From an uncultured Actinomycetes bacterium (GTDB lineage: Bacteria; Actinomycetota; Thermoleophilia; RBG-16-64-13): 64,000 nt of DNA. Positions within the stretch are counted from its first letter, which is position 1. Every line of letters starts with the position of its first letter. Under the pieces are notes generated by a model. The model saw only the letters and a list, made by a program, of their open reading frames with translations, was not told where the DNA came from and did not search any database. Both the position numbers and the translations under genes were made by a program. The stretch lies in contig CAWDXC010000009.1 of assembly GCA_963806155.1 (NCBI GenBank), forward strand, positions 198,520 to 262,519, read 5' to 3'. This document shows positions 1 through 64,000 of the stretch, piece after piece.

Positions 1-101
1 ATCCTGGCTACCTGGTGGTCGAATCGTCGACAAGGAGGAACGATGGCGGCGAAACAGAACGTCAGATTCCTGCTGTGAAGTCGTGGAGGGGAGGATGCGG
101 G

Positions 102-1076
102 ATGTCTCGCTACCTGGGCACTGACAATACAAGGATCGGCCTCAGGCGCACGGCGCGGGGCCGACGGCGGATCATCACCCTTCTGGTGGCCACTGCCTCG
201 CTGCTAGCAGTCGCTTTGACATCCGCAGCCTGCGGCGCCGCGGATCCGGGCGGCGATGGGGGCAGCACCTCCACCACGGGGCCGGACGGCTCTATCGCCC
301 ATCCCACCGGCGCGAACGAGGTAGTCATCCAAGTCACCGTCGGTGGTGGGTTCGTACCGGTCGAGTACAACTTGACTTTGGTGCCCCAGTTCACCCTCTA
401 CGGTGACGGCACCGTGATAGTTGCCGGGCCGGTCATCGCGATCTATCCGCCACCGGCACTGCCGAACCTGCAGACCACAGTCATCTCCGAGGAAGCGATA
501 CAGGCGATCCTATCGGCCGCCAAGGAGGCTGGACTCTTCGATCCCACTGTCGACTACGGGCAGCCCGGGATCACCGATGTGGCGACCACCACCATCGTGA
601 TCAACGCCGACGGCACCACCTATCGTTCGGATATCTACGCCCTGGGCATGGAGTCGGGAGCCGGAGGACTGACCCTGGAACAGCAGCAGGCCCGAGCCGC
701 CGTCAACGACCTCGTGGGCAAACTCACCGTCCTCGAAGCCTTCGAGACGGGAGAGCTCGTTTGGAAGCCGTACGAGTATGCAGCGCTGGCCGTCTACAGC
801 CAGCCGGTCGACCCGGCGCAGACCACCGACGCGACCGACATCCAGCCGAACGAGCTCGAATGGCCCCTCGGTGATCTGAGCACCCTTGGGGAGCCGGTGC
901 AGCCCGAAGGCTACAGGCGGGTGGTCGTATCCGGCGAAGACCTGGCCACACTGCAGCCCCTCTTGCCGGAAGCGACGATGATCACCGTCTGGACGAGCGG
1001 TGACCAGAAATACCACCTGTACTTCCGGCCGCTGCTCCCGGAGGAGACCGCCCTGGTCGGTTCGGCGGCTGCCTAA
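102..1076 (+). CDS. hypothetical secreted lipoprotein
   Basis: ORF 15..1076; ATG at 102 preceded by GGAGGGGAGG SD; signal peptide with lipobox LTSAAC followed by Gly/Ser/Thr-rich linker; no recognisable catalytic family. Confidence 0.6.
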   Translation: MSRYLGTDNTRIGLRRTARGRRRIITLLVATASLLAVALTSAACGAADPGGDGGSTSTTGPDGSIAHPTGANEVVIQVTVGGGFVPVEYNLTLVPQFTLYGDGTVIVAGPVIAIYPPPALPNLQTTVISEEAIQAILSAAKEAGLFDPTVDYGQPGITDVATTTIVINADGTTYRSDIYALGMESGAGGLTLEQQQARAAVNDLVGKLTVLEAFETGELVWKPYEYAALAVYSQPVDPAQTTDATDIQPNELEWPLGDLSTLGEPVQPEGYRRVVVSGEDLATLQPLLPEATMITVWTSGDQKYHLYFRPLLPEETALVGSAAA

Positions 1077-1166
1077 GCAACCAGGGTAGCGCCGGCGCGC
1101 GTGCCCGCGGCCAGACCTCGTGCTAGTCTGGCTCCAAGTCGCCGCGACCGCGCGAGGAGCGGGCCA

Positions 1167-2070
1167 ATGCCACCAGCCGTACGGACCGAAGCTCTGACCA
1201 AGAGATACGGTCTCCGGCTGGGCATCGAGCACCTCGACCTGGAAGTCGGGCAAGGCGAGATATTCGGGTTCATCGGTCCCAACGGCGCCGGCAAGACGAC
1301 CACCATCAGGTTGCTCCTCGATCTGCTGCACCCCAGCAGCGGGCGCGCCACCGTGCTCGGCCTCGATGCCCACCGCGACAGCGTGGCGGTGCGAATGTCG
1401 ACCGGGTATCTTCCCGGCGAGTTCGGCCTCGATGTGCGGATGACCGGGCGTCAACTCGTCAGGCACTTCGGACGGCTCCGGGGCCTCGACGATCTGGGGA
1501 CAGCGCTACAGATCGCCGAGCGCCTGGACCTCGACCTCGACGTGCCGATGGGGCGTCTCAGCCGGGGGAATCGCCAGAAGACTAGGCCTCGTGCAGGCTC
1601 TCTTCCATCGCCCGCAACTCCTGATCCTCGACGAGCCGACCACCGGACTGGACCCACTGGTGCAGGACACCTTCCTGCAGATGCTGCGCGAAGCCCGGAA
1701 CGAAGGGCGCACGGTCTTTCTCTCCTCGCACATCCTCAGCGAGGTGGAGCGGGTCTGCGACCGGGTGGCCATCGTGCGGGGCGGGCGGTTGGCCGCTCTG
1801 GAGACCACCGAGTCTCTCCTGGAGAAGCGGCGCAAGCGGGTGACGCTCGTGTTCAGCAGGCCGGTCGATCCTGCTCCATTCGCCCGCCTGCCCGGAGTGA
1901 GCGACCTGCAGGTCTTTGGGAACACCATTTCGCTCCGTTTGCACGACGGCATCGACGCGGTCATCAAGCTGGCGGCCCAGCACACCCTCCTCGACCTGAG
2001 CGTGGAGCATCCCACATTGGACGAGGTGTTCATGGGCTACTACGACCAGAGGCAGCCGTGGCCGGTCTGA
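1167..2070 (+). pseudogene. ABC transporter ATP-binding protein (ABC-2 type), frameshifted near 1585
   Basis: Walker A GPNGAGKTT, LSRGNRQK signature region, then frame jumps to ORF 1591..2070 carrying LILDEPTTGLD Walker B and H-loop SSHIL; single frameshift splits an otherwise complete ATPase. Confidence 0.7.
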
Positions 2071-2862
2071 GACAGATCTGGACCCTGGTCGCCTACCAGT
2101 TGCGCCGGCGGATGCGATCCATCGGCATCTGGGGCGTGGCCCTGGGCGGGTTGGGCGCGCTGTACGTGGCCCTCTACCCCAGCATGAGCAGCCTTCTCGA
2201 GCAGTACATGGAGCAGGCGCCCGAACAGATGCAGCAATACATGGGCGACATGCAGGGGCCTATCACCATCGAGCAGTGGCTGGGCATGGAGCTCATCGAA
2301 CTCGATAATCCCCATCGCCCTCCCCTTCATGGTCATGGTCATAGGCGCCCGTGCCATAGCCGGGAGCGAGGAGCGCAAGACGCTCGACCTGCTGCTCAGC
2401 AACCCTTTGCCCCGCTGACCGCGTGGTCGCGGGCGCTATGGGGACGATGGCGCTCTCTCTGGCCGGCGTTCTGGCCATCACATGGGTGCTCACCTACGTC
2501 GCCGTGCCTATCGCCGGCGTCGAGCTTGTCCCCGGGACGCCTGGCAGCCGGCCTGGCGGCGCTGTGGCCGATGTGCCTCTTCTTCGGGGCCTTGGCCTTG
2601 CTGGCGTCGACCTTCGTCCGGCGCGCCTTCCTGGCGATAGTCATACCCGGCGTCGTCCTCGTGGCCATGTATGTGATCGATGGCCTGGCCCAGGCGTCGA
2701 AGACGATCGAGCCCCTGCGGGTGCTCTCGCTCTTCCACCACCTCGGTCGTCCCCTGGAGGGGGACTTCCCGTGGACGGCGGCGCTTCTTACGCTTGCTGG
2801 CAGTATGCGTCCTGGGAGTAGCCGCCGCGGCCGCCTTCGCTCGGAGGGATATCTACACTTAA
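2058..2862 (+). pseudogene. ABC-2 family permease, multiple frameshifts
   Basis: GTG at 2058 overlaps ATPase stop; hydrophobic ABC-2 permease segments are spread over three frames (1101..2891, 2423..2821, 2680..2862) with an in-frame stop at ~2417. Confidence 0.55.
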
Positions 2863-2871
2863 GCGACGGGG

Positions 2872-4071
2872 CTAGGGTCCGATGCGGATGATGCGATCGT
2901 CTCCAGAACGCGGGTCGCCACGACCGTCGAGATTGCTCGTGGAGATGTAGATGTCCCCTTCCGGGCCGACGGTGATGGCGCGCAAACGGCCGAATTCGTC
3001 GTCGAAGAGCACCTGTTCTTCAGCCACAGCCGTGAAGTCTGCGGTATCCGTGGGAACGAGGATGCGCAGATCGCTCTCTTTGAGGGTCACGAATACAAAG
3101 GCGCCGTCAAGAGAGCTCGGGCGATCACCAGTGTAGAAGAGAGCGCCGGCGGGGGCGATGGTGGGGCTCCACGTCGCTATGGGATCGGTGAAGCCCGGTT
3201 CGTCCACTTTTCCCCGAAGATCGGGCCAACCGTAGTTCCCGCCGGCCTGCAGCTTGTTGATCTCGTCGTTGTCGGAGGGTCCGTGCTCGGTCACGTAGGC
3301 TTCTCCGGAGACCGGGTGAAAGGCCAAACCTTGGGGATTGCGGTGCCCCAGCGTGTAGATGAGTGAGAACGGATACGGCTCGTCCGGGAACGGGTTGTCG
3401 GGCGCCGCCTGACCGTCCTTGGTCATACGCAGGACCTTCCCGGCGAGCGAGTCCATCTGCTGGGCGAGGTCGCCGTCCCCGGAGTCGCCCGTGGTCACCC
3501 AGAGATAGCCGTCGGGACCGAACGCGAGTCTACTCCCATTGTGGTTGGAACCGGCCGGGATGCCATCCAGGAGCACCGTCTCCACGCCCAAGCTGGGCGT
3601 CGGGCCATCGAGTCCCTCCAGGGCAAAGCGGCTCACTCGGTTCTGCGCGTCTCCGCCCTGCGAATGCGTGTAGCTCACGTAGATGTGGGGCGGATCCGGG
3701 AAGCCCGGATCCAAGGCGAATCCCATGAGCCCGCCTTCTCCCCGGGCGAGGACGTCGATCCGGCCCACCTCCGTCACGTCACCCGACTCGACGTCCGCAA
3801 GCACGACTCGTCCCTGTCGCTCGGTGACCAGAAGCCGCCCGTCCGGCAGGAAACGCATCTCCCAGGGGATGCTCAGACCTTCCACCACCGTCACAGCCTG
3901 CAGTGCGGCGACCGCAGAAGACGAGCTGCTCGAGGGGGTGGTGGTCGAAGCAGTGGTCGAGGAAGTGTTGGTCGATCCCTGCCCGCCGGACCCGCACGCC
4001 GGCGCGAGCAACAGGAGCGCCCCCACGGCGGCGCCGCCCAACCATCTGACCACTGGGGTTCGAGATCCCAT
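2872..4071 (-). CDS. PQQ-dependent sugar dehydrogenase (soluble aldose sugar dehydrogenase YliI/Asd-like), lipoprotein
   Basis: ORF 2872..4155; motifs LPDGRLLVTERQGRV, GLAFHP, NYGWP typical of the sorbosone/glucose dehydrogenase beta-propeller family; signal peptide with lipobox LLAPAC and Ser/Thr linker; start ATG 4071 (alternative TTG 4080). Confidence 0.8.
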   Translation of the reverse strand: MGSRTPVVRWLGGAAVGALLLLAPACGSGGQGSTNTSSTTASTTTPSSSSSSAVAALQAVTVVEGLSIPWEMRFLPDGRLLVTERQGRVVLADVESGDVTEVGRIDVLARGEGGLMGFALDPGFPDPPHIYVSYTHSQGGDAQNRVSRFALEGLDGPTPSLGVETVLLDGIPAGSNHNGSRLAFGPDGYLWVTTGDSGDGDLAQQMDSLAGKVLRMTKDGQAAPDNPFPDEPYPFSLIYTLGHRNPQGLAFHPVSGEAYVTEHGPSDNDEINKLQAGGNYGWPDLRGKVDEPGFTDPIATWSPTIAPAGALFYTGDRPSSLDGAFVFVTLKESDLRILVPTDTADFTAVAEEQVLFDDEFGRLRAITVGPEGDIYISTSNLDGRGDPRSGDDRIIRIGP

Positions 4072-4178
4072 CACGCCCAAGGTATCCTGTCCCTGACCAG
4101 CTTGACAAAGTCCTCGTACGCCACTTCTTGCATCGTTGACACCTCCTCTGCCCACTCCAGGTGGCGCCCGCCTTAGTC

Positions 4179-4925
4179 CTATGGTTCGAAGGCTTTCCTC
4201 ACGTCGTCGGTGACGCCCTTCTTGAAGGCTTCGAGCTTGGCTTCACCGGCCGGGGTGATATGCAACCGCCCGCCCTCGACCCGGACGTAGCCTATGACTT
4301 CTACCTCGTCGGTGAGCGCCGCTATGAGCACGGGCGCGGCCAGCGGGTAGATCTTCTCCCGGTGCGCCGAAGAAAGCTTGTCCCGCACGTCCTCCACGCC
4401 GATGCCGTCGTTCTTCCTCACCACCTCCAGAATTGCCATCTGCTTGCGGAAGTAGGGGGAGGCCTCCCCCTTCTCCGCTAGGTCGAAGGCCTCTACCCTG
4501 AAGAGAGCCGAGGTTCGAGCATCCGGGCAAATGACCATCACCTCTTTGAGGACGTCCCGCTGGGGATTGGTGGGGTAGGTGAAAGATCCCTTGGGCAGAA
4601 GGGCTTTCAGAGTGTGGGGAGGTTCCGGGATATCCTCCGGCAACGCCCGCCAGCCGGTCCCATCGTAGTCCTTCATGCTCGCGTCTCGGGCGCTGAGCGG
4701 CGCGTACCAGAAAGGAGAGTAGTAAGGCGGCTGTACGTAGCGAGGTCCGGCGTCGTACACGGCCTCGATCTTCGGCATGAGAACGCCGATCACGTGCGGG
4801 CACAGCCGGCCGTGGAACTGCTCGCCGTCGAACACCACCTCGTCCCCGATCTGGTAGCTGAAATGACAGGGGTACTTCTGCTCGTCTCCCAAAAACTCCA
4901 CCAGCGTGGCTTTAACCTGGAACAT
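4179..4925 (-). CDS. uncharacterised protein with N-terminal TIGR04076-like Cys-containing domain and ~160-aa C-terminal extension
   Basis: ORF 4179..4946; N-term MFQVKATLVEF..YPCHF..GDEVVFDG..GRLCP resembles the TIGR04076 small-protein family; paralog at 62444..63199 (~55% identity). Confidence 0.6.
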   Translation of the reverse strand: MFQVKATLVEFLGDEQKYPCHFSYQIGDEVVFDGEQFHGRLCPHVIGVLMPKIEAVYDAGPRYVQPPYYSPFWYAPLSARDASMKDYDGTGWRALPEDIPEPPHTLKALLPKGSFTYPTNPQRDVLKEVMVICPDARTSALFRVEAFDLAEKGEASPYFRKQMAILEVVRKNDGIGVEDVRDKLSSAHREKIYPLAAPVLIAALTDEVEVIGYVRVEGGRLHITPAGEAKLEAFKKGVTDDVRKAFEP

Positions 4926-5116
4926 ATCTAGCTCGCTTCCTGCCATTTAACTCGTGGCTCCGTGTTGGCTTCGCGCACAGGGCAATTCGATGTCGGCTTC
5001 GCCTGGGTGCCGCCCTGGTATCACCTCGGTCGACCCTCGTTACTTCGCCAAGTATTAGTCGCCGGAGAACGCACTAGACTGCTCCGCCGAGGAGTTGCTC
5101 GGCATGCCAGATGCGC

Positions 5117-6195
5117 TCACGCGTTAACCGAGTCTACCAATGCTTGGACGTTCTCGAACTTCGCGTCGGGCGGGACAGCGCAGCCCTGAGCCATGATATA
5201 ACCGCCCGGGCCCAACTCCGACAGCAGTCGCCTGCAGTAGGCCCTTACCTGATCGACCGTTCCCAGGGTGAGCAGGGCAGGAGGCACGTCGCCCATGAGA
5301 CACATATGCCCGTCCAAGATGCTCTTGGCCCTAAAGATGTCGGTCTTCCCGTCGAGAGTCAAGATGCACCGAGCCTTGGGCAGCTCGAGAAGGCGTTCGA
5401 TCTCCCGGTCCCAGTTGGCGTCGCAGTGAAGAATGGGGGTGCCGCCTTCCTCGGCCACGATCTCGACGAGCTCTTTCATGTAGGGCCAGACGAATGCGGT
5501 TCCACAACTTCGGGGCAAGGAACTCCGGAGATGCGCGCCAGCTACCCACCTGGTAGCCGTATGGCCCGATCGCACGCACCGTCTGGCGGGCCTCCTCCCG
5601 CCTTTCCACCATGATGACGTCCATGACGGCCTGCACCTTGTCGGGCACTTGGTATAGGTCGAGTATGAACTCCTTGACCGAACGCCCTCCGCTGAGTTGC
5701 TCGAAGGGGACGACGATATTCGGCTGCGGTGAAGGCCACGTAGCCCCGCTTCATGCACTCCCCGGCCCAGCGCGGCCCCGCCCGCATGATCGCCTGGGCG
5801 GCAGCGACCTCTTCCTGGAGATACTTGCCGATGTACCCGCCTAGCCAGGCCACTCCAGCCCATCGTCGAGGATCCTGTCGTAGTCCTCACGCTGCATCCG
5901 CATCTGCTCGTCCATTTGCCACAAGCTGTCTTCGGGCAGGTCGCGGCCGGGCAGTTTCACGGGCGTCAGCCAGATCATGCCGAGCAGTTTGGGAATGGTC
6001 GGTGGCGAACTGGATGGCGTCCACGTCCCCCAGCTTCTCCAGGGTAGCCAGAGCGGCCGCGCCGGCCACGTCACCGTCGACCGAGTAATCCGACATCTTG
6101 AGTCCCATCGTGCGAGCCGCAAAGCTGTCGAATAACAGGCAGACCGGCACACGGTCGGGAGTACCAAGCGCGACGGCAGTCTTCAGACGGGTCAT
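5117..6195 (-). pseudogene. uroporphyrinogen-decarboxylase-family (MtaA/CmuA-like) methyltransferase remnant, at least 4 frameshifts
   Basis: URO-D-like N-term (5887..6195: MTRLKTAVALGTPDRVPV), middle pieces (5841..6167, 5542..5853, 5331..5648) and C-term (5117..5890 frame: ...ILHCDANWD...MAQGCAVPP) lie in four different frames. Confidence 0.6.
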
Positions 6196-6321
6196 CCGCT
6201 CCAGGAAGAGCCGGTTAGGCGCGAAGGCGCCCGGGCTTTCTCACCGCTGTTCTCAGCCATCTCTAGAATACCCCCAGCACCTGCTTTGGCCGCATCGGTC
6301 TTATTCCTCCTTCGCTCTGAT

Positions 6322-8064
6322 TCAGTCTTGCGGAATCACGGGCAGTAGGAGGTGAGAGGGGTAAGCCGCATTGTGGAAGACCTTGTGCAGCACGGTCTTG
6401 CTGCTGCAGACATGCGGGCCGATGTACTCCACCGCGGTTTCCCCTGCGACCCCCTCGGCCAGGTCGAGGCTGGTGATCTCCAGGCAGATCCGATGTCCCG
6501 CCTTGAACATGTTCGCGGTTGACAGGATCTCGATCTCATACTCGTTCACTTCCCCGGGCATCACCGCCTGAGTCTTGTCGGGTGTCAGGTAGTGCCAGGG
6601 GCGTCCGGGTTTGGAGCGCTCCGGGTCGATGGCCCGGTAGGAGGCCTTGAGCCAACCCCGAGTCAGCTCGCGCTCCGGCAGATCCTTGGGAACCTCGCGC
6701 TCACCCATGCGGGCCGTCTGTACGGAAACGTCCGGGCCCACATCTTTGAGGATGACGATCCAGTTCGTGTCGTCCTGGTCGAGCGAGGCGTAGAGGGTGA
6801 GGGAGATGGGACCGGCGACAAGTGTGTCTTCGGACAGGGGCGCCGTCATGTAGCGAAGCCGCTCGATCGTGTTGGTCTGAGTGGGCGGCATCTGGACGAA
6901 AGCGTCCGGCGGCTCGTTGACAAAGGTATCGGTCTCCGGGAGATGACCCTTGGTGTCGAGCTTCTCCCAGCTGTGCAGGTAATAGGGGGTCCAGACCGTC
7001 TCGGGCAGGGGCCAATCCTGCCCGGTCCGCCACTTGTTCTCCCCCATCACCCAGTACCTGACCGGCGGCTCGTCCATGATGCCGGTGTCGATTCCCTTGA
7101 GCCAGTAGTCGTACCAGCGCAGGATCTCGTCGTGCCAATCGTGGAAGGGCCGCTCGCAATGGGCTGGGGGCGTGAGCAACAACTTCTTGTTCGGGGTGTC
7201 GATGCCCATGAAATGATGCTGGGCGCCCTGCCAATGCATCTTGTAGGTGTACGCACCCTCGAAGGCCCCGGTGCAGAAGGGGATCTTGATCCTGCTCAGC
7301 CGCTCCTCGGCTTTCGCCACCGCGTCGGGAGTCTCAAAGGGGAAGACAAGGGTGTAGAAGACGGCCGGGTCGCGCTGCCCCTTGAGGGTCAGGATATTGT
7401 AGAGATTCACGTACATCATGTAGTCCGGGTTGGCCATGGCCGACTGCCAGGCCTCTTCGACAGGCGGGGGAAGCTCCGGCGGCGTGTCGATGATCGTGTG
7501 GAGGCTGTTGTTCAAGCCCAGGTGGTAGAACATGGTGCCGATGACCCCGCCCGGATGCGCTTCGCGGAAGCCGATCGGCCCTCCGTACAGCCCGGTGGCG
7601 TCAAGGGGGAAGATGGCTTTCAGGGCCGGGTGCTGTTGCGCGGCCGCCTTCCATTGCTGTCCTGCGAAGCCGGACAGCCCCACCATGCCGATGTTGCCGT
7701 CGCACCAGGGCTGGGCGCAGATCCACTCGAACATGTCGTACTCGTCCCACTCGCCGCCCTCTTCGGGCATACCCTCCGACTTGTGCCCACCGCGCACCTG
7801 TCCGATGACGTGCACGTAGCCGTTGGCGACGAAACGCTTGCTGTCACCGGCTTCGATGATGCCGTACCACATGGTGGACCAAGCCGGCTGGCCGACTTTG
7901 AGGTTCTCTGCGACTTCGACCCGCTGCAGATCCTTGTTGTGCATGGCGGTGGCGTAGAGCACCGGATACCTGCCGGGCGCATCCGGCCGGTAGACATCCA
8001 CCATCAGCTTGACGCCGTCGCGCATGGGGACGGGAACGTCGTACTCCTTGATCATGCCGGGCAT
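6322..8064 (-). CDS. CocE/NonD family hydrolase (S15 X-Pro dipeptidyl-peptidase-like alpha/beta hydrolase)
   Basis: 580 aa intact ORF; GGGAGGG SD 7 nt before ATG; N-terminal region and 580-aa size typical of the CocE/NonD family; paralog at 9682..11445. Confidence 0.8.
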   Translation of the reverse strand: MPGMIKEYDVPVPMRDGVKLMVDVYRPDAPGRYPVLYATAMHNKDLQRVEVAENLKVGQPAWSTMWYGIIEAGDSKRFVANGYVHVIGQVRGGHKSEGMPEEGGEWDEYDMFEWICAQPWCDGNIGMVGLSGFAGQQWKAAAQQHPALKAIFPLDATGLYGGPIGFREAHPGGVIGTMFYHLGLNNSLHTIIDTPPELPPPVEEAWQSAMANPDYMMYVNLYNILTLKGQRDPAVFYTLVFPFETPDAVAKAEERLSRIKIPFCTGAFEGAYTYKMHWQGAQHHFMGIDTPNKKLLLTPPAHCERPFHDWHDEILRWYDYWLKGIDTGIMDEPPVRYWVMGENKWRTGQDWPLPETVWTPYYLHSWEKLDTKGHLPETDTFVNEPPDAFVQMPPTQTNTIERLRYMTAPLSEDTLVAGPISLTLYASLDQDDTNWIVILKDVGPDVSVQTARMGEREVPKDLPERELTRGWLKASYRAIDPERSKPGRPWHYLTPDKTQAVMPGEVNEYEIEILSTANMFKAGHRICLEITSLDLAEGVAGETAVEYIGPHVCSSKTVLHKVFHNAAYPSHLLLPVIPQD

Positions 8065-8117
8065 GGCAATCCCTCCCTATCGAGTACAGGGGTATCTGAG
8101 AGTCACCTGGCCGCCGC

Positions 8118-8432
8118 CTAGCCGGCGGCGGCTTCTGCTTTGATCGCCACGAGCAATCCGGAGGCCCGTATCTCGTCATAGATATGGCCGAAGGCGGGCA
8201 CCGTCGCCAGGGCACCGGTTGAGTGAGCGCTCACGAAGCAGATGGGAAGCTTCTTCGCACGGAAGGCGGCCAGAAGATCCTGGATGCGATCGATCATGCC
8301 CGACTCCCGGATGGCGACGATCGCGTCGGAGCCCCAGTTCGGGATCATGCTCTGCTCACCGGCGAGGCCGTTCTGCATGTGCATGAGCACGAGCGCCGGT
8401 TTCCCCGGCATCTGCCATTCCTTCATCCGATG
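8118..8432 (-). CDS. isochorismatase-family (cysteine hydrolase)-like protein, possibly truncated N-terminal remnant
   Basis: 105-aa segment MKEWQMPGKPALVLMHMQNGLAGEQ... resembles the N-terminal ~100 aa of isochorismatase-like hydrolases but lacks the C-terminal ~80 aa; upstream part of ORF 8118..8777 is non-coding-like. Confidence 0.35.
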   Translation of the reverse strand, partial: HRMKEWQMPGKPALVLMHMQNGLAGEQSMIPNWGSDAIVAIRESGMIDRIQDLLAAFRAKKLPICFVSAHSTGALATVPAFGHIYDEIRASGLLVAIKAEAAAG

Positions 8433-8508
8433 AACCTCCCCTGCTGTGCTTCGTAGAATGAATCTTTGAATTCGCAGAGCAAGCCTATTAAAGTGGTGCC
8501 AGTAGTAT

Positions 8509-9399
8509 TTGTCAAGCAATACCAGCATATGTGTTACACTTGGCTCACCTGATGAGTCACTACTACAGGGAACGGCTGAATTGAGGGACACCCAGCAGGA
8601 ACTCGAGCAGAAGGATGCAGGACGAGTGGCCACTGCCCAGAACGGGGGCGGAGTCCGGGCGCTGGAGCGCGGTCTGCAACTCATCAAGTGCTTCGATATC
8701 CAGCACCCAAGCTGGCGGATCGCCGACCTCGCCAGGGAGGTGAATCTCCACAAAGCGACGACACGCAGACTGGTCAAGACGCTTGAGTCGGAGTCATTTC
8801 TTGTCCTCGATCCTGATTCCGGAGAATACCGGCTGGGTTCCGCGCTTCTCCCGGTGTCGTATGTCGTCCGCTCTCACAACGAGCTGGTCCGAGTGGCCCA
8901 CCCATTCCTCGAGCAGTTAGCCGCCCGCACGGAGGAGACAGTCGGGCTCGCCGTATGGACGAGTCGCGGCATCATGCACGTCGACCACGTGTCGACCGTC
9001 CACTTCTTCAAGCCAGTGTTGATAGCCGGCAATGTCTCGACCACGTACGGCACTACTCATAGTAAGATCCTTCTTGCCTTCGGTCCCGAAGAACGGCTGT
9101 CCAAGCTATCCATCGGCGACCGCGCTGCCAGCCTGACGCTGGCCGAAGCTGCGAGACTGCACGAGGAACTGCAGAAGGTGCGCGAGTCGGGGATCGCTTA
9201 CGACGTCGAGGAGAGAGCCAGGGGTGTCTGTGCGGTTGGCGCGCCGATCAGGGATGGCTCAGGGGAGGTCGTCGCTAGTCTCTCGGTTGTCGTTCCCACC
9301 GACCGCTTCGGGCCGACGGAGCGCGAGTCGGCGACGGATGCGATCAGGGAAACGGCGATAGCCATATCTCGCGAGCTGGGGTTCAAGGAGGAGAGATAG
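8509..9399 (+). CDS. IclR family transcriptional regulator
   Basis: HTH (IADLAREVNLHKATTRRLVKTL) plus IclR effector domain; only ATG in frame is 8509, true start may be internal. Confidence 0.8.
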   Translation: MSSNTSICVTLGSPDESLLQGTAELRDTQQELEQKDAGRVATAQNGGGVRALERGLQLIKCFDIQHPSWRIADLAREVNLHKATTRRLVKTLESESFLVLDPDSGEYRLGSALLPVSYVVRSHNELVRVAHPFLEQLAARTEETVGLAVWTSRGIMHVDHVSTVHFFKPVLIAGNVSTTYGTTHSKILLAFGPEERLSKLSIGDRAASLTLAEAARLHEELQKVRESGIAYDVEERARGVCAVGAPIRDGSGEVVASLSVVVPTDRFGPTERESATDAIRETAIAISRELGFKEER

Positions 9400-9681
9400 C
9401 GGATCGTCGGACTATCAGTCCGGTGGCTCCATCGGACTGATAGTGAGATAGGGCCCGTTTCCAGCCGTGACAGCTAGTGACGGGCCCTGACGTTTCCCTG
9501 CAAAACTCGGTCTTGCCCAGATCCGTCCTGACTGTTCGTGACGCTCCGTCTTCAGCGGTTCGTTTGCAGAATGTTTGCAGAATGCCAGCATGAAATGGCC
9601 CCTCGCGACCCGATTTCCTGGCCGCCAGAGCGCCTCCCGACCGAGCGACTATCTCTGGGCAAGGGAGAGCCGGTTTTCTGC

Positions 9682-11445
9682 TCACCACTCCGGGATTAAC
9701 GGCAACAGCAGATGCGACGGGTACTCAGCATTGTGGTAGACCTTGTGCAGCACCGTCTTGCTCGAGCAGACGTGGTTGGGGATGTACTCCACGGTGGTCT
9801 CCCCGCCCACACCCTCGGCCAGGTCGAGGCAGGTGATGTCAAGACAGATGCGGTGTCCCTCCTTGAACAGGTTGGCAGTGGAGAGGATCTCGATCTGATA
9901 CTCGTTCACTTCGCCGGGGACTACCGGCTGGATCCTCTCAGGGCTGAGGTAATGCCAGGGCTTCCAGGGCTTCGTGCGCTCCGGATCGAGCGCCTGGCGG
10001 GAAGCCTTGAGCCAGCCGCGGGTCAACTCCCGTTCGAGCAGGTCGGCTGGGACCTCGCGCTCGCCCATGCGGGCGGTCTGGACGGAGACGTCGGGGCCCA
10101 CGTCCTTGAGGATGACGATCCAGTTGGTGTCGTCCTGGTCGAGTTCGGCGTATAGGGTAAGCGAGATAGGGCCGATCACCAGGGTGTCTTCGGCCAGAGG
10201 CTCGGTCATATAGCGGAGCCGCTCGATCTTGTTAGTTTGGGTAGGGGGCATCTGCACAAAGGCATCGGGAGGCTCGTTCACGAAGGTCTGCGTCACCGGC
10301 AGATGTCCCTTGGTGTCGAGCTTCTCCCAGCTGTGCAGGTAGTACTTGGTCCACTGCGTCTCGGGGAGCGGCCAGGCGGTCCCTTCGCGCCATTTGTTGG
10401 CGCCCATGACCCAGGTCCTGACCGCGGGCTCGTCGGCCACACCGTTGTCGATCCCCTTGAGCCAGTGGTCATACCAGCGGATGATCTCGTCGTGCCACTG
10501 GTGAAAGGGCCGTTCGGCATGGGCCGGCGGAGTGACGAACAGCCTCTTGTGGGACGCGTCGATGCCCGCAAAGAAGTTCTGGGCCCCCTGCCAGTGCATT
10601 TTGTAGGTGTAAGCACCCGCGAAAGCCCCGGTGGTGAAGGGGATCTTGATTCTCTTGAACATCTCCTCCGTGCGCTCGATCGTGCCCGGGCGCTCGAAGG
10701 GGAAGAGCAGCGGGTAGAACATGCCCGCGTCCCGCTGCCCGCGCAGGGTTAGGATGTTGTACAGGTTCACGTACATCATGTAGTCAGGGTTCTGCATGGC
10801 CTCCTGCCAGGCGGCCTCCACCGGCGGGGTAAGCTCGGGAGGCGTACCGATGTGCGTGTGCAGGCTGTTGTAGAGGCCGATGTGGTAGGGCATGGTCTGG
10901 ATGACTCCGCCCGGGTGCTGGTCGCGGAAGCCTTCCAGACCTCCGTAGCAGCCTCCCGCATCCAGGGGGAAGATGGCCTTGAGGGCCGGGTGCCCCTGGG
11001 CGGCCGCCCGCCACTGCTCGGCTGCGAAGGCCGAGAGTCCCACCATGCCGATGCTACCGTCACACCAGGGCTGGTCCACGATCCACTCCATGGTGTCGTA
11101 GTGGTCCCAGTCGTCGTTGGTGAACAGGTCGCCTTCGCTCTTGTGGCCGCCCCGTACCTGGCCGATGACGTGCACGTAGCCGTTGGCCACAAACCGCTTG
11201 GAGTCACCCCCTTCGATGATGCCGTACCACTGGGTCGACCAGGCCGGCTGTCCGACCTTGAGGTTTTCGGCCACCTCCACCCGCTGCAGGTCTTTGTTGT
11301 GCAGGGCGCACGTGTAGAGGACTGGGTACTTCCCCGGCGCGTCCGGGCGGTAGACGTCGACGCGCACGGTGACGCCGTCCCGCATGGTTACGGGAAGGTC
11401 ATATTCCTTGATCATCGTGTCGTAGTAGGTGTGGTCGTCTGACAT
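9682..11445 (-). CDS. CocE/NonD family hydrolase (paralog)
   Basis: ~70% identical to 6322..8064 protein; GGAG SD favours ATG 11445 (MSDDH..) over 11457. Confidence 0.8.
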   Translation of the reverse strand: MSDDHTYYDTMIKEYDLPVTMRDGVTVRVDVYRPDAPGKYPVLYTCALHNKDLQRVEVAENLKVGQPAWSTQWYGIIEGGDSKRFVANGYVHVIGQVRGGHKSEGDLFTNDDWDHYDTMEWIVDQPWCDGSIGMVGLSAFAAEQWRAAAQGHPALKAIFPLDAGGCYGGLEGFRDQHPGGVIQTMPYHIGLYNSLHTHIGTPPELTPPVEAAWQEAMQNPDYMMYVNLYNILTLRGQRDAGMFYPLLFPFERPGTIERTEEMFKRIKIPFTTGAFAGAYTYKMHWQGAQNFFAGIDASHKRLFVTPPAHAERPFHQWHDEIIRWYDHWLKGIDNGVADEPAVRTWVMGANKWREGTAWPLPETQWTKYYLHSWEKLDTKGHLPVTQTFVNEPPDAFVQMPPTQTNKIERLRYMTEPLAEDTLVIGPISLTLYAELDQDDTNWIVILKDVGPDVSVQTARMGEREVPADLLERELTRGWLKASRQALDPERTKPWKPWHYLSPERIQPVVPGEVNEYQIEILSTANLFKEGHRICLDITCLDLAEGVGGETTVEYIPNHVCSSKTVLHKVYHNAEYPSHLLLPLIPEW

Positions 11446-11663
11446 TAGGTGCTCCATTCCTCACTGGGTCTAGTACTGCGCTTGCTAGGGCCGGGCCCGG
11501 GTGGCGTTCGACGGGCACATCCTTGGTCGAGACGAGCATGTCCCCATCCTTCTCCTGTAGCAGTATCCACTTGAGCCAGGCGGCGTCATCGCGCTCCGGC
11601 TGGTCCTCGCGCAGGCGTCAGCCCCCGCTCTCTATCCACGGCGATATGCCTTAGAAGTCCCCG

Positions 11664-13094
11664 CTAGTAGTTCATGGGCTGTAGTTCGACGGCCGGAACC
11701 ATGGGGGCCAGGCCGTTGCTCACCACGACCACCTCGTAGGGCCACTTGGTCCCCTTCACCCATTGCTGCCCGGTCATGAGGGGCTTGACGATGTTCGGAT
11801 GGGGGCGGGTGCCGGTAGGCGACATAGGATTCTGATCGAGCGGAGCGGTCATGTCGATGGGACCGAGAATCGTCTCCATCTTGGTGGTCGTGATGGCTTC
11901 AAGGATGGATTCCTTGTCATCCGGATCCTTGGTGCGACTAAGCACGTCGATGGCCCAGCTGATCTTGGCGTGGCCACCGATCGCCCCCGTCCATTCGCTG
12001 CTGGTGGTCTTTTCGTAGTCATCTGCCAGTTCCTGACAGGTCATTCCCGTAACCGAATCAGTGAAGGGGAAGGTGGGGTGCCACGAGCCGTCCGGACCGA
12101 TCAGTCCATACACGCTCGGCCCGATGGCCTCCGCGGCCTGGGGAAAGCCTAGGGCAAGGGCTTGACTGGCGACGGGCGGCTTGAAGCCTTGCTGAAGGCT
12201 CTGCTTCCAGAAGTTGGTGAAGTCGGGAGTGGTGCTGGCACCGGTGAGCACCTCGCAGCCCTCCTTCTTGAACAGGCTTATCTGGGCGGTGAAGTCCTCA
12301 CTGCCCGGGGTGAAGAGTCCAGGTGCCACGATCGTGTATCCGGCAGCTTCGAGGAAGGGGGGAGCACCGGTGGTCTCGTCGAGCCAGGCCATGCCGTCGG
12401 CGTTGTTCATGGCGAGGAAGGCGACCTTCTTGTTGGTCGGGGTCCTATCGAAGATATCGACCATGGAGGCGCAGACCTGCTCCAGGCCGAGAAGTTGGCC
12501 GAATGTCCACTTGAAGGGCTTCTCGAAGCTACCTCCCCGACCGAACACGAAAGCCGACCAGATGTTGAAGCAGCTGAGGAAAGGGGTCTCCAGAGCCTCA
12601 GCCTGGTCGGCCGCCGGGTTCACCGTATCAGGCGAGCCCGCAGCCAGAAGGAGGTCCACCTTGTCGTTGGTGATCATGTCACCCGCCACCTGGGCCGCCC
12701 GGTTGGAGTCGGATTGGGTGTCGCGGAAGATGATGCTGACGGGGTGATTCTTGCCGTCGCCGAGCACCAGCCCGTCCGCAAGTGTCTTATTCGTAAGGTC
12801 GGTCGACCACTTGTCCGCGATGCCGAAGACGGCGAGCATTCCCGTTTGAGGAGAGACCACGCCTATCTTCATCTCTCGGCCGGCCTCGGCAGCCGTGCTC
12901 ACCGTGGTAGTACTCGCCCCGGTCGTCGAGGTAGTGGAGGCCGCCGTCGTCGCAACCGCGGCGGTAGTGGTGGTCTCCTTCTCCTCGCCACAGGCCGCGA
13001 CCAACCCACCAAGGCCAGCGCTCACCCCTATTGTGGCGCCGGCTAGGCCGGCGATCTTGAGGAACTCCCGGCGGCTTACTGATTCCGTTTCCAT
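11664..13094 (-). CDS. ABC transporter substrate-binding lipoprotein, PBP1 (Liv/aromatic-acid binding) family, paralog 1
   Basis: ORF 11664..13142; ATG 13094 with GGGGGAG SD; Tat/lipoprotein N-term SRREFLKIAGLAGATIGVSAGLGGLVAACG plus Thr-rich linker; conserved ...VELQPMNY C-terminus shared with paralogs. Confidence 0.85.
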   Translation of the reverse strand: METESVSRREFLKIAGLAGATIGVSAGLGGLVAACGEEKETTTTAAVATTAASTTSTTGASTTTVSTAAEAGREMKIGVVSPQTGMLAVFGIADKWSTDLTNKTLADGLVLGDGKNHPVSIIFRDTQSDSNRAAQVAGDMITNDKVDLLLAAGSPDTVNPAADQAEALETPFLSCFNIWSAFVFGRGGSFEKPFKWTFGQLLGLEQVCASMVDIFDRTPTNKKVAFLAMNNADGMAWLDETTGAPPFLEAAGYTIVAPGLFTPGSEDFTAQISLFKKEGCEVLTGASTTPDFTNFWKQSLQQGFKPPVASQALALGFPQAAEAIGPSVYGLIGPDGSWHPTFPFTDSVTGMTCQELADDYEKTTSSEWTGAIGGHAKISWAIDVLSRTKDPDDKESILEAITTTKMETILGPIDMTAPLDQNPMSPTGTRPHPNIVKPLMTGQQWVKGTKWPYEVVVVSNGLAPMVPAVELQPMNY

Positions 13095-13144
13095 GACTCC
13101 CCCTTGGTGCTGTGCTTGTAGACCCGCTGCTCCGAAGAGCACTT

Positions 13145-13162
13145 GGTAAACGATCGTTTACC
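13145..13162. promoter_or_regulatory. perfect 18-bp palindrome GGTAAACGATCGTTTACC, candidate TetR operator in SBP promoter
   Basis: perfect inverted repeat read directly from sequence; 50 bp upstream of SBP start, 70 bp downstream of TetR gene. Confidence 0.5.
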
Positions 13163-13231
13163 ACGCTAGCAAGACCAAGCTAGCAGAACCAAGGAAGCTG
13201 GTCAATGTAATGCGAGTCTTGCTTCGTGCCG

Positions 13232-13885
13232 CTAGGAATCGCTCTTGCGATTCCGGGAGGGAGAAGCCGCCACGTCCGCGAGCATACGCCGGAAGATCCT
13301 GGTAGACGCGCCGCTGGTGATCAGCTGGTCCACTCCCATCAGCCGGGCGACATCCTCTGCCCAGGCGAACATGAGAAGGCTCCAGGCGACATCGCCGGAA
13401 TCGACCTCGGGGCGGATGCTTCCCTCCCGTTTCCCCGCTTCGACGAGATCGACGAAGGCATCGAGGACTCTGAGCTGCCTCACACCCATCTCCCTGCTGA
13501 GACTCCCCTGTCCGCCGGCGGCGATGAACTCGAACAGCGGATGGATGAACGTTTCGAACTCAGAAGAAGCCCAAGAGGCGTGGCGGTCACCCATATCGAG
13601 GAGACGCCTATAGACGTCGGGTCCAGATGATTGGGCCACCCAACCCGGGGGACGTTCTTCCATAAGGTCCATGGCAGCCAGAAGGACCGCTTCCCGGCTG
13701 GGGAAATGCTTGTAGAGAGCCCCTCGTGAGAGTCCTACGGCTGCGGCGATGCGAGAAACCGTCGTGCCGTGAACGCCATACTTGGCCACCAACTTCAGGG
13801 TGGCTTCGGCGATCTCTCTCTGTCTCTCGACCTTTGTTCGCCGAGTGTACTTGTGGGGTTTCTCCAACGGGCCTCCCGTGGCCAC
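13232..13885 (-). CDS. TetR/AcrR family transcriptional regulator
   Basis: HTH REIAEATLKLVAKYGVHGTTVSRIAAAVGLSRGALYKHF; GTG start at 13885. Confidence 0.8.
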   Translation of the reverse strand: MATGGPLEKPHKYTRRTKVERQREIAEATLKLVAKYGVHGTTVSRIAAAVGLSRGALYKHFPSREAVLLAAMDLMEERPPGWVAQSSGPDVYRRLLDMGDRHASWASSEFETFIHPLFEFIAAGGQGSLSREMGVRQLRVLDAFVDLVEAGKREGSIRPEVDSGDVAWSLLMFAWAEDVARLMGVDQLITSGASTRIFRRMLADVAASPSRNRKSDS

Positions 13886-14194
13886 AGGGCTTCATCCACA
13901 GTGGGTCATCTTCTCACAGTGTCGCTTCCGGAGCCTCACCCGGGAGGAGAGAACGTTAGCAGGCTTCACATGGAGGACCGAGACTGGGTCCAGTAACGAC
14001 GCCACACCGGTATCGACGGGGTTACCTGCCGACGTGCCCACTGTAGGGATTACCCCCATCGGCCAGGGGATGGTGACTTCGTTGAGTGGAGATCCGAGGA
14101 TAGGACGCCAGCACAGTGACCCTCTCATCGACAGCTCCGCAGGCAATCGCCCCGTTGCCAAGCAACAGGAGGCGTGAACCCGGCGCATCGGACG

Positions 14195-15040
14195 TCACCC
14201 CGCGCTTTCCCGCGCGCGGTATCCCAAGACAGCGGAAAAGGACTCAGCAGCGGCTTTGACAGCATCGGCATGCAACTGCTGTTGCTCCGGTCCGAAACGG
14301 CCGGGCGGAGCGAGCACGCCCATAGAGGCGACGACCTTCCCCAACTGGTCCCTGACGGGGGCAGCCACGGCACATGTCCCGAGGTCTCGTTCCTCGAAGT
14401 CGTAGGCCACCCCGTCTTCCCGAATCCTGTCTAGCTTGAGGGTCAGGGCCTCGAGGTCGGCGGCGGCCTGCGAAGTGGGTGGATGAAATGGAGCAGCAAA
14501 GACCCGCTCGCGTTCCAGCGGGGACATGTGCGCGACGAAGACCTTCCCGTGGGCGCTGGCCTCGTATCCAATCACACGACCAGGCGCTAATTGTCGCCTA
14601 AAGGGACGAGGCGTGTGAATGCTGTCGATCTCGACGGCGACCCCGTCAACCTCGATTGCCAACGTTACTGTCTCGCGGGTGCGACTCGCCAGATCCTCGA
14701 GATATGGCCGAGCGAGCCTCGCCAATTCACCAAAACGTTGAGAAGAGACATACGTCGCGGCCAAGATCGCCGGACCCAAGCGGTAGCGATTGGTTGCCGG
14801 ATCGCCAACCAGATAGCCTTCGCTCTCAAGGGTTCTCACCACGCGATAGACGGTCATACGCGGCAACCCAAGCTCCTCGGTGATCTCATCGACTGTCCAT
14901 TCAGGACGAAGTGAATCGAACAGGCCAAAGACGGCTAGTCCCTTGACCAGCGCTTGCAGAAGCACCCGGTCTGCGGCAGAGGAGTTGTTTCCCGAGCTTT
15001 CCTGCTTGGATCGATTCCGCGCCCCGATCTTTCTCGCCAT
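14195..15040 (-). CDS. IclR family transcriptional regulator
   Basis: ORF 14195..15070; GGGAGGA SD 5 nt before ATG 15040 (MARKIG..); IclR HTH and effector domain, ~40% identical to the 8509 IclR. Confidence 0.85.
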   Translation of the reverse strand: MARKIGARNRSKQESSGNNSSAADRVLLQALVKGLAVFGLFDSLRPEWTVDEITEELGLPRMTVYRVVRTLESEGYLVGDPATNRYRLGPAILAATYVSSQRFGELARLARPYLEDLASRTRETVTLAIEVDGVAVEIDSIHTPRPFRRQLAPGRVIGYEASAHGKVFVAHMSPLERERVFAAPFHPPTSQAAADLEALTLKLDRIREDGVAYDFEERDLGTCAVAAPVRDQLGKVVASMGVLAPPGRFGPEQQQLHADAVKAAAESFSAVLGYRARESAG

Positions 15041-15354
15041 CAGTCCTCCCAATAGGCCGCCGGAATCCAATGGTTCGGCTGGCTGTGTCCAAGGACATTA
15101 TAGTAGCTTGACATGGGCCATTTGCGTAATCATAATTTCTTAATCGACAGTATGTGCCAGTAGCTCCGCGGAGCCAAGAGAGGAAATCGAGACACGCTAT
15201 TGGAGGTTGGGAGCCGCTCACCGGATGAGCGAAAGGAGGCAGGAGGCACCAATTCCTGGCTGGCGCAACGGCAACCCGGTTCTTGATGAAGAAGATGAAG
15301 CGGAAGCTCGGCCGAACGTGAATCCACACATGACATGACCGAAGGAGAGGGGAA

Positions 15355-16842
15355 ATGTCGGACAGCCCACACAGTCATCAATCGGAAGATACGGAGCCGG
15401 CAACCCTTGTCGGCAAGGGCGTGAGTCGACGTGAGTTTCTCAAGACGGCTGGTATCGCAGGCGCGACTATCGGCATCGGCGGCGGTCTGGGGAGCCTTCT
15501 TGCCGCATGCGGCGAAGAGGAGACTACCACGACGGCTGCTGCCGAAAGCACCACGACCACAGCCGCAGCCACCACAACCACAGCCGCGGCCAGCACGACT
15601 ACTGTCAGCGCTGAAGCGGAAATGGGACGCGAACTCAAGATCGGTTTTGCCTCGCCGCAGACCGGCGTCCTGGCCTTCTTCGGCGTCCCCGACAACTACT
15701 GCGTCGACCGAGCGACGGAGGCCATTGGCGACGGCCTCGTGTGCGCCGATGGTAAGAAACACCCGGTCACCATCCTTGTTCGCGACACCCAGTCAGACAC
15801 GAACCGCGCCGCCCAGGTGGCCGGGGATATGATCAACAACGACAAGGTGGACCTAGTGACGGCTGCCTCCACCTCCGACGTCGTTGTCCCCGTGGCGGAC
15901 CAGTGCGAAGCGGCCGGCATGCCCTGCATCAGCACCGACATCCCCTGGAACAACTACATATTTGGGCGGGGCGCTACTCTCGATAAGCCGTTTACCTGGA
16001 CCTACAACGTCTTCTGCGGCATGGATGATTTCTATGCCAACTACATCTATTTCTGGAACCAGGTGGAGACCAACAAGAAGGTGGCTTTCCTCAATTCCAA
16101 CGACGCTATGGGTCAAGCCACGCAAATGTCGGCCGAGGCGTATTGCCCGCCCGCCGGTTACACCCTGGTTTCTGCCCCCCTCTACAACGTGGGCACCGAG
16201 GACTTCTCCTCGTCCATTGCTCTCTTCAAGAAAGAGGGCTGCGAGATCATGCACGGGAGCGCCAATCCCGGGGACTTCGCCAACTTCTGGAACCAGTGCC
16301 TGCAACAGTCTTTCCACCCCAAGACCGCCGCCTGGTTTGTGGCTCTGATGTTCCCCGAGGGGGCCGCTGCTCTAGGCGACCTCGTCATCAATCAGAACGC
16401 CGATCTGATCTGGCACAATTCGTTCCCCTTCACCTCCCCTCTTCTCGGTGATACCTGTCAGCAGTTTGCCGACGAGTACGAAAAGAGGACGGGCGCCAAG
16501 TGGAACGTGGCGCTGTGCCACGGCATACTGTTCGACTGGGCAACAGATGTCCTCATGAGGACGGCGAACCTCGACGACAAGAACTCGGTCCTTGAGGCTG
16601 CAAAGACGACGAAGATGGAGACTATCGGCGGCGCGATCGACTTCACGGCTGCCGTTGATACGTCCACCACCGCTCACGGACCACGGCGGATCAGCCAGAA
16701 CTGCTATACGACCCCCCTTGCCATCGCTCAGTGGCGGAAAGGCACAGGCGCGTTCCCTTACGATCAGGTGGTCGTCGGCAACACAGCTGCTCCGATGGTC
16801 ACGATTCAAGACAAAGTGCAACCGCTCACGTACAGCAATTGA
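15355..16842 (+). CDS. ABC transporter substrate-binding lipoprotein, PBP1 family, paralog 2
   Basis: AGGAGAGGGGAA SD; SRREFLKTAGIAGATIGIGGGLGSLLAACG lipobox, Thr/Ala linker. Confidence 0.85.
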   Translation: MSDSPHSHQSEDTEPATLVGKGVSRREFLKTAGIAGATIGIGGGLGSLLAACGEEETTTTAAAESTTTTAAATTTTAAASTTTVSAEAEMGRELKIGFASPQTGVLAFFGVPDNYCVDRATEAIGDGLVCADGKKHPVTILVRDTQSDTNRAAQVAGDMINNDKVDLVTAASTSDVVVPVADQCEAAGMPCISTDIPWNNYIFGRGATLDKPFTWTYNVFCGMDDFYANYIYFWNQVETNKKVAFLNSNDAMGQATQMSAEAYCPPAGYTLVSAPLYNVGTEDFSSSIALFKKEGCEIMHGSANPGDFANFWNQCLQQSFHPKTAAWFVALMFPEGAAALGDLVINQNADLIWHNSFPFTSPLLGDTCQQFADEYEKRTGAKWNVALCHGILFDWATDVLMRTANLDDKNSVLEAAKTTKMETIGGAIDFTAAVDTSTTAHGPRRISQNCYTTPLAIAQWRKGTGAFPYDQVVVGNTAAPMVTIQDKVQPLTYSN

Positions 16843-16898
16843 TAGAGAGGCGGCCCCAAAGCGGCGTTCTTTCAATGCCCTATTGAGGAGAGGATCGC

Positions 16899-17555
16899 AT
16901 GTACACGCTCAGGCTTTACCACGATAGGTATGCTCCGGGCGCGAAGCCGACCGCTGACCTTAAAGCACAGCACTCTAACGTCTACGTCTTTGACGGTTCC
17001 GCGACCATCAACGGGTCGGTGCTCAAAAAGGACGAGGCCGCGTACGCAAAGGATGTCCTTCAGATCGAAGCAGGACCCGAGGGCGCCGTGGTCTGGCGCT
17101 GGGATCTAGTTCGGACCAGCGAGCCTGACAACATCGCCCAAGGTGAAGGCATTACCTCCCGCCTCAAAATGTCGCGGCGTATCAAGATGTTCGAGCTCGT
17201 TCCCACCTCGAAGTGGCTATTCCGCCTTGATGCCATTACAGACATGATGGGTAGTACCGGCCTACACTCCCACCCGGGATCGGGCATCCGCTGCATGATC
17301 GAAGGCCAGATGAGGGTGGAGTCCGACAAAGGCGAGTGCTCGGATAACCAGCGTTCGGGGGATTGCTGGTATGAAGAGGGGAGCTACCCTCTCGTATCCA
17401 CCTCCGACCCAGGAAACATGGCCCACTTCCTGCGCGGCATGGTACTCCCCCCCGAATATGACCGCTATCCCGACACCGCCATATGGATCGAGGGCGAGAA
17501 GAAGGTCAGCGCTGGCTGGAGGAACTACGTCCAGAACATCGTTACTCTGATATAG
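16899..17555 (+). CDS. cupin-like hypothetical protein
   Basis: GAGGAGAGG SD; His-rich GSTGLHSHPGSGIRCMIEG motif suggests a cupin metal site; no specific family assigned. Confidence 0.5.
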   Translation: MYTLRLYHDRYAPGAKPTADLKAQHSNVYVFDGSATINGSVLKKDEAAYAKDVLQIEAGPEGAVVWRWDLVRTSEPDNIAQGEGITSRLKMSRRIKMFELVPTSKWLFRLDAITDMMGSTGLHSHPGSGIRCMIEGQMRVESDKGECSDNQRSGDCWYEEGSYPLVSTSDPGNMAHFLRGMVLPPEYDRYPDTAIWIEGEKKVSAGWRNYVQNIVTLI

Positions 17556-17802
17556 GTTTCATTCGTGCACTGGAGTTGGAGTTACCCCAGTTCCGTGGAC
17601 ACCTGAGAGCTTTCAAATCTAGGTCACGGCGCAGGTCTGACTCCCGCATGTCTCGGATGATGTGGCGGTCAGTTGGCCTGACCAACACGCTCCCCATCGG
17701 CATCACCCAGATCGTCCCCGAGTATCGGACTTCCTGGAGGTCGTCGCGCCAGCCCGCCTCGTCCCGGAGATGCTCCAGTTCCGCGGTTCCGTTGATGATG
17801 TT

Positions 17803-18273
17803 CTACTCGCCTGCGACCCAGGGACCATCAGCAAGTGTGAACCCCAGATTGCCTCGAACGCGGGCGAGAACCCGCTTCACCATCTCCAGTTCCCCAGGCT
17901 CGATCCCTCCGTAGGCCTCCTCCAGAACTTCTGGCCCTACATGGCCGATCTCTTCCCAAAGGGCTATAGCTTTCGCGGTGGGCACGAGCCATTTGATGCG
18001 ACCATCCTTGGCATCTGGCTCCCGAGTCACGAGACCATCTCTCTCCATGCGATCTACCAAACGGACGGCGGTCGCGCCGGTTATGAAGAGGTCGTCTGCG
18101 AGACTCGACTGGTTCATCGGTTCGGACGACATGAGATGACCCAGGGCTATGAACTGGACGGGGCTCACGCCGGTACTCTTGAGCCTGCGCTCCAAAGCCG
18201 CGAAGATGGCCTTCTGCGTCAGACTACCGTGGAAACCTATGCTGTCCTCTCGACGAAGGCCCGGAGTGACCAA
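17803..18273 (-). CDS. MarR family transcriptional regulator
   Basis: winged HTH ...SLADDLFITGATAVRLVDRMERDGLVTREPDAKDGRIKWLVPT. Confidence 0.75.
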   Translation of the reverse strand: MVTPGLRREDSIGFHGSLTQKAIFAALERRLKSTGVSPVQFIALGHLMSSEPMNQSSLADDLFITGATAVRLVDRMERDGLVTREPDAKDGRIKWLVPTAKAIALWEEIGHVGPEVLEEAYGGIEPGELEMVKRVLARVRGNLGFTLADGPWVAGE

Positions 18274-18385
18274 GGTAGATATCCCGTCCTGACTCCTGGG
18301 TGCACTTATGTAGCATACTAGGTAGTTGGCGACGCCCTGTCAAGGCGACTGTCGAAACGGCTGCAGTAGGCGCGCCCCGTACACG

Positions 18386-20611
18386 CTAGACCCCCTCCAC
18401 CCTGCAGGGCACATAACGGTGATGGGGCGTGCCGGCGATCCGGTCGCGGTGCGTGTTCTTGGTGAGCAGGTTGACGTTGACCCCGTAGGTCTTGCCCTCG
18501 AAGTCCAGCCCGAAGCCGTGGGGCATGATCACCTGTCCGGACCGGGCAGCTTCGGTCACTTCCAGCTCGATCTCCACACTCCCGGCCTCGGTGGTTATGC
18601 GCACGGTCTGCCCGTCCACCAGCCCCAGGGATCCCGCATCCATGGGATTCATCGAAAGCGTGCAGGCCCGTCTGCCCCGGTTCCATGCGGGATCGCGCAG
18701 CTGGGTGTTGGCTGTTATGTCGATGTGAGCACCGGCCATGAGTATGAGCGGATACCCATGGGGCGGCTCGAGCGCGGCAGCCTCCGACGCCGCGTCGATG
18801 CTCTCCACCCACTCGGCCATTTCGGGCACGAGCAGATCGACGCGCTTGTCCGGGGTGCCAAGGGCAGCCAGGTTGTGCTCGATGGAACTCCGCCCCACCC
18901 ACATCCCTTCCGGATGGTCGATGAGGGCTTGAAGCACCTCATCGGCCAGCCCGGGTCCGGGCGTGAAGCCCACCTGCGCCATTTCCGCAATCGTATGGTC
19001 ACGAGCCGTGAACAGGTTGAACCAGATGTCGGCCAGCTTCGCCGAACCCATGGCTTTGCCCAAAGTCCGGGCCAGGATGAAGGGCAGGGCCGGGCTCAAC
19101 CTGCGGTTAAGGTCGAGGAAAGCCATCAGCTCTGCGGCGAATGCTACCCGGTCACCTTTGGCCGCCTGCACCAGCGAATCGGGGATAGGTGGGATAAGTC
19201 CCAGTCTGTCCGCCAGCCGCACCAGGATCTCGTAGGTCTCTAGAACCTCACCCTCGGGTTGGAGGATGGGCTGGCGCAGTTGATAGAAGATGTTGGGGAA
19301 GGTCCCATCGACCGTGGGCAGAATCCCACCCCAGGACTCAAAGCACGATTGCGCCGGCAGAACGTAGTCGGAGACCATGGCGGTCTCGGTGGAGGCGATA
19401 TCGATGGTGACCAGTAGCTCAAGCTGGCCGAAGGCCTCCTCATAGGCCTTGGTGTCGGCCCAGGAGCGCAAGGGGTTAGCCGCGCACACGATCAGTGCCC
19501 GCACCCGGTCGGGAGCGTCGGTCAGTATCTCTTCGGGAAGGACGTTGGGCGGAAGCATACCCATGATGGGGAAGTAGCCGGTGGCCGGAGTTCGCCAGAG
19601 GGGGGCTCCGGGTTCCGGAGCGTGAGCGTCACTGTGGAGAAGGGTGCCGTGAACGACATTGCCCCCAGGGACCCCCAGGCGCCCGCAGACGGTCTTGAGG
19701 ATCGCTTCCAGGTAAGAGGTGGCGGTACTATGCCGGCTCATCTCTATGCCCAGGCCTGAATGCAGCGAGGACCTGCGGGTGGCGAACAAGCGGCAGACTT
19801 CGCGCACCTGATCGTAATCGAGCTCGCAGACCTGGATGGCCGCCTTGGCGTCGAAATCGGCGAACCAGCCCTCGATCGACGCAAAGCTGTTGGTGTGCCG
19901 CCCGATGTACTCCCTATCCTCCCAACCCTCCTGCAGGATGATGGAAATCATGGCCTTGGTGAGAAGGGCGTCGGTACCCGGGCGGATGGGAAGGTGGATG
20001 TCGGCCAGGGCGGCGGTCTCTGACCGGCGGGGGTCGGTGACCACCAAGGTCCTGTTGGGATCTTTGGAAAAGGCCCGTAGGTAGCGAGGAGCCTGGGGCA
20101 TCATGTTGCTCGTCATGCCGTTCCAGCCGACGATCATGAGCATGTCTGTGTCGTCGTAGTCCGGCAGGGCGGCAAGCCCCAAAGCCGGGTTTCCCATCAT
20201 TCGGGCTGCTACGAACATCTCGCCGGTGAGTTCCTGGGCGAGTGACCCGTAGTAGTTCCGGGAACCGAGCGCGCCCATCAGAAGGCCACCCCAGGCCCCC
20301 GGCTCACCGGCGTAGGCGACGGTACCGGGGCCGCTGTCACCTATGATGCTCTGGATCTTCGCGGCGATCTCGCCCAGCGCCTGCTCCCACGAGATCCTCT
20401 CGTAGCCGCTCCCCGCTTTCTTGAGCGGATGGGTCAGACGCTGCGCGTGCTGGTGATACCGGATGTTGAGCCCTTTGCGGCAGCAGTAGCCCTCGCTGCG
20501 CGGGTTCTCCTTATCCCCCCTGGCCCTGGTGATGCGGTTGTCCTCGATCAGGACTTCCAGCCCGCAGCCCGTCGGGCAGAGATCGCACATGGTCCGTCGC
20601 CATTCGCCCAT
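18386..20611 (-). CDS. molybdopterin-dependent oxidoreductase, stand-alone catalytic subunit with N-terminal 4Fe-4S Cys motif (formate-dehydrogenase/NasA-like MopB)
   Basis: GGAGGGAG SD before ATG 20611; N-term CDLCPTGCGLEV...CCRKG Fe-S motif; ~740 aa MopB-like body and C-terminal domain. Confidence 0.75.
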   Translation of the reverse strand: MGEWRRTMCDLCPTGCGLEVLIEDNRITRARGDKENPRSEGYCCRKGLNIRYHQHAQRLTHPLKKAGSGYERISWEQALGEIAAKIQSIIGDSGPGTVAYAGEPGAWGGLLMGALGSRNYYGSLAQELTGEMFVAARMMGNPALGLAALPDYDDTDMLMIVGWNGMTSNMMPQAPRYLRAFSKDPNRTLVVTDPRRSETAALADIHLPIRPGTDALLTKAMISIILQEGWEDREYIGRHTNSFASIEGWFADFDAKAAIQVCELDYDQVREVCRLFATRRSSLHSGLGIEMSRHSTATSYLEAILKTVCGRLGVPGGNVVHGTLLHSDAHAPEPGAPLWRTPATGYFPIMGMLPPNVLPEEILTDAPDRVRALIVCAANPLRSWADTKAYEEAFGQLELLVTIDIASTETAMVSDYVLPAQSCFESWGGILPTVDGTFPNIFYQLRQPILQPEGEVLETYEILVRLADRLGLIPPIPDSLVQAAKGDRVAFAAELMAFLDLNRRLSPALPFILARTLGKAMGSAKLADIWFNLFTARDHTIAEMAQVGFTPGPGLADEVLQALIDHPEGMWVGRSSIEHNLAALGTPDKRVDLLVPEMAEWVESIDAASEAAALEPPHGYPLILMAGAHIDITANTQLRDPAWNRGRRACTLSMNPMDAGSLGLVDGQTVRITTEAGSVEIELEVTEAARSGQVIMPHGFGLDFEGKTYGVNVNLLTKNTHRDRIAGTPHHRYVPCRVEGV

Positions 20612-20829
20612 TCGCTCCCTCCAGGGAAACCAGATACTCGGCGTTACCGGGGCGACCAAGCCCAGATTCCCGCCGGGCCGGGCTACCGCACTCTAACAGA
20701 TTGCAAGGCCGTTTCGAATCAGTGAGTGCGGTCCCATGGCACCCGCCGAAACCGCTACTCCTGGCCGTCAGCTGATGGGGGCGCCGGCCAGGTCCACGAG
20801 GTTGACGCCCTTCATGCTTCAGCGTTCTC

Positions 20830-21624
20830 TTACACCTGCGCCGTAATCCCGCCGTCCTGAACGAAGGTGGCGCCCGTGATGTAGCTCGAAGCATCGGAGG
20901 CGAGTAGCGCCACCAGTCCCTCGAGTTCATGCGGGTACGCGACGCGTCCCAGGGGGATGGATTGAGCGGCCACGTCGCACAGGAAGTCCAGCCGCTCGGC
21001 CTTTTCGGCCTCGCCCTCCGGCATCCCGAGATCGGTGACGTGCAAGCCGGGGAGGATGGAGTTCACACGTATGCCGAACCGGCCGTACTGCACGGCCGCG
21101 TGCTTGCTTAGGGCGATGATGCCGGCCTTGGACGCGCCGTAGCTGGCAGGAGCGACGTTCCCGCCGCCGAGCGCACCGACGGAAGATATGTTGATGATGC
21201 TGCCGGACTTCTGCGTCATCATGGTCGGCAGGACCGCCTTCATGCACAGAAACTGACCCCTCAGGTTGGTAGCGATCGTCGTGTCCCAGCACTCGACGCT
21301 CTCCTCGTCGATCCTCACCCAAGGCATGGCGATCCCCGCATTGGCCACCAAGACGTCTATTCTCCCGAACCTGGCAATGGCGTCGTCGGCCATCTGCTGG
21401 ATGGTCTCGGCCTTGGTCATATCGGCGGTGAGCGCCAAGACTTCGTGCCCGTACTCGCCGACGAGGCGTACAGTCTCCTCCAGAGCGCTCTTGTCGCGGC
21501 CGACGCAGACGACGTCGGCCCCGTACTTGGCAAGAGTCTCGCAGAAGGCTCTCCCCAGGCCCCGGCTGCCCCCGGTGACGATCGCCACCTTGCCTGTGAG
21601 ATCGAAGATGTTCTTGTCCAGCAT
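20830..21624 (-). CDS. SDR family oxidoreductase (3-oxoacyl-ACP reductase-like)
   Basis: TGGSRGLG cofactor motif, NAG, S...YGASK catalytic triad; 264 aa. Confidence 0.85.
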   Translation of the reverse strand: MLDKNIFDLTGKVAIVTGGSRGLGRAFCETLAKYGADVVCVGRDKSALEETVRLVGEYGHEVLALTADMTKAETIQQMADDAIARFGRIDVLVANAGIAMPWVRIDEESVECWDTTIATNLRGQFLCMKAVLPTMMTQKSGSIINISSVGALGGGNVAPASYGASKAGIIALSKHAAVQYGRFGIRVNSILPGLHVTDLGMPEGEAEKAERLDFLCDVAAQSIPLGRVAYPHELEGLVALLASDASSYITGATFVQDGGITAQV

Positions 21625-21767
21625 GTCAATGCTCCCGGCGGTCAAGATTCCCTGAGACGTGGTCTTGAGCCACGTGGTCTCCAGCGTCGCGGGTAGGCGA
21701 GCCCACTCGGCGGCCTGAGGAACGCTGGGGGCGCGGCGGCTCACGCCGCCGCGCCCCCAGGTTCGAC

Positions 21768-23318
21768 CTAAACGTCCTTCGCTGTTATGTGGTTGCTCGC
21801 CTCGGACACGCCCTTGGGGTCGAAGCTCTTCTTGATCCTTCTCAGCCAATAGGTGTAGTTCGAGGTGTGCGGACCGAAGAAGTCGTGCTGGAAGTCGTTG
21901 AACAGATGATGCGGCAGGCCGTAGTGACCGTTGACCGCGTTCGCGTTGGCCTTGCCCACGTATTCCATCGTCGCCGCGGCGACATCCGGAGCGGGCGTCC
22001 AGCGCAGGAGGACCTCCGCATGGGCGAGCTGTCCCTGCTCGAGAGAGGTGATGAACGGGTCGGTGTTGTCCGGGAAGACCAGTCCTCGCTCGATGAGATC
22101 CTTCTTGTCCTCGCGCGAATGCTGGATGAAGTTCGACTGCACCAGATAGGAGTCTGTGCCGAAGACCTCTCCGCCGAAGACGCCCGTGGCCCGCATGGTC
22201 TCCCGTATGGAAGAGGTCACGCGTATGAACCGCCACATGTAGGCGTTGTGCACGTCGCCCTCTTCCACCGCCTTCAAGGAAGTCGCTTTGGTCTCCTTGA
22301 TGATCAGGTCGAGGACCGCCTTCTTGTACTCGAAATCTCGGGGCGAGTTCCCAGCTATGACGACGCACAAGCCCGGGCCCACGATCTCTTTGGAGAACTG
22401 CTCGGCCAGTACGAGCTCCTCCTCGTTGCTGGTGGCAAGGTTCGCGGCCACCATGTTGGGGTTGAAGCCCATGGCGCCGAAAGCGACCTCGCTCTCGCCT
22501 AACTTCTGGATGGCGGCCTTGCGGCCCTCCTCGTTGGGCCAGGAGAGGTACCTGAGCAAGAAGTTCTCCGGTGCTTTGGCGGGCGCGTAGTTGGGCGAGA
22601 TGCCCTTGATCTCCATCGTCGGAGGACCGGGCCAGTGGTAGACCTTGAGCGCGGCCCTCGTATACACGCCCAGTCCCCCGAGCGGCATCACGTTCCCGCG
22701 CACGATCCCCCGCACCGAGGGTCCGGGGCCGTCCCCGCAAAACCACTCACCGAGGGCGGCCAAGGAGCCGGCCCGGATGACCTCTCCCTCGGGCGTGACC
22801 CATTCCAACGCGAGCTGGTTCCTCTCCCCGATGCTGCACGCCCCGCTCATGTGGCCGATGCCTTCGTGAGCGGCCAGCGGCAACGCGGACGTGTTACCTC
22901 CCGCTCCGTTCACGTTGCAGGTAAGGCCCCTCTTCATCAGCTCGGCCTGGAGTTGCGCGTACACGACGTACGGCTCCACCACTGCGTACATGTTCTCTTC
23001 GTTGATCTCGATGATGCGGTTCATGCGCCGCATATCCAGCTTGATGCAGCCCGGGCCGCCTGCGTCGCAGTAGATCCCCCAGCCTGTGCTGGAGGCTTTG
23101 AACTGGACTCCGAACCTGTTGCACAGCCTTACGATCGCCTGGACCTCTTCGGTGCTACCCGGCATGAGGATGGCTTCGAAACGGGGCATGAAGTCCTGGG
23201 CCGAGGCGGCCTGGCCCGAGCGCCAGGCCCAGGCGTCCAGGTCCACCGGCTCGTTCGAGATGTTCTCCGGCCCGACGATGGCCTCGAAGGCCTGATACTG
23301 CTCTTTCGTGAGTGCCAT
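21768..23318 (-). CDS. FAD-binding oxidoreductase, PCMH/VAO-type FAD-linked oxidase (type A, ~520 aa)
   Basis: FAD-binding PCMH domain; paralogs at 35733..37298 and decayed 37312..38897. Confidence 0.75.
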   Translation of the reverse strand: MALTKEQYQAFEAIVGPENISNEPVDLDAWAWRSGQAASAQDFMPRFEAILMPGSTEEVQAIVRLCNRFGVQFKASSTGWGIYCDAGGPGCIKLDMRRMNRIIEINEENMYAVVEPYVVYAQLQAELMKRGLTCNVNGAGGNTSALPLAAHEGIGHMSGACSIGERNQLALEWVTPEGEVIRAGSLAALGEWFCGDGPGPSVRGIVRGNVMPLGGLGVYTRAALKVYHWPGPPTMEIKGISPNYAPAKAPENFLLRYLSWPNEEGRKAAIQKLGESEVAFGAMGFNPNMVAANLATSNEEELVLAEQFSKEIVGPGLCVVIAGNSPRDFEYKKAVLDLIIKETKATSLKAVEEGDVHNAYMWRFIRVTSSIRETMRATGVFGGEVFGTDSYLVQSNFIQHSREDKKDLIERGLVFPDNTDPFITSLEQGQLAHAEVLLRWTPAPDVAAATMEYVGKANANAVNGHYGLPHHLFNDFQHDFFGPHTSNYTYWLRRIKKSFDPKGVSEASNHITAKDV

Positions 23319-23331
23319 TTCCCAACGCCCC

Positions 23332-24588
23332 TTAAATCGCTTTGTCCAAGATCTCGACAACATCGAGGACCTTGAGGTGGCTGCCGTTCCCATCAAGGTT
23401 CTGCACGCAATGAGGACAGGCTGTGACCAGAGCCTCCGCGCCCGTGGACTCCGCTTCGTTCAGCCGTTCGGCGGCGGTCCATTTGGCGAACTCGGGGTTG
23501 GTCTCCCTCACCCCTCCCCCGGCCCCACAGCACCAAGCGTATTCCCGGACGCGGTCCATCTCCACCAGCTTGAGGCCGGGTATGCTCTTGAGGAGGTCAC
23601 GGGCGGGTTCGTAGACACCATAGGTGCCGCGCCGCAGGGTGCGGGGCGGATCGTAGACCCGCATGTGCCTCTCCCGCTGCACGCCTTTCCAGTGGATCCA
23701 GGGCTCGCTCAAGCGGCCCAGGTGGCAGGGATCGTGGTAGGTGACAGTTATGTCCACGGCTTTCTTGGGCTTGAGCTTCTTCTTCTCGACCAACTGGGCC
23801 AGGTACTCGGTGATGTGCCACACCTTGATGTCCATGCCCAGCCCGAGCTTGTCGTAGAGCACCTTGAAGTACTGGTAACAGTGAGCACAGCCGGTGACCA
23901 GTTCCGTGGCCCCTGACTCCTTGAAGCGCGCCACGTTCAGTTCGGCCTGTTTGAGAGATTCGTCCAGATATCCCATCTCGTAGGCCCGGCCCCCGCAGCA
24001 CAGCTCGCGGTCCTTGGCGATGCCCACGTCAACTCCCGCTTTCTTGAGCAAGGAGAGGGCGGCTCGGGCCGCGTTGCCGGCGGCTTTGTCGTAGTTGGCC
24101 AGACAGCCGGCGTGATAGACGACCGGGACTTTCTTCTGTGTATAGTCCTTGACGTCCAGCCCTTTGTACCACTGGTCCCGTTTGCCTTTTGCTCCGAGCA
24201 CCATCGGCCCCTGCTTCTGCATGGTCTGCACGAGCTTGTCCCACACCGGCACGGTCTGGCCGTTCTTCACGCACTCCTGACGGATAGCGTACAGAGGCTC
24301 GAGGACGTCCATCTCCATCGCATACTTGCAGGAGATGTCGCAGGCGCCGCACAGATTGCAGTCATAGACGACCTCCGCCACTTTGGGGGTGTACTCCACC
24401 CGGCCGCGGAGCAGCCCCAGGCCGGAGCCCATGCGGCCGCCGCCGGAGTAGGAATGGAAGTTGTAGCGCGAGATGCTGGGGCACGCATTGGCATGCTCGT
24501 AGCCGGTCACCTTCTCCAAGGGGATGAACTTGCAGGCAGAGCACCGGCAACACGACTCCATCTCCGCTCGATAGTCTTCTAGCGCCAT
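23332..24588 (-). CDS. (Fe-S)-binding protein with two CCG domains (GlcF/HdrD-like)
   Basis: two 4Fe-4S Cys clusters (CCRCSACKF..., CNLCGACDISC) plus CCG motifs (ELCCGG, WCCGAGG). Confidence 0.8.
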   Translation of the reverse strand: MALEDYRAEMESCCRCSACKFIPLEKVTGYEHANACPSISRYNFHSYSGGGRMGSGLGLLRGRVEYTPKVAEVVYDCNLCGACDISCKYAMEMDVLEPLYAIRQECVKNGQTVPVWDKLVQTMQKQGPMVLGAKGKRDQWYKGLDVKDYTQKKVPVVYHAGCLANYDKAAGNAARAALSLLKKAGVDVGIAKDRELCCGGRAYEMGYLDESLKQAELNVARFKESGATELVTGCAHCYQYFKVLYDKLGLGMDIKVWHITEYLAQLVEKKKLKPKKAVDITVTYHDPCHLGRLSEPWIHWKGVQRERHMRVYDPPRTLRRGTYGVYEPARDLLKSIPGLKLVEMDRVREYAWCCGAGGGVRETNPEFAKWTAAERLNEAESTGAEALVTACPHCVQNLDGNGSHLKVLDVVEILDKAI

Positions 24589-24605
24589 AGTTCTGGTCCC
24601 TTCCC

Positions 24606-26072
24606 TTAGAAGCACAGTTTGCCCGGACTCAGGATGCCGGCCGGGTCAACGATCGCCTTGAACTTCTTAAGCGCTTCCACGCTGGCAGCATCCCGATTCA
24701 TGATGTCTCTGGCCGCTTCCCCGAAAGGTCTCGAGAAGAAGGCGCCGGCGCTCATCAACGGCTGGATGGCGCTCGTGGCAAGACCTCTAACGGCGCAGGT
24801 CTCGGTCTTGTCCGTGGGGTCGTAGAAGAGGTTGAACTCCACGTGGCAACTGCTGCCCTGGACGATAGGCTGCAGGTAGACGCCCATCTTGGGCGCGGGA
24901 TACCCGACCGCTTCGGCGGTTTCGCTCATGACCTTGACCAGCCCGGGGATCTTCGCGTAGGTGGTGAGGAAGAAGATATCCTGGCAGCCTCCCTGCCGCC
25001 GGAGCTTCCAGTAAGGCTCGCCGGACGGCCGGCGTATGGCTTCCAGGAACTGGCCGGCACCGACCCCGCCGAGACTCTGCGCGGTCTGCAGACCGAGGCG
25101 CTGCAGGAGCTCACGGGTGTCCTCGATCTGGCCCTGCATCCTCATCTCGGGCAGATACTTGTAAGCGCCCAGGTTGAAGAAGAGGACCCACTGAGGCAGC
25201 TTGGCGACCAGCCGGGTGTAGTCCTCGTCGCTCTGGCTCATCAGCGCGACGACATCGGCACCGTTGAGGAGCAACAGTTCGTTGCCCAGTCTCAGCCGCA
25301 TCAGCCAGTGGGCGGCCTCCAGGAGCTTGGCCACGTCGCCGGACCCGATGAAGTAGGGCTGCTCGATCTCCGGGACCAGTTCGCACCGGGCCGAAGCCCA
25401 GGTGACTATGCCCATCGTCCCCTGCGCGCCCTGGAAGAGACGGTGCAGAGACATGGCCGACGGACCCGCGGCTTCCTTCTGCCGGCCCCCCGCCTTGCGC
25501 TGCTCTTCGATGGTGCCGGGGCCGGCCGCTGCGCCGGTGCGGAACATATCTCCCGTGCCGAAGATGACTTCGGTGGAACCGATGGGATCGGCGATATCCC
25601 AATGGTAATGAGGCATGGTCACCGGTTCCCGGGAGAGCATGCTACCGACCACCGACTTGGTCTTGCGCGGCTGCAGCGGCATGTTCAGCCTCAGTCCCTT
25701 CTTGGCCGCCGCCTTGCTCAGTTCGCCGAAGGTGACTCCCGGTTCGACGATCGACACCACACGCTCGAAGGGATCGATCAGGTCGATCTTCTTCATGCCG
25801 CTCATGTCCACGACCACGGCATCGCCGGTGGAGGGGACGGTGTCGCCGTAGAAATGAGGGCCGCCGGAGCTGACCGGAACGAGAGGTGTGCCGGCCTCTT
25901 TGGCCAGGTTCACAAGCTTCTGGACGGTCTCCGCCGAATCGGCCTTGACCACGAACCGCGGACGCACTCTGCCGACGAAACTGAGATCACCGGCGTAGGC
26001 GTCCAGGACGGACGGGTCCTGGCTGACGCTACGTGCCCCGGCGATCTCCTGCAATGCCTTCTCCGTTATCAT
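24606..26072 (-). CDS. FAD-binding oxidoreductase, GlcD/D-lactate dehydrogenase-like (type B)
   Basis: FAD-binding domain PLVPVSSGGPHFYGDTVP; C-terminal FAD-oxidase_C; paralog at 34217..35689. Confidence 0.8.
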   Translation of the reverse strand: MITEKALQEIAGARSVSQDPSVLDAYAGDLSFVGRVRPRFVVKADSAETVQKLVNLAKEAGTPLVPVSSGGPHFYGDTVPSTGDAVVVDMSGMKKIDLIDPFERVVSIVEPGVTFGELSKAAAKKGLRLNMPLQPRKTKSVVGSMLSREPVTMPHYHWDIADPIGSTEVIFGTGDMFRTGAAAGPGTIEEQRKAGGRQKEAAGPSAMSLHRLFQGAQGTMGIVTWASARCELVPEIEQPYFIGSGDVAKLLEAAHWLMRLRLGNELLLLNGADVVALMSQSDEDYTRLVAKLPQWVLFFNLGAYKYLPEMRMQGQIEDTRELLQRLGLQTAQSLGGVGAGQFLEAIRRPSGEPYWKLRRQGGCQDIFFLTTYAKIPGLVKVMSETAEAVGYPAPKMGVYLQPIVQGSSCHVEFNLFYDPTDKTETCAVRGLATSAIQPLMSAGAFFSRPFGEAARDIMNRDAASVEALKKFKAIVDPAGILSPGKLCF

Positions 26073-26231
26073 GTCCACTGCCTTCCTGAGGCTCCTTGAC
26101 GCCATCTCCTCAAACCATCTTTGACCGGACCTGACGACCTGCTGCGGTCTTCCGAAGAACGCTCCGTAAGGCCCCCTTTCAAAGCGAACGCATTAGCACC
26201 CCCTCCCATCTGAACGAGGGGTCCTGGAAGC

Positions 26232-26270
26232 ACAGTATCATCAGAAGAAACCGATATCAAGTCCGTGAGT
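26232..26270 (-). promoter_or_regulatory. candidate promoter for the FAD/FeS dehydrogenase operon: ACTCACGGACTTGATA extended -35, 17-nt spacer, -10 TACTGT
   Basis: read on minus strand; upstream element nearly identical to the one at 50862..50880. Confidence 0.4.
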
Positions 26271-26323
26271 AAAACCCAATACTGCCCAGCCTCGCACCAT
26301 CCATCAACGTCCCGCGAGAGGCG

Positions 26324-27259
26324 CTAGAGCTCGAGCTCCGGGGGCAGAGGCGGCATCTGGCCGGCCAGTTCGGCGATGAGCCCCTCGTACTTGGCAAGCC
26401 GCGAATCGATGTCGATCTCGCCGCTGCGCGCCGCCTGCGCAGCGAGGAACAGCCACAAGTGAGCGCGAAGCAGGTCCGCCCGCGTGTGATTCCCTGGAGA
26501 GACCGCTCCGAAGACCGTCTCCTGGTAGGCGCCGAACAGGCTCAGGGCTATGAGGTCATCACGCGCGGCCGGTCTTCCCGCAGGCGCGGGGACCGCCGTG
26601 AGCTCCTTCATGATGCGCGCCACAGTACCGGCGAGACCTTCCTGGATGGACCGGCGCAGGTCGACGTCCTCCTGCGTTCCTTCCACGCGGATCACGGCAA
26701 AGGCGGCCACACCGAGTTGAAACACGCGAAAGTGGCTGAAGACGTCCCACAGCAAGCGCTCCGCCGGATCCTCCAAAGAAGCCGTCTTCTCGTCGGCGTA
26801 GCTGACACCCCAGTTCGTCAGCACACTCACGCATTCGGCCAGGAGCCTGCGTTTGCTGGGAAAGTGGGTGTAGAAGAGACTGGCGGTGATGCCCAGCCGA
26901 CGCATGAGGGTGGAGACGTGCGTGTTCTTGTAGCCCTTGGTGGAGAACTCGCGCGTGGCAAGAGCCAGGATGCGATTGTGCATCCGCTCATACTCCAGAG
27001 ACACAAGATCCACCGCGGTCTCGTTCGCCTGGTCGACGCGATGCTGAAGTCTATCCTCGATCTCGAGGATGGAAAGTCCGGTCCGTTTCAGCTCGGCGAT
27101 CTCCTGCAGGATCTTGACGTGGTCTTCGGTGTACAAGGATCGGCTGGCAGCGGTCTTCTGAGGGCGGGGGAGCAATCCCAGCCTGAGATAGTAGTGGATG
27201 GTGGTTCGGGGTACCCCACTCACCTTCTCGAGCTCCCGAATGGTAAACGCCTGGATCAC
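26324..27259 (-). CDS. MerR-HTH / TetR-like fusion transcriptional regulator, paralog 1
   Basis: N-term MerR HTH TIRELEKVSGVPRTTIHYYLRLGLLP, then TetR-like HTH domain (~residues 90-150); GTG start with GAGGAG SD. Confidence 0.75.
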   Translation of the reverse strand: MIQAFTIRELEKVSGVPRTTIHYYLRLGLLPRPQKTAASRSLYTEDHVKILQEIAELKRTGLSILEIEDRLQHRVDQANETAVDLVSLEYERMHNRILALATREFSTKGYKNTHVSTLMRRLGITASLFYTHFPSKRRLLAECVSVLTNWGVSYADEKTASLEDPAERLLWDVFSHFRVFQLGVAAFAVIRVEGTQEDVDLRRSIQEGLAGTVARIMKELTAVPAPAGRPAARDDLIALSLFGAYQETVFGAVSPGNHTRADLLRAHLWLFLAAQAARSGEIDIDSRLAKYEGLIAELAGQMPPLPPELEL

Positions 27260-27577
27260 CTTTGCTCCTCGCTAGGGACCGACGCGAGCCGAGAGGACTC
27301 CTCAGGTGCGTCGACTCCGACCGCTGCACATGCCGACAACAAGATTAGTCTCAAGTGACGGTCCGTGGCAACAACACCGCAGACGCTCGGGGCTTGCCGC
27401 CGACGTGCACAGACCGGGCACTAGCTTCGCTGAGGACCGTTCTCGATGTGGGAGGCAGGAGGGGCGCTGCTGGATCTAATTGAACTCCACTTGACAGAAA
27501 GCTATATCAAGTCTTAGACTTCAATCATGTAGCGCTGTAAGGGCCGATCGGCAGGCCGGTGACGAGCCACGCAGATC

Positions 27578-27598
27578 AGTGACCGTCTTGCGGTCACT
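27578..27598. promoter_or_regulatory. inverted repeat AGTGACCG-n5-CGGTCACT, candidate operator
   Basis: 8-bp perfect arms, ~20 bp upstream of the -35 of the alpha1 promoter. Confidence 0.4.
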
Positions 27599-27615
27599 AT
27601 GTATATTAACTTTAA

Positions 27616-27647
27616 GACTTGAGATGTTCTTTCAAACTTGCTAGTGT
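27616..27647 (+). promoter_or_regulatory. candidate promoter: GACTTGAGAT (-35 TTGAGA), 17-nt spacer, -10 TAGTGT
   Basis: shared architecture with promoters at 41333, 50875 and 63294 (minus strand); implies ~185-nt leader before ATG 27839. Confidence 0.45.
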
Positions 27648-27838
27648 GACGGAGGAGCGGGATGTCGCTGCAGAGAGTCGTGGGTGATCGGCCAGGATGG
27701 AGTCCTCACAGGAACAGTCGACGAGGATAGCGCGCATGACCCATCCTCCGGGTTGTCTTCGCCAAACCTCAGCTGAAGAAGACTGATTATGGAGAATCGA
27801 GCCGGATCCCAACTGGGGCAACATGAGGAAAGGAGCAC

Positions 27839-30541
27839 TTGATGCCGGCGGAAAACGATCGTCGCGCAGAATTGCGCATCAAAGACAAGACGGTACTCAA
27901 GACCCTCGCCCAGTGCTCCTATGCGCAGGGGGGCGAACTGGCGTCAGTGGACGTGAAGGACGGCAAGATCGTCCGCATCCGCCCCCACCACCACACCGAA
28001 AGATACACCGAAGAAGAGCTGGGGCAGTACGAGCTCGAGAAGGACGGCGTGAAGTACAAGACGCCACCCAAAGGTCTCCTCGCCCCCTATCAGATCGCCT
28101 ACAAGAAACGGGTCTACTCTCCCAACCGCATCCTCTACCCGCTCAAGCGAGTCGACTGGGATCCCGATGGGGAGAGGAACACCCAGAACCGGGGCAAAAG
28201 CAAGTACGTCCGCATCTCCTGGGACGAGGCGACCACCACCATCGCCGACGAGATCAAGCGCATCCACAAGGAGTACGGGCCCTATGGGGTGCTCGCCCAC
28301 GGTGACGGCCACGGCGAGACGAAGACCGTGCACGGAGCCCACGCCGTGATGATGGACCTCCTCGAGCTCACCGGCGGCTTCACCCAGGCCATCCGCAACG
28401 CGGACAGCTGGGAGGGTTGGTTCTGGGGCACCAAGCACGTCTGGGGCAACGGGGAGAACGGCCTCGTCCTCCCCGCCGACAACATGATGAACGACGTCAC
28501 CCAGAACACCGACATGATCGTCCACATCGGGGCCGATCTGGAGACCACCCCCTGGGGATTCGCGGGCCAGTTCCCCTCGAACGTCCTTTACTTCTGGCAG
28601 AAGCTAGGTAAGAAGCAAGTCTTTGTCTCCCCCGATCTCAACTACTCGGGCGCCATCCATGCGAGCAAGTGGATCCCCATCCTTCCTAACACCGATGCTG
28701 CCCTGCATCTGGCCATAGCCCATACCTGGATGACCGAGGGCACCTATGACAAGGACTACGTCGCCACCCATGTGGTGGGGTTCGACAAGTTCGAGGACTA
28801 CGTGCTCGGCCGCGAAGACGGGATCCCCAAGACTCCCGAGTGGGCCTCGGCCAAGACCGATGTGCCCGAATGGACCATCAAGGCTCTTGCCCGGGAATGG
28901 GCGGCGCAACCGACCACGGTCATGCACTTCTACGGTGGCTCCTACATCCGTGGCCCCTACTCCCACGAACCGGCCCGGCTGGAAGCCTGCCTCCTCGGCA
29001 TGCAGGGGTTGGGCAAACCGGGCTGCCACCAGTACTACAAGATGGGCGGCGACGACCACTGGATGAACGACACGCCCCGCCCCCTGAAGACCATCCCCGA
29101 CATGCGCATGAGATTCGACCCCACCATCGCCAAGGGCAGCGCGGATGGGCAACAGGGGCCACCTAGCTGGAACATCTTCCCCGGCCAGAAACAGCTGGCG
29201 GTCTCCTCCAAGCAGATCATCCCCAAGACGCAACTGGCTCAGGCCATCCTCGAGGGAACCTGCTGGAGCTCCGGGAGCACCCAGCAGTTCATGCACCTGG
29301 AAGACCAGTTCAAGAGGTACGAGTATCCCATCCCGGCGGAAGAGGGCGGCACCGAGATCCACATGATCTGGATGGACAACCCCTGCCGCACCACCTGCTG
29401 GAACGACGGCTTCATGACGGTGGAGGCCTTCCGCAGCCCCAAGATCGAGACCATCGTGGTGCAGCACCTGTGGCTGGAGAACGACACCATCCTGGCCGAC
29501 CTCATCCTGCCCGTCAACACCAAGCTGGAGGAGGAAGACATCGGCCGTATGTCCGCCGGCGGACGCTCCGTGCACGGCATCCTGCTCGAGAACCAGGCCA
29601 TCGAACCCTTGGGCGAATCGCTCTCCGACTACCAAGCCGTGGGTGAGGTGGCCAAGAAGCTGGGCCTCTACGAGGAGTTCAGCGCGGGGATGACCATAAA
29701 GGAGAAGATCAAGGCGGGCTTCGACAACATGGACATCCACGATTTCGTCACCTGGGAAGATTTCCAGGACAAGCAGTACTTCATCATGCCCACCGATCCC
29801 GAGTGGGATAAGGTCCCGGCCGGTCTGCGCCAGTTCTACGAAGATCCCGAGAAGCATCCGCTGGAGACCCCCAGCGGCAAGCTCGAGTTCTACTCCCAGC
29901 GTCTGGCCGATCACTACCCCGACGACAAAGTGAGAGGCCCTCTGCCCAAGTGGATCGAGAAGGACGAGTTCCACGACGAGCGGGTCTCCAGCCCGCGGGC
30001 GCAGGAGTACCCGCTGCTGCTCGTGACCAACCACGGCCGCTGGCGGACCCATGCTCAGAACGACGACATCCCCTGGCAGCGGGAGATCATGACCTGCAAG
30101 GTCAGAGGTTGGGACGGTTATCTGTACGAGCCCATCTGGATCCATCCCACGGATGCCGAAGCGAGGGGCATCAAGGACGGCGACATCCTCAAGATGTTCA
30201 ACGAGAGAGGTACCGTCCTCGGCGGAGCCCTCGTCTGGGAGCGCATCATGCCTGGAGCCGTGTCCATGGACCACGGCTCCCGCGTCGACCTCATCAACGT
30301 CGGTCCGGACGGTTTCCTCGATCGCGGGGGGGCGAACAACCTCATCTCTCCCATCAACGGCATCTCCCCCAACTGCTGGGGTATGGCCACGAGCAGCTTC
30401 CTGGTGGAGGTGCAGAAGGTGAGCATGGCCGAGATGGAGGAATGGCGGGAGAAGTACCCCGAGGCCTTTGCGAGGAAATACGACCCGGCCTCGGGTCTGC
30501 GCTTCGAGGCCTGGGTGTTAGAGGAAGGAGAGGCCCTATGA
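27839..30541 (+). CDS. molybdopterin (bis-MGD) oxidoreductase large subunit, pyrogallol transhydroxylase / resorcinol hydroxylase-like, cytoplasmic (alpha1)
   Basis: 900 aa; no Tat motif and no N-terminal Cys cluster; conserved YERISWDEA-like, NADSWEGWFWG, LEDxxKH.., FxDP, MopB C-terminal domain; stop overlaps beta start (ATGA). Confidence 0.8.
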   Translation: MMPAENDRRAELRIKDKTVLKTLAQCSYAQGGELASVDVKDGKIVRIRPHHHTERYTEEELGQYELEKDGVKYKTPPKGLLAPYQIAYKKRVYSPNRILYPLKRVDWDPDGERNTQNRGKSKYVRISWDEATTTIADEIKRIHKEYGPYGVLAHGDGHGETKTVHGAHAVMMDLLELTGGFTQAIRNADSWEGWFWGTKHVWGNGENGLVLPADNMMNDVTQNTDMIVHIGADLETTPWGFAGQFPSNVLYFWQKLGKKQVFVSPDLNYSGAIHASKWIPILPNTDAALHLAIAHTWMTEGTYDKDYVATHVVGFDKFEDYVLGREDGIPKTPEWASAKTDVPEWTIKALAREWAAQPTTVMHFYGGSYIRGPYSHEPARLEACLLGMQGLGKPGCHQYYKMGGDDHWMNDTPRPLKTIPDMRMRFDPTIAKGSADGQQGPPSWNIFPGQKQLAVSSKQIIPKTQLAQAILEGTCWSSGSTQQFMHLEDQFKRYEYPIPAEEGGTEIHMIWMDNPCRTTCWNDGFMTVEAFRSPKIETIVVQHLWLENDTILADLILPVNTKLEEEDIGRMSAGGRSVHGILLENQAIEPLGESLSDYQAVGEVAKKLGLYEEFSAGMTIKEKIKAGFDNMDIHDFVTWEDFQDKQYFIMPTDPEWDKVPAGLRQFYEDPEKHPLETPSGKLEFYSQRLADHYPDDKVRGPLPKWIEKDEFHDERVSSPRAQEYPLLLVTNHGRWRTHAQNDDIPWQREIMTCKVRGWDGYLYEPIWIHPTDAEARGIKDGDILKMFNERGTVLGGALVWERIMPGAVSMDHGSRVDLINVGPDGFLDRGGANNLISPINGISPNCWGMATSSFLVEVQKVSMAEMEEWREKYPEAFARKYDPASGLRFEAWVLEEGEAL

Positions 30542-31344
30542 GCAAGGTTTTCGTGTTTGATACCGCCATCTGCAACGGCTGCTACTGCTGCCAGATCGCC
30601 TGCAAAGACGAGCACTGCGGCAACGACTGGACTCCCTACGCCAAGCCGCAGCCCGATACGGGCCAGTTCTGGCTCAAGCTCTCCGAGCATGTGCGCGGGA
30701 CCGTGCCCAAGGTGAAGATGCACTACCTGGCCTCGCTCTGCGCCCACTGCGACGAGGCCCCGTGCATGGCCGCCTGCTCGGTGGAAGGAGCCATCTACAA
30801 GCGCGCGGACGGGTTGGTCATCATCGATCCAGAGAGGTGCACAGGCTGCATGAGCTGCCTGGACGCGTGCCCCAGCGATTCCATCTACTTCAACGAAAAC
30901 CTCACCATCGCTCAGAAGTGCACGGGCTGCGCCCATCTGCTCGACGCCGGCTGGACCGAGCCCCGCTGCGTGGACGCCTGCCCGACTCTGGCCCTGAAGT
31001 ACATGGACGAGGATGAGGCAAAGGAACTGATCGCCGGGGCCGAGACCAGGAATCCGGCCCGAGACGAGCCTCGCCTCTACTACCTGAACATCCCCAAGAA
31101 GTTCGTCGGCGGAACGGTCTACGATCCCGTCGCGAAAGAGGTCGTGAAAGGAGCGACCTGTACCCTTACTGGTAACGGCAGCACCTGGACTGAGGCCACC
31201 GACGGCTTCGGGGACTTCTGGTTCGAGGGCCTCGTGGCGGGCGCATACTCTCTGGAGATAGCGGCCGCGGGCTTCCCGACCAAGCGATTCCCGGAGATAG
31301 CCGTCGAGAATGACGTCAACCTGGGAGACATCCCTTTGGCTTGA
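30538..31344 (+). CDS. 4Fe-4S ferredoxin-type beta subunit with C-terminal carboxypeptidase-regulatory/TTR-like beta-sandwich domain (beta1)
   Basis: CNGCYCCQIACKDEHCG, CxxCxxxPC, CTGCMSCLDACP, CTGCAHLLD...RCVDACP cluster motifs; C-term GTVYDP...GDFWFEGL...Y.LE; translationally coupled to alpha1. Confidence 0.8.
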   Translation: MSKVFVFDTAICNGCYCCQIACKDEHCGNDWTPYAKPQPDTGQFWLKLSEHVRGTVPKVKMHYLASLCAHCDEAPCMAACSVEGAIYKRADGLVIIDPERCTGCMSCLDACPSDSIYFNENLTIAQKCTGCAHLLDAGWTEPRCVDACPTLALKYMDEDEAKELIAGAETRNPARDEPRLYYLNIPKKFVGGTVYDPVAKEVVKGATCTLTGNGSTWTEATDGFGDFWFEGLVAGAYSLEIAAAGFPTKRFPEIAVENDVNLGDIPLA

Positions 31345-31407
31345 CGCGTGCTTAGGATTAAGCTTGATAGGTCGGCTGGCGGCCCCAGCGAGATAGAAGG
31401 AGCGAGA

Positions 31408-32439
31408 TTGATCCCGGTACTCACTATCCGAGATCTCGAGGAATCGAGCGGGGTTCCGCGGACCACGATCCACTACTATCTGAGCATAGGCCTGCTCCCC
31501 CGCCCCCAGAAGACCGCCCGTAGCCGGTCTCTCTACACCAGGGACCACCTCGACATACTGCGAGAGATCGTGGAGCTCAAGCAGGCCGGGCTCGCTCTGG
31601 AGGAGATCCAAGCACAGCTGCAGCATACGGTCGACCGGGCCAACAACGGCGAGGTTGATCTTGCCGCTCAAGAGCATCGGCGCGTGCACGATAGGATCCT
31701 GGCTCTGGCTGCCCAGGAACTGGTCGCAAAGGGTTATAGGAAGACGCATGTCACGACTATTGTGCGCAAGCTCGGCATCACCACAGCCGTCTTCTACAGC
31801 CATTTTCCGAGCAAGCGCGCGCTCCTCTCGGAATGCGTCAGCGCGCTTCTGGGCTGGGGCCTCGAGTTTGTAGATGCCAAAGAGGCCTCGACGGACGACC
31901 CGGCCGAGCGCTTGCTCTGGCTTGTCTTTGGGCATTCGCACGTGTTTCAACTCGGCTCGACCGCCATGGCCCTGACCCGCGTCGACGGCGTCCAGGACGA
32001 GAGCGACCCACAAAGGCCTATGGAGGCGCTCTTCAAAAACATCGTGGAGCACATCAAGGGGGACCTGGCATACGTGCCCAGCGAAGGCTCGAAGCCACCC
32101 GCGGTGCCGGACGAACTCGTGGCCCACAGCCTGTTCGGTGCATATGAGCAGACTGTATTCAGGTCATTCTCGGACAAGATGTACACCCGTGAGGATCTGC
32201 TATTGACTCACCTATGGCTGTTCTTGGCCGTGCAGGCTGCGCGAAGCGGCGAGATCGACGTCGATTCAAGACTGGATAGATACAGGGAACTGGTGTCACA
32301 GCTCGCCACCCAGATGCCGCCTCTTCCCCCGCTCTTGCAGAATGAGAGCACCCATGACCGAGGCGGGGGGACGACGGCCGATCGGATGACTGCTGATGGT
32401 TTATCCCCGATCACTACGCAAGCTGACTCAATGACTTGA
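31408..32439 (+). CDS. MerR-HTH / TetR-like fusion transcriptional regulator, paralog 2
   Basis: TTG start with AAGGAG SD 6 nt upstream; LTIRDLEESSGVPRTTIHYYLSIGLLP MerR HTH plus TetR-like domain; ~55% identical to paralog 1. Confidence 0.7.
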   Translation: MIPVLTIRDLEESSGVPRTTIHYYLSIGLLPRPQKTARSRSLYTRDHLDILREIVELKQAGLALEEIQAQLQHTVDRANNGEVDLAAQEHRRVHDRILALAAQELVAKGYRKTHVTTIVRKLGITTAVFYSHFPSKRALLSECVSALLGWGLEFVDAKEASTDDPAERLLWLVFGHSHVFQLGSTAMALTRVDGVQDESDPQRPMEALFKNIVEHIKGDLAYVPSEGSKPPAVPDELVAHSLFGAYEQTVFRSFSDKMYTREDLLLTHLWLFLAVQAARSGEIDVDSRLDRYRELVSQLATQMPPLPPLLQNESTHDRGGGTTADRMTADGLSPITTQADSMT

Positions 32440-32624
32440 GACCGCTTTCTAAACATGTTAGCGTATGGTCTGGTCTTCTAAGGGCGGGACGGGAAGTACC
32501 GTTCGAAGGTCGTGAAGGGGGGTAGTCGACAAGAGAAGTGATCCTCGATCAGGCGTGTTCTTAGGCTCTTCAACCAAAGGATGCTTCAGCAACTGCATGT
32601 GCGACCTGTGAAACGGAGGGGGAC

Positions 32625-34121
32625 ATGAGCGAGGCGAACGAAACTCACGAAGACCGCAGCCGGGAAGAACAAGAGGAGAAGAGGCCGGCGAGACCGGTCA
32701 GCCGGCGTGATTTCCTGAAGATCGCCGGAATCGCCGGAGCGGCTGTGGGGGCCGGCGCCGGCCTGGGCGGCCTACTCGCCGCCTGCGGCGAAGAAGAAAC
32801 GACCACGACGACCGCGGGCGAGACGACCACCACCACGACCGCCGCCACCACAACGACCGCCGCCGCCGCGACGACCACCGTCAGCACTGCGGCAGAGACC
32901 GGCCGCGAGCTCAAGCTCGGTTTTGTTACGCCGACAACCGGGGCCCTGGCCTCCTTCGGCGTGCCCGACGGATACTGCGTCGAACGGGCGAAAGAGGTGA
33001 TCGCGGACGGGATCGTATGCGGTGACGGACTGAAGCACCCTGTCACAATCAAGGTCGTTGACAGCCAGTCAGACCCCAACCGGGCGGCACAGGTAGCAGG
33101 CGACCTCATCCTAAACGACAAGGTGGATATTATCCTCGTAGCCTCCGCACCCGACAACGTCGTGCCGGTGTCCGGTCAGGCTGAAGCGCTCGGGACACCG
33201 TGCCTCTCCTGCGACGCCCCCTGGCAGAGCTATATGGAGCCTCGGACCGGAGGCGACCTGACGGCGGTGTTCAAGTGGACCTATCACGTCTTCTTTGGTG
33301 GGGAGGACAGCTTCGACATCATGGCCGACGTGTTTCACCGGTTGCCGACCAACAACGTCCTGGCTTTGCTGTATTCCAACAGCTCCGACGGCAACGCCGT
33401 ACATGATCTCGAACTGCCGGTGCTCGAGGAGATGGGCTTCACCGTTGTCGATGGTAGTGGTTTTTCGGAAGGCACCGAAGACTTCACCTCGATAATCAGC
33501 ATGTTCAAGAAGGCGGGGGCCGAGCTGGGGCACGGTCTGCTTTCTCCCCCGGACTTCATCAACTTCTGGAAGCAATCGATCCAGCAGTCCTGGCTGCCAA
33601 AAACGTCCATATGGGGCAAAGCCCTACTTTTCCCCCAGTCCATGGAAGCGATCGGCCCCATCGGCTACGGTCTCTGTGCGGACCAGTGGTGGGGAGCGGA
33701 CTGGCCCTACAAGTCGGCTCTACTTGGAGAGACCTGCCGGCAGTTCGCAGATGACTATGAGGCCCGGACCGATTCGCAGTGGACACAGCCCGTGGCTCAC
33801 TTCATGCTCTTCGAGTGGGCCTATGACGTACTCAGTCGAACGGCCAGCGTGGATGACAAGGACGCGATCATGACGGCGGTCAAGAGCACCAAGCTTGAGA
33901 CCATTCTCGGCACCGTCGATTTTTCAGCGCCGGTGGAGCCGGTCGGACCGCCCTGGGCCGCGGGTCCACGGCACGTCGTGGAGAACGTCTACAAGATCAA
34001 CCATCCTGCCGGCCAGTGGATCAAGGGCACGAAGTGGCCCTTCGATTTGGTTACCGTCAGCAATGCCGGGTGTCCCGCCATTCCCGTGGCAGCCGAGCTA
34101 CAGCCCTATACCGTGAGCTGA
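32625..34121 (+). CDS. ABC transporter substrate-binding lipoprotein, PBP1 family, paralog 3
   Basis: GGAGGGGGAC SD; RRDFLKIAGIAGAAVGAGAGLGGLLAACG lipobox; Thr-rich linker. Confidence 0.85.
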   Translation: MSEANETHEDRSREEQEEKRPARPVSRRDFLKIAGIAGAAVGAGAGLGGLLAACGEEETTTTTAGETTTTTTAATTTTAAAATTTVSTAAETGRELKLGFVTPTTGALASFGVPDGYCVERAKEVIADGIVCGDGLKHPVTIKVVDSQSDPNRAAQVAGDLILNDKVDIILVASAPDNVVPVSGQAEALGTPCLSCDAPWQSYMEPRTGGDLTAVFKWTYHVFFGGEDSFDIMADVFHRLPTNNVLALLYSNSSDGNAVHDLELPVLEEMGFTVVDGSGFSEGTEDFTSIISMFKKAGAELGHGLLSPPDFINFWKQSIQQSWLPKTSIWGKALLFPQSMEAIGPIGYGLCADQWWGADWPYKSALLGETCRQFADDYEARTDSQWTQPVAHFMLFEWAYDVLSRTASVDDKDAIMTAVKSTKLETILGTVDFSAPVEPVGPPWAAGPRHVVENVYKINHPAGQWIKGTKWPFDLVTVSNAGCPAIPVAAELQPYTVS

Positions 34122-34135
34122 GCCGCAGACGACCT

Positions 34136-34174
34136 GGGCGGCGGTGCGCCTCGCGCCGCCGCCCAGTGTGTTTG
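34136..34174 (+). terminator. putative intrinsic terminator (GGGCGGCGG stem / CCGCCGCCC, then GTGTGTTTG)
   Basis: GC-rich hairpin 15 bp after the SBP stop, weak U-tract. Confidence 0.35.
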
Positions 34175-34216
34175 AATCCTTCGAGGAAGTAACGACCGAG
34201 AAGCATCCGTTCCAAC

Positions 34217-35689
34217 CTACTGGAAGCAGAGCTTCCCAGGGTTCATCACGTTGTTCGGGTCGAAGATCCCCTTCACCTTTCGGAGCGCCATCGTGGTACC
34301 AGCGTCTCTCCTATAGGCCATGTCCGCCCAGGGGCCGTAAGGCCGGGAGAAGAAGGCCCCCCTATTCGCCAGAGCGCCGGCGGCGGCGTCCACCAAAGTC
34401 TTCACGGTCTCCTTCTCGGCGAGGTTGTCCTTGTCGAAGAAAAGATTGAACTCGCAGTGGTAATTGACTCCCTGGACCGCCGGCTGGAGATAGATGCCCA
34501 TGTCTGCGACGTCGTACTCAGACTCCATCGCGACGGTCTTCATGGTGTCTATGAGTTCTGGGAGCTTCTCGTGGACCGTTATGAAGAAGATGTCCGCGCA
34601 GCCACTCTTCGCATCGGCTTTCCAATACCCATCCGCAGAGGGCTCGTGCAGCAGGCTCATCAGCTCGAACGCGGAGATCGTGCCCACAGACCTGAGCGGC
34701 TCCACTCTGATGGACTGCGCGATGGTGGAGATGTCCTTCTGGACGTAGCTTATGCGGTCCTCTGGGAAATAGCGGATGCCGGAGATCGTGTAGAACAGTA
34801 TCCAGTTGGGAAGCCCGAATCTCAGCTTCTCGTAGTCGCCAGACCCATCCCGAGTCATCATCCGAGCCAGGTTGGAATCGTTCAGCAGCAGACAGTCGTC
34901 AGCCAAGCGATTGCGGATGAGCCAGTACGCGAACTCCAACAGACTGCCCAGCTTGTCCGAGCCGACCAGATAAGGTTCCTCGATACTGGGCAGATGCTCG
35001 CATCTGACCGTGGCCCAGGTCACGATGCCCATCGTGCCTTGACCGCCCTGGATGAGCCTCAAGAAACCAGCCTGCATAGGGCCTGCAGCCTCGTTTTGGG
35101 CAGCCCCGGCCGCCCACTGCTCCTCCAGAGTGCCGGGGCCGGCGGCCGACCCAGTCCTAAAGACCTCCCCCGAGCCATAGATCACTTCTGTGCAGGCCAT
35201 CGGGTCGGAGGTGTCCCAGTGGTATTTGGGCATGATCACCGGCTCCCGCTCCAGGAGGCTTCCGACTACCGATTTTGTGGCGCGCGGCAGAAGGGGCAGG
35301 TTCAGGCGAAGTCCGGCTTCACGCGCAGCAGGGATCAAGTCGCGGAAGGTGACTCCCGGCTCGACCATAGCGATGCGGTGCTCGAGGTCGAGCCTCACGA
35401 TCCTGTTCATCCCGCTCAAGTCGACGATGACCGCTCCCCCGACACTGGGGACGGTGTCGCCCCGGAAGTGGGGCCCCCCAGAGCTGACGGGGATCAGCGG
35501 AGTGGCCGAAGTATTGGCCCATTGGACTATCTTCTGTATCTCCCCCGCATCTTTGGGTCTCACCACACAGCGAGGCGTGATGGGATGGACGAAACTCTCG
35601 TCCGACGCGTATCCACTGAGGACCGCCGGTGCGTCGGTCACGTTGTCCGCACCGACTATGTTGGCTAATTCTGTCTTCTCTGACATCAC
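34217..35689 (-). CDS. FAD-binding oxidoreductase, GlcD-like (type B paralog)
   Basis: ~60% identical to 24606..26072 product. Confidence 0.8.
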   Translation of the reverse strand: MMSEKTELANIVGADNVTDAPAVLSGYASDESFVHPITPRCVVRPKDAGEIQKIVQWANTSATPLIPVSSGGPHFRGDTVPSVGGAVIVDLSGMNRIVRLDLEHRIAMVEPGVTFRDLIPAAREAGLRLNLPLLPRATKSVVGSLLEREPVIMPKYHWDTSDPMACTEVIYGSGEVFRTGSAAGPGTLEEQWAAGAAQNEAAGPMQAGFLRLIQGGQGTMGIVTWATVRCEHLPSIEEPYLVGSDKLGSLLEFAYWLIRNRLADDCLLLNDSNLARMMTRDGSGDYEKLRFGLPNWILFYTISGIRYFPEDRISYVQKDISTIAQSIRVEPLRSVGTISAFELMSLLHEPSADGYWKADAKSGCADIFFITVHEKLPELIDTMKTVAMESEYDVADMGIYLQPAVQGVNYHCEFNLFFDKDNLAEKETVKTLVDAAAGALANRGAFFSRPYGPWADMAYRRDAGTTMALRKVKGIFDPNNVMNPGKLCFQ

Positions 35690-35732
35690 ACACCCCGTTC
35701 AGTATGGTTCGCCCTGGCTTTCATCGAGCGGT

Positions 35733-37298
35733 TCAGTCCTTGGCCGAGATGTACATCGCAGGTTCGGAGACCCCGTTGGGGTCGAAAGTCTTCTTGATCT
35801 TCCGCAACCACAGATGGTAGTCGCCCAAGTGGGGACCCCACTTGTCGTGCGCGCGGTCGCCCCACACCGTCACTGGAGCCGTGTAGCATCTCGCGATGCC
35901 CAGGTCTTCGCACGTGTCGGAGAATTCCATGAGGTCTCTCCAGCCCTCCCCCGTCGGGTGGGTCATGACGAGTTGTTCCGCGTGGCCGGTGTGGCCGTTC
36001 TCGTAGACCATCCCTATGACGCAGTCGAAACCGTCGTCCGCCCTGACGGTGCCCTTGGCCTGCAGCGCCTTCTTGAGCTCCATGCATTCCAGCATGAACT
36101 TGGTGGACGTCTGGAACATGGCAGAGTCACCGATCAGACCGTGGAACCTGCCTGTCGCTCGGAATCCCTCCCTGACGCCCCCGCTGAACCTGGTCTCGCA
36201 CCAGAGGATCTCCCGCTTGACCTCAGGCTTCTCGATATGGCTCAAGAACACGCCGCCGGTCTCCTCCAGAATCTGGGCCAGGACCTTCTGCCTATAGCGA
36301 AACTCTGGGATGGTGGCACCTGAAATGATCACTAGGAACCCAGGACGTCCGTTGGACTCCTCTTGCATCTGCCTGAGCAGGACGTCTGCTTCGCTGCCGG
36401 TACCGGTGAAGGCCTCGGCCATCATCGGCAGGGGCAGGCGGAAGATCATGGTGGCTATCTCGCTCTCCCCCATCTTGATCGCGGCTTCGATCAGCTTCTC
36501 CCAGTCGGGGAAGAGGGGATGGTGGATCTCGAAGTTCGGCGGCATCTCTTTGAGGCTGTAGCTCGGAGAAACACCCTCCAGTTCGGGCTCCGGCGGACCA
36601 TAGTACGGGTACAGCTTGAGCCCGGCCTTGGTGAAGATCCCCAGACCGCCCATGACCGCCTGAGTGCCTCGTATGACTCCTCGCAGGGAGGGGCCGGGGC
36701 CGTCGCCGCAGAACCAGCCGGCGCCGGCTCCTGACGATCCGAACTTGAGCAGCTCGCCGTCGGGAGTCACCCATTCCACAGCCAGGGTGTTGCGGTCTCC
36801 GCAGCTGGTGCTCACGCCGCCGGACCCGGTGCCCTGGTGGGCCGTGATGGGCATGGCGCTGGTATTGCACCCGGCCCCGATCATATGGAGGTTGAGACCT
36901 TTCTTCATGGCCTCGGCCTGCAGGAGGGCACAGGTGACGTAGGGTTCCACGACTGCATACATGCTCTTCTCGTTCAACTCGATGATACGGTTGAAGCGGC
37001 GCATGTCCACATGGATGGCGTCGTCATCGAGACCGAGCGCGCTGTAGAAGCCCCAGCCGTTGCTGATGGCCTTGTACCTGACCTTGTACTTGTTGCAGGC
37101 TCTGACTATCGCCTGCACTTCCTCGGTCCTCCCCGGCATGAGAATGGCTCCGGATCTCGGGAGAAAGGGAGTGCCCGTAGATATCTCCGCGCCCCATTCG
37201 AACGCATAGGAGTCGAGTACGGCCGGTTCCTCAGAGATGTAGTCCGGTCCTACGATCTCCTCGAGGGCCTTGTATGCGTCCCTACTGTTTAGAGCCAT
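35733..37298 (-). CDS. FAD-binding oxidoreductase, PCMH/VAO-type (type A paralog, intact)
   Basis: 521 aa, ~55% identical to 21768..23318 product. Confidence 0.8.
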   Translation of the reverse strand: MALNSRDAYKALEEIVGPDYISEEPAVLDSYAFEWGAEISTGTPFLPRSGAILMPGRTEEVQAIVRACNKYKVRYKAISNGWGFYSALGLDDDAIHVDMRRFNRIIELNEKSMYAVVEPYVTCALLQAEAMKKGLNLHMIGAGCNTSAMPITAHQGTGSGGVSTSCGDRNTLAVEWVTPDGELLKFGSSGAGAGWFCGDGPGPSLRGVIRGTQAVMGGLGIFTKAGLKLYPYYGPPEPELEGVSPSYSLKEMPPNFEIHHPLFPDWEKLIEAAIKMGESEIATMIFRLPLPMMAEAFTGTGSEADVLLRQMQEESNGRPGFLVIISGATIPEFRYRQKVLAQILEETGGVFLSHIEKPEVKREILWCETRFSGGVREGFRATGRFHGLIGDSAMFQTSTKFMLECMELKKALQAKGTVRADDGFDCVIGMVYENGHTGHAEQLVMTHPTGEGWRDLMEFSDTCEDLGIARCYTAPVTVWGDRAHDKWGPHLGDYHLWLRKIKKTFDPNGVSEPAMYISAKD

Positions 37299-37311
37299 CG
37301 GGCGTATCCCC

Positions 37312-38897
37312 TCAATCCTTGGCCGAGATGTACATCGCTGCCTCGGAGACGCCGTTGGGATCGAAGGTCTTCTTGATCTGGCGTAGCCACAGATGGTAGT
37401 CGCAGAGATGCGGACCCCATTTGTCGTGCGCGCGATCGCCCCAAACGGTCACCGGCGCCGTGTAGCGTCCTTTGATGGCTAGGTCCTCGCATCTGTCGGT
37501 GAATTCCATGAGGTCTCGCCAACCGGCCCCGGTCGGGTGGGTCATGACGAGCTGTTCCGCGTGACCTGTGTGCCCGTTCTCGTAGACCATCCCGATTACG
37601 CAGTCCGGACCGTCATCGGCCCTGATGTTGCCTCGAGCCTGGTACTCCTTCTTGAGTCTCCATGCATTCCAGCATCAGTCTGGTGGAGGTCTGGAACATG
37701 GCGGAGTCGCCGATCGAGCCCAGGAACCTCCCCACCGCCCGGAATGCTTCTCTCACAGCGCCGCTGAACCTGGTCTCCGACCAGAGAATCTCCCTCTTGA
37801 CCTCGGGCTTCTCGATGTGGCTCAAGAGCACGCCGCCCGTCTCCTCCAGGATCTGGGCGAGGACCTTCTTCCTGTACTCGAACTCCGGCATGGTGGCGCC
37901 GGAGATCATCACCAGGAAGCCGGGGCGGCCGGCGGACTCCTCCTGCATCTGCCGGAACAGCACCTCCGCGTCACTGCCGGTGCCGGTGAAGGCCTCGGCC
38001 ATCATCGGCAGGGGCAGCCGGAAGATCATGGTCGCTATCTCACTCTCCCCCATCTTGATGGCGGCTTCGATCAGCTTGTCCCAATCGGGGAAGAGGGGAT
38101 GGTGGATATCGAAGTTCGGCGGCATCTCCTTGTACGAGTAGGAGGGCGAAACACCCTCCAACTCCGGCTCGGGCGGGCCGTAGTAGGGGTATAGCTTCAC
38201 CCCAGCTTTGGTGAAGATCCCCAGGCCGCCCATCACACCCTGAGGACCGTGTATCAGTCCTCGTAGGGAGGGGCCCGGACCGTCGCCGCAGAACCAGCCG
38301 GCGCCGGCTCCCGACGGAACCGAACTTGAGCAGCTCGCCGTCGGGAGTCACCCATTCCACCGCCAGGGTGTTGCGGTCTCCGCAGCTGGTGCTCACGCCG
38401 CCGGACCCGGTACCCTGATGAGCCGTGATGGGCATGGCGCAGGTGTTGCTACCCGCTCCGATCATGTGCACGTTCAGGCCTATCTTCATCGCTTCGGCCT
38501 GGAGTATGGCGCAGGTGACATAGGGTTCCACGACGGCGTACATGCTCTTCTCGTTCAGTTCGAGGATGCGGTTGAACCTCCGCATATCCACGTGGATGGC
38601 ATCGTCGTCCAGGCCGAGCGCGCTGTAGAAGCCCCAGCCGTTGCTGATCGCCTTGTATCTGACGTTGTATTTGTTGCAGGCTTTGACGAGCGCCTGCACT
38701 TCCTCCGTAGTGCCCGGGAGCACGATGGCGCCCGACCTGGGAAGGAACGGTGTGTCGGTGAAGAGTTCTGCGCCCCACTGGAACGCATAGGAGTCCAGTA
38801 CGGCCGGTTCCTCAGAGATGTAGTCTGGCCCGACAATCTCCTCGAAAGCCTTGTAAGCGTTCCTGTTGTTCAGAGCCACCGCCGGCATCTCCTTCAA
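37312..38897 (-). pseudogene. tandem duplicate of the 35733..37298 FAD oxidase, two 1-bp insertions (frameshifts)
   Basis: three ORF pieces (38040..38897, 37613..38236, 37312..37590) ~90% identical to the intact upstream copy; DNA alignment shows extra bases near 38290 and 37670. Confidence 0.7.
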
Positions 38898-40171
38898 TCC
38901 TCGAGGGACTGCTGCAACAACTCGACGACGTCATAGACCTTGAGACTGTCCCCGGAGGCCTCGACGGAATCCCTGAAGTTCCTGATGCACCACGGGCACG
39001 CGGTGACCAACGCTTCCGCCCCCGTATCCTTGGCCTCCGTGATCCTCTCCGCGGCCGTCCACTCGCTGAACTCGGGGTACGCGTCCAGCACACCGCCCCC
39101 GGCACCGCAGCACCAGGTGTACTCCTTGATCCTGGTCATCTCGACCAGCTTGACCCCTGGGATGCTCTTGAGCACGTTCCTCGGCGGCTCGTACACGCCG
39201 TAAGTGCCCTTTCGTATCTGCTTGTCGGGTATATGCCGCCACCGTTCGTCGGGCTTGGTGCTGATGACCCCTTCCCAATGCACCCACGGCTCCCCCAACC
39301 GGCCCAGGTGGCAGGGGTCGTGGTAGGTGACGGCCATGGGGACTTCTTTCCTGGGTGTGAGACGACCTTCCGCCATGAGCTTGTCCAGGTATTCGGTGAT
39401 GTGGAAGACCTGGATGTCCTTCTTTAGACCTAGCTTGTCGTAGAGGACCTTGAACGCGTGGTAACAGTCGGAGCAGCTGGTCACCACGGTGCCTGCCTTC
39501 GCGGCCCGGAGCATTTCCACGTTGTTCTCGGCGTACTTGGTGAGCTCACTGACATAACCGAGATCGTAGGCCCTGCCCCCACAGCAGTTCTCGTCCTTGC
39601 CCCCGATGGCGACGTCCACTCCGGCCTTTTGCAGGAGACCCACGGCCGCACGTGCAACGGGCCAGAGCTCGGTGTCGTAGCTATAGCGACACCCGGTGTG
39701 GAAATAGACTCCCGCCCCGTCCCTGGTGATGTTCTTCACATCGAGGCCTTCGGCCCAGTTGCCCCTGTCGGCTTTCCGCTCGAGGAGCATGTTGTCTTCT
39801 TTTCGTAGTCCGTCGATGATCGCCATATGCGCCGGATTGAGTTCGCCGTCGCCCACGCATTTGATCCGCATCTCATAGAGCGGCTGCAACACTTCTATAT
39901 CATTACCGTACTTACATGAAATATCGCATGCTCCACACATCTGGCATTGGTAAACGATTTCCAGCAGTTTCTCACTATAGTCGATACGTCCATCGTTCAA
40001 GGAGAGTGCGGTGATCAGCCTGCCACTCCCAGAATACGTGTGGAAGAGATACTTGGTTATGCTGGGGCAGCTGTAGGCGTATTTAGCATTGCTTATTACT
40101 GGTTGGGGTATGAATTTGCAGTTAGAGCACCGGGCACATCTGATCATGTACTCTCGTAAGTCTTGCAGCAT
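38894..40171 (-). CDS. (Fe-S)-binding protein with CCG domains (GlcF/HdrD-like paralog)
   Basis: ~60% identical to 23332..24588 product. Confidence 0.8.
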   Translation of the reverse strand: MLQDLREYMIRCARCSNCKFIPQPVISNAKYAYSCPSITKYLFHTYSGSGRLITALSLNDGRIDYSEKLLEIVYQCQMCGACDISCKYGNDIEVLQPLYEMRIKCVGDGELNPAHMAIIDGLRKEDNMLLERKADRGNWAEGLDVKNITRDGAGVYFHTGCRYSYDTELWPVARAAVGLLQKAGVDVAIGGKDENCCGGRAYDLGYVSELTKYAENNVEMLRAAKAGTVVTSCSDCYHAFKVLYDKLGLKKDIQVFHITEYLDKLMAEGRLTPRKEVPMAVTYHDPCHLGRLGEPWVHWEGVISTKPDERWRHIPDKQIRKGTYGVYEPPRNVLKSIPGVKLVEMTRIKEYTWCCGAGGGVLDAYPEFSEWTAAERITEAKDTGAEALVTACPWCIRNFRDSVEASGDSLKVYDVVELLQQSLED

Positions 40172-40235
40172 CTTCCTTCTCCCTGATCTTTCATTAGCCT
40201 TTCAACTCAGCTGCGTTCCTATCTGTCTGCCCCGG

Positions 40236-41195
40236 TCACCCCCAGCTTAGGCTTGCCAGGTCCCGCATGGCGATGCGGACGGTGCCCAGAGAGGCATCGC
40301 CTGAGATGACGGTGGAACCATCGATGCGCAGGCGGACCTCCGTCCCATCGGCGGCGACCAGATCGACCAGACACTCCTCGCCGGGCTCGCTGACGCTAAG
40401 GCGGGAGACGCGGGTCAACTCGACGTCGATCTGAGCCGGGCCGAGGGCTCCGGTGAGTTGGGTCTTGCCATTGCAGCGGACTACGCCGAGGTCGAACGGC
40501 GTGCCGTCGCGGCTGACCACCCGGGCTGGAGCATCCGGACCCGGCGAAGTGCCCTGCTCTGAAGAAGCCGCCGAAGCAAGCCAGCGCGTGACGGCATCGA
40601 CCATGAAGTTGACCACTTGCTCCGGTGGATAGCGGTCGTCGAGGCGGGAACGGAACCAGAGGTTCTCGGCGAGGCCGATGAAGCCATAGGCGGCAAGTTC
40701 GGCATCGACGTCACGAGCCCGCCCCGCCTGTATCGCAGCCTCCAGATCCCTCCGGAGAGGCTCGGTGAGGATCTCGTACGCTTCGCGGGCCTTGGTCTTG
40801 ACCTCCACGTCCGGGGACAGTTCGGCCGCGCGCAGCAGGTTGATGATCCCCGGCCACCAGTCGTAGAGGTGGACGGCCTCCACCCGCGGACCGACTCTCG
40901 TGAAGAAATCGCCTTCTCGTATCTTGGGAAGTGATTCGAATTCCCTGATCCGCTCGGTAACGTGGTCGAAACAGGTGAGCAGGAGCTCCTTCTTGTTGCG
41001 GAAGTAGAGATAGAAGGTGCCCTTCCCCATGTTCAGCGAATCAGTGATGTCGCCGACCCGCACGCGATCGTAGCCGACCTCGTTGAACATGATGACCGCC
41101 CGCTCGATGATGCGGTCTCGCTTGTCCTTGAGCTCGTCTCCCGCAGGGGCCGCGGCGACGGCGGAGAGGGCAGCATGCTTGCCTGAAGCCATCAT
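40236..41195 (-). CDS. TetR family regulator with ~120-aa C-terminal extra domain
   Basis: ORF 40236..41378; start placed at ATG 41195 (MMASGK..) so that the downstream promoter lies in intergenic DNA; HTH RIIERAVIMFNEVGYDRVRVGDITDSLNMGKGTFYLYF. Confidence 0.65.
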   Translation of the reverse strand: MMASGKHAALSAVAAAPAGDELKDKRDRIIERAVIMFNEVGYDRVRVGDITDSLNMGKGTFYLYFRNKKELLLTCFDHVTERIREFESLPKIREGDFFTRVGPRVEAVHLYDWWPGIINLLRAAELSPDVEVKTKAREAYEILTEPLRRDLEAAIQAGRARDVDAELAAYGFIGLAENLWFRSRLDDRYPPEQVVNFMVDAVTRWLASAASSEQGTSPGPDAPARVVSRDGTPFDLGVVRCNGKTQLTGALGPAQIDVELTRVSRLSVSEPGEECLVDLVAADGTEVRLRIDGSTVISGDASLGTVRIAMRDLASLSWG

Positions 41196-41332
41196 AGACT
41201 GGTCTCTTCCTTGTGCCTCGCGTTCGTTCGCCCGCGGATGGGAAGTGACTCCCCAGTCACTGTCTGAGAGCATATCAGAATCGCGTTTTAGAGCCAAGCG
41301 TTCTGTTGGCCCTAACGCCGCGAGGGCAAAGC

Positions 41333-41361
41333 TTGACAGGCTCATAAGAAATCGGTAGTGT
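41333..41361 (+). promoter_or_regulatory. candidate promoter TTGACA, 17-nt spacer, -10 TAGTGT
   Basis: sigma70/sigmaA-like hexamers with ideal spacing, ~170 nt upstream of alpha2 ATG. Confidence 0.5.
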
Positions 41362-41366
41362 GGTTG

Positions 41367-41394
41367 TGACTGACCCACCAGTCATTCTGACTGA
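41367..41394. promoter_or_regulatory. TGACTG-n6-CAGTCA inverted repeat plus extra TGACTGA copy, candidate operator at +1
   Basis: same TGACTGAC core as the etfBA palindrome at 46713..46732. Confidence 0.4.
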
Positions 41395-41530
41395 TGCGAC
41401 GGTCATCCAGCGAATCCCGGGGGGGCTTCACATCTTTGCAGAACTTCTATTCATCACGGGCTTGTCGATCTGACGGGCAAACAAGCCACCCCCTCACGGC
41501 CCAGCGACACGGACAGAGGAGAGGTACGCG

Positions 41531-44179
41531 ATGACAGCGGATGAATCCAAGAGGCAGGTTCGCATCTCCGACAAGACGGTCCTCAAGTGTCTCGCCCAGT
41601 GTTCCTTCGCCCAGCAAGGCGAGTTGGCGTCTGTTGACGTGAAGGACGGGAAGATCGTCCGCATCCGTCCCCATCGCCACACCGAGCGGTACACGGTAGA
41701 AGAGCTGGGGCAGTATGAGCTAAACAAGGACGGCGTGAAGTACAAGACGCCACTCAAGGGTCTTCTGGCTCCCTACCAGATCGCCTACAAGAAGCGGGTC
41801 TACTCCCCCAACCGGATACTCTATCCACTCAAAAGGGTGGACTGGGATCCCAAAGGGGAACGCAACCCGCAGAACCGGGGTAAGAGCAAGTACGTGCGGA
41901 TCAGTTGGGATGAGGCCACGACCATCATCGCCGACGAGATCAAACGCATCCACAAGGAATACGGACCCCTTGGCATTCTTGCCCACGGAGACGGACACGG
42001 GGAGACCAAGACGATCCACGGACCTCACGCTGTCCAGATGGATCTGCTGCGTCTGATGGGTGGCTACACTCAGGCCATCAGAAATGCCGACAGCTGGGAG
42101 GGCTGGTACTGGGGCGCCAAGCATGTCTGGGGCAACGGGGAGAACGGCCTCCTACTACCCGCCGACAACATCATGAACGATGTGACCCAGAACACGGACA
42201 TGATCATCCACATCGGCGCCGATCTCGAAACGACGCCGTGGGGCTTCGCCGGCCAATTCCCCAGCACGGTCATCTACTACTGGCAGAAGTTAGGTAAGAA
42301 GCAGGTGTTCGTCTCTCCCGATCTCAACTATTCCGGAGCCGTGCACGCGAGCAAGTGGATCCCCATCCTGCCCAACACCGATGCCGCGCTGCATCTGGCC
42401 ATCGCCTACGTGTGGATGACCGAAGGCACCTACGACAAGGATTACGTAGCTGACCATGTGGTCGGCTTCGACAAGTTCGAGGACTATGTGCTGGGAAGAG
42501 AAGACGGGGTAGCTAAGACCCCGGAGTGGGCTTCGGCTAAGACAGGCGTGCCCGAGTGGACCATCAAAGCTCTTGCCCGGGAGTGGGCGGCTCAGCCCAC
42601 CACGGTCATGCACTTCTACGGCGGCTCCTACATCCGCGGTCCTTACTCGCACGAGCCCGCCCGCCTGGAAGCGTGCCTGCTCGGCATGCAAGGGTTGGGC
42701 AAACCGGGCTGCCACCAGTACTTCAAGATGGGGGGCGATCACCACTGGATGTGCGATACGCCCCGCCCGGTGAGAACAATCGATGACGTGCGGTTTGGGG
42801 TCGCGGGGAACGTCTGGGCTGGTCAGGGGCAGGTCTATATTTCATCGAAGCAGATCATTCCCAAGACGCAGGTCAGCCAGGCCATCCTCAATCCACCCAC
42901 CAGCACGATGGGGAGCACCATCCTTATGGGGCCGCTTGAAGACCAGTTCAAACGCTACGACTACCCCATCCCCGCGGAAGAGGGCGGCACCGAGATCCAC
43001 ATGATCTGGATGGACAACCCCTGCCGCACCACCTGCTGGAACGACGGCTTCCTGACTGTGGAAGCCTTCCGGAGCCCCAAGATCGAGACTCTGGTTGTGC
43101 AACACCCCTGGCTGGAAAACGACACCATCCTGGCCGACATCATCCTGCCTATCAACACCAAGCTGGAAGAAGAAGACATCGCTCGGTTCGCTCAAAACGT
43201 GGCGGTTCACGGGTGCGCTATTGAAGACCAAGCCATAGAGCCTGTCGGGGAGTCTTTGAGCGATTATGAAGCTGTGGGTGAGGTGGCTAAGAAACTGGGT
43301 CTCTATGAGGAGTTCACCCGCGGGAAGACCGTCCGGGAAAAGATCAGACTGGGCTTCCAGGACATGGCCATCGACGATCTGATCAGCTGGGAGGAGTTCT
43401 CCGACAAGAGGTACTACATCGTCCCCACCGACCCCGAATGGGAGAAGGTTCCCGCTGGTCTGAGAGAGTTCTACGAGGATCCGGAAGCGCATCCCTTGGA
43501 GACCCCCAGCGGCAAGCTCGAGTTCTACTCACAGCGGCTGGCGGACAACTTCCCCGACGACACCGAAAGAGGGCCCCTTCCGAAGTGGGTCGAAAGCAGC
43601 GTCACCCACGATGAGAGGGTCTCCAGCCCCCGGGCGAAGAAGTATCCGCTCCTTCTCATGAGCAACCACGGAAGATGGAGGACCCACGCCCAGAACGACG
43701 ACATCACCTGGCAACGGGAGATCATGACCTGCAAGGTCAGGGGCTGGGACGGCTACATGTACGAACCCATCTGGATCAATCCCAAAGACGCCGAAGCCCG
43801 AGGTATCAAGGACGGGGACATCGTCAAGCTCTTCAACGAACGAGGCACGGTGCTCTGCGGGGCTCTGGTGTGGGAACGGATCATGCCGGGAGCGGTCTCG
43901 AGCGACCACGGCTCCCGGGCGGACCTGATCTGCACCGACGGCCCCGAGGGCTACCTCGATAGAGGCGGGGCCAACAACCTGATCTCGCCAATAAACGGAA
44001 CGTCCCAGAACTGCTGGGGCATGGCCACCAGCGGCTATCTGGTGGACGTACAGAAGGTGAGCATGGCCGAAATGGAGGAGTGGAAGAAGAAATATCCGGC
44101 GGCCTTTGCGAGGAAGTACGACCCGGCTTCCGGTCTCAGGTTCGAGGCGTGGGTGCTGGAGGAAGGAGAGGCCCGATGA
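41531..44179 (+). CDS. molybdopterin oxidoreductase large subunit, transhydroxylase-like (alpha2; ~85% identical to alpha1)
   Basis: 882 aa; GAGGAGAGG SD; same motifs as alpha1. Confidence 0.8.
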   Translation: MTADESKRQVRISDKTVLKCLAQCSFAQQGELASVDVKDGKIVRIRPHRHTERYTVEELGQYELNKDGVKYKTPLKGLLAPYQIAYKKRVYSPNRILYPLKRVDWDPKGERNPQNRGKSKYVRISWDEATTIIADEIKRIHKEYGPLGILAHGDGHGETKTIHGPHAVQMDLLRLMGGYTQAIRNADSWEGWYWGAKHVWGNGENGLLLPADNIMNDVTQNTDMIIHIGADLETTPWGFAGQFPSTVIYYWQKLGKKQVFVSPDLNYSGAVHASKWIPILPNTDAALHLAIAYVWMTEGTYDKDYVADHVVGFDKFEDYVLGREDGVAKTPEWASAKTGVPEWTIKALAREWAAQPTTVMHFYGGSYIRGPYSHEPARLEACLLGMQGLGKPGCHQYFKMGGDHHWMCDTPRPVRTIDDVRFGVAGNVWAGQGQVYISSKQIIPKTQVSQAILNPPTSTMGSTILMGPLEDQFKRYDYPIPAEEGGTEIHMIWMDNPCRTTCWNDGFLTVEAFRSPKIETLVVQHPWLENDTILADIILPINTKLEEEDIARFAQNVAVHGCAIEDQAIEPVGESLSDYEAVGEVAKKLGLYEEFTRGKTVREKIRLGFQDMAIDDLISWEEFSDKRYYIVPTDPEWEKVPAGLREFYEDPEAHPLETPSGKLEFYSQRLADNFPDDTERGPLPKWVESSVTHDERVSSPRAKKYPLLLMSNHGRWRTHAQNDDITWQREIMTCKVRGWDGYMYEPIWINPKDAEARGIKDGDIVKLFNERGTVLCGALVWERIMPGAVSSDHGSRADLICTDGPEGYLDRGGANNLISPINGTSQNCWGMATSGYLVDVQKVSMAEMEEWKKKYPAAFARKYDPASGLRFEAWVLEEGEAR

Positions 44180-45018
44180 GCAAGGTCTTCATCTTTGACA
44201 CATCCATCTGTAATGGGTGCTACTGCTGCCAGCTCGCCTGCAAGGACGAGCACTGCGGGAACGACTGGACTCCCTACGCCAAACCGCAGCCCGACACCGG
44301 TCAGTTCTGGCTCAAGCTTTCCGAGCATGTGCGGGGTACGGTCCCCAAGGTGAAGGTGCACTACCTGGCGGCTCTGTGTAACCACTGTGACCAGGCCGCC
44401 TGCCTGGCCGCCTGCCAGGTAGAAGGGACCCTCTACAAGAGGGACGACGGTCTGGTCATCATCGACCCCGAGAAATGCACGGGCTGCACCAATTGCGTGA
44501 GCGCCTGCCCCTACCACGTCATCTATATGAACGAGAACCTGAACATCGCCCAGAAGTGCACCGGATGTGCTCATCTCTTGGACAACGGCTGGACGGAGCC
44601 CCGGTGTGTAGACGCGTGCCCCACCGGAGCGCTACAGTTCATGGAGGAAGCGGAGGCTCAGGGGCCAGTCCAGAGCTCGGAGGTGCTCCACCCGGAATAC
44701 GAGCAGAAGCCCCGGGTCTACTACCTGAACATCCCCAAGAAGTTCATCGCGGGTACCGTCTACGATCCTGTGAAGAAAGAGGTGGTGATCGGAGCTAGTT
44801 GCACCCTCACGAGCAACGGCAGCACCTGGACCACCACCACCGACGGCTTCGGGGACTTCTGGTTCGAGGGGCTCGAGATTGGCAGCTATTCCCTGGAGAT
44901 CGCGGCCCTGGGATTCCCCGCCAAGACCTTCGAGGACATTAGTACTGCGATGGACGTGAACCTGGGAGACATAGCCGTGGCCAAAGACAGCAGCAGCCAA
45001 GCCGGAGGTCGCCAATGA
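44176..45018 (+). CDS. 4Fe-4S ferredoxin beta subunit with C-terminal beta-sandwich domain (beta2)
   Basis: ATGA overlap with alpha2; same Cys clusters as beta1. Confidence 0.8.
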   Translation: MSKVFIFDTSICNGCYCCQLACKDEHCGNDWTPYAKPQPDTGQFWLKLSEHVRGTVPKVKVHYLAALCNHCDQAACLAACQVEGTLYKRDDGLVIIDPEKCTGCTNCVSACPYHVIYMNENLNIAQKCTGCAHLLDNGWTEPRCVDACPTGALQFMEEAEAQGPVQSSEVLHPEYEQKPRVYYLNIPKKFIAGTVYDPVKKEVVIGASCTLTSNGSTWTTTTDGFGDFWFEGLEIGSYSLEIAALGFPAKTFEDISTAMDVNLGDIAVAKDSSSQAGGRQ

Positions 45019-45115
45019 GGTGAGTGCCAGAAGACGTGCGCCGGGATGGACCTGATCTAGAAGCAGGCGCTCGAACCAAGGTGTCCGCGGGACGAAAGGA
45101 AGGCAGGGGGGATAG

Positions 45116-46594
45116 ATGTCGACCGACTTGGAAGACAACAATGCAGGCATCAGTAGGAAGGCCGGCGTCAGCCGGCGCGAATTCTTGAAGATTGCCGGCG
45201 CCGCCGGCGCAACAGTAGGCTTGGGCGCAGGATTGGGCGGGCTGGTGGCCGCCTGTGGAGAGGAAGCCGAGACGACCACTACGGCCGGTGTTACCACCAC
45301 GGCCGGTGTAACCACCACAGCCGGTGTCACCACCACAGCCGCCCCTACCACAGTCAGTAGCGCCGCCGAAGTCGGGCGTGAGGTCAAACTCGGTTTCATC
45401 ACCCCGATTACCGGCGGCCTGGCTCCTTTCGGAGCGACCGACCAGTACTGCGTCAAGCGGGCGCAGGCGGTGATCGGTGACGGGCTGGTAAGTGGCGACG
45501 GTCTGAAACACCCCGTCACCATCAAGCTCCAGGATAGTCAGTCGGACCCGAACCGGGCGGCCCAGGTCGCAGGCGACCTCATCATGAACGACAAGATAGA
45601 CCTTATGCTCGTGGCCTCGACGCCCGATAACGTTGTCCCGGTGGCCGGGACGTGTGAGGCCATGGGGATGCCGTGCATCTCCTTCGACTGCCCCTGGCAG
45701 GGCTTCTTCGCCCCCCGGACCAACGGCGACTATTCAATTGTGTTCAACTGGACCTATCACGTCTTCTTCGGGGCGGAAGAGGGGACCGCCATCATGCTGG
45801 ACCTTCTGAGCCAGTTGCCGACCAACAAGATCGTGGCCATGATGTATCCCAACGACGCCGACGGCAACTCCCTTCACCCTATCCATGCTGCGGCGTTCGA
45901 GGCGGCGGGCTTTACCCTCGTTGATGCCAGCGGTTTCCCGGTCGGCCTGGAGGATTTCACGGAGCAGATCAGCATGTTCAAGAAGGCGGGCGCCGAACAA
46001 GGGCACGGCGTGATGCCTCCGGCGGACTTCACCAACTTCTGGAAACAGTCGATCCAGCAGGGCTGGACGCCGAAGATGTCCATGTGGGCCAAGTCGCTGC
46101 TCTTCCCGGAGTCCCTCGAAGCTCTGGGGCCCATCGGCAACAATCTCTGCTGCGACCAGTGGTGGGGACCGGACTGGCCCTTCACGTCTACCGTCCTTGG
46201 ACAGACTTGCCGACAATTCACAGACGACTTCGAGGCCGAAGCGAAGCGGCAGTGGACCCAGCCCTTGGCCCACATGATGCTCTTCGAGTGGGCCATCGAC
46301 TTGCTCCAGCGGACGGTCAACGTGGACGACACGAACGCTATCATGGCGGCGATCAAGACCACGAAGCTGGACACTATCGCCGGCCCGGTCGATTTCTCGG
46401 CTCCGGTCGAACCGGTCGGCCCACCGTGGGCCGTTGGTCCGAGGCACATCGTGGAGAACGTCTACAAGGTGGGCCTCTGCGCCGGCCAGTGGCGCATGGG
46501 CGGCAAGTACATGTTCGACCTGATCAGCGTCAGCAATGGCGGGCACCCCCTGATCCCGGTGCAGGACAAGGCGCTGCCGTATACCGAGGCCTGA
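45116..46594 (+). CDS. ABC transporter substrate-binding lipoprotein, PBP1 family, paralog 4
   Basis: lipobox LVAACG; 15-bp tandem repeats encode (TTTAGV)x3 linker; ~65% identical to paralog 3. Confidence 0.85.
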   Translation: MSTDLEDNNAGISRKAGVSRREFLKIAGAAGATVGLGAGLGGLVAACGEEAETTTTAGVTTTAGVTTTAGVTTTAAPTTVSSAAEVGREVKLGFITPITGGLAPFGATDQYCVKRAQAVIGDGLVSGDGLKHPVTIKLQDSQSDPNRAAQVAGDLIMNDKIDLMLVASTPDNVVPVAGTCEAMGMPCISFDCPWQGFFAPRTNGDYSIVFNWTYHVFFGAEEGTAIMLDLLSQLPTNKIVAMMYPNDADGNSLHPIHAAAFEAAGFTLVDASGFPVGLEDFTEQISMFKKAGAEQGHGVMPPADFTNFWKQSIQQGWTPKMSMWAKSLLFPESLEALGPIGNNLCCDQWWGPDWPFTSTVLGQTCRQFTDDFEAEAKRQWTQPLAHMMLFEWAIDLLQRTVNVDDTNAIMAAIKTTKLDTIAGPVDFSAPVEPVGPPWAVGPRHIVENVYKVGLCAGQWRMGGKYMFDLISVSNGGHPLIPVQDKALPYTEA

Positions 46595-46626
46595 ACAGCT
46601 GGCTCACTGCGCGGTTGAGTGGACGC

Positions 46627-46664
46627 GGCGGCGCCCGCGAGGGCGCCGCCGCTCCCCCTTTTTG
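46627..46664 (+). terminator. intrinsic terminator: GGCGGCGCCC-GCGA-GGGCGCCGCC hairpin plus CCCCCTTTTT
   Basis: perfect 10-bp GC stem, 4-nt loop, T-tract, 33 bp after SBP stop. Confidence 0.65.
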
Positions 46665-46678
46665 CCCCGCCGGCGGGC

Positions 46679-46707
46679 TTGACAAGCCTTGGGTAACTGG
46701 GTAGGGT
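46679..46707 (+). promoter_or_regulatory. candidate etfBA promoter TTGACA, 17-nt spacer, -10 TAGGGT
   Basis: ideal spacing; immediately followed by palindrome. Confidence 0.5.
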
Positions 46708-46712
46708 GGTGC

Positions 46713-46732
46713 ATGACTGACGAGTCAGTCAT
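46713..46732. promoter_or_regulatory. palindrome ATGACTGA-cgag-TCAGTCAT, candidate operator
   Basis: perfect 8-bp arms directly downstream of the -10. Confidence 0.45.
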
Positions 46733-46834
46733 AACCCGAGCCGGCATCTACTGGACAGGTGTTTGACCCCGATGACCAAGGGGACGGGTCGGTCTGCATG
46801 CCGCCCGTCTTTCCCTAGAAGGGACGCGAAGCCC

Positions 46835-47623
46835 ATGTTGACTATCGTGGTCTGTGCCAAGCAAGTGGTCGACCCCGAGGCGCCTCTCTCCTTGTTCGAG
46901 ATCGCAGCCGATGGGAAAAACCTGGTCCCCCCCCCGGGCACTCCGCCGGTCTCAAGCACGTTTGACGAAAACGCCCTGGAGGCGGCGCTGCGCGTCAAGG
47001 AAGCGGTCGGCGCCAAAGTCGTCGTCCTCAGTATGGGGAACAAGCTGGCGAAGGCGGTCCTTAAGAAGACATTAGCGGCAGGCGCGGATGAACTGATCCT
47101 TCTGGAGGACGAGCAGTTCGTCGACTTGGAGAGCAGGGGTACGGCTCTGGCTCTGGCTAAGGCCATCGAGAAGATAGGCGACGTGGACCTCATCCTCTGC
47201 GGCCGGCAGGCCGCGGACACCGATGCCGGCCAGGTGGGGACTGGCATCGCGGCCATTCTGGACATCCCTGCCATAACCCTGGCCCAGAAACTAGAGGTCA
47301 AAGACGGCACCGTCCGGGTGGAGCGTCTCGTCGCCGAGGGGTATGAGGTCGTCGAGGCTGCCCTGCCGGCGTTGGTCACGGCCAGTAACGAGGTCGGGGA
47401 GTTGCGCTTTCCCCCAGTGAAAGCAGTGATCGCCGCGCAGAAGATGGATGTCACGGTCTGGGATGCTCAGGCGCTCGGGGTCGATCTTGCTGGTTCCGCC
47501 CGGACCGATCTCGTGAAGTTCTATGTTCCTGATCGCAAAGTCGAGTGTCAATTGATCGAGGGAAGCAGTCCGGAGGAGATCGCGGAGGGCATAGCCGCGG
47601 TCCTGAAGACCCGTGTCGTCTGA
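46835..47623 (+). CDS. etfB: electron transfer flavoprotein beta subunit
   Basis: MLTIVVCAKQVVDPE N-terminus, ETF beta fold. Confidence 0.85.
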   Translation: MLTIVVCAKQVVDPEAPLSLFEIAADGKNLVPPPGTPPVSSTFDENALEAALRVKEAVGAKVVVLSMGNKLAKAVLKKTLAAGADELILLEDEQFVDLESRGTALALAKAIEKIGDVDLILCGRQAADTDAGQVGTGIAAILDIPAITLAQKLEVKDGTVRVERLVAEGYEVVEAALPALVTASNEVGELRFPPVKAVIAAQKMDVTVWDAQALGVDLAGSARTDLVKFYVPDRKVECQLIEGSSPEEIAEGIAAVLKTRVV

Positions 47624-47663
47624 CGACCGGCCCGCCGCAAAGTCTATCTAGGGGGCACCGAAA

Positions 47664-48662
47664 GTGAGTGAAAGCAAGGGTGTGCTGTTCCTGGCCGAAC
47701 GTAGGGGCCAGGGACTCTCCAGGATGAGCGCCGAGCTTGCCACCGTCGGCCTCGAGCTCGCGGGTCACATGGGCGAGGGCTTGTCTGCAGTGCTGGTGGG
47801 CACCGATCTGGGAGACGGTGCGCAAGAGTTGATCGACATGGGCGTGCAGAAGGTGTACGTGGTCGAGGATCCGTTGCTCTCTCGATACGGTCCGGAGCCC
47901 TATCTGGCGCTCATGACTCAGATCTGCGAGGACGTGAAACCCAGGGTGCTATTGATGGGCCACACTGAGATCGGCCGAGACCTGGCGCCCCGCCTGGCGT
48001 TCAAGCTGGACACCGGCCTCGCACCGAACTGTGTCGCCCTGCACTTCGAACAGGGATCCGGGAACCTCCAGGCGACCCGTCCGGTCTTCGGGGGGAAGGC
48101 TCACGGGCTCTTCACCCTGACGGGTGCTACGCCGCACATACTCACGGTGGGCCTTAAAGTCTTTGAGCCGGCTGCCGCCGAGGCCGGCCGGCAGGGTGAA
48201 GTGGTGACTTTCGCTCCTGCGATCGACCCCGGCGCCTTCAAGATGTCGGTCGTCGACCGGGTCGAGGACATCACCGAGGGGGTCCGACTCGAGGACGCGG
48301 CCGTCATCGTCGCGGGAGGGCGCGGTGTGGGCAGCACCGAGGGTTTTGCCCAACTCCGGGAACTGGCGGCCTTGTTGGGAGGATGCATAGGCGCATCCCG
48401 GGCGCCGGTCGACAACGGGTTGGTCCCCAGCAGTCTACAGGTGGGTCTGACCGGCACGGTGGTGAGCCCCAACGTTTATATCGCCATCGGCATCTCTGGT
48501 GCCGCGCAGCATATGGCCGGTTGCTCGGCGTCCAAGACCATCATCGCGGTCAATCGCGACCTAGAAGCCCCGATCTTCCAGAGGGCCCATTTCGGAGCCG
48601 TCGCCGATTGGAAGGACATCCTGCCGCCGCTGACCGAGAAGTGCCGGTCGATGCTGAGCTAG
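47664..48662 (+). CDS. etfA: electron transfer flavoprotein alpha subunit
   Basis: GTG start; C-terminal FAD-binding motif SGAAQHMAG...IAVNRD. Confidence 0.85.
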   Translation: MSESKGVLFLAERRGQGLSRMSAELATVGLELAGHMGEGLSAVLVGTDLGDGAQELIDMGVQKVYVVEDPLLSRYGPEPYLALMTQICEDVKPRVLLMGHTEIGRDLAPRLAFKLDTGLAPNCVALHFEQGSGNLQATRPVFGGKAHGLFTLTGATPHILTVGLKVFEPAAAEAGRQGEVVTFAPAIDPGAFKMSVVDRVEDITEGVRLEDAAVIVAGGRGVGSTEGFAQLRELAALLGGCIGASRAPVDNGLVPSSLQVGLTGTVVSPNVYIAIGISGAAQHMAGCSASKTIIAVNRDLEAPIFQRAHFGAVADWKDILPPLTEKCRSMLS

Positions 48663-48708
48663 AGGGAACAGGACTTCATCCCGGCCGCTTGGCCCAAGGA
48701 GAACGGAG

Positions 48709-50717
48709 TTGACGTACACGTCCGCAGTCTTCGTGGTGGTCCTCCTGGCCGCCCTCGCGCTCTTCGTCTACTTCCTCGTGCCGCGGGTGCCGCTACCTGC
48801 TCCTGGGCCGGCCCGAGCCCAGGGCCGACCAGGTGGCGCGAAGGACCGGGGGGTTCCTGGCGCTAGTGTTCGGACAGAAGAAGCTCTTCAAGGAGCGCGT
48901 GGGCATCATCCACTTCTTCATCTTCTGGGGCTTCATCGTCATCGCGTTCGGCACTCTGCAGATCATCGGGGAGGGCCTGAGCGAGGACTTCTCGCTTCCT
49001 CTCATCGGTGACAGCAAGGCCTTCTATCTTCTGAAGGACATACTGAGCGTCCTGGTGCTGGTCGGGGTCGTCGTCGCGGCCTATATCCGCTACGTCGTGC
49101 GGCCGGCGCGCCTCAAGGCGAACCTCGAGGCCGGCGTGATTCTGGCTCTGATCTTCGGCCTCATCGTCACGGAGTTCTTCTACAGCGGCATCTCCTACGC
49201 CCTCGATCCCAGCGAGAGCCATTCACTGGCCTTCGTGACCGTGGCCATCGTCGCAGTTGGTGGACGGGGCAAGCGTGAGTACGTTGGAGTTGGCCCAGGA
49301 CATCCTCTGGTGGCTGCACATCCTTCTACTCCTGGGGTTCCTCGTCTACATCCCCATCTCCAAGCACCTGCACCTCCTCGCCTGCCCCTTCAACGAGTGG
49401 CTGAGGAACCTCAAGCCGCGAGGCGGGCAGATCTACCCGGTAGATTTCGAGAGCGAGGACGTGGAAGAGTTCGGCGTGAGCCGGGTGGAAGGCTTCACCA
49501 AGAAGCAGCTCCTCGACCTGTACGCATGTGCCGAGTGCGGCCGCTGCCAGGACAACTGCCCGGCCTACCAGAGCGGCAAGACTCTCTCCCCCAAGCTGCT
49601 GATGACCAAGCTCCGCGATCACCTGGTGGAGCAGGGGCCGAGCCTTCTACGAAAGACCAACACATCATCCTCCGAAGAAACGCCTGCCGGGGATGCAGCC
49701 GCACCCGCCATGATCGGCGACGTGATATCCACCGAAGAGATATGGGCCTGCACCACCTGCTACTCCTGCCAGGAGCAGTGCCCCGTGATGAACGAGCACG
49801 TCAACAAGATCGTCGACATGCGCCGGCACCTCGTCCTTATGGAGGGTGAGTTCCCCCACGAAGCGACCCTCGTGTTCAGGAACATGGAAGTGAACGGTAA
49901 TCCGCTCGGCGAGAGCGCGCTCATCCGCGGGGATCACCTCCGCAAGCTGGGGGTCCCCACCATCGGGGAAAACCCGGATGCGGAGATGATGTATTGGCCA
50001 GGATGCAGTGGTGCGCTCGACGCACGGAATCAAAAGGTCTCGACCGCTTTTGTGAAGCTGGCGGAATCTGCAGGCGTGTCGCTCGCCACGCTCGGGAATG
50101 AGGAGAAGTGCTGTGGGGAGGCGGCCCGGCGCCTGGGCAACGAGTACCTCTACCAGACCCTCGCCCTGGGAAACGTGGAGGTCCTCAACAGTTACGGCGT
50201 CAAAAGAATCGTCACCCAATGCCCACACTGTTTCAACACGCTCAAGAACGAGTATCCGCAGCTGGGCGGCGACTTCGAAGTCCTGCACCATACCCAGCTC
50301 CTCTCGGAACTCATCGAGGCCGGGAGGCTCGAGCTGGGAGCGTCGGAGCGCAAGAAGGTCACCTATCACGACGCCTGCTACCTAGGCCGCTACAACGGCA
50401 TCTACGAACTGCCGCGACAACTTCTTCGGACCGCCGGGCTCGACCTGGTAGAGATGCCCCGCAGGAAGACCAAGGCGTTCTGCTGCGGCGGGGGCGGTGG
50501 CCGGATGTGGCTGGAAGAGGACGAGGGTGAGCGCATAAACAACATCCGGACCGACGAGGTCCTCGGCGTGTCGCCGGATATCGCCGCCGTCGCCTGCCCT
50601 TATTGCCTGACCATGCTGAAGGACGGTGTCGATGCTCGCGAAGCGGGCGACCGGGTGCGAGTCATGGATATAGCCGAGATCCTCCAAGTGACCGTTTCGA
50701 GCAGTCCCACCCCCTAG
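48709..50717 (+). pseudogene. EtfD-like membrane-bound (Fe-S)-binding oxidoreductase (NarI/HdrE-like TM domain fused to CCG-domain FeS protein), two apparent frameshifts (~48788, ~49265)
   Basis: TM helices across frames 48709/48833/49257; cytoplasmic part has CAECGRCQDNCP, CTTCYSCQEQCP and CCG motifs (EKCCGE, FCCGGGGG); follows etfBA directly. Confidence 0.6.
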
Positions 50718-50861
50718 TTCTGAAGACCACTGGCCCCGGGCGCCGGGCAGGCGCCGGCGGGCCCCGGACCAGAGAAGGGCATCGCGAGTGGATGGTGTCA
50801 TCTTCCACGGGAACGTGCCGCATCAGAGAGAGATCGCTGGCTCCGCGATTCGCTACCCATT

Positions 50862-50903
50862 GTCACTCACGAACTTGAGTCAGTGTTTTATAAGTGATAG
50901 TGT
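50862..50903 (+). promoter_or_regulatory. candidate promoter: GTCACTCACGAACTTGAGT extended -35, 17-nt spacer, -10 TAGTGT
   Basis: ~130 nt upstream of alpha3 GTG start; ACTCACGAACTTGA matches ACTCACGGACTTGA at 26251..26270. Confidence 0.5.
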
Positions 50904-51037
50904 AGGACGCGATCTACGGTTTTGGTCAGGAACAGAGTTGCTCGAGAGGGCCAAAGACCAGAGGAACGGGGGGCGATGAGAGTAGGACACACCAACAGCC
51001 ATCCTCGCTCAACTTCCAGAACGAAGGGAGCCCACTG

Positions 51038-53551
51038 GTGACAGAGCAGGTCTTCATGAACGCGACGATCGCCGGCCCGGTCTCCGTCTACGTGAGAGAC
51101 GGCAAGATCGTGAGGATCCGGCCGCTGCAGGTCGATGGACAAGACCTGAAGCCCTGGACGATCGAAGACTCCCGAGGCGCGAAGTATTCTCCCCCCAAGA
51201 AGCTGAAGCTCGGGCCCTATGTGATGGCCGCTCGAACGCAGCTCTATTCCGACGACCGGCTTCTTCGCCCCATGAAACGGGTCGACTTCGATCCTAAGGG
51301 GGAAAGACACCCGGAGAACCGCGGCAAGTCCGGATACGAGCCGATAAGCTGGGACGAGGCTCTGGACCTAGTGGCCGGCGAGATGGAGAGAATACGGACC
51401 GAGCACGGTCCGGCGGCGATCGCGGCCCTCGACCAGGACCACCATAACTGGGGCATCGTGGGCTACCGGTTTGGGCCTTATTTCCGGTTCTTCAACACCA
51501 TCGGGTTCACAGAGGTGCTGCACAATCCGGACAGCTGGGAAGGCTGGCACTGGGGCACTCCCCATGTGTACGGCTACTGGTGGCAACTAGGCGTGCCCGA
51601 GCAGTTCGATCTGCTCGAGGATACGCTGAAGCACGCCGAGAACATCATCTACTGGTCGAACGACCCGGACTACACCAGGGCCGCCTACAACGGCATGGAG
51701 TCTGCCATCTGGTTCGACTGGATGCGCGACGCCGGCAAGCAGCAGATATTCATCGATCCCTTCTGCAACTACACCGCCTCCAAGCTGGCCGACAAATGGA
51801 TCGCCCCCCGGCCGGGCACCGACTCGGCCTTGGCTCTGGCCATCGCTTGGGTCTGGATCGACGAAGACAGCTACGACGCTCAGTACGTGGCCGAGAAGAC
51901 AGTCGGCTTCGAAGAGTTCAAACGATACGTGACGGGCGAAGAAGACGGGGTGCCCAAGACCCCCGCGTGGGCGGCCGACATAACAGGCGTTCCCGCCCGC
52001 ACTCTTGAAGCTCTGGCCCACGAGTGGGCCGCCAAAAGGACGACGATCGCAGGAGCCGGCATGGGCGGCGCGTGCCGCACCGCCTACGGGCACGAATACC
52101 CCCGGTTGGTGGTTTTGCTGCAGGCGATGCAGGGGCTAGGCAAGCCGGGCGTCAATCTGTGGGGCAACGCCACGGCCGCGCCGGCGAACTACAACGTCCT
52201 CTTCCCCGGATATGCCGATCTGGACGCCATGATGAGCTTCTCGAGCGCCGCACGGAAGAAGGCTATCAACCCCGTGGAGCAGCGCCTCTATCGCCTCATG
52301 CTGGCCGACTCCATCCTGGATCCGCCCGTCAAGTGGATGGGCGAGGGGTTCTGCGGCCAACAACTGGAGCAGCAGTTCGCCCGCTTCGAGTACCCCATGC
52401 CCGGCTACCCGGAAGTGAGGATGCTCTACCGCTACGGATCCGCCTCGCTCGGAACGATGACCGAGGGCAATAAGCTCGTGAAGATGTTCCAGAGCCCCAA
52501 GCTGGATATGGTGGTAGTGCAGGACTGCTGGTGGAACACCGAGACCAGGTTCGCGGACGTGATCCTGCCTGCGTGCACCAACTTCGAGCGCAACGACATC
52601 GCCGAGTGGGGAGAAGCCGGCGGGTACCTCAAATGGTGCTCGACCGGATCCAACTACCGCATCGTCACCTACCAGCAGAAATGCATCGAGCCTCTGGGCG
52701 AATCGAGATCGGATTACTCGATCTTCTCGGAGCTCGCCAAACGACTGGGGGTGTGGGAGGACTTCTCCGACGGAGGTCGCTTGGAAGATGATTGGATCAA
52801 GGCCTACTTCGACGTGAGCGACCTGCCCAAGTACATCTCCTGGGAGGAGTTCCTCAAGAAGGGGTACCACGTCATCCCGGTGCCCGAGCCGTATGAGTCC
52901 ACGCCAGCGTTCCGCTGGTTCTACGAAGGCAGGGACTGCGACACCCCCGACATGATGAACCCAAACAAGGGCACCGAGCGGGCCGGTCAGCTGGCTACCC
53001 CCAGTGGGAAGATCGAGTTCGTGTCCGGCAGCCTGACCAAATTCACGCCCGACGACGAAGAGCGGCCGCCCGTGCCTCACTACATCCCCAGTTGGGAAGG
53101 TCCCGAGTCCGAGTTGGCCAAAAGGTATCCGTTACAGCTGATAACCCCCCACCCCCGCTACTCCTTCCACACCCACTTCGACAAGAAGGGCTCCTGGATC
53201 AACGACATCCCCGGTCATCGCCGTCTCGTCAACGGCTACTACTACTGGACGGTCAGGATCAGCCCCTCCGATGCAGCGGAGCGCGGGATCAAGGATGGAG
53301 ATGTCGTGCGACTCTTCAATGACCGCGGGTCGGTCCTCGGAGCGGCGACGGTGACCGAGAGGATCAAGTCCGGGGTGATCCACAGCTACTGCTCCTGCGG
53401 CAGGTACGACCCCGCGGAGCCCGGGAAGGCCTACTCCCTCGATCGGGGCGGCTGCGTCAACCTGCTCACCTCCGATAGGCTCATGTCCAAGAACGCACCG
53501 GGGATGGCACCCAACTCCTGCCTTGTCGAGATCGAAAGATGGGAGGCCTGA
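51038..53551 (+). CDS. molybdopterin oxidoreductase large subunit, closest to pyrogallol transhydroxylase AthL-type (alpha3)
   Basis: 837 aa; GTG start with GAAGGGAG SD; motifs GPVSVYVRDGKIVRIRP, YEPISWDEA, HNPDSWEGWHWG, FDLLEDTLKHAE, ACTNFERNDI, KCIEPLGES, DRGGCVNLLTSDR. Confidence 0.8.
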   Translation: MTEQVFMNATIAGPVSVYVRDGKIVRIRPLQVDGQDLKPWTIEDSRGAKYSPPKKLKLGPYVMAARTQLYSDDRLLRPMKRVDFDPKGERHPENRGKSGYEPISWDEALDLVAGEMERIRTEHGPAAIAALDQDHHNWGIVGYRFGPYFRFFNTIGFTEVLHNPDSWEGWHWGTPHVYGYWWQLGVPEQFDLLEDTLKHAENIIYWSNDPDYTRAAYNGMESAIWFDWMRDAGKQQIFIDPFCNYTASKLADKWIAPRPGTDSALALAIAWVWIDEDSYDAQYVAEKTVGFEEFKRYVTGEEDGVPKTPAWAADITGVPARTLEALAHEWAAKRTTIAGAGMGGACRTAYGHEYPRLVVLLQAMQGLGKPGVNLWGNATAAPANYNVLFPGYADLDAMMSFSSAARKKAINPVEQRLYRLMLADSILDPPVKWMGEGFCGQQLEQQFARFEYPMPGYPEVRMLYRYGSASLGTMTEGNKLVKMFQSPKLDMVVVQDCWWNTETRFADVILPACTNFERNDIAEWGEAGGYLKWCSTGSNYRIVTYQQKCIEPLGESRSDYSIFSELAKRLGVWEDFSDGGRLEDDWIKAYFDVSDLPKYISWEEFLKKGYHVIPVPEPYESTPAFRWFYEGRDCDTPDMMNPNKGTERAGQLATPSGKIEFVSGSLTKFTPDDEERPPVPHYIPSWEGPESELAKRYPLQLITPHPRYSFHTHFDKKGSWINDIPGHRRLVNGYYYWTVRISPSDAAERGIKDGDVVRLFNDRGSVLGAATVTERIKSGVIHSYCSCGRYDPAEPGKAYSLDRGGCVNLLTSDRLMSKNAPGMAPNSCLVEIERWEA

Positions 53552-53553
53552 CT

Positions 53554-54384
53554 ATGTCGCGCTATGCCCTGCTCATAGACATGGAGAAATGCAACGGCTG
53601 CTACGCCTGCTTCATGGCCTGTCGCGACGAGCACTGCGGGAACGATCACCTGCCTTACTCGGCGGCCCAGCCCTATTCGGGCCACTTCTGGATGCGCATC
53701 ATCGAACGCGAACGCGGGTCGTATCCCAGGGTCAAGGCCGCCTACATCAAGGTCCCCTGCATGCACTGCGATGACGCTCCCTGTGTCACCCAGTATCCGG
53801 ACCAAGTCTACAAGCGCCCGGACGGCATCGTCATCATCGATCCGGTCAAAGCCAAAGGGGCGAAGGAGATCCTGGATTCCTGCCCCTACCGGGTGATCTT
53901 CTGGAACGAGGAGACCGATCTGCCGCAGAAATGCACCATGTGCGCGCATCTTCTCGACGAGGGTTGGGAAGAGCCCCGGTGCGTGGAAGTATGTCCCACC
54001 AAGGCCCTTCTCTTCGGCGACCTGGACGACCTGGAGAGCGAGGTAGCCAAACGTCTAGCTGAAGGTGAGGCTGAGGTCTTCCACCCCGAATACGGCCTCA
54101 AGGGGAGCGTCCGGTACCTGGGCCTGCCCAAACGGTTCATCGCCGGCAGCCTGGTCTTCGGCGATACCGACAAATGTGCGGGCGATGTCACCGTGACCCT
54201 GGCCGGCGACGGGGAGAAGAGGCAGGCCACGAGCAACGGCTTCGGGGATTTCGAGTTCGAGGGAGTGGACAAGGACAAGGAATACATCCTGGAGGTCAAG
54301 CACCCAGGCTACCGGGACAGGCAGCTCGCCGTGTACACACAGATCGACAAATACCTAGGCGACATAGTGTTGGAGAAGATCTAG
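53554..54384 (+). CDS. 4Fe-4S ferredoxin beta subunit with C-terminal beta-sandwich domain (beta3)
   Basis: GGGAGG SD; CNGCYACFMACRDEHCG etc.; 3 nt downstream of alpha3. Confidence 0.8.
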   Translation: MSRYALLIDMEKCNGCYACFMACRDEHCGNDHLPYSAAQPYSGHFWMRIIERERGSYPRVKAAYIKVPCMHCDDAPCVTQYPDQVYKRPDGIVIIDPVKAKGAKEILDSCPYRVIFWNEETDLPQKCTMCAHLLDEGWEEPRCVEVCPTKALLFGDLDDLESEVAKRLAEGEAEVFHPEYGLKGSVRYLGLPKRFIAGSLVFGDTDKCAGDVTVTLAGDGEKRQATSNGFGDFEFEGVDKDKEYILEVKHPGYRDRQLAVYTQIDKYLGDIVLEKI

Positions 54385-54431
54385 TACCGGATCTCGAGGC
54401 ACGCTAGATCTTAACGGCTAGTAAGGAGAGT

Positions 54432-56945
54432 GTGGTGGAAGAGGTCCTGACCCAGTGCACTTCAGGCGGAGCGGTCCAGGTCCATGTCGAGGATGGGGTG
54501 ATCACCAAGATCCGGCCGCTCGTCTTCGACGAGACAGATGCCCCTGGGTGGACGCTCGAGGCCAGAGGTAGAGAGTTCAGTCCTCCGCGCAAGACAACGG
54601 TGATGCCGTACGTCGTCGCGGAGAGGAGCCGCATCTACTCGGAGAACAGGATCAAGTATCCCTGCAAGCGAGTGGATTTCGATCCCAAGGGGGAACGGAA
54701 CCCCCAGAACAGAGGGAAGTCCGCCTACGAGCGCATAAGCTGGGACGAAGCGTTCGACATAGTCGCGGGCGAGATGCAGCGAGTGCGCGAGATCTACGGG
54801 CCGGCCGCCATAGCTGCCTCCACCGGATCGCACCACAACTGGGGTCTGCTGTTCTACAAGATGGGACCCTTCGGCCGCTTCTTCAACATGCTCGGCTACA
54901 CCGAGATCGTGGACAACCCGGACAGCTGGGAGGGTTGGCACTGGGGCGCCATCCACACCTGGGGCTACTGGTGGCGGCTCGGGGTCTCGGACAACTACGA
55001 CATGCTCGAGGAGGCCCTCAAGAACACCGACCAGGTGGTCATGTGGTCGGTGGACCCGAATACAACCACCGGCTATCCGGGCCAGGATTCGCTCCTGTGG
55101 CGGATATGGTTGAAACAACTGGGCATCAAGCTGATCTTCATCGATCCCTGGTGCAACTTCACGGCCGGTATGCTGGCGGACAAATGGTTCGCCCCGCGGC
55201 CGGGCACGGACGCGGCTCTGGCTCAGGCCATCGCCTACGTGTGGATCAAAGAGGGCTCCTACGACAAGTGGTTCGTCGAGAACCGGACCGTGGGCTTCCC
55301 GGAATTCGAGAAGCACATCCTGGGCGAGCAAGACGGGATAGCCAAGACGCCGGAGTGGGCCGCGGAGATAACCGGCATCCCGGCCCGCGACATACAGGCG
55401 CTCGCTCGCAGTTGGGCCTCGAAGCGGACCATGCTTGGGTGTGGGGCTATGGTCGGGCTCGGGGGCGCGTGCCGGGGAGCGTACGCGACCGAATGGGCCC
55501 GGATGATGGTGCTCCTCATCTCGATGCAGGGCTTGGGCAAACCGGGTGTCAACGTCTGGGGCGGGTGCGGAATGGGCCAGCCCGCCGACTACTCCTTCCG
55601 GTTCCCCGGCTATTCCTCAGCCGGTTGGGACGCCTTCAACCTCGTCTCCGAGAAGAGAGCGATCAATAACGTGTCCCAGAAGATCTGCCGTCTGCTCCTG
55701 CCCGAGGCCATCCTCGCTCCACCGGTGGAGTGGGATGGGGAGGGCTTCTGCGGGTTTGCGCTCGACCAGCAGTTCACTCACCACACCTACCCCGAACCCG
55801 GGACCACCGAGATCAAGCTGCTCTACCGGCACGGGGGCTCCTACATCTCCACCATGACCGACACCAGCCGGTTCGTCCGGATGTATCAGAGTCCCAAGCT
55901 CGAGTGCGTGGTCAGCCAGGATTGCCACTGGCAGAGTGAGACCAAGTTCGCCGACGTGATCCTGCCGGCCAGCACCAATTTCGAGCAGGAGGACATCTGT
56001 GAGTGGGGGAATCCCGGTGGATACGCGGAAAACAAGGGTGGAGAGAACTTCCGCGTCGTCATCAGTCAGAAGAAGTGCATCGAGCCCCTCTGGGAATCGA
56101 AGCCGGACTGGGACATCTACTGCGAACTGGCCAAACGCTTGGGCTTCCTCGAGGACTATACAGAGGGCAATACGCGGGAGGATTGGATCAGAAAGCTCTT
56201 CGACTCCACCTCGCTGCCGGAGCACGTGAGCTACGAGGACTTCAAGAAGAAGGGCTACTTCGTGGTGCCTCCGCCTTCGGGCGACTACAAGCGCACCGTC
56301 TCCAACCGCTGGTATTACGAGGGCCGCAAGTGCGACGTCCCCGACTCGTTCAATCCTACGATCAGGGGCGAGGGCACGGACAAGCTGGGCACCTACAGCG
56401 GCAAGATCGAGTTCGTCTCGCAGAGTCTGCTGGAGCACTTCCCGGATGACGAAGAACGGCCGCCGCTGCCCCGGTACATCCCCAGCTGGGAAGGGTACGA
56501 CAGCGCGCTCGCCAAGAAGTACCCGCTGCAGCTCCTCACGACACACGCCCGCTTCTCGTTCCATACGCAATACGACAACAAGACCCCGTGGCTGGACGAG
56601 ATCCCGGTGCACCGCGTCATCAAGGACGGGTACGCTTATCTTCCGGTCCGGATCCATCCTTCGGATGCCGCGCCGCGCAACATCCGCCACGGAGACATCG
56701 TGAAGCTCTTCAACGACAGGGGTTCCGTGCTGTGCATCGCTCAACTCACCGAGCGGGTCAAGCCCGGCGTCCTTCACACCTACCAGGCGGGAGCCAAGTA
56801 CGATCCGCTCGAGCCGGGCAAGGCCGGAAGCACCGACAAGGGTGGCTGCGTCAACATACTGACCCCCGGGCGGATGATCTCGAAGCACGCGCCAGGCATG
56901 GCCAACAACTCCTGCCTGGTGGAAGTGGCGAGGAGTGATGTCTAG
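54432..56945 (+). CDS. molybdopterin oxidoreductase large subunit, transhydroxylase-like (alpha4, ~50% identical to alpha3)
   Basis: 837 aa; AAGGAG SD; only 47 bp after beta3, so probably co-transcribed. Confidence 0.8.
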   Translation: MVEEVLTQCTSGGAVQVHVEDGVITKIRPLVFDETDAPGWTLEARGREFSPPRKTTVMPYVVAERSRIYSENRIKYPCKRVDFDPKGERNPQNRGKSAYERISWDEAFDIVAGEMQRVREIYGPAAIAASTGSHHNWGLLFYKMGPFGRFFNMLGYTEIVDNPDSWEGWHWGAIHTWGYWWRLGVSDNYDMLEEALKNTDQVVMWSVDPNTTTGYPGQDSLLWRIWLKQLGIKLIFIDPWCNFTAGMLADKWFAPRPGTDAALAQAIAYVWIKEGSYDKWFVENRTVGFPEFEKHILGEQDGIAKTPEWAAEITGIPARDIQALARSWASKRTMLGCGAMVGLGGACRGAYATEWARMMVLLISMQGLGKPGVNVWGGCGMGQPADYSFRFPGYSSAGWDAFNLVSEKRAINNVSQKICRLLLPEAILAPPVEWDGEGFCGFALDQQFTHHTYPEPGTTEIKLLYRHGGSYISTMTDTSRFVRMYQSPKLECVVSQDCHWQSETKFADVILPASTNFEQEDICEWGNPGGYAENKGGENFRVVISQKKCIEPLWESKPDWDIYCELAKRLGFLEDYTEGNTREDWIRKLFDSTSLPEHVSYEDFKKKGYFVVPPPSGDYKRTVSNRWYYEGRKCDVPDSFNPTIRGEGTDKLGTYSGKIEFVSQSLLEHFPDDEERPPLPRYIPSWEGYDSALAKKYPLQLLTTHARFSFHTQYDNKTPWLDEIPVHRVIKDGYAYLPVRIHPSDAAPRNIRHGDIVKLFNDRGSVLCIAQLTERVKPGVLHTYQAGAKYDPLEPGKAGSTDKGGCVNILTPGRMISKHAPGMANNSCLVEVARSDV

Positions 56946-57776
56946 ATGACCAGATACGGCATGGTAGTCGATATCGTCAAGTGCAGTGGCTGTTACAACT
57001 GCTTTCTAGCCTGCAAGGACGAGCACTGCGGCCATGATCAGCCGGGGTACGCCGCCCCTCAGCCGATGACCGGACACTCCTGGATGCGGCTGGTGGAGAC
57101 TGAGCGAGGCTCGTATCCAAAGGTCAAGGTCGCCTACACGGCCGTCCCCTGCATGCACTGCCAGGAAGCCACCTGTCTCGAGAAGGCCGAAGGCGGAGCG
57201 GTCTATCGCCGGGCCGACGGCATCGTCATGATCGACCCGGTGAAAGCGAAAGGGCAGAAGCAGCTGGTCTCTTCCTGCCCCTACCGGGTCATCTACTGGA
57301 ACGAAGAGCTAGACCTGCCGCAGAAGTGCACGTTCTGTGCCCATCTCCTCGATGCCGGCTGGAAAGAGCCCCGGTGCGTGGAGCTATGTCCCGCCGGCGC
57401 TCTGACCTTCGGGGATCTGGACGATCCCGAGAGCGAAGTGGCGAAATTGGTCTCCGGGCAGAGGACGGAGGCCCTACATCCGGAGTTCGGGCTGAAGGAG
57501 AACGTCGTCTACGTCAACCTGCCCAAGAAGTTCATAGCCGGGACCGTGGCGTTCGGGGATACGGACGAATGCGCCCCCGGGGTGACCGTCACCGTGGGCA
57601 TTGACGGCCGGCAGCAGACGGCCATGACGGACGAATTCGGCGATTTCGAGTTCGAAGGTCTGGCCGAGGGGCAGGACTACACCGTGATCCTTGCCGCGGA
57701 CGGATACCGTTCCCAGGAATTGAACGTGAAGACACTGAGGGACATCTACCTGGGAGTCATAACGCTCGAGAAGTGA
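56946..57776 (+). CDS. 4Fe-4S ferredoxin beta subunit with C-terminal beta-sandwich domain (beta4)
   Basis: ATG directly after alpha4 TAG; same Cys pattern. Confidence 0.8.
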   Translation: MTRYGMVVDIVKCSGCYNCFLACKDEHCGHDQPGYAAPQPMTGHSWMRLVETERGSYPKVKVAYTAVPCMHCQEATCLEKAEGGAVYRRADGIVMIDPVKAKGQKQLVSSCPYRVIYWNEELDLPQKCTFCAHLLDAGWKEPRCVELCPAGALTFGDLDDPESEVAKLVSGQRTEALHPEFGLKENVVYVNLPKKFIAGTVAFGDTDECAPGVTVTVGIDGRQQTAMTDEFGDFEFEGLAEGQDYTVILAADGYRSQELNVKTLRDIYLGVITLEK

Positions 57777-57969
57777 TAACGAGCTGATGGTGGCCCTCCC
57801 CCAGCCAGGCCCGGCCAAGGGTCGGGTGTGGCGGCGGGAGGGCCCCACCATCCGGTTTGAACCGCCCTGCCTCCCTCGTCCGCCAAGCCAGAAGCCGGCC
57901 GCCCCTCCGAACGCTCGAAGAGTTCCGGAGGGGCGGCCGCTGGGGGGGCGCTGGAAACCCGGTTTCCTG

Positions 57970-59446
57970 TTAGTAGGTAAGCGGCTGAAGAGTCCCATCC
58001 AGCACGACGATATCGGGGTCGGTGCTGAAGACGAGCAGCTTGTCGATGGGCCATTTGCCCTCTGTCGCCTTGACCCACTGGCCGCAGGCCTGCGGCGGGC
58101 TGCAGCCGTTGATGAACGGATGATGGGTCATGTCCTTCACCGGCGCCGTGAAGTCGATCTGACCTAGACTCGTGTCCAGCTTCGTCGCACCGATGGCGGA
58201 CGGCGATCCCCGCCTTGTCGTCGACGTTGGTGACGCGTTTGAACACGTCGGCCGCCCATTCGAAGAGGACGAGGATGATCACGGCCTCGCTATACTGGCT
58301 GCCGCTGAAGGCTTCGTACTCGTCCGCGATCTGCTGACAGTTCATCCCCGTCAAAGAGTCGACGAACTTCTGGCGCGGAGTCCAGGTGCCGGCGCTGGAG
58401 AGGTTGTAGCCGATATCGCCCATGGAGAGCACGCCCTCCGGGAAGATCAGGCCTTTGTGACCGATAGCCACCACCGGCTGGAATGCCTGCTGATGGGACT
58501 GCGTCCAGAAGTTGGTGAAATCGGGCGTGAGCATGACCGCGAGCAACAGCTCACATCCCGCCTTCTTGATCGCGGTGATCTGGGCTGTGTAGTCCTCAGC
58601 CCCCGGGGTGTAGAGATCGGTCATCACCACCTGATAACCGGCCTGCTCGAGGATGGGCGGCCCCCATTGGGCCCAGTTGTTGCCGTCCACATCGTTGGCG
58701 AGCACGAGGCCGACGATCTTGTTGCTCGGGACCTGCGGGAGAAGCCCGGTGTAGTTGACCGTGGTGAGCACGTCGTCGAAGGCATAGGTATAGGTCCATT
58801 TGAAGCCCTCTGCCGGCATCTTCCTACCCACGGTGAACGCGTGCACCTCGGTCCAGTTGGAGATCAACGGGCATCCCATCGATTCGGCGACATCACCGGC
58901 CGGGTTCACGGTATCGGGGGTGACCGCCGCCATGACGAGGTCGACCTTGGTGTTCTGGATGAGGTCGCCGGTGACCTGCGCCGCCCGGTTCGAATCGGAC
59001 TGGGTATCCACCAGACTGACCTCAAAGGAGTGCATCATCTTGTCGCCGAGGACGAGGCCCTCACCGATAGCATCCTCGAAATGCTTCTGCGCCCATTTGC
59101 CCGCGGCTGCGAACGGCGCCAGCGGACCGGTGATGGGTACGACATAGCCCAGCTTGATCGGCCGGCCGACCTCTGGTCCGGCGCTCACGGTGGTCGTGGA
59201 CGCGGGGGCCGTAGTGGTAGTGGACGCAGGAGCCGTGGTGGTGGTGCTCGCCGGAGCGGTCGTGGTTGTTACTTCCTCTTCGCCGCAGGATGCGAGGAAG
59301 GTGCCCAACCCTCCGCCGATCCCGATAGCGCCGCCCGCCACGGCGGCAAGCCTGAGAAACTCGCGGCGACTCACCGGTCTCGTGCCCGTAGGCTCTTCGA
59401 TTCCTTCGCGGTCGTGTTGGTCGTCAGATCTGTCGCGCTCGTTCAC
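57970..59446 (-). pseudogene. ABC transporter substrate-binding lipoprotein, PBP1 family, paralog 5, frameshift near 58215
   Basis: N-terminal 400 aa in ORF 57746..59446 frame; conserved C-terminus (...KLDTSLGQIDFTAPV...LQPLTY) found in another frame ending at TAA 57970; 21-bp tandem repeats encode (TTTAPAS)x3. Confidence 0.65.
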
Positions 59447-59552
59447 GTCCCCTCCTTCTTCATCTCTCTTCCCTGCCGTATGAGGACTGTTCCGCGTAGC
59501 CTTGTTCCCCGCCTGATTCTGGTCGATTGTCGCAGTAGGTCCTCATGGGAGT

Positions 59553-60491
59553 TCAGCCCTCGAGGATCGGCGGCAGCGGCGGTGCGTCTGTCGCCAGGCG
59601 GTCGATCAGTTCGTTGTAACGACTCATCCGCGAATCAATGTCTATCTCCCCCCTTCTTGCCGCCTGAACGGCTAGGAACAACCACAGGTGCGTCTTCAGC
59701 AGGTCCTTGTGGCTGTACTTCTTGTCGGAGAACATGCGAAAGATCGTCTGCTCGTAAGCACCCAAGAGGCTATGGGCGACAAGCTCGTCGGGGACCGCGG
59801 GTGGCTTCGCGCCTCTCGCCGAGGTGTCGGCGAAATCTCTGGTAATGCGCTCGATCACGCCTTCGAGAGCTTCCTCGATGGGTTTGCGCAGTTCGCTATC
59901 GTCGTGTGTCCTCTCCACCCGGACAAGGGCGAGGCCCGACGAGCCCAGATCGAAGACATGAAGGCTTGCGAATGCCAGCCAAAGCAGTCTCTCGGCGGGG
60001 TCCTCCGTCGAGTCGCGTTTCGAGTCCCCATACGTGAGGCTCCAGGCCATCATCACCGAGACGCATTCGGCAAGAAGTCGCCGTTTGCTGGGAAAATGGC
60101 CGTAGAAGAGGCTTGCCGTTATCCCGAGCTTCTTCATGATCGTAGTCACGTGGGTGCTCTTGTAGCCTTTGGTGGTGAACTCCGCCACGGCCACCGCGAG
60201 GATGCGGTTGTGGACCCGCTGGTACTCCTGCGCGACCAGATCGACTCCGGCTTCATTGGCGCGATGGACCCGGGGCTCCAGTTCGGTCTCGATCTCGTCG
60301 AGAGACAGGCCGGCCTCCTTGAGCTCCCCGATCTTCTTGAGGATCTCCGCGTGCTCCTCGGTGTAGAGCGATCGGCTGGCGGCGGTCTTCTGAGGCAGGG
60401 GAAGCAGCCCCTGCCTCAAGTAATAGTGGATGGTGGTCCGCGGCACCCCCGTGGCCCGTTCGAGCTCCCCGATGGAAAGGACTTTGACCAC
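59553..60491 (-). CDS. MerR-HTH / TetR-like fusion transcriptional regulator, paralog 3
   Basis: GTG start with AGGAG SD, immediately downstream of the AOR stop; LSIGELERATGVPRTTIHYYLRQGLLP. Confidence 0.7.
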   Translation of the reverse strand: MVKVLSIGELERATGVPRTTIHYYLRQGLLPLPQKTAASRSLYTEEHAEILKKIGELKEAGLSLDEIETELEPRVHRANEAGVDLVAQEYQRVHNRILAVAVAEFTTKGYKSTHVTTIMKKLGITASLFYGHFPSKRRLLAECVSVMMAWSLTYGDSKRDSTEDPAERLLWLAFASLHVFDLGSSGLALVRVERTHDDSELRKPIEEALEGVIERITRDFADTSARGAKPPAVPDELVAHSLLGAYEQTIFRMFSDKKYSHKDLLKTHLWLFLAVQAARRGEIDIDSRMSRYNELIDRLATDAPPLPPILEG

Positions 60492-60499
60492 GCTCGCTC

Positions 60500-62410
60500 C
60501 TACGGCATCGCCGACGCCACGTCTTGCAGTCCGAGCGAGCGCAGGGTCTCCTCTTTGGGGATCCCCGTCTCCTCGTCCCACCCGCGCAGCTGATAGTACT
60601 CCTTGAGCATCTCCGTGAACCTCGCCTTGTCGAGCCGGTTGCCGGCCATGTCGACCACGGCGTCCCCTGGGCCGGGGACCAGCATCCCGTGCGTGCCGGA
60701 CCCACCCCAAGGCTTGGTGAAGTTGTATTCCAGAGGATAGTCCGCGGCCGGGACCTCGCGACCTTCCCGGATCAATATCGCCCGCTGGAGATTGGCGATG
60801 ATCTCTGCGCATCTTTCGAGCTCCTCGGCCGGACGTCCGGTGACCGCCGAATAGAGCTTCGCTTCCAGATCGGGGTCTCCGACGTGATCGGGAGTGACGA
60901 AGGAGTAGATGATGGGCCAGGTGAAATCGCATAGGCCCAGGCTGTCCATTAGATAGACGCGGTTCTGGATGAGCTTGGCCGCCAGCGCCTTGCCCTCGTA
61001 CGTGTTCAGGGCCCCCGCCTCCTCACTTCCCCAGAAAGCCTTGGCGATGTTGCGGAATTCCCTGTTCGTGATCGGAGTGCTGCCGGGGTCCAGCTGGTTG
61101 AGGGTCCAGGGGACCAGCGCGAAACCCGTGTCGTGCAGGAGCGGCTGGTGGACCCGAGGCTCCATGTAGTAGAGCAGGGAATGCACGATGTTGAGCCGGG
61201 GCGGTTGCAGCTCGAACTGGCCGATAGGCGCGACTTCCTCGCCCATGAGCGCACGAGCCACCGGTGACACTTCCTCCATCTTGGCAACTCTGGCCATACC
61301 TTCCGCCAGCAGGTCCCCGAAACCCTCGCGATGGGCGACCGCATGGAGGAGCTTCTCCAGGAACTCCTGGGTACCGATCTCGGCCAGGGGCAGGCCGGTC
61401 TCGGCCTCGGTCAGCGCCCCCGCCTTGTGGCACGCGTAGAGCCAGTTGATCATGCTTCGCAGTTCGAAGGTGTCGATGCAATAGTCGTTGGCCAGATCGG
61501 GCGCGTTGAAGAAGGTGTCCACCGGCTCGTCATCCCGCCCATACATCCAGGGCAGGTAGTACTCCATGGTCTGGCAGTGGCGCATTCCCTCGAGCCGCTT
61601 GTCATATCTGTATACATTGCGGATGCACTTGGCCCCGCACAGGTAACAGCCTCCCTTTCCGATGACCTCCACCACCTGTGCGTGACCGGTGCCGAGCACA
61701 TCGGGACCGATCGCCAGATGAAGCCTTTGGTTGATCTTCACTGTGTGACGGTTGAGCTCTCTGAGCCTCTCGGGATCCGCCGCGGAGACCCTCTGCGAAC
61801 CCCTGACGGCGATGCCTTTGAGGTTCTTGGAGCCCATCACGGCGCCAAAACCGCAGGAGAGGGCCGATTCGTGGGAGGCATAGGCCGTCGCCGTGCGGAC
61901 CAGGTTCTCTCCCGAGACCCCGATGGCGATGAACTTGGCGTCTGGGCCGTGGAGCTCCTGCAGCCGTTGTCCCGTCTTGAAGGCGCCCAGGCCCCACAGG
62001 CCGGCAGCCTCCCGGACCTCCACCTTTCCGTCGTCGATCCAGAGATACACAGGACTCGCGGCCTTGCCCGTCACGACCAACCCGTCGTAGCCGGCCTTCT
62101 TGATCTCGGCCCCCACGTACCCGGCGATGTTGCCGTAGCAATAGCTCTCCGGCAGCGCGCCGGGTGACTTCGCGACTACACATACCACCGTGGCTGCCTG
62201 AGCCCGCGAGGCCACCAGGGGGCCGGTCATGAAGATCAGCGGGTTTTCCGGGTCGAACGGCTTGATCCCGGGGTCCGTCATCTCCCAGTAGAGCCGAGCC
62301 GCGATCCCGCGGCCGCCGACGTAGTCCTCGATGTACGGCTCAGTGGGCGATTCCCGGGTCTCTGACGTACCAAGGTCGACGAAGAGGATCTTCCCCATCC
62401 ATCCGTCCAT
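60500..62410 (-). CDS. aldehyde:ferredoxin oxidoreductase (tungsten/molybdopterin AOR family)
   Basis: N-terminal MDGWMGKILFVDLG...GGRG AOR signature; 636 aa; Cys-containing Fe-S region GKGGCYLCGAKC. Confidence 0.85.
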   Translation of the reverse strand: MDGWMGKILFVDLGTSETRESPTEPYIEDYVGGRGIAARLYWEMTDPGIKPFDPENPLIFMTGPLVASRAQAATVVCVVAKSPGALPESYCYGNIAGYVGAEIKKAGYDGLVVTGKAASPVYLWIDDGKVEVREAAGLWGLGAFKTGQRLQELHGPDAKFIAIGVSGENLVRTATAYASHESALSCGFGAVMGSKNLKGIAVRGSQRVSAADPERLRELNRHTVKINQRLHLAIGPDVLGTGHAQVVEVIGKGGCYLCGAKCIRNVYRYDKRLEGMRHCQTMEYYLPWMYGRDDEPVDTFFNAPDLANDYCIDTFELRSMINWLYACHKAGALTEAETGLPLAEIGTQEFLEKLLHAVAHREGFGDLLAEGMARVAKMEEVSPVARALMGEEVAPIGQFELQPPRLNIVHSLLYYMEPRVHQPLLHDTGFALVPWTLNQLDPGSTPITNREFRNIAKAFWGSEEAGALNTYEGKALAAKLIQNRVYLMDSLGLCDFTWPIIYSFVTPDHVGDPDLEAKLYSAVTGRPAEELERCAEIIANLQRAILIREGREVPAADYPLEYNFTKPWGGSGTHGMLVPGPGDAVVDMAGNRLDKARFTEMLKEYYQLRGWDEETGIPKEETLRSLGLQDVASAMP

Positions 62411-62443
62411 ACCAGCAACCTCCCCTGGCCGCGGCCGCGCCGA

Positions 62444-63199
62444 CTAGTCGATGTACTGCTCGAAGGCCTCCAGATCTGCCGCCGGTAATCCTTCCCTAAA
62501 AGTCTTAAGCTTGGCTTCACCCTTGGGTGTAATGGAGGTGACTCCGTCGACGGTCTGCACGTAGCCCATAAGTTCAAGCTCTTCCCTCAGAACGCGGACC
62601 ATCTGGGTACCCAGCGGAGGATAGATGCCTTCTATCTCCTCCTTCGCGAAGGTATCAAGGATCTCGTCCGACGCTACCCCTCCCCTCGTGGCGAGCTTCT
62701 TGAGGATGGCCATCTCCCTTCTGAAGTAAGGAGTGTCGTAGCCCTTCTCGCTGAGGTCGAACGCCTCGAGCTTCAGGAGCATCGAGGTCCTCGTATCGGG
62801 GCAGATAACGGTCGGCTCACTCTGAAGATTCTCTCTTTCGCTTGGCGGCCAAGCAAAGACCTCGGGATTGGTGAGATTGGCCATATCGAAGGGAGGAGGG
62901 ACTACCGTCTTGAGCACGTTCCTGAAACCAAGCCCGTCGTACTTCTTCATTTCGTCGTCATAGACGCTGAGTGAGCAGTACCAGAAGGGATAATAGGAAA
63001 TCCACTCCACGTACCTTGGCCCGGCCTGGTGAAGGGCCTCGACCTTGGGGACTATCCTGCTCCACACATCCGGGCACAGTCTCCCGTGATAGCTCTCACC
63101 ATCGAAGATGACTTCATCGCCCACCTTATGCTTGAAATGACAGGGATAGACTTCCTCATTGCCCAAGAAAGCGACGACGGTGGCTTTGACCTGAAACAC
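62444..63199 (-). CDS. TIGR04076-like domain protein (paralog of 4179..4925)
   Basis: MFQVKATVVAF...YPCHF...GRLCP; 33 bp upstream of AOR, so likely same operon. Confidence 0.6.
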   Translation of the reverse strand: MFQVKATVVAFLGNEEVYPCHFKHKVGDEVIFDGESYHGRLCPDVWSRIVPKVEALHQAGPRYVEWISYYPFWYCSLSVYDDEMKKYDGLGFRNVLKTVVPPPFDMANLTNPEVFAWPPSERENLQSEPTVICPDTRTSMLLKLEAFDLSEKGYDTPYFRREMAILKKLATRGGVASDEILDTFAKEEIEGIYPPLGTQMVRVLREELELMGYVQTVDGVTSITPKGEAKLKTFREGLPAADLEAFEQYID

Positions 63200-63293
63200 G
63201 CGTCCCTCCTTCGTTCGTTCCTGTACGAGGTCTGCGCCCGGTCTACGGTCCCATCAGCAGACGACTGTGACCAGCCGAACCAACTCTTCAGCC

Positions 63294-63325
63294 AACCTAT
63301 CACTCACAGAAATGAATCTCAAGTC
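63294..63325 (-). promoter_or_regulatory. candidate promoter (minus strand): GACTTGAGAT, 17-nt spacer, -10 TAGGTT, with CTGTGAGTGA in spacer
   Basis: exact GACTTGAGAT decamer also at 27616..27625; ~90 nt upstream of ATG 63199. Confidence 0.45.
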
Positions 63326-63460
63326 ATCTAGCCGCGTCCCATAGCCAGACCGGGCGACACCGCGTGGAGCGGAAGATGATCGGCGGCCCGAGGGAAGCGG
63401 GCGGCGGCGGCGGTCCCTCCTGGGAACGCCGCCGCCCCCAGTGCAGCAGTATCTCGCGCC

Positions 63461-64000
63461 CTATTTCTCTACGAAGATGACCCCCAGGCTGAGGCTGTCG
63501 ACGAGGTCGACCTGCTGCGCGACCGGCTTGTAGCCGGCGGCGCTCAGGACCAAGTCATAGCGACCCGGCGCCAGGCCGTCGAAGATGAAGTCGCCGTAGT
63601 TGTTCGTCGCCAGATCGGCGACTTTGACGCCCTCCAACTGCAGGATGACAACCGCGCCTTCGGCGCAGTCATCAGTGTCTTTGTAGGCAACGGTGCCGCC
63701 TAGGAAGGCCTTGGTCCAACGGTGGAGGTTCTTGTACCAGACCCGGGGGTTGGTCCCCCAGTCCGCCTGATACGCCTCCAGACCCTCCGCACTCACCCGG
63801 ACCGCCATGTCGTCATCCTCGGCCAGGACGAGCTTGAGCGCCCCGGTGGGGCACACCTGGGTGCAGCGGGTCTCGGTCCAATCGTCGTCGATCAGGTGGG
63901 CGCAGCCGGTGCACTTCTGGGGAAGGCCGGCTTCCTCGTTCCAGTAGATGACGTCATAAGGACAGCTGCCGACGATCTGCTTCTGGCCTTTTGCCTTCTT
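63461..64000 (-). CDS. 4Fe-4S ferredoxin beta subunit with C-terminal beta-sandwich domain (beta5, 5' end outside window)
   Basis: C-terminal 131 aa plus upstream in-frame QKCTGCAHLIDDDWTETRCTQVCPTGAL running to window edge; implies a fifth alpha gene beyond 64000. Confidence 0.7.
   Translation of the reverse strand, partial: KKAKGQKQIVGSCPYDVIYWNEEAGLPQKCTGCAHLIDDDWTETRCTQVCPTGALKLVLAEDDDMAVRVSAEGLEAYQADWGTNPRVWYKNLHRWTKAFLGGTVAYKDTDDCAEGAVVILQLEGVKVADLATNNYGDFIFDGLAPGRYDLVLSAAGYKPVAQQVDLVDSLSLGVIFVEK

Follow-up and report, generated by a model that had tools for sequence, protein, structure and literature searches.

Gene content of the locus

The 64-kb stretch of DNA analysed here (the window) contains two copies of an alpha-beta-SBP block (27839-34121 and 41531-46594), which encode, in the same order and orientation, a molybdenum enzyme catalytic subunit (alpha), its iron-sulfur subunit (beta) and a substrate-binding protein (SBP). 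The features of the locus are listed in Table 1. This arrangement had been reported in a preliminary description of the sequence, and it was confirmed by Pfam assignments, protein identities and collinear self-comparison. In both copies the start of beta overlaps the stop of the preceding alpha gene (ATGA). The true start of alpha1 is probably the ATG at 27842, with an AAGGAG ribosome-binding site ahead of it. An identical protein to RegB has 343 aa in a public gene call, implying a start near 31408, and the real start of TetR2 probably lies further into the ORF.

Table 1. Coordinates of genes and other features of the two cassettes and their surroundings
Feature	Position	Strand	Description or evidence
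Flavoprotein/FeS set 1	21768-26105	-	E1 21768-23396; F1 23332-24615; D1 24606-26105; Pfam
regA	26324-27259	-	MerR-TetR fusion, divergent from alpha1, heads D1-F1-E1 operon; 58% identical to regB
Island 1	27489-27540	+	Conserved promoter/operator island, TTGACA-18-TAGACT containing TCAAGTCTTA
Island 2	27607-27650	+	Conserved promoter/operator island, TAAGACTTGA overlapping TTGAGA-17-TAGTGT
alpha1	27839-30541	+	Mo-bisPGD catalytic subunit, TH family 'GDGHGE' subtype; Pfam Molybdopterin + Molydop_binding
beta1	30538-31344	+	Iron-sulfur subunit, four Cys groups, C-terminal Ig-like domain; Pfam Fer4_11 + CarboxypepD_reg
regB	31348-32439	+	MerR-HTH/TetR fusion regulator; Pfam MerR_1 + TetR_N
SBP3	32625-34121	+	Tat-exported lipoprotein, LivJ-type substrate-binding protein; Peripla_BP_6, Tat signal
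Hairpin	34134-34166	+	Strong, closes cassette 1; 15-bp stem, 13 G-C pairs
Flavoprotein/FeS set 2	34217-40171	-	D2 34217-35689; E2 35733-37298; E2' 37312-38901; F2 38894-40171; Pfam
TetR2	40236-41378	-	Plain TetR, divergent from alpha2; TetR_N
alpha2	41531-44179	+	alpha1 paralogue, 82-83% aa identity; Pfam Molybdopterin + Molydop_binding
beta2	44176-45018	+	beta1 paralogue, four-cluster type, 75% identity; Fer4_11 + CarboxypepD_reg
SBP4	45116-46594	+	SBP3 paralogue, 65-66% identity; Peripla_BP_6, Tat signal
ETF beta, ETF alpha, CCG/FeS protein	46763-50717	+	Immediately 3' of SBP4; Pfam

The FAD/FeS genes that had been described as separating the blocks do so (set 2), but the TetR2 gene, which had gone unmentioned, lies between them as well. 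E2' carries two frameshifts, and F2 is a CCG/HdrD-like protein. The nearest solved relatives of D and E are VAO/PCMH-type 4-phenol oxidoreductases. A hydrophobic N-terminal stretch of the CCG/FeS protein encoded after the ETF genes may possibly be a membrane anchor. The paired cassettes are one layer of a larger paralogue array, which in the window comprises at least five alpha-beta pairs, five Tat-lipoprotein SBPs, three MerR-TetR fusions, two flavoprotein/FeS sets, ETF and AOR. At two loci of other genomes (such loci are given as L numbers), L004 and L086, alpha-beta genes are combined with D/F/E, ETF, SBP and AOR in single operons. The gene island around the cassettes probably serves the anaerobic breakdown of plant phenolics.

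Similarity between the two copies

Alpha1 and alpha2 were identical in 734 of 899 positions (82%; 83.3% in global alignment), beta1 and beta2 in 75.4% of 268 residues (a lower figure, 73%, takes in an out-of-frame upstream stretch), and SBP3 and SBP4 in 66% (65.4% in global alignment). The values given before for alpha and SBP, approximately 85% and 65%, were thus close. Nucleotide self-comparison yielded three collinear matches: 27875-29106 with 41561-42792 (82.9%), 29204-31331 with 42842-44972 (78%), which spans the alpha/beta junction, and 32697-34070 with 45167-46543 (73%). All three had E = 0, which excludes chance. The similarity ended with the genes, and the alpha upstream regions and beta-to-SBP spacers had only 7-9-nt chance words in common, although this comparison has little power, as at a dS of about 0.9 such a signal is expected to be eroded.

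The dS values between the copies (alpha 0.94, beta 0.99 and SBP 0.88) are nearly equal, which fits a single co-duplication of the cassette, and synonymous divergence was even along the genes in sliding windows. Other paralogue pairs of the window had saturated dS values of 1.1-1.9, and the difference at four-fold sites was 0.47-0.57 for the cassette pairs versus 0.58-0.65 for the older pairs. With dN/dS ratios of 0.12 (alpha), 0.17 (beta) and 0.28 (SBP), all three pairs are under purifying selection. The largest differences between the copies are in an alpha loop, which replaces the Tyr404 loop of the related enzyme TH (see below), and in the central part of the SBP.

Regulators and promoters

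Copy 1 is under the control of the MerR-TetR fusions RegA and RegB, and copy 2 under that of TetR2, which is unrelated to them. The architecture of the fusion family is always the same, and TetR2 is just 22% identical to RegA and RegB. The preliminary description held that the first copy had gained a regulator. A fusion gene does follow beta1, and by parsimony a gain in the alpha1 lineage (two steps) is weakly favoured over a loss in copy 2 (three steps). However, RegB clusters with the regulators encoded behind beta in L002 and L004, which indicates that the alpha-beta-regB order is ancestral to the alpha1 lineage, so that the gene was inherited rather than recently inserted; regulators orthologous to RegB come after beta in three other genomes. 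Nor is copy 2 devoid of a regulator, since it has its own divergently oriented TetR gene, of which a 93% identical orthologue adjoins the alpha2 orthologue in L085. Upstream of alpha1, island 1 is kept in L003 save for one position, while its flanks drift. Taken together, the differing alpha loop, the differing SBP centre and the unrelated regulators make two related but distinct substrates under separate induction the most likely reading.

Origin of the cassette pair

Trees were constructed by neighbour-joining on corrected p-distances, not by maximum likelihood. Alpha1 and alpha2 fell within one clade (100% support), inside which alpha1 grouped with the alphas of L002, L004 and L086 to the exclusion of alpha2 (96% bootstrap). 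SBP3 and SBP4 were sisters (99% bootstrap) and mutually the closest paralogues of the window, and the beta tree had no resolved grouping. As alpha2 and SBP4 each adjoin, but stand outside, the radiating alpha1 or SBP3 clade, the trees agree. The comparison with related genomes showed that both copies are conserved, with orthologues of copy 1 in L003 and of copy 2 in L085 (96% identity for alpha2). The two copies differ in their regulators, and each has orthologues of its own among the other metagenome-assembled genomes.

The duplication is old, as shown by the nucleotide identity of about 80%, the lack of intergenic similarity, the separate regulators and orthologues of the copies and the position of alpha1, closer to alphas from elsewhere than to alpha2. 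We consider it reasonably probable that the two blocks are old paralogous three-gene catabolic cassettes, which were duplicated as a unit, diverged under purifying selection and serve two related substrates. The modular duplication proposed earlier is borne out to the extent that equal dS, gene order and the trees speak for one cassette, but an in-situ duplication is indistinguishable from the acquisition of a paralogous cassette. It is rather unlikely, but conceivable, that there was no duplication of the cassettes in this genome lineage and that horizontal transfer or recombination brought into the island a second alpha-beta-SBP cassette which had diverged before, or that alpha-beta and SBP were duplicated separately and joined later by selection for co-regulation. 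The grouping of alpha1 with alphas from elsewhere and the unrelated promoters, spacers and regulators of the blocks would fit such a history, as would the reshuffling of components seen in L086, where an SBP1-type SBP and an F-E-D set of type 2 accompany an alpha1-type alpha, and in L088, where an MFS transporter takes the place of the SBP. Against it stand the equal dS of the three genes, the sister relationship of SBP3 and SBP4, the common order and orientation, and a GC content of 0.60-0.62 throughout, with no compositional break between the blocks.

Each cassette lies within a super-module of about 12.4 kb together with a flavoprotein/FeS set and a regulator (21768-34121 and 34217-46594). 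The two super-modules share their content and their divergent layout and are similar in length (12,354 and 12,378 bp), and with L008 as the reference the D/E/F sets of the two types group as sisters. These features could be explained if the whole super-module had been tandem-duplicated long ago and its alpha-beta-SBP part had later been homogenised or replaced, and hence looks younger. We find this improbable: the sets are far more diverged than the cassettes, with D/E/F proteins merely 44-54% identical, in two deep clades and with saturated dS; their gene order differs (D-F-E vs F-E-E'-D), as do the regulator architectures; closer orthologues are found elsewhere (of type 1 in L004 and L009, of type 2 in L086); and alpha1 and alpha2 are not sisters, which argues against recent conversion.

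Substrate-binding proteins

All five SBPs of the window have a Tat motif and a lipobox; in SBP3 these are VSRRDFLK and LLAAC, and a Thr-rich linker is present. The predicted model of SBP4 is confident and has a class-I SBP fold with a mean pLDDT of 82 and, from residue 90, 10-residue block means of mostly 85-98. Structures of LivJ-like and of aromatic-acid SBPs were its fold neighbours (E values of 1e-17 to 1e-18 for 3td9 and 4ey3), in a search unable to separate aromatic-acid binders from amino-acid binders. The LivJ-type aromatic-acid SBPs of Rhodopseudomonas palustris (e.g. 4EVS, 4F8J, 4EY3) share the Peripla_BP_6 class-I fold and are among the neighbours in both sequence and fold, but identity is only 14-17% and the amino-acid-binding LivJ/LivK score equally. 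SBP3 and SBP4 differ from them by the Tat signal, the lipobox, the Thr-rich linker and a longer mature domain.

Within the 64-kb window, neither ABC permease nor LIV-type ATPase genes were found. In L084, a 57% identical SBP homologue adjoins a TH-like alpha-beta pair, and behind it lie genes for two ABC ATPases and two permeases. That the SBPs are not for transport but serve the Mo enzyme as partner subunits or sensors, and were co-duplicated for that reason, is highly improbable: five SBP genes without a LIV-type transporter in the window and SBP genes adjoining alpha-beta in L003, L009, L018 and L086 (and sharing its operon in L004) would suit such a role, but direct adjacency was seen in just 4 of 79 genome loci, the L084 homologue precedes a full LIV-type transporter, and the exported SBPs and the signal-less alpha and beta belong to separate compartments.

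The alpha and beta subunits form a distinct subtype

The best solved relative of both subunits is the pyrogallol-phloroglucinol transhydroxylase (TH) of Pelobacter acidigallici (AthL/BthL, PgtL; PDB 4V4C). Alpha1 matched 4v4c_A with an E value of 1.3e-117 (next, TMAO reductase, 1e-73) and beta1 matched 4v4c_B with 3e-44 (beta matches overall, 1e-44 to 1e-48). As in TH, the alphas have no N-terminal [4Fe-4S] domain (no Molybdop_Fe4S4 match and no Cys motif at the N-termini), and no signal peptide was found in alpha or beta, nor an RR signal at the alpha N-termini. His144 and the D-S-W motif (Asp174, Ser175 and Trp176) are kept in alpha1-4 and in all 30 aligned homologues. In TH, Ser175 is reported to be the Mo ligand, and Tyr404, Arg153, Tyr152 and Tyr560 to form the substrate/cosubstrate pocket (Messerschmidt et al. 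2004). Tyr152, Arg153, Trp354, Tyr404 and Tyr560 are kept in alpha3 and alpha4 but lost in alpha1 and alpha2, which have Gly152 and Ala/Pro153, a deletion at 560, and a replacement of the FPGY404 loop that differs in length between the copies. The Pfam family AhtL-like_1st gave a weak match to alpha1 and strong ones to alpha3 and alpha4.

In beta1 and beta2 all four Cys groups are complete, with 18 Cys in the ferredoxin part, whereas TH beta, which has three [4Fe-4S] clusters, beta3 and beta4 contain 12-13 Cys and lack group III. Sixteen Cys of beta2 align one-for-one with the four-cluster PsrB (2vpw_B). The C-terminal Ig-like (CarboxypepD_reg) domain is shared with TH, the 4v4c_B alignment reaching residue 255-260. 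Among 70 adjacent alpha-beta pairs of other genomes the alpha and beta subtypes co-vary, and no NCBIfam model matched the subtype above a curated cut-off. As judged from these sequences, the alpha1/alpha2 enzymes are members of the TH family and a distinct subtype with a rebuilt pocket and a four-cluster beta, while alpha3-beta3 and alpha4-beta4 of the same window are of the canonical TH-like type. As a duplication the locus is ordinary; the uncharacterised enzyme subtype makes it moderately interesting.

Proposed function and comparison with known systems

The reaction of TH, in which a hydroxyl group is transferred between pyrogallol and tetrahydroxybenzene, is redox-neutral. In the subtype described here, the four clusters of beta would indicate a genuine redox reaction, of which a water-dependent hydroxylation with the electrons leaving via beta is the likeliest form. 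We envisage that the Tat-exported lipoprotein SBP binds a phenolic substrate extracellularly and passes it to a LIV-type ABC transporter whose genes lie elsewhere, and that the cytoplasmic Mo-bisPGD enzyme, as a member of the TH/resorcinol hydroxylase family, modifies the aromatic ring. The neighbouring VAO/PCMH-like flavoproteins, the HdrD-like CCG protein, ETF and AOR, a context conserved across genomes, may carry out side-chain and aldehyde oxidation and provide the electron route, possibly to quinone. The two cassettes would then most likely be two parallel routes, each for the uptake and hydroxylation of one related phenolic substrate.

The water-dependent hydroxylation proposed for the four-cluster subtype is the type of reaction of resorcinol hydroxylase RhLS of Azoarcus anaerobius and 3,5-dihydroxybenzoate hydroxylase DbhLS of Thauera aromatica AR-1, Ser-ligated enzymes of the TH family that hydroxylate phenol rings with water and deliver electrons to an acceptor (PMC10100899). 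Both are betaproteobacterial enzymes, while the relatives closest to the window are Actinomycetota MAGs (labelled Actinomycetes, Gaiellales), and many homologues are from Dehalococcoidia. The coupling of the cassettes to SBPs, MerR-TetR or TetR regulators and flavoprotein/ETF genes distinguishes them from TH. Several paralogous alpha-beta operons per genome are also known from the Chloroflexi genomes RBG-2, RBG-1351 and DEH-C11, whose multi-copy AthLS-like operons were read as polyphenol catabolism; the two subtypes, the SBP/regulator coupling and the flavoprotein/ETF context do not appear in those papers (PMC3971608, PMC4959651). The catechol dehydroxylases of gut Actinobacteria (Dadh, Hcdh, Cldh) are likewise actinobacterial bis-MGD enzymes that modify phenolic rings, but their clade is a separate one, close to acetylene hydratase (PMC7028382), which alpha1 matched with an E value of only 5e-16, compared with 1e-117 for TH.

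Gene organization of the two cassettes

The genes were mapped by ORF listing, codon-position GC and Pfam scans of the window (GC content approximately 62%). Cassette 1 consists of alpha1, beta1, regB and SBP3, and cassette 2 of alpha2, beta2 and SBP4, where alpha is a Mo-bisPGD large subunit, beta an iron-sulfur subunit, SBP an exported LivJ-type substrate-binding protein and regB a regulator. The map agreed with the gene positions and gene types of the preliminary description. Each cassette lies inside a super-module of approximately 12.4 kb, and the two super-modules share their layout.

Positions of the features in the window
Feature	Position	Strand	Remarks
ABC ATPase gene	1101-2070		appears frameshift-split
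Two 251-255-aa paralogues	4179-4946, 62444-63199	-	46% identical
URO-D-family gene	5117-6300		appears frameshift-split; possibly methyltransferase component
Two S15/CocE-type hydrolases	6322-8064, 9682-11457	-	IclR gene between
Other SBPs of the five-member Tat-lipoprotein family	11664-13142, 15355-16842, 57746-59446
Mo oxidoreductase, 757 aa	18386-20659	-	N-terminal Fe4S4 domain
Super-module 1	21768-34121
E1, F1, D1	21768-26105	-	two FAD_binding_4 flavoproteins, CCG/Fer4_8 FeS protein (Pfam)
regA	26324-27259	-	MerR-TetR fusion
Candidate operators	27489-27540, 27607-27650
alpha1	27839-30541	+
beta1	30538-31344	+
regB	31348-32439	+	MerR-TetR fusion (MerR_1 + TetR_N)
SBP3	32625-34121	+
Strong hairpin	34134-34166	+
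Super-module 2	34217-46594
D2, E2, E2', F2	34217-40171	-	E2 35733-37298, E2' 37312-38901
TetR2	40236-41378	-
alpha2	41531-44179	+
beta2	44176-45018	+
SBP4	45116-46594	+
ETF beta, ETF alpha, CCG/FeS protein	46763-50717	+	CCG/FeS protein with hydrophobic N-terminus (possible membrane anchor)
alpha3-beta3, alpha4-beta4	51038-57776	+	tandem operons
regC	about 59553-60500	-	MerR-TetR fusion
Fifth beta	63461-63856	-	C-terminal Ig-like domain; at window edge

Extent and age of the duplication

The two alpha proteins are 82% identical by BLASTP (734/899) and 83.3% by global alignment, the beta proteins 75.4% and SBP3 and SBP4 65-66%. Nucleotide self-comparison of the window yielded three collinear matches between the blocks: 27875-29106 with 41561-42792 (82.9% identity), 29204-31331 with 42842-44972 (78%), which spans the 4-nt overlap between alpha and beta, and 32697-34070 with 45167-46543 (73%). 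Non-coding similarity, in the 579-nt and 152-nt regions upstream of the alpha genes and in the beta-to-SBP spacers, was limited to chance words of 7-9 nt. The earlier claim that one block is present twice was therefore confirmed, with collinearity of the gene order and of the contiguous alpha-beta pair but not of the DNA as an uninterrupted stretch.

dN/dS was determined by the NG86 and LWL85 methods; the dS values given here are those of NG86. Between the copies dS was 0.94 (alpha), 0.99 (beta) and 0.88 (SBP), and four-fold sites differed at 0.47-0.57, less than the saturation level represented by the older paralogue pairs of the window (D1/D2, E1/E2, F1/F2, regA/regB and alpha3/alpha4; dS 1.1-1.9, four-fold difference 0.58-0.65). 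Third-position divergence was approximately even over the full length of the three genes. All three are under purifying selection, as indicated by dN/dS values of 0.12 (alpha), 0.17 (beta) and 0.28 (SBP).

In neighbour-joining trees (200 bootstraps) alpha1 and its orthologue in L003, a 645-kb contig of an uncultured Actinomycetes metagenome-assembled genome (MAG), joined the alphas of the MAG loci L002, L004 and L086 at 96%, and alpha2 with its orthologue in locus L085 (100%) fell outside this group. The SBP3 clade (L003, L004 and the homologous proteins P0121-P0129) had 100% support, with SBP4 as its sister at 99%. Equal dS, identical gene order and agreeing trees point to alpha, beta and SBP having been copied together in one co-duplication. 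The topology of the alpha and SBP trees places the split before the radiation of the alpha1/SBP3 lineage over several MAGs; the duplication is old.

The closest relatives of the window are MAGs labelled Actinomycetes and Gaiellales; exact matching of alpha2 against public assemblies gave no record. L003 is syntenic with it from the gene of the 757-aa Mo oxidoreductase through F2 (83-97% amino acid identity), and L085 contains TetR2 (93%), alpha2 (96%) and beta2 (91%) in the same layout; both copies are thus kept in relatives. The alpha1 and alpha2 groups formed a single clade with 100% support. Acquisition of a second cassette that had already diverged, instead of duplication in place, seems rather unlikely. 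A recent duplication or an assembly artefact is ruled out by the nucleotide identity of approximately 80% and by the conservation of both copies in other MAGs. The duplication is an ordinary paralogue expansion, the routine growth of a gene family within a catabolic island.

Regulators and candidate operators

The window contains three paralogous MerR-TetR fusions, in which a MerR-type HTH is combined with a TetR HTH and ligand domain. The regB family has approximately 160 detectable homologues, mostly metagenome proteins with a few named ones from Actinobacteria MAGs, and no characterised fusion was found among them; both MerR_1 and TetR_N were present in all but one among the 120 matches listed. 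A protein identical to regB (P0241) is encoded on a public contig of 698 kb. In the regulator tree regB joined the regulators following beta in L002 and L004 (71%; these two group at 100%), and regA and regC were placed elsewhere. The alpha-beta-regB order was therefore inherited within the alpha1 lineage, and the regulator is not a recent insertion into the first copy. L086, which has an alpha1-type alpha, is without a post-beta MerR-TetR gene, and so are the alpha2, L001, L009 and L088 lineages. On the alpha tree, two steps are needed if the gene was gained where the alpha1 clade begins, and three if it was present ancestrally. Between the insertion and the loss that the preliminary description had offered, parsimony thus gives only a weak preference to gain. 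No remnant of a regulator gene was found in the 97-nt beta2-SBP4 spacer. Cassette 2 has its own regulator, TetR2, a plain TetR protein with 22% identity to regA and regB, divergently oriented from alpha2.

Two islands between regA and alpha1 are conserved with L003 but for a few positions, while their flanks drift. The islands are candidate operators; in each, an arm of TCAAGTCTTA/TAAGACTTGA overlaps promoter-like hexamers. TCAAGTCTTA occurs only at these two places and is absent from the rest of the window, block 2 included; its raw count is not above chance, and its credibility as an operator derives from its conservation in L003.

Subtype of the alpha and beta subunits

Pyrogallol-phloroglucinol transhydroxylase (TH, 4v4c) was the best solved relative of both subunits, with E about 1e-117 for alpha1 and alpha2 (4v4c_A) and 1e-44 to 1e-48 for beta (4v4c_B). 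DMSO and TMAO reductases (about 1e-70) and acetylene hydratase (5e-16) were the next relatives of alpha. None of the ten proteins tested reached a curated NCBIfam cut-off.

The window alphas and 30 homologues were aligned to TH numbering for comparison of the active sites. Residue roles in TH, and the three clusters of its beta subunit, were reportedly described by Messerschmidt et al. 2004. His144 and the Asp174-Ser175-Trp176 motif, which includes the Mo ligand Ser175, are present in all aligned alphas. Alpha3 and alpha4 additionally retain Tyr152, Arg/Lys153, the FPGY404 motif and Tyr560 of TH. In contrast, throughout the subfamily of alpha1 and alpha2 position 152 is Gly and position 153 Ala/Pro, both inside a GDGHGE motif, position 354 is Gly, the 404 region is a substituted loop of variable length, and Tyr560 is deleted. 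It is at the 404 loop that alpha1 and alpha2 differ most (16-22-residue indel, 61% identity over codons 403-498).

The beta subunits differ correspondingly. Beta1 and beta2 have four complete Cys groups with 18 Cys in the ferredoxin part, beta2 matching the four-cluster protein PsrB (2vpw_B) Cys for Cys, whereas TH beta, beta3 and beta4 lack three of the group III Cys and the last group II Cys, and have 12-13 left. In 70 adjacent alpha-beta pairs of other genomes the alpha and beta types co-vary almost perfectly. Alpha1-beta1 and alpha2-beta2 thus belong to the TH family by descent, yet lack two of its defining features, the pocket residues and the three-cluster beta; they represent a subtype of this known family that is uncharacterised. 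Catechol dehydroxylases form a separate clade (PMC7028382), which together with the matches to solved structures rules out that alpha1 is one of them. A Ser-ligated PgtL/RhL clade has been described (PMC10100899).

These differences provide a sequence rule that divides 'pyrogallol hydroxytransferase' annotations into a canonical TH-like type (FPGY404 motif, Tyr560, three-cluster beta) and a type with rebuilt pocket and four-cluster beta, the latter common in MAGs of Dehalococcoidia, Actinomycetota and Desulfobacterales. Such genes are routinely taken as a sign of pyrogallol fermentation, which for the rebuilt-pocket type is possibly wrong.

The alpha3-beta3 and alpha4-beta4 pairs, tandem operons 57-60% identical in amino acid sequence, keep FPGY404, Tyr560 and a three-cluster beta, and are thus of the canonical subtype. 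The two subtypes are also found side by side in the loci L009, L088, L001 and L028, and may act in sequence.

Binding proteins

In all five SBPs a VSRR[ED]FL[KR] twin-arginine motif is accompanied by a lipobox (L-[VL]-A-[AS]-C) and by a linker rich in Thr and Ala. The linker contains three TTTAGV repeats in SBP4 and three TTTTAPAS repeats in SBP5; alpha and beta are without signal peptide. The SBP4 model, a class-I binding protein, is confident, with a mean pLDDT of 82 and, beginning at residue 90, averages of mostly 85-98 in blocks of 10 residues. Its fold neighbours included LivJ/LivK and aromatic-acid binders of Rhodopseudomonas palustris; amino-acid and aromatic-acid binders scored alike, so the fold search did not separate the ligand classes. 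No LIV-type ABC permease or ATPase gene was found in the 64-kb window. In locus L084 two genes each for ABC ATPases and permeases come after a 57% SBP homologue that adjoins TH-like genes, which supports a transport role of the SBPs via a translocator encoded elsewhere.

The surrounding gene array

The cassette pair is one layer of a large gene array. Four alpha-beta pairs are complete in the window, a fifth beta is represented by its end, and a further pair probably continues past the window edge. In addition to the five SBPs and three MerR-TetR fusions there are two D/E/F sets, two S15/CocE-type hydrolases, two 251-255-aa paralogues, ETF, an aldehyde:ferredoxin oxidoreductase (AOR), two IclR regulators and one more TetR. 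Among solved structures the flavoproteins D and E came closest to 4-phenol oxidoreductases in the VAO/PCMH group (E 1e-20 to 1e-14), and glycolate oxidase and D-lactate dehydrogenase scored lower. The CCG protein F is of the HdrD/GlpC-like kind. Sets 1 and 2 are only 44-54% identical, do not share their gene order and form two deep clades in the trees, from which it follows that the flavoprotein/FeS layer predates the alpha-beta-SBP duplication. Closer orthologues are found in L004, L009 and L001 for type 1 and in L086 for type 2. As the gene orders of related loci illustrate, this is a conserved functional gene set shuffled by module among genomes.

Gene orders in related MAG loci
Locus	Order
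L004 (one strand)	alpha, beta, MerR-TetR, D, F, E, ETF beta, ETF alpha, SBP
L086	AOR, alpha, beta, SBP, F, E, D, ETF beta, ETF alpha
L009	MerR-TetR, SBP, D, F, E, unknown-251, S15, alpha, beta, SBP, alpha3-type, beta3-type
L088	MFS, unknown-251, S15, alpha, beta, alpha3-type, beta3-type

Proposed function

Each cassette would capture and take up a phenolic substrate, whose ring would then be modified by the Mo enzyme in the cytoplasm. TH catalyzes a redox-neutral transfer; resorcinol hydroxylase (RhLS) is the comparison for redox-type ring hydroxylation. The complete four-cluster wire of beta1 and beta2 argues that the reaction is net redox, as in resorcinol hydroxylase, and not a transfer like that of TH. 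The ETF and CCG protein encoded downstream of SBP4 suggest an electron route, possibly to quinone. Since the pocket loop and the SBP centre have diverged and the regulators are separate, the two copies probably act on two related substrates. Being diverged and equipped with a binding protein and a regulator apiece, they offer a natural pair for substrate finding. Family membership and the residue and Cys patterns are read directly from the sequences, and the reaction, the substrates and the electron path are inferred from them.

We tentatively consider, with somewhat more doubt than confidence, a wider interpretation: GDGHGE alphas with four-cluster betas would form a large, functionally distinct branch of the TH family, a redox-active anaerobic ring hydroxylase (or dehydroxylase). 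In these Actinomycetota this enzyme would be genetically linked with VAO/PCMH-like flavoproteins, an HdrD-like FeS protein, ETF, AOR, S15 esterases and Tat-lipoprotein SBPs as a new oxygen-independent route for plant phenolics, whose substrate range the duplication would widen. Several AthLS-like operons per genome were found in Chloroflexi and interpreted as polyphenol use (PMC3971608, PMC4959651).

Other observations in the window

The S15/CocE-type paralogues are 77.6% identical in nucleotide sequence with a dS of 0.93, and are therefore about as old as the alpha-beta-SBP duplication; an 80% orthologue lies immediately upstream of alpha-beta in L009 and L088. The 251-255-aa paralogues had no Pfam match. 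In L009, L088 and locus L089 orthologues of 78-81% identity are found ahead of the S15 hydrolase and alpha-beta, and the protein looks like a conserved pathway member. The gene of the 757-aa Mo oxidoreductase, which is not related to the TH type, adjoins flavoprotein set 1. Its conservation in L003 is 92%, and in several loci of Desulfobacterales alpha-beta has a distant homologue of it (23-25%) as a neighbour.

E2 and E2' are a tandem FAD flavoprotein duplicate with 84% nucleotide identity, and the single E gene of L086 matches E2' more closely than E2. Compared with its intact L003 orthologue, E2' carries one extra base at each of two sites, near 38312 (within a GGG run) and near 37657, which reflects either the decay of a pseudogene or an error of assembly. 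Together with the split ABC ATPase and URO-D-family genes, it hints at assembly indel errors or several pseudogenes.

Follow-up and report, generated by a model that had tools for sequence, protein, structure and literature searches.

The question raised by this locus is whether the palindromic GTCA/TGAC dyads at its promoters are operators of one repressor and, if so, which of the encoded regulators binds them. A sequence-only reading of the 64-kb window (the whole stretch of DNA analysed here) had proposed that one common repressor, positioned at about +1, coordinates molybdoenzyme and ETF expression, with the adjacent TetR-family protein or the MerR/TetR fusions as candidates. From the comparative evidence described below, the TetR-family repressor encoded at 40236-41195 probably (about 0.8) has these dyads as its operators and would shut the tetR, alpha2 and etfBA promoters together (Table 1).

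Dyads at three predicted promoters

All four dyads of the sequence-only reading are indeed present where it placed them. The basic unit of the putative operators is a 14-bp dyad, TGAC-n6-GTCA, and the 18-mer TGACTGAC-nn-GTCAGTCA arises where two of these units overlap, shifted by 4 bp. Exact units start at 41246, 41371, 46714 and 46718. These are the four matches found in a scan of the 64 kb, against 1.12 expected, and all 4/4 fall within the tetR/alpha2 and PBP2/etfB intergenic regions, which total 575 bp and for which 0.010 would be expected (Poisson P ~2e-7 for at least three independent sites in the two regions). For TGACTGnnnnnnCAGTCA with at most one mismatch, three matches were found in the window against 0.12 expected, a count reached in 0/100 shuffles. 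Other TGAC/GTCA spacings from n0 to n14 gave only 0-2 scattered matches each in the window, n10 excepted, where the matches are the same 18-mers counted again. Checked over the 64 kb, the dyads therefore lie above their background frequency, whereas the 7-mer TGACTGA by itself is not enriched (5 counted vs 7.9 expected).

In O_E the two exact units run from 46714 to 46727 and, shifted by 4 bp, from 46718 to 46731. Neither O_A1 nor O_A2 is perfect, each having one good 14-bp unit only. O_A1 reads TGACTG-n6-CAGTCA, and TGACTGA comes next at 41388. This "third TGACTGA" of the earlier reading is real, but it belongs to a second 18-mer, O_A2, as its left arm; O_A2 sits 21 bp after O_A1 on the same helical face.

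One design is seen at the three predicted promoters, namely TTGACA or TTGGCT, a 17-bp spacer and TAnnnT, followed by the operator 5-8 nt past the −10 (8 nt for O_R, 5 nt for O_A1, and 5 nt for the 20-bp palindrome of O_E, the 18-mer core of which begins 6 nt past), so that the palindromes would overlap the promoter or start at each of them. The earlier placement of the dyads just downstream of a −10 holds for the predicted alpha2 and etfBA promoters; the dyad upstream of alpha1 does not directly follow a predicted −10. A generic consensus promoter scan called neither the predicted alpha2 promoter nor the predicted etfBA promoter, as TAGTGT and TAGGGT share only 3/6 positions with TATAAT. A MerR-type arrangement, with the dyad lying within a 19-20-bp spacer, was rejected, since here the spacers measure 17 bp and the dyads follow the −10. 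A terminator-like hairpin separates the etf promoter from the alpha2 operon.

The alpha2 and etfBA promoters are alike beyond their hexamers (GGTAGnGTGGT...TGACTGAC), which is compatible with duplication, and from the predicted promoters the dyads would fall within the transcribed leader or close to it. The palindromes could accordingly have arisen as by-products when a promoter segment was duplicated, or could act as 5′-terminal RNA hairpins, rather than being protein-binding sites. We consider this extremely improbable. The arm bases TGAC/GTCA are constant across Actinobacteria, Desulfobacterota and Omnitrophota and the spacers are variable, which argues for sequence-specific recognition and not for pairing-only covariation. 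Moreover, O_A2 and several orthologous sites are unable to form a good hairpin, the predicted start ~7 nt past the −10 would land inside the left arm, there is no Rfam match, and the tetR-proximal site lies in a different promoter on the opposite strand.

Table 1. Coordinates of the genes, predicted promoters and putative operators in the window
Feature	Position	Strand	Description
alpha1 dyad	27578..27598	.	AGTGACCG-tcttg-CGGTCACT; TGAC-n9-GTCA, between MerR-TetR fusion A and alpha1
TetR-family regulator gene	40236..41195	-	319 aa; N-terminal HTH, helical core, extra all-beta C-terminal domain
Operator O_R (putative)	41244..41261	.	AGTGACTCCCCAGTCACT; one TGAC-n6-GTCA unit at 41246-41259
tetR promoter (predicted)	41269..41297	-	−35 TTGGCT 41292-41297, 17-bp spacer, −10 TATGCT 41269-41274; read from sequence
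alpha2 promoter (predicted)	41333..41361	+	−35 TTGACA 41333-41338, 17-bp spacer, −10 TAGTGT 41356-41361
Operator O_A1 (putative)	41367..41384	.	TGACTGACCCACCAGTCA; exact TGAC-n6-GTCA unit 41371-41384
Operator O_A2 (putative)	41388..41405	.	TGACTGATGCGACGGTCA; 1 mismatch to 18-mer
Target operon 1 (proposed)	41531..46594	+	alpha2 41531-44179, Fe-S beta2 to 45018, periplasmic-binding-protein-like gene 45116-46594
Terminator-like hairpin	46625..46664	+	GCGGCGGCGCCC-gcga-GGGCGCCGCCGC, then T run; core flagged by terminator scan
etfBA promoter (predicted)	46679..46707	+	−35 TTGACA 46679-46684, 17-bp spacer, −10 TAGGGT 46702-46707
Operator O_E (putative)	46713..46732	.	ATGACTGAC-ga-GTCAGTCAT; perfect 9+2+9 palindrome, 20 bp
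Target operon 2 (proposed), first genes	46835..48662	+	etfB 46835-47623, etfA 47664-48662; Pfam and NCBIfam

The adjacent TetR-family protein and its known relatives

The tetR gene is divergent to alpha2, its adjacent proposed target, and carries the putative O_R at its own predicted promoter. Its product has a TetR_N helix-turn-helix (PF00440, E 4.3e-12, residues 29-73), a helical core modelled with pLDDT ~90, and a C-terminal all-beta domain at about residues 222-319. The recognition helix, GKGTFYLYF, follows the pattern G-x-G-T-x-Y-x-Y-F with the base-contacting Gly and Tyr of the SbtR/TTHB023/Bacillus-FadR-like subgroup, and the operators of that subgroup, TGAC-n6-GTCA or inverted repeats offset by 4 bp, are also matched here. 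No other protein encoded in the 64-kb window has a helix of this type. The ligand-binding core has no above-threshold match to a characterised Pfam or NCBIfam family, the Pfam C-domain matches (TetR_C_13, TetR_C_7 and TetR_C_6) being all sub-threshold. Among NCBIfam models the HTH matches that of Bacillus FadR best; filing the protein as FadR was nevertheless rejected, as NF053878 gives 38.5 bits vs a cut-off of 200, covers residues 23-79 only, and is accompanied by no PF08359.

The best PDB sequence match is 3vuq, the SbtR protein (TTHA0167) of Thermus thermophilus HB8; 3vpr, an unnamed TetR-family entry, is also among the PDB matches. The recognition helices of SbtR and the window TetR are near-identical (GKGTIYLYFRDK vs GKGTFYLYFRNK), while sequence similarity is low outside the HTH. 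The SbtR consensus obtained in vitro by REPSA, TGACTGGCCAGTCA or TGACYrnnyRGTCA (PMC4948773, PMC7022988), has both the TGAC-n6-GTCA unit and the TGACTG half-site of the window dyads, and O_R is close to TGACTGGCCAGTCA (PMC4948773). SbtR differs in being only 189 aa long, without the C-terminal beta domain, and in having a proposed regulon that is transport-related. It has been described with a 14-mer site, whereas the window also contains overlapping double sites and tandem sites 21 bp apart.

A second TetR repressor of T. thermophilus HB8, TTHB023, has the consensus CTGACCGATCGGTCAG, again TGAC-n6-GTCA, with genomic sites that include CTGACTGACCGGTCAT and with two sites at some promoters (PMC7022988, in which the correspondence between this locus tag and the name PfmR is ambiguous). 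Its preferred half-site is TGACCG and its targets are fatty-acid biosynthesis genes (PMC7022988). The beta domain of the window TetR is lacking in TTHB023.

[quoted passage not shown] Residues G59, T60, Y62 and Y64 of the window TetR align ungapped to Gly42, Thr43, Tyr45 and Tyr47 of B. halodurans FadR (5gpa), which contact DNA (PMC5397183). A dimer of dimers of that protein occupies a pair of inverted repeats shifted by 4 bp, and in B. subtilis the etfB-etfA genes belong to an operon under repression by the TetR-type FadR (PMC5397183). The FadR operator, GATGAATGAATACTCATTCAT, shares the architecture of the window sites with direct-repeat half-sites (ATGAATGA vs ATGACTGA), but its half-site has A instead of C at one position and is AT-rich, not GC-rich. 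Bacillus FadR is also acyl-CoA-responsive, whereas the window TetR has no TetR_C_4 (YsiA-like) acyl-CoA-binding domain and its proposed targets are not beta-oxidation genes.

The QacR operator is 28 bp long, and operators of this type are unrelated in sequence and length to those of the window, for which the stoichiometry is a reading of sequence only. The QacR-type operators (S. aureus QacR, CgmR and SlmA) likewise accommodate two dimers on an extended palindrome overlapping the transcription start (PMC5397183).

Conservation of the sites and the choice of binder

Six close loci (L001, L002, L003, L081, L082 and L083), in which the TetR is 57-71% identical, were compared. Each has a single tetR-proximal TGAC-n6-GTCA at the equivalent place, and each retains the divergent TTGACA-17-TAnnnT promoter with the operators just past it, the remaining spacer having diverged. 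A TAnnnT lies at equal distance from the tetR dyad (TATATT in L001, TATGTT in L002 and TACGCT in L003), the −35 TTGAC of the alpha2-side promoter is invariant in the alignment of seven loci, and in L001, L002, L081, L082 and L083 the first site is followed in tandem by a second at 20-21 bp. The dyad at 41245 therefore fits well as a conserved, probably autoregulatory site at the tetR promoter. The genes downstream vary among homologous loci: etfBA, PBP-etfBA, an acyl-CoA-synthetase-like gene, or a gene whose N-terminus may be FAD-oxidase-like; in L001 the gene order of the window, etfB-etfA-CCG-alpha3, adjoins the TetR gene. Since the targets differ while the TetR is constant, the motif is tied to the TetR and not to the targets.

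The association extends to the wider family. In 20/27 loci of non-redundant, full-length homologues, Desulfobacterota MerR-TetR-beta fusions included, an exact TGAC-n6-GTCA is found within 510 bp upstream (0.19 expected), and here too the unit comes right after TTGACA-17-TAnnnT. Many distant TetRs of ~190-210 aa with the same helix, from Omnitrophota, Ratteibacteria and delta-proteobacterial MAGs, show the O_E palindrome in perfect form (ATGACTGACyrGTCAGTCAT), 19-63 bp ahead of the start codon. Many TetRs with an identical GKGTFYLYF helix, from Clostridia and Streptomyces loci, have no such motif within ~450 bp upstream, so the helix alone guarantees neither a TGAC-n6-GTCA operator nor autoregulation.

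The use of this palindrome by many TetR lineages with the GKGTFYLYF helix also means that the sites could form part of a wider regulon of a same-helix paralogue outside the window, the adjacent TetR being then one binder among others or not the main one. The window is a part of a contig of ~698 kb, so such a paralogue elsewhere could share or own the sites, much as SbtR and TTHB023, two TetRs of T. thermophilus, bind overlapping sites (PMC7022988). We regard this as distinctly unlikely, since the divergent arrangement of the local TetR and its operators is conserved over at least seven loci, pointing to the local gene, and the window yielded no second helix of this type.

Binding by one of the MerR/TetR fusion regulators of the window (26324-27259 or 31348-32439) is very improbable. 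Both have a TetR_N domain, their family is large and regularly found beside similar molybdoenzyme and FAD-oxidase/CCG genes, and MerR-TetR fusions of Desulfobacterota do co-occur with the motif. The latter, however, are a separate lineage, in which the helix is GKGTFYLYF and the beta domain is present. The window fusions are only 17-21% identical to the TetR, lack its C-terminal domain, and have different recognition helices (GITASLFYTHF and GITTAVFYSHF) in which the base-contacting Gly is replaced; TGAC-n6-GTCA was not found near six homologue loci of their family. They are thus poor candidates, and of the binders proposed earlier it is the adjacent TetR, with its SbtR-like recognition helix, that fits all of the comparative evidence.

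The alpha1 dyad and the proposed switch

The dyad upstream of alpha1, which had been counted in the common set, is by its sequence features outside the putative TetR operator set: its spacing is n9 and not n6 or n10, it is unique in the window, it does not come right after a predicted −10, and it is not conserved. The neighbouring fusion regulator has a 96%-identical orthologue in L145/L147, upstream of which the dyad is missing, and nothing resembling the dyad was found in L141-L144, L148 and L149. Its half-sites, GTGACCG, are those of the tetR-proximal site of L001 (AGTGACCG-ca-CGGTCAGT), and a perfect 8+8 dyad is improbable by chance (0.17 expected for a looser pattern). The same TetR might bind it in another spacing mode. 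The spacing nevertheless exceeds that of the unit by 3 bp, altering both distance and helical phase, and given its position not directly after a predicted −10, the lack of a second copy in the window and the lack of conservation, we think membership of the same regulon unlikely. The common repressor proposed earlier is supported by the comparative evidence at alpha2 and etfBA, but not at alpha1.

In the reading that we prefer, with the adjacent TetR as repressor, one TGAC-n6-GTCA unit would take one TetR dimer, while two dimers would sit on different helix faces of the 18-20-bp form (A)TGACTGAC-nn-GTCAGTCA(T), as in the B. halodurans FadR-DNA crystal structure. Without inducer, the bound repressor would cover the transcription start and block initiation at all three promoters, and O_R would provide autoregulation of tetR together with the downstream CCG/FAD-oxidase genes. 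The inducer may be a small molecule, by analogy perhaps a CoA thioester or pathway intermediate. Its binding to the helical core may free the DNA from repressor, whereupon expression of the molybdoenzyme, ETF-module and FAD-oxidase genes would start together.

Among the proposed targets, alpha2 is a molybdopterin oxidoreductase of the DMSO-reductase family (Pfam, NCBIfam; below the NCBIfam equivalog level), and the periplasmic-binding-protein-like gene encodes a TAT signal. A CCG/Fe-S protein gene (49257-50717) and then more molybdoenzyme genes from 51038 follow etfBA on the same strand, and may be co-transcribed with it past etfA. Coordination of the molybdoenzymes would thus be direct for alpha2, would reach alpha3 and alpha4 only if these are co-transcribed with etfBA, and is not supported for alpha1.

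Taken together, the sole unusual feature of this TetR system is the TagJ-like C-terminal beta domain of the regulator. The proposed switch would otherwise be of a well-known bacterial type, here in an uncultured actinobacterium.

Operator-like dyads at the tetR, alpha2 and etfBA promoters

All four dyads that the sequence-only reading had quoted are indeed present at their positions in the sequence. The "third TGACTGA" that it saw is also there, at 41388, where it forms the left arm of another 18-mer, O_A2, in the alpha2 promoter region. When TGAC-n(k)-GTCA was scanned over the whole window for k = 0–14, the n6 spacing gave exact matches at 41246, 41371, 46714 and 46718, 4/4 of them either between tetR and alpha2 or between PBP2 and etfB; the other spacings gave 0–2 scattered, largely intragenic matches each, except n10, whose matches are the same 18-mers counted again. 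From these spacings, it is clear that the 18-mer TGACTGAC-nn-GTCAGTCA consists of two 14-bp TGAC-n6-GTCA units with a 4-bp offset (a double site). At 41245 the dyad has just one such unit.

Shuffling predicts 1.12 n6 matches per window, or ~0.010 per 575 bp of the relevant intergenic DNA, and the Poisson probability of at least three independent n6 sites in 575 bp is ~2e-7. If up to one mismatch is allowed, the 18-mer occurs three times in the window against 0.12 expected, a count reached in 0/100 shuffles. The dyads thus exceed background frequency in the window, whereas the TGACTGA heptamer by itself does not (5 observed, 7.9 expected). Between 24 and 58 kb, no intergenic site comes within one mismatch except those of the tetR/alpha2 and PBP2/etfB regions and one weak site at 48710. 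Counting of TGAC/GTCA dyads calls for some caution, as the palindrome TGACCTGCAAGGTCA falls within the reading frames of alpha1 and alpha2 (30090-30104 and 43725-43739) and recurs in homologous genes (L141 1662, L143 6726); it is a conserved coding motif and no operator.

Genes, predicted promoters and dyads of the regulator locus
Feature	Position	Strand	Details
TetR regulator gene	40236-41195	-	then CCG/Fe-S and FAD_binding_4 genes, same strand
Molybdopterin oxidoreductase alpha2, Fe-S beta2, TAT-signal periplasmic-binding-like protein	41531-46594	+
etfB, etfA	46835-48662	+
CCG/Fe-S protein, two further alpha/beta pairs	49257 onward	+
Terminator-like hairpin	46625-46664		separates alpha2 operon from etf promoter
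Predicted tetR promoter	-35 TTGGCT 41292-41297; -10 TATGCT 41269-41274	-	17-bp spacing; operator 8 nt past -10
Predicted alpha2 promoter	-35 TTGACA 41333-41338; -10 TAGTGT 41356-41361		17-bp spacing; 18-mer from 5 nt past -10
Predicted etfBA promoter	-35 TTGACA 46679-46684; -10 TAGGGT 46702-46707		17-bp spacing
O_R dyad (tetR), AGTGACTCCCCAGTCACT	41244-41261
O_A1 dyad (alpha2), TGACTG-n6-CAGTCA	41367-41384
O_A2 18-mer (alpha2), TGACTGATGCGACGGTCA	41388-41405		one mismatch; begins 21 bp past O_A1 start
O_E palindrome (etfBA), ATGACTGAC-ga-GTCAGTCAT	46713-46732		perfect; 9-bp arms, 2-bp centre
alpha1 dyad, AGTGACCG-n5-CGGTCACT	27578-27598

Genes were assigned with Pfam and NCBIfam, and the three promoters were read by eye. 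A generic sigma-70 scan of 40-48 kb called no promoter, since the TAnnnT hexamers match TATAAT at only 3/6 positions and score too low. The promoters are therefore predictions, backed by conservation. Their elements follow one common design; at etfBA the 20-bp palindrome starts 5 nt, and its 18-mer core 6 nt, past the predicted -10.

Several other features were observed. The etfB leader (~100 nt; window 46760-46834, L001 7690-7770 in a homologous locus) looks conserved by eye, and directly before the ribosome-binding site it has a hairpin rich in GC, GGGACGGG...CCCGTC; the leader has no Rfam match, and neither 40000-48000 nor 25900-27900 matches any Rfam family. The FAD_binding_4 gene at 37613-38897 (minus strand) appears to be split into two overlapping ORFs of 285 and 207 aa, where L001 has one 521-aa ORF; it could be a pseudogene, or the split could come from a frameshift or an error in the assembly. 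Peripla_BP_6 genes with TAT-type signal peptides lie inside molybdoenzyme alpha/beta clusters at 45116-46594 and 32625-34121 (both plus strand), and such a periplasmic-binding-protein-like gene is an unusual partner for this enzyme family.

A separate dyad upstream of alpha1

The dyad upstream of alpha1 had also been counted into the common regulon, a proposal that we found unsupported. Its spacing is TGAC-n9-GTCA, present in a single copy in the window, and it sits within an AT-rich island with further dyads, not directly past a predicted -10. Among the eight loci read in a homologue search with the neighbouring MerR/TetR fusion (26324-27259, fusion A), one of them without DNA, no equivalent dyad was found: the upstream region of a 96%-identical orthologue lacks it, and six more loci of the family have nothing like it. 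Judging from these sequences, we treat the alpha1 dyad as a separate site.

The island itself (27470-27640, in a window of 62% GC) carries ACTTGA-n12-TCAAGT at 27489-27512, overlapping a TTGACA hexamer, and AAGTCT-T-AGACTT at 27509-27521; the fusion regulator might use these extra dyads as sites of the MerR type. In addition, long non-coding stretches around fusion A (26100-26330 and 27260-27400, minus strand) look, by eye, largely conserved at the DNA level when compared with the metagenome contigs that encode the 96%-identical orthologue (L145-L147). These flanks match no Rfam family, and may be leaders or regulatory RNAs.

The regulator and its relatives

The TetR has ~40 full-length, chiefly metagenomic homologues. 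Scans of genome and metagenome contigs yielded 140 loci, the nearest of them in Actinomycetes and Thermoleophilia MAGs. Six close loci with upstream DNA (L001, L002, L003, L081, L082 and L083; TetR identity 57-71%) all have a single TGAC-n6-GTCA beside the TAnnnT element of the tetR promoter, and a divergent TTGACA-17-TAnnnT promoter followed directly by either a double site or a pair of sites 20-21 bp apart, while the spacer outside these elements has diverged. The downstream genes vary, being etfBA in L001, PBP-etfBA in L002, an acyl-CoA-synthetase-like gene in L003, and in L081-83 genes whose N-terminus may be FAD-oxidase-like. The motif therefore goes with the regulator, not with its targets.

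An exact unit lies within 510 bp upstream in 20/27 non-redundant full-length family loci, against 0.19 expected. These include Desulfobacterota MerR-TetR-beta-domain fusions, whose operator is 8-10 nt past TTGACA-17-TAnnnT. These triple fusions (L004, L006, L011 and L012; P0040-P0044) combine HTH domains of the MerR and TetR types with the same beta domain, and they retain the recognition helix GKGTFYLYF. Remote TetR loci meant as background controls carry 16 exact 18-mers; they share the motif because they were retrieved with the helix peptide GKGTFYLY, and so count as evidence, not background. Many remote TetRs (~190-210 aa) have a perfect ATGACTGACyrGTCAGTCAT 19-63 bp ahead of the start codon. 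In Clostridia and Streptomyces TetR loci with the same helix, no motif was found within the region examined.

Of the regulators proposed earlier, the adjacent TetR appears largely right, as the only protein encoded in the window with the GKGTFYLYF helix, and the MerR/TetR fusions were rejected on their recognition helix. The latter (fusion A and 31348-32439) have the helices GITASLFYTHF and GITTAVFYSHF and are 17-21% identical to the TetR, whose C-terminal domain they do not have; moreover, the dyads lie outside any 19-20 bp spacer, unlike MerR operators. It is less likely that the binder is a paralogue with this helix encoded outside the window. On these sequence features, the adjacent TetR is the favoured one. 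The two fusions (minus and plus strand, respectively) belong to a large, mostly metagenomic MerR-TetR family with more than 190 homologues, which repeatedly adjoins molybdoenzyme alpha/beta and FAD_binding_4/CCG genes.

The best PDB sequence match of the TetR is 3vuq, Thermus thermophilus SbtR (TTHA0167), with the helix GKGTIYLYFRDK as compared with GKGTFYLYFRNK in the window TetR. The REPSA-selected SbtR site, TGACTGGCCAGTCA, summarized as TGACYrnnyRGTCA (PMC4948773, PMC7022988), shares the TGAC-n6-GTCA unit and TGACTG half-site with the window operators, and T. thermophilus TTHB023 prefers CTGACCGATCGGTCAG, with CTGACTGACCGGTCAT among its genomic sites (PMC7022988). On GATGAATGAATACTCATTCAT, where two inverted repeats are offset by 4 bp, Bacillus halodurans FadR (5gpc) forms a dimer of dimers, Gly42 and Tyr45 contacting bases and Thr43 and Tyr47 the backbone (PMC5397183); G59, T60, Y62 and Y64 of the TetR fall on Gly42, Thr43, Tyr45 and Tyr47 in an ungapped alignment. 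B. subtilis TetR-type FadR represses lcfA-fadR-fadB-etfB-etfA (PMC5397183), a precedent for etfBA control by such a TetR. The TetR was rejected as FadR itself, scoring 38.5 bits against the equivalog cut-off of 200, over the HTH only.

Proposed repression and its significance

We infer that one TetR dimer would bind each 14-bp unit, placing two dimers on the etfBA double site. At the tandem alpha2 sites, two dimers would lie on one face of the DNA. The TetR would then cover the transcription start and repress its own operon and the alpha2 and etfBA operons, until a ligand lifts repression. The sequences themselves show the dyad pattern, where it is placed, that it is conserved and how alike the recognition helices are. 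The earlier idea of a common repressor at alpha2 and etfBA, to which tetR is added, seems largely right.

The proposed switch is conventional, and the fused TagJ-like C-terminal domain is its sole unusual feature and the only element that could teach something new about TetR proteins. It is conceivable, although we consider it unlikely, that the TagJ/ImpE-like tandem beta-barrel fusion, in this TetR and the Desulfobacterota MerR-TetR-beta proteins, marks a distinct architectural subclass of TetR that integrates two signals, the extra domain bridging dimers at the conserved tandem operators 20-21 bp apart, looping to the tetR-proximal site ~125 bp off, or acting as a second sensor. If true, anaerobic molybdoenzyme, ETF and FAD-oxidase electron-transfer modules would be under two-signal control.

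Taken together, this is probably a conventional SbtR/FadR-like TetR repressor-operator system, new in its lineage and targets, and it provides an uncultured lineage of actinobacteria with a regulon that is concrete and can be tested. A single local TetR would jointly control the operon of a pyrogallol-transhydroxylase-like molybdoenzyme, an ETF module and FAD-oxidase/CCG genes, which suggests that these act in one catabolic electron-transfer pathway. The experimentally defined SbtR/FadR operator code (TGAC-n6-GTCA, with 4-bp-offset double sites) is also extended to many uncultured phyla, which helps regulon prediction in MAGs.

Follow-up and report, generated by a model that had tools for sequence, protein, structure and literature searches.

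Our principal finding is that a putative operon of an uncultured soil-type bacterium encodes an AOR/WOR-family enzyme that is, on balance, probably not a conventional AOR. It would instead be a Cys-ligated enzyme devoid of the acid-base residues used on aldehydes, performing a non-aldehyde redox reaction and accompanied by an accessory protein and a sensing regulator. The operon lies in a 64,000-nt stretch of DNA (the window) from an uncultured Actinomycetes bacterium of the Thermoleophilia lineage RBG-16-64-13 (GCA_963806155.1, contig CAWDXC010000009.1, positions 198,520-262,519 of the forward strand). Judged from sequence, the enzyme is best read as a member of a third Cys-type clade, as yet uncharacterised, among the W/Mo-bis-pterin enzymes. 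Functions are known for only a few of the ~92 AOR/WOR clades. This one, with thousands of environmental members and a setting in polyphenol-transformation loci, would widen W/Mo enzyme chemistry and would point to an anaerobic step, so far overlooked, in the turnover of aromatics or polyphenols in soil.

The genes predicted between 59553 and 63199 are real: the ORF map places all three (251-aa protein, 636-aa AOR-family protein and MerR+TetR fusion) on the minus strand (Table 1), separated by 33 nt and 8 nt, respectively, which suggests a single transcript. Relatives with 92% and 77% identity keep the order accessory-AOR-regulator-SBP, and one relative carries a read-through fusion. Together with the 8-nt gap, this agrees with the original prediction that the AOR-family gene is co-transcribed with its own regulator, and the two very probably share one transcript. 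The mechanical ORF for the regulator (60932..59553) overlaps the AOR gene, and its MerR_1 domain begins only at residue 153. The likely start is not 60932 but the GTG at 60491, which lies 8 nt past the AOR stop behind a GGAG motif; the resulting 312-aa length agrees with the gene calls for its homologs in the related loci L001 (324 aa) and L002 (319 aa), where the position is also conserved. The protein matches MerR_1 (4.4e-17) and TetR_N (2e-12), with a weak EthR_C match (0.006) in its C-terminal domain. It is indeed a paralog of the locus regulator, as had been proposed, since the window holds three MerR+TetR fusions with 58-61% mutual identity.

Table 1. Features of the operon and its surroundings in the window.
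Feature	Coordinates	Strand	Remarks
Pyrogallol-hydroxytransferase-like alpha (837 aa) and beta (276 aa) pair	54432..57776	+	Convergent; AhtL-like_1st, Molybdopterin, Fer4_11
Peripla_BP_6 (LivJ-type) binding-protein gene	57973..59446	-	Pfam 8.3e-26 and NCBIfam; 1-nt frameshift
312-aa MerR_1 + TetR_N fusion regulator	59553..60491	-	Domains; GTG start; RBS; paralogs
636-aa AOR/WOR-family protein, uncharacterised clade	60500..62410	-	AFOR_N + AFOR_C
251-aa accessory protein	62444..63199	-	N-terminal TIGR04076 domain, C-terminal PadR-like winged helix
Promoter-like element TTGAGA-N17-TAGGTT	63294..63322	-	Inside block conserved with L006; putative function
GC-rich hairpin	63399..63439	-	~20 nt past beta-subunit stop
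Pyrogallol-hydroxytransferase beta-like Fe-S subunit gene, 3' part (179 codons)	63461..64000	-	Open to window end; upstream neighbour

The gene 106 nt downstream of the regulator had been labelled SBP5; it encodes a LivJ-type protein with a Peripla_BP_6 domain and no SBP_bac_5 match. In its product a cysteine comes after a Tat-like signal peptide, as in lipoproteins, and the gene is interrupted near 58205-58215 by a 1-nt frameshift, at which a tblastn alignment with the intact 483-aa ortholog from L002 splits into two frames. Its membership of the operon is uncertain. We envisage one transcription unit that would run from the accessory protein through the AOR-family enzyme to the regulator, possibly continuing into the binding-protein gene, and that would be inserted among pyrogallol-hydroxytransferase-like molybdoenzyme genes of a Thermoleophilia-like, soil-type uncultured Actinomycetota. 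The phenol-locus setting is well founded: such genes flank the operon on either side, and for the alpha subunit of the convergent pair, the match to pyrogallol hydroxytransferase (4v4c_A) has an E-value of 7e-253. The product of the upstream gene, which runs past the window end, has a CarboxypepD_reg domain and is 47% identical to the beta subunit in the window, and a beta-like gene occupies the same position in L001.

Membership of the 636-aa protein in the AOR/WOR family is clear, as originally predicted. It is full length, shares 92% identity with a protein from a MAG and matches AFOR_N (PF02730, 1e-60) and AFOR_C (PF01314, 3.5e-52) in Pfam. Its [4Fe-4S] ligands C255, C258, C262 and C494 align with PfAOR C288, C291, C295 and C494, with no variation across 121 sequences, and the pterin-binding DxxGL(C/D) motifs are found as D309-Y-C-I-D313 and D489-S-L-G-L-C494. 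The first of these is degenerate, with C, S or A in place of G; the clade conserves D309 as well as D489, the latter position being Asp or Glu. No signal peptide is evident in the N-terminal sequence, and the enzyme would be a cytoplasmic protein carrying a W- or Mo-bis-metallopterin and a [4Fe-4S] cluster. The original prediction specified tungsten or molybdenum and an anaerobic or microaerobic lifestyle; the choice of W versus Mo, and an anaerobic organism, are points that we infer. Neither tup, mod, moa or moe genes nor a Moco riboswitch were found within the 64-kb window.

The feature that sets this protein apart is Cys279, which is invariant in the clade and aligns with BamB Cys322 and YdhV Cys336 by three methods (HMMER profile, MAFFT L-INS-i and hhalign), the distance from this Cys to the EYY motif differing by one residue between alignments. 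In BamB, which acts in aromatic-ring reduction, and in YdhV, this Cys is a ligand of the metal, a trait described as restricted to these two clades (PMC12096430). Cys279 is predicted to ligate the metal in the same way, which differs from AOR sensu stricto, FOR and GOR, defined by having no protein ligand to the metal. Aldehyde-oxidising AORs are further defined by the second-shell residues Thr243, Glu313, Tyr427 and His448 (PMC12096430, PMC13328260), among which only His448 is kept (His426 in our protein). The Glu313 position is an invariant Tyr (Tyr285), the Tyr427 position is variable (Gln, Phe, Ala or Met; Gln402 here) and the segment bearing Thr243 is missing. Canonical AOR genes in the fetched loci, one of which matches PfAOR at E 1e-125, served as an internal control: they keep PEYES and have no Cys at the Cys279 position. 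Different chemistry is probable because a BamB-type Cys is present and most residues for aldehyde oxidation are lost; some AOR-like acid-base chemistry is still possible because equivalents of Glu311, Tyr312 and His448 are kept.

Phylogeny points the same way. In a neighbour-joining tree, built from the N-terminal domain only and leaving out GAPOR, WOR4, WOR5 and AorB, canonical AOR and FOR are split from the window clade, BamB and YdhV in 100/100 bootstraps, while the window clade and BamB alone group at only 48%. By HMMER, the N-terminal domain scores slightly better against AOR and FOR than against BamB. Neither analysis places the enzyme with FOR, one of the two placements (FOR or GAPOR) that the original prediction had named as speaking against it; the PDB matches included no GAPOR chain. 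Compared with AOR and FOR from P. furiosus and bacterial AORs (1AOR, 1B25, 9MQX, 9G7J, 8C0Z), the N-terminal domain is 33-41% identical, and the cluster cysteines and pterin motifs are common to all, whereas the protein from the window has an extra Cys-bearing insertion in addition to its second-shell losses, and the catalytic domains hardly align by HMMER. Similarity to E. coli YdhV (Class V WOR, clade 41 Mo-bis-MPT) amounts to 28-29% identity over almost the entire length. Among NCBIfam models, PRK09849 comes closest, and Glu313 is missing in both proteins; YdhV, at 700 aa, has additional insertions. YdhV works with a Tat-exported ferredoxin, YdhY, and membrane subunits (PMC13328260); compared with the E. 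coli ydh operon, a Tat-signal WorS (YdhY-like) and membrane subunits are absent from the operon in the window.

These observations weigh differently on the possible functions of the enzyme. The original prediction was that of a conventional broad-spectrum aldehyde:ferredoxin oxidoreductase, which would oxidise aromatic aldehydes or reduce aromatic acids arising in phenolic catabolism. The retained Glu311, Tyr312 and His448 equivalents are compatible with it, as are the carboxylate-type uptake systems (TRAP or LivJ-type) that adjoin clade members and the fact that canonical AOR genes too are preceded by the same accessory protein. We nevertheless regard it as unlikely: three of the four second-shell residues are gone, an invariant Cys occupies the BamB/YdhV ligand position, the bipartition with full bootstrap support leaves the enzyme outside the canonical group, and for YdhV and CsWOR41, two tested proteins of Cys type or related to it, no aldehyde activity is known (PMC13328260). 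The proposed aldehyde intermediates are not supported. That the protein is instead a BamB-type class II benzoyl-CoA reductase, as the shared Cys, the lack of the catalytic Glu313, the common fold and [4Fe-4S] motif, the weak sister grouping and the aromatic-catabolism surroundings might suggest, is largely refuted and hardly credible, since identity is ~30% (29-33% over residues 1-400), the ~50-residue BamB insert with the invariant Zn and proton-relay residues Glu251, His255, Glu257 and His260 is a gap in the window clade, Glu311, Tyr312 and His448, all reported absent in BamB, are retained, and neither homologs of the electron-bifurcating BamC-I partners nor a CoA ligase or other CoA-ester context was seen in the operon or in the loci of relatives.

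The reading that we favour is that of a non-conventional, Cys-ligated AOR, which would catalyse a ferredoxin-linked redox step, likely a reduction, of a non-aldehyde substrate. This substrate is plausibly aromatic or phenol-derived, and may enter through a LivJ-type or TRAP system and be recognised by the co-transcribed regulator through its TetR-type ligand domain. The supply of low-potential electrons is left unexplained because no ferredoxin-like or bifurcating partner is encoded near the AOR-family gene. Members of the clade come from uncultured Actinomycetota, Chloroflexota and Desulfobacterota, and the substrate class is only weakly constrained because the gene contexts of distant members are heterogeneous (nitroreductases, beta-oxidation genes and Moco maturation genes). 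A more far-reaching proposal, which we put forward as speculative, is that this third widespread Cys-ligated clade catalyses a new low-potential non-aldehyde reaction (e.g., reductive dearomatisation or dehydroxylation of free phenolics) in soil members of these three phyla, together with a new two-domain partner combining an XdhC-like module and a winged helix. At a practical level, the pipeline label "aldehyde:ferredoxin oxidoreductase" probably misleads efforts to reconstruct the metabolism of Dehalococcoidia, Thermoleophilia and related MAGs.

The 251-aa protein encoded upstream of the enzyme is the second element of interest, and its family is an untouched target that may represent either a factor for cofactor maturation or a new type of sensor-regulator. 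It had been described as TIGR04076-like, which holds for its N-terminal part, the NCBIfam match covering residues 1-68 of 251 only (42.5 bits versus a cutoff of 33), and not for its C-terminal ~85-100 residues, which correspond to a PadR/MarR-like winged helix. Pfam gave no family match for this protein. C20, H21, C42 and C133 are invariant in the family, and the best fold matches of the TIGR04076 domain are XdhC-family proteins, a tentative resemblance; none of 36 family members matched the XdhC families PF02625 and PF13478, even with the limit set at E <= 10. Unlike in the XdhC/CoxF Mo-cofactor insertion proteins (2WE7, 3ON5), the Rossmann-like XdhC_C domain was not detected and a winged helix is present instead. 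To our knowledge, XdhC serves xanthine-oxidase-family enzymes and not bis-pterin AORs. Our leading guess is that the protein is an accessory factor for cofactor or metal-handling maturation, possibly of more than one kind of AOR-family enzyme. It adjoins the enzyme gene in 5 of the 7 distinct loci of the AOR-family clade from the window, and of 41 genome loci, 11 have an AOR-family gene within ~115 nt downstream. Over half of the accessory-protein loci lack any pterin enzyme within 8 kb.

Two other roles deserve consideration. The protein could be a PadR-like transcription factor whose Cys3-His N-terminal domain senses metal, redox state, oxygen or a phenolic compound, and which governs the expression of oxygen-sensitive catabolic genes, the AOR-family gene among them. 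We see this as a possible, lesser alternative. Its C-terminal domain has the winged-helix fold and C-terminal helix of PadR-type regulators, the neighbours over the 41 loci are very diverse (SDR, URO-D-like, SnoaL, MFS, AKR and flavodoxin-like proteins), as for a recruited regulator, the gene is frequently the first behind a long intergenic region, and the window has a second paralog with no AOR beside it. It differs, however, from PadR regulators such as VanR (5Z7B) by its lack of a Pfam PadR match and by the 150-aa Cys/His domain ahead of the winged helix, a domain with a possibly XdhC-like fold. Furthermore, the family is tight (only 160 representative clusters) and unusually conserved for regulators, with 45-60% identity across phyla, conserved basic residues are absent from the putative recognition helix and wing (mean net charge of the domain ~0), the gene is strongly enriched directly upstream of AOR-family genes from two different clades, and a regulator is already present in the operon. 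Another option is a redox-active small subunit that uses a Cys3-His metal or Fe-S site to pass electrons to or from the enzyme in place of the ferredoxin-like WorS; it would account for the four invariant residues, for the tight upstream coupling to the enzyme gene and for an operon without a WorS-type ferredoxin gene. This is improbable in view of the many loci, the majority, that carry the accessory gene without any AOR-family gene, the lack of an Fe-S family match or of fusions to AOR proteins, and a winged helix that is unexpected in an electron carrier.

Two further features lie upstream of the accessory gene. The hairpin that follows the beta-subunit gene has a minimum free energy of -38.8 kcal/mol (z = -3.56), with 0/200 shuffles folding equally well, is also kept in the related locus L006 and is likely a transcript boundary. 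The promoter-like element shares a TTGAGA-N4-TTTC core with the promoter region beside another MerR-TetR paralog; only 7 instances of the pattern exist in the whole window, all between mapped ORFs, and TTGAGANNNNTTTC has 2 matches versus 0.04 expected.

The main finding of this analysis is that the 636-aa enzyme, a member of the AOR/WOR family, can be placed on sequence grounds as an uncharacterised third Cys-type clade. This placement follows from the alignment of its Cys279, from the loss of second-shell residues, and from its being neither an ortholog of BamB (a class II benzoyl-CoA reductase subunit) nor a YdhV-type protein (the Class V WOR of Escherichia coli). The predicted assignment to the AOR family is upheld by AFOR_N (1e-60) and AFOR_C (3.5e-52) matches, and the accompanying prediction of pterin dependence holds as well; the window clade (the enzyme and its homologs) keeps the C-terminal D-x-x-G-L-C motif, together with the four [4Fe-4S] cysteines. 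A profile of this clade scores similarly against solved structures (263, 240 and 234 bits for AOR, 258 for FOR, 233 for BamB, 219 for AorB, 192 for WOR5 and 150 for WOR83), with good alignment confined to the N-terminal domain. Cys279 does not vary among 121 clade members, and three methods (HMMER profile-sequence, MAFFT L-INS-i and hhalign profile-profile) align it with BamB Cys322 and YdhV Cys336. According to a 2025 review, BamB and YdhV share this cysteine as a conserved protein ligand of the W/Mo ion and other AOR/WOR members lack it (PMC12096430), while second-shell Thr243, Glu313, Tyr427 and His448 define aldehyde-oxidising members (PMC12096430, PMC13328260). For comparison with Pyrococcus furiosus AOR (PfAOR), its sequence was rebuilt from a full-length HMMER alignment and the canonical profile was then aligned to the clade profile. 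In the clade, the segment with Thr243 is absent, Glu313 is an invariant Tyr285, Tyr427 is variable (Gln, Phe, Ala or Met) and His448 is an invariant His426; Glu311 and Tyr312 correspond to Glu283 and Tyr284, both mostly retained. With these substitutions and Cys279 present, the aldehyde chemistry of the original prediction is probably wrong. An internal control comes from other AOR-family genes that adjoin homologs of the 251-aa protein: they retain PEYES and have no Cys at the Cys279 position, and one of them matches PfAOR at E 1e-125. In an N-domain NJ tree, canonical AOR/FOR split from the window clade, BamB and YdhV in 100/100 bootstraps, and the window clade groups with BamB specifically in only 48. 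We infer metal ligation by Cys279, the identity of the metal (W or Mo) and the substrate; should a non-aldehyde activity and the ligation by Cys279 be borne out, the enzyme would be notable for tungsten and molybdenum enzymologists.

Two known relatives were considered and rejected. BamB shares the aligned cysteine, but identity to the enzyme is 29-33%, the BamB insert with Glu251, His255, Glu257 and His260 is missing, and there are no BamC-I genes nearby. YdhV likewise shares the cysteine, but its Tat-ferredoxin and membrane partners are missing here. Our literature searches on "BamB-like" AORs and on AOR plus pyrogallol hydroxytransferase returned nothing functional.

An exact-sequence look-up of the enzyme returned no record. 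Homologs number thousands at about 60% identity, nearly all metagenomic, and come from Actinomycetota (Thermoleophilia, Gaiellales), Chloroflexota (Dehalococcoidia), Desulfobacterota and Acidobacteriota. The closest, 92% identical, is in an "uncultured Actinomycetes" MAG with the same gene order: alpha and beta subunits of AthL (pyrogallol hydroxytransferase), 251-aa protein, enzyme, MerR-TetR regulator, binding protein and a convergent AthL beta/alpha pair. A 77% relative retains the order from 251-aa protein to binding protein. On a 1.39-Mb contig of a Chloroflexia MAG (L005/L013), the gene for the 251-aa protein is followed by two tandem Cys-type enzyme paralogs, directly adjoined by the cofactor-maturation genes XdhC, MobA-like, YqeC and FdhD.

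The four successive minus-strand genes (see table) are real, as originally predicted; corrections concern the family of the binding protein, where the regulator starts and how the first gene product is divided into domains. A ribosome-binding site, GGGGAGG, lies in the 33 nt that separate the gene for the 251-aa protein from the enzyme gene. We rejected the 459-aa ORF of the regulator because its MerR domain starts so late; the true start is most likely a GTG that lies 8 nt beyond the TAG codon ending the enzyme gene, giving a 312-aa protein, consistent with the 324 and 319 aa called for the homologs of the 92% and 77% relatives, respectively. Spacing, strand and conserved order suggest, in agreement with the predicted co-transcription with the regulator, that the first three genes form one transcript. 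This is reinforced by P0002, a 960-aa protein from an 8154-nt ENA contig in which the reading frame of an 87% identical enzyme continues into that of the MerR-TetR regulator; whether a genuine fusion or an assembly error, it shows tight coupling of the two genes. The unit probably has a promoter of its own, given the hairpin and the conserved promoter-like block upstream. A generic promoter/terminator scan gave one promoter-like match, intragenic, and nothing useful. The upstream beta-like gene is not truncated; it continues off the window edge.

Features of the unit and of the surrounding locus
Feature	Position	Strand	Remarks
251-aa protein	63199..62444	-	ORF, first of unit
636-aa enzyme	62410..60500	-	ORF, AFOR_N + AFOR_C
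Regulator, mechanical ORF	60932..59553	-	MerR domain begins only at ORF residue 153
Regulator, likely start GTG 60491	59553-60491	-	GGAG ahead of GTG; MerR_1+TetR_N
Binding protein	57973-59446	-	Start 59446; Peripla_BP_6
Pyrogallol-hydroxytransferase beta-like gene, 3' part	upstream of 251-aa gene		Extends past window end
Stable GC hairpin	63439..63399	-	-38.8 kcal/mol, z = -3.6; 3' of beta-like gene
TTGAGA-N17-TAGGTT	63322..63294	-	Inside block conserved with closest relative
TTGA[CG]A-N16-18-TAnnnT sites	27491, 27619, 32436, 41333, 46679	+	Candidate
TTGA[CG]A-N16-18-TAnnnT sites	63322, 18343	-	Candidate
Other MerR_1+TetR_N fusions	26324-27259; about 31408-32439	-; +	Like the regulator, each adjoins a catabolic operon
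Other LivJ-type proteins	11664-13142; 15355-16842; 32625-34121; 45116-46594	-; +; +; +	Peripla_BP_6
Second 251-aa paralog	4185-4946	-	46% identical; no adjacent AOR gene
URO-D-family fragment	5117-5890		
S15-family hydrolases	6322-8064; 9682-11457	-; -	CocE/NonD type
FAD_binding_4 oxidases	37315-38879; 35733-37298	-; -	Tandem duplicates
638-aa ORF	20830-22746	-	Artefact
FAD_binding_4 gene	21768-23396		Overlapped by 638-aa ORF

The role of the 251-aa protein can be read in two ways. It had been described as TIGR04076-like, which holds for its first 68 residues (42.5 bits against an NCBIfam cutoff of 33), whereas its C-terminal part is a winged helix; Pfam gives no family match, and the literature on TIGR04076 offered nothing functional. 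The family is compact and strongly conserved (45-90% identity across phyla, nearly all 248-252 aa), with invariant residues, including C20, H21, C42, C133 and several Asp, concentrated in the N-terminal 150 aa. Among 1.84 billion proteins it forms only 160 representative clusters, with no fusion to the enzyme and a longest match of 253 aa. In a Foldseek search with its AF2 model (pLDDT 88), the sole meaningful match was the XdhC-like 3on5 (probability 0.99); Pfam, scanned at relaxed settings with 36 members of the family, gave no XdhC signal, only weak winged-helix noise (S19e), and a PDB sequence search returned only S19e at E 0.6. As for its neighbours, 11 of 41 genome loci have the start of an AOR-family gene no more than about 115 nt downstream, and 19 of the 41 have an AOR-family or Mo-bisPGD gene within 8 kb. 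Of seven distinct loci that represent the window clade, five encode the 251-aa protein right beside the enzyme, and it accompanies Cys-type as well as canonical AORs. In the remaining loci it is found beside SDRs, URO-D-like proteins, SnoaL, MFS transporters, AKR and flavodoxin-like proteins. Genomic association thus points both ways. We weakly favour a cofactor- or metal-handling accessory because of the XdhC-like fold, the enrichment beside pterin enzymes and the high conservation. The protein may instead be a PadR-like sensor-regulator, as the winged helix and the diverse neighbours would suggest, but the presumed recognition helix and wing have no conserved basic residues, which leans slightly against DNA binding. 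In the window, a second paralog sits between a URO-D-family fragment, immediately upstream of it, and a gene for glucose/sorbosone dehydrogenase downstream; homologs in two other loci (L003 and L022) likewise have URO-D-like neighbours. A 109-aa gene upstream of an AOR in a further locus (L049) was rejected as a homolog, its only match being a weak one to Fer4_2, a 4Fe-4S binding motif.

The regulator, correctly predicted to be a MerR/TetR fusion and a paralog of the locus regulator, is one of three such fusions in the window (58-61% pairwise identity), each with two different HTH domains within one chain, an architecture for which our literature search found no characterised example. The 64 kb contain just seven copies of the motif TTGA[CG]A-N16-18-TAnnnT, all intergenic and upstream of operons, and these sites are a candidate promoter/operator set of the locus. 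Sites 63322 and 32436 share a TTGAGA-N4-TTTC core (2 hits observed versus 0.04 expected), with a variant at 27619; as all three adjoin MerR-TetR paralogs, the core is a candidate operator. In the scheme that we propose, a ligand, probably some phenolic or aromatic molecule imported via LivJ-type binding proteins, would bind the TetR-type domain and control the promoter at about 63.3 kb; with the regulator translated from the unit's own mRNA, the unit would control its own expression. The enzyme would act on a non-aldehyde substrate at a Cys-ligated W/Mo centre, with its [4Fe-4S] cluster as the route by which electrons enter or leave, probably from or to free ferredoxin, and the 251-aa protein would help cofactor loading or provide a second regulatory input. 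We infer every step of this scheme, and everything functional here, from sequence and models.

The downstream binding protein, predicted as SBP5, belongs to Peripla_BP_6 (LivJ type) and not to SBP_bac_5; its N-terminus is lipoprotein-like, with a Tat-like signal peptide and then a cysteine. Compared with an intact 483-aa ortholog, its gene carries a 1-nt frameshift near 58205-58215, at GCCGTCCGCC; in the 92% relative the gene is broken elsewhere, at about aa 301. The breaks look like long-read indel error or independent decay. The window encodes five such paralogs, all orphan, with no adjoining ABC permease/ATPase genes; the Tat-like signal and a Thr/Pro-rich linker were checked for the ones at 45116-46594 and 57973-59446.

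"Phenol-transformation locus" is a fair description of the surroundings, which hold five or more alpha/beta pairs resembling pyrogallol hydroxytransferase (one of the alpha subunits matches P. acidigallici AthL, 4v4c_A, at E 7e-253), one further Mo-bisPGD enzyme, GlcD/GlcF-like FAD_binding_4 and CCG modules, and ETF alpha and beta. Within the 64 kb there are no tup, mod, moa or moe genes, and Rfam and tRNA scans found no Moco riboswitch, tRNA or RNA genes. Two S15-family hydrolases may be esterases supplying phenolic substrates to the locus; another (L027, 1486-3348) lies next to paralogs of the 251-aa protein in the isolate Neomoorella sulfitireducens SLA38, which has two such paralogs. The tandem FAD_binding_4 oxidases are 86-88% identical, the upstream copy being divided over three reading frames by two apparent frameshifts. 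Finally, the 638-aa ORF is artefactual: the SDR takes up just the C-terminal ~250 aa, and the N-terminal part overlaps a FAD_binding_4 gene in a different frame.
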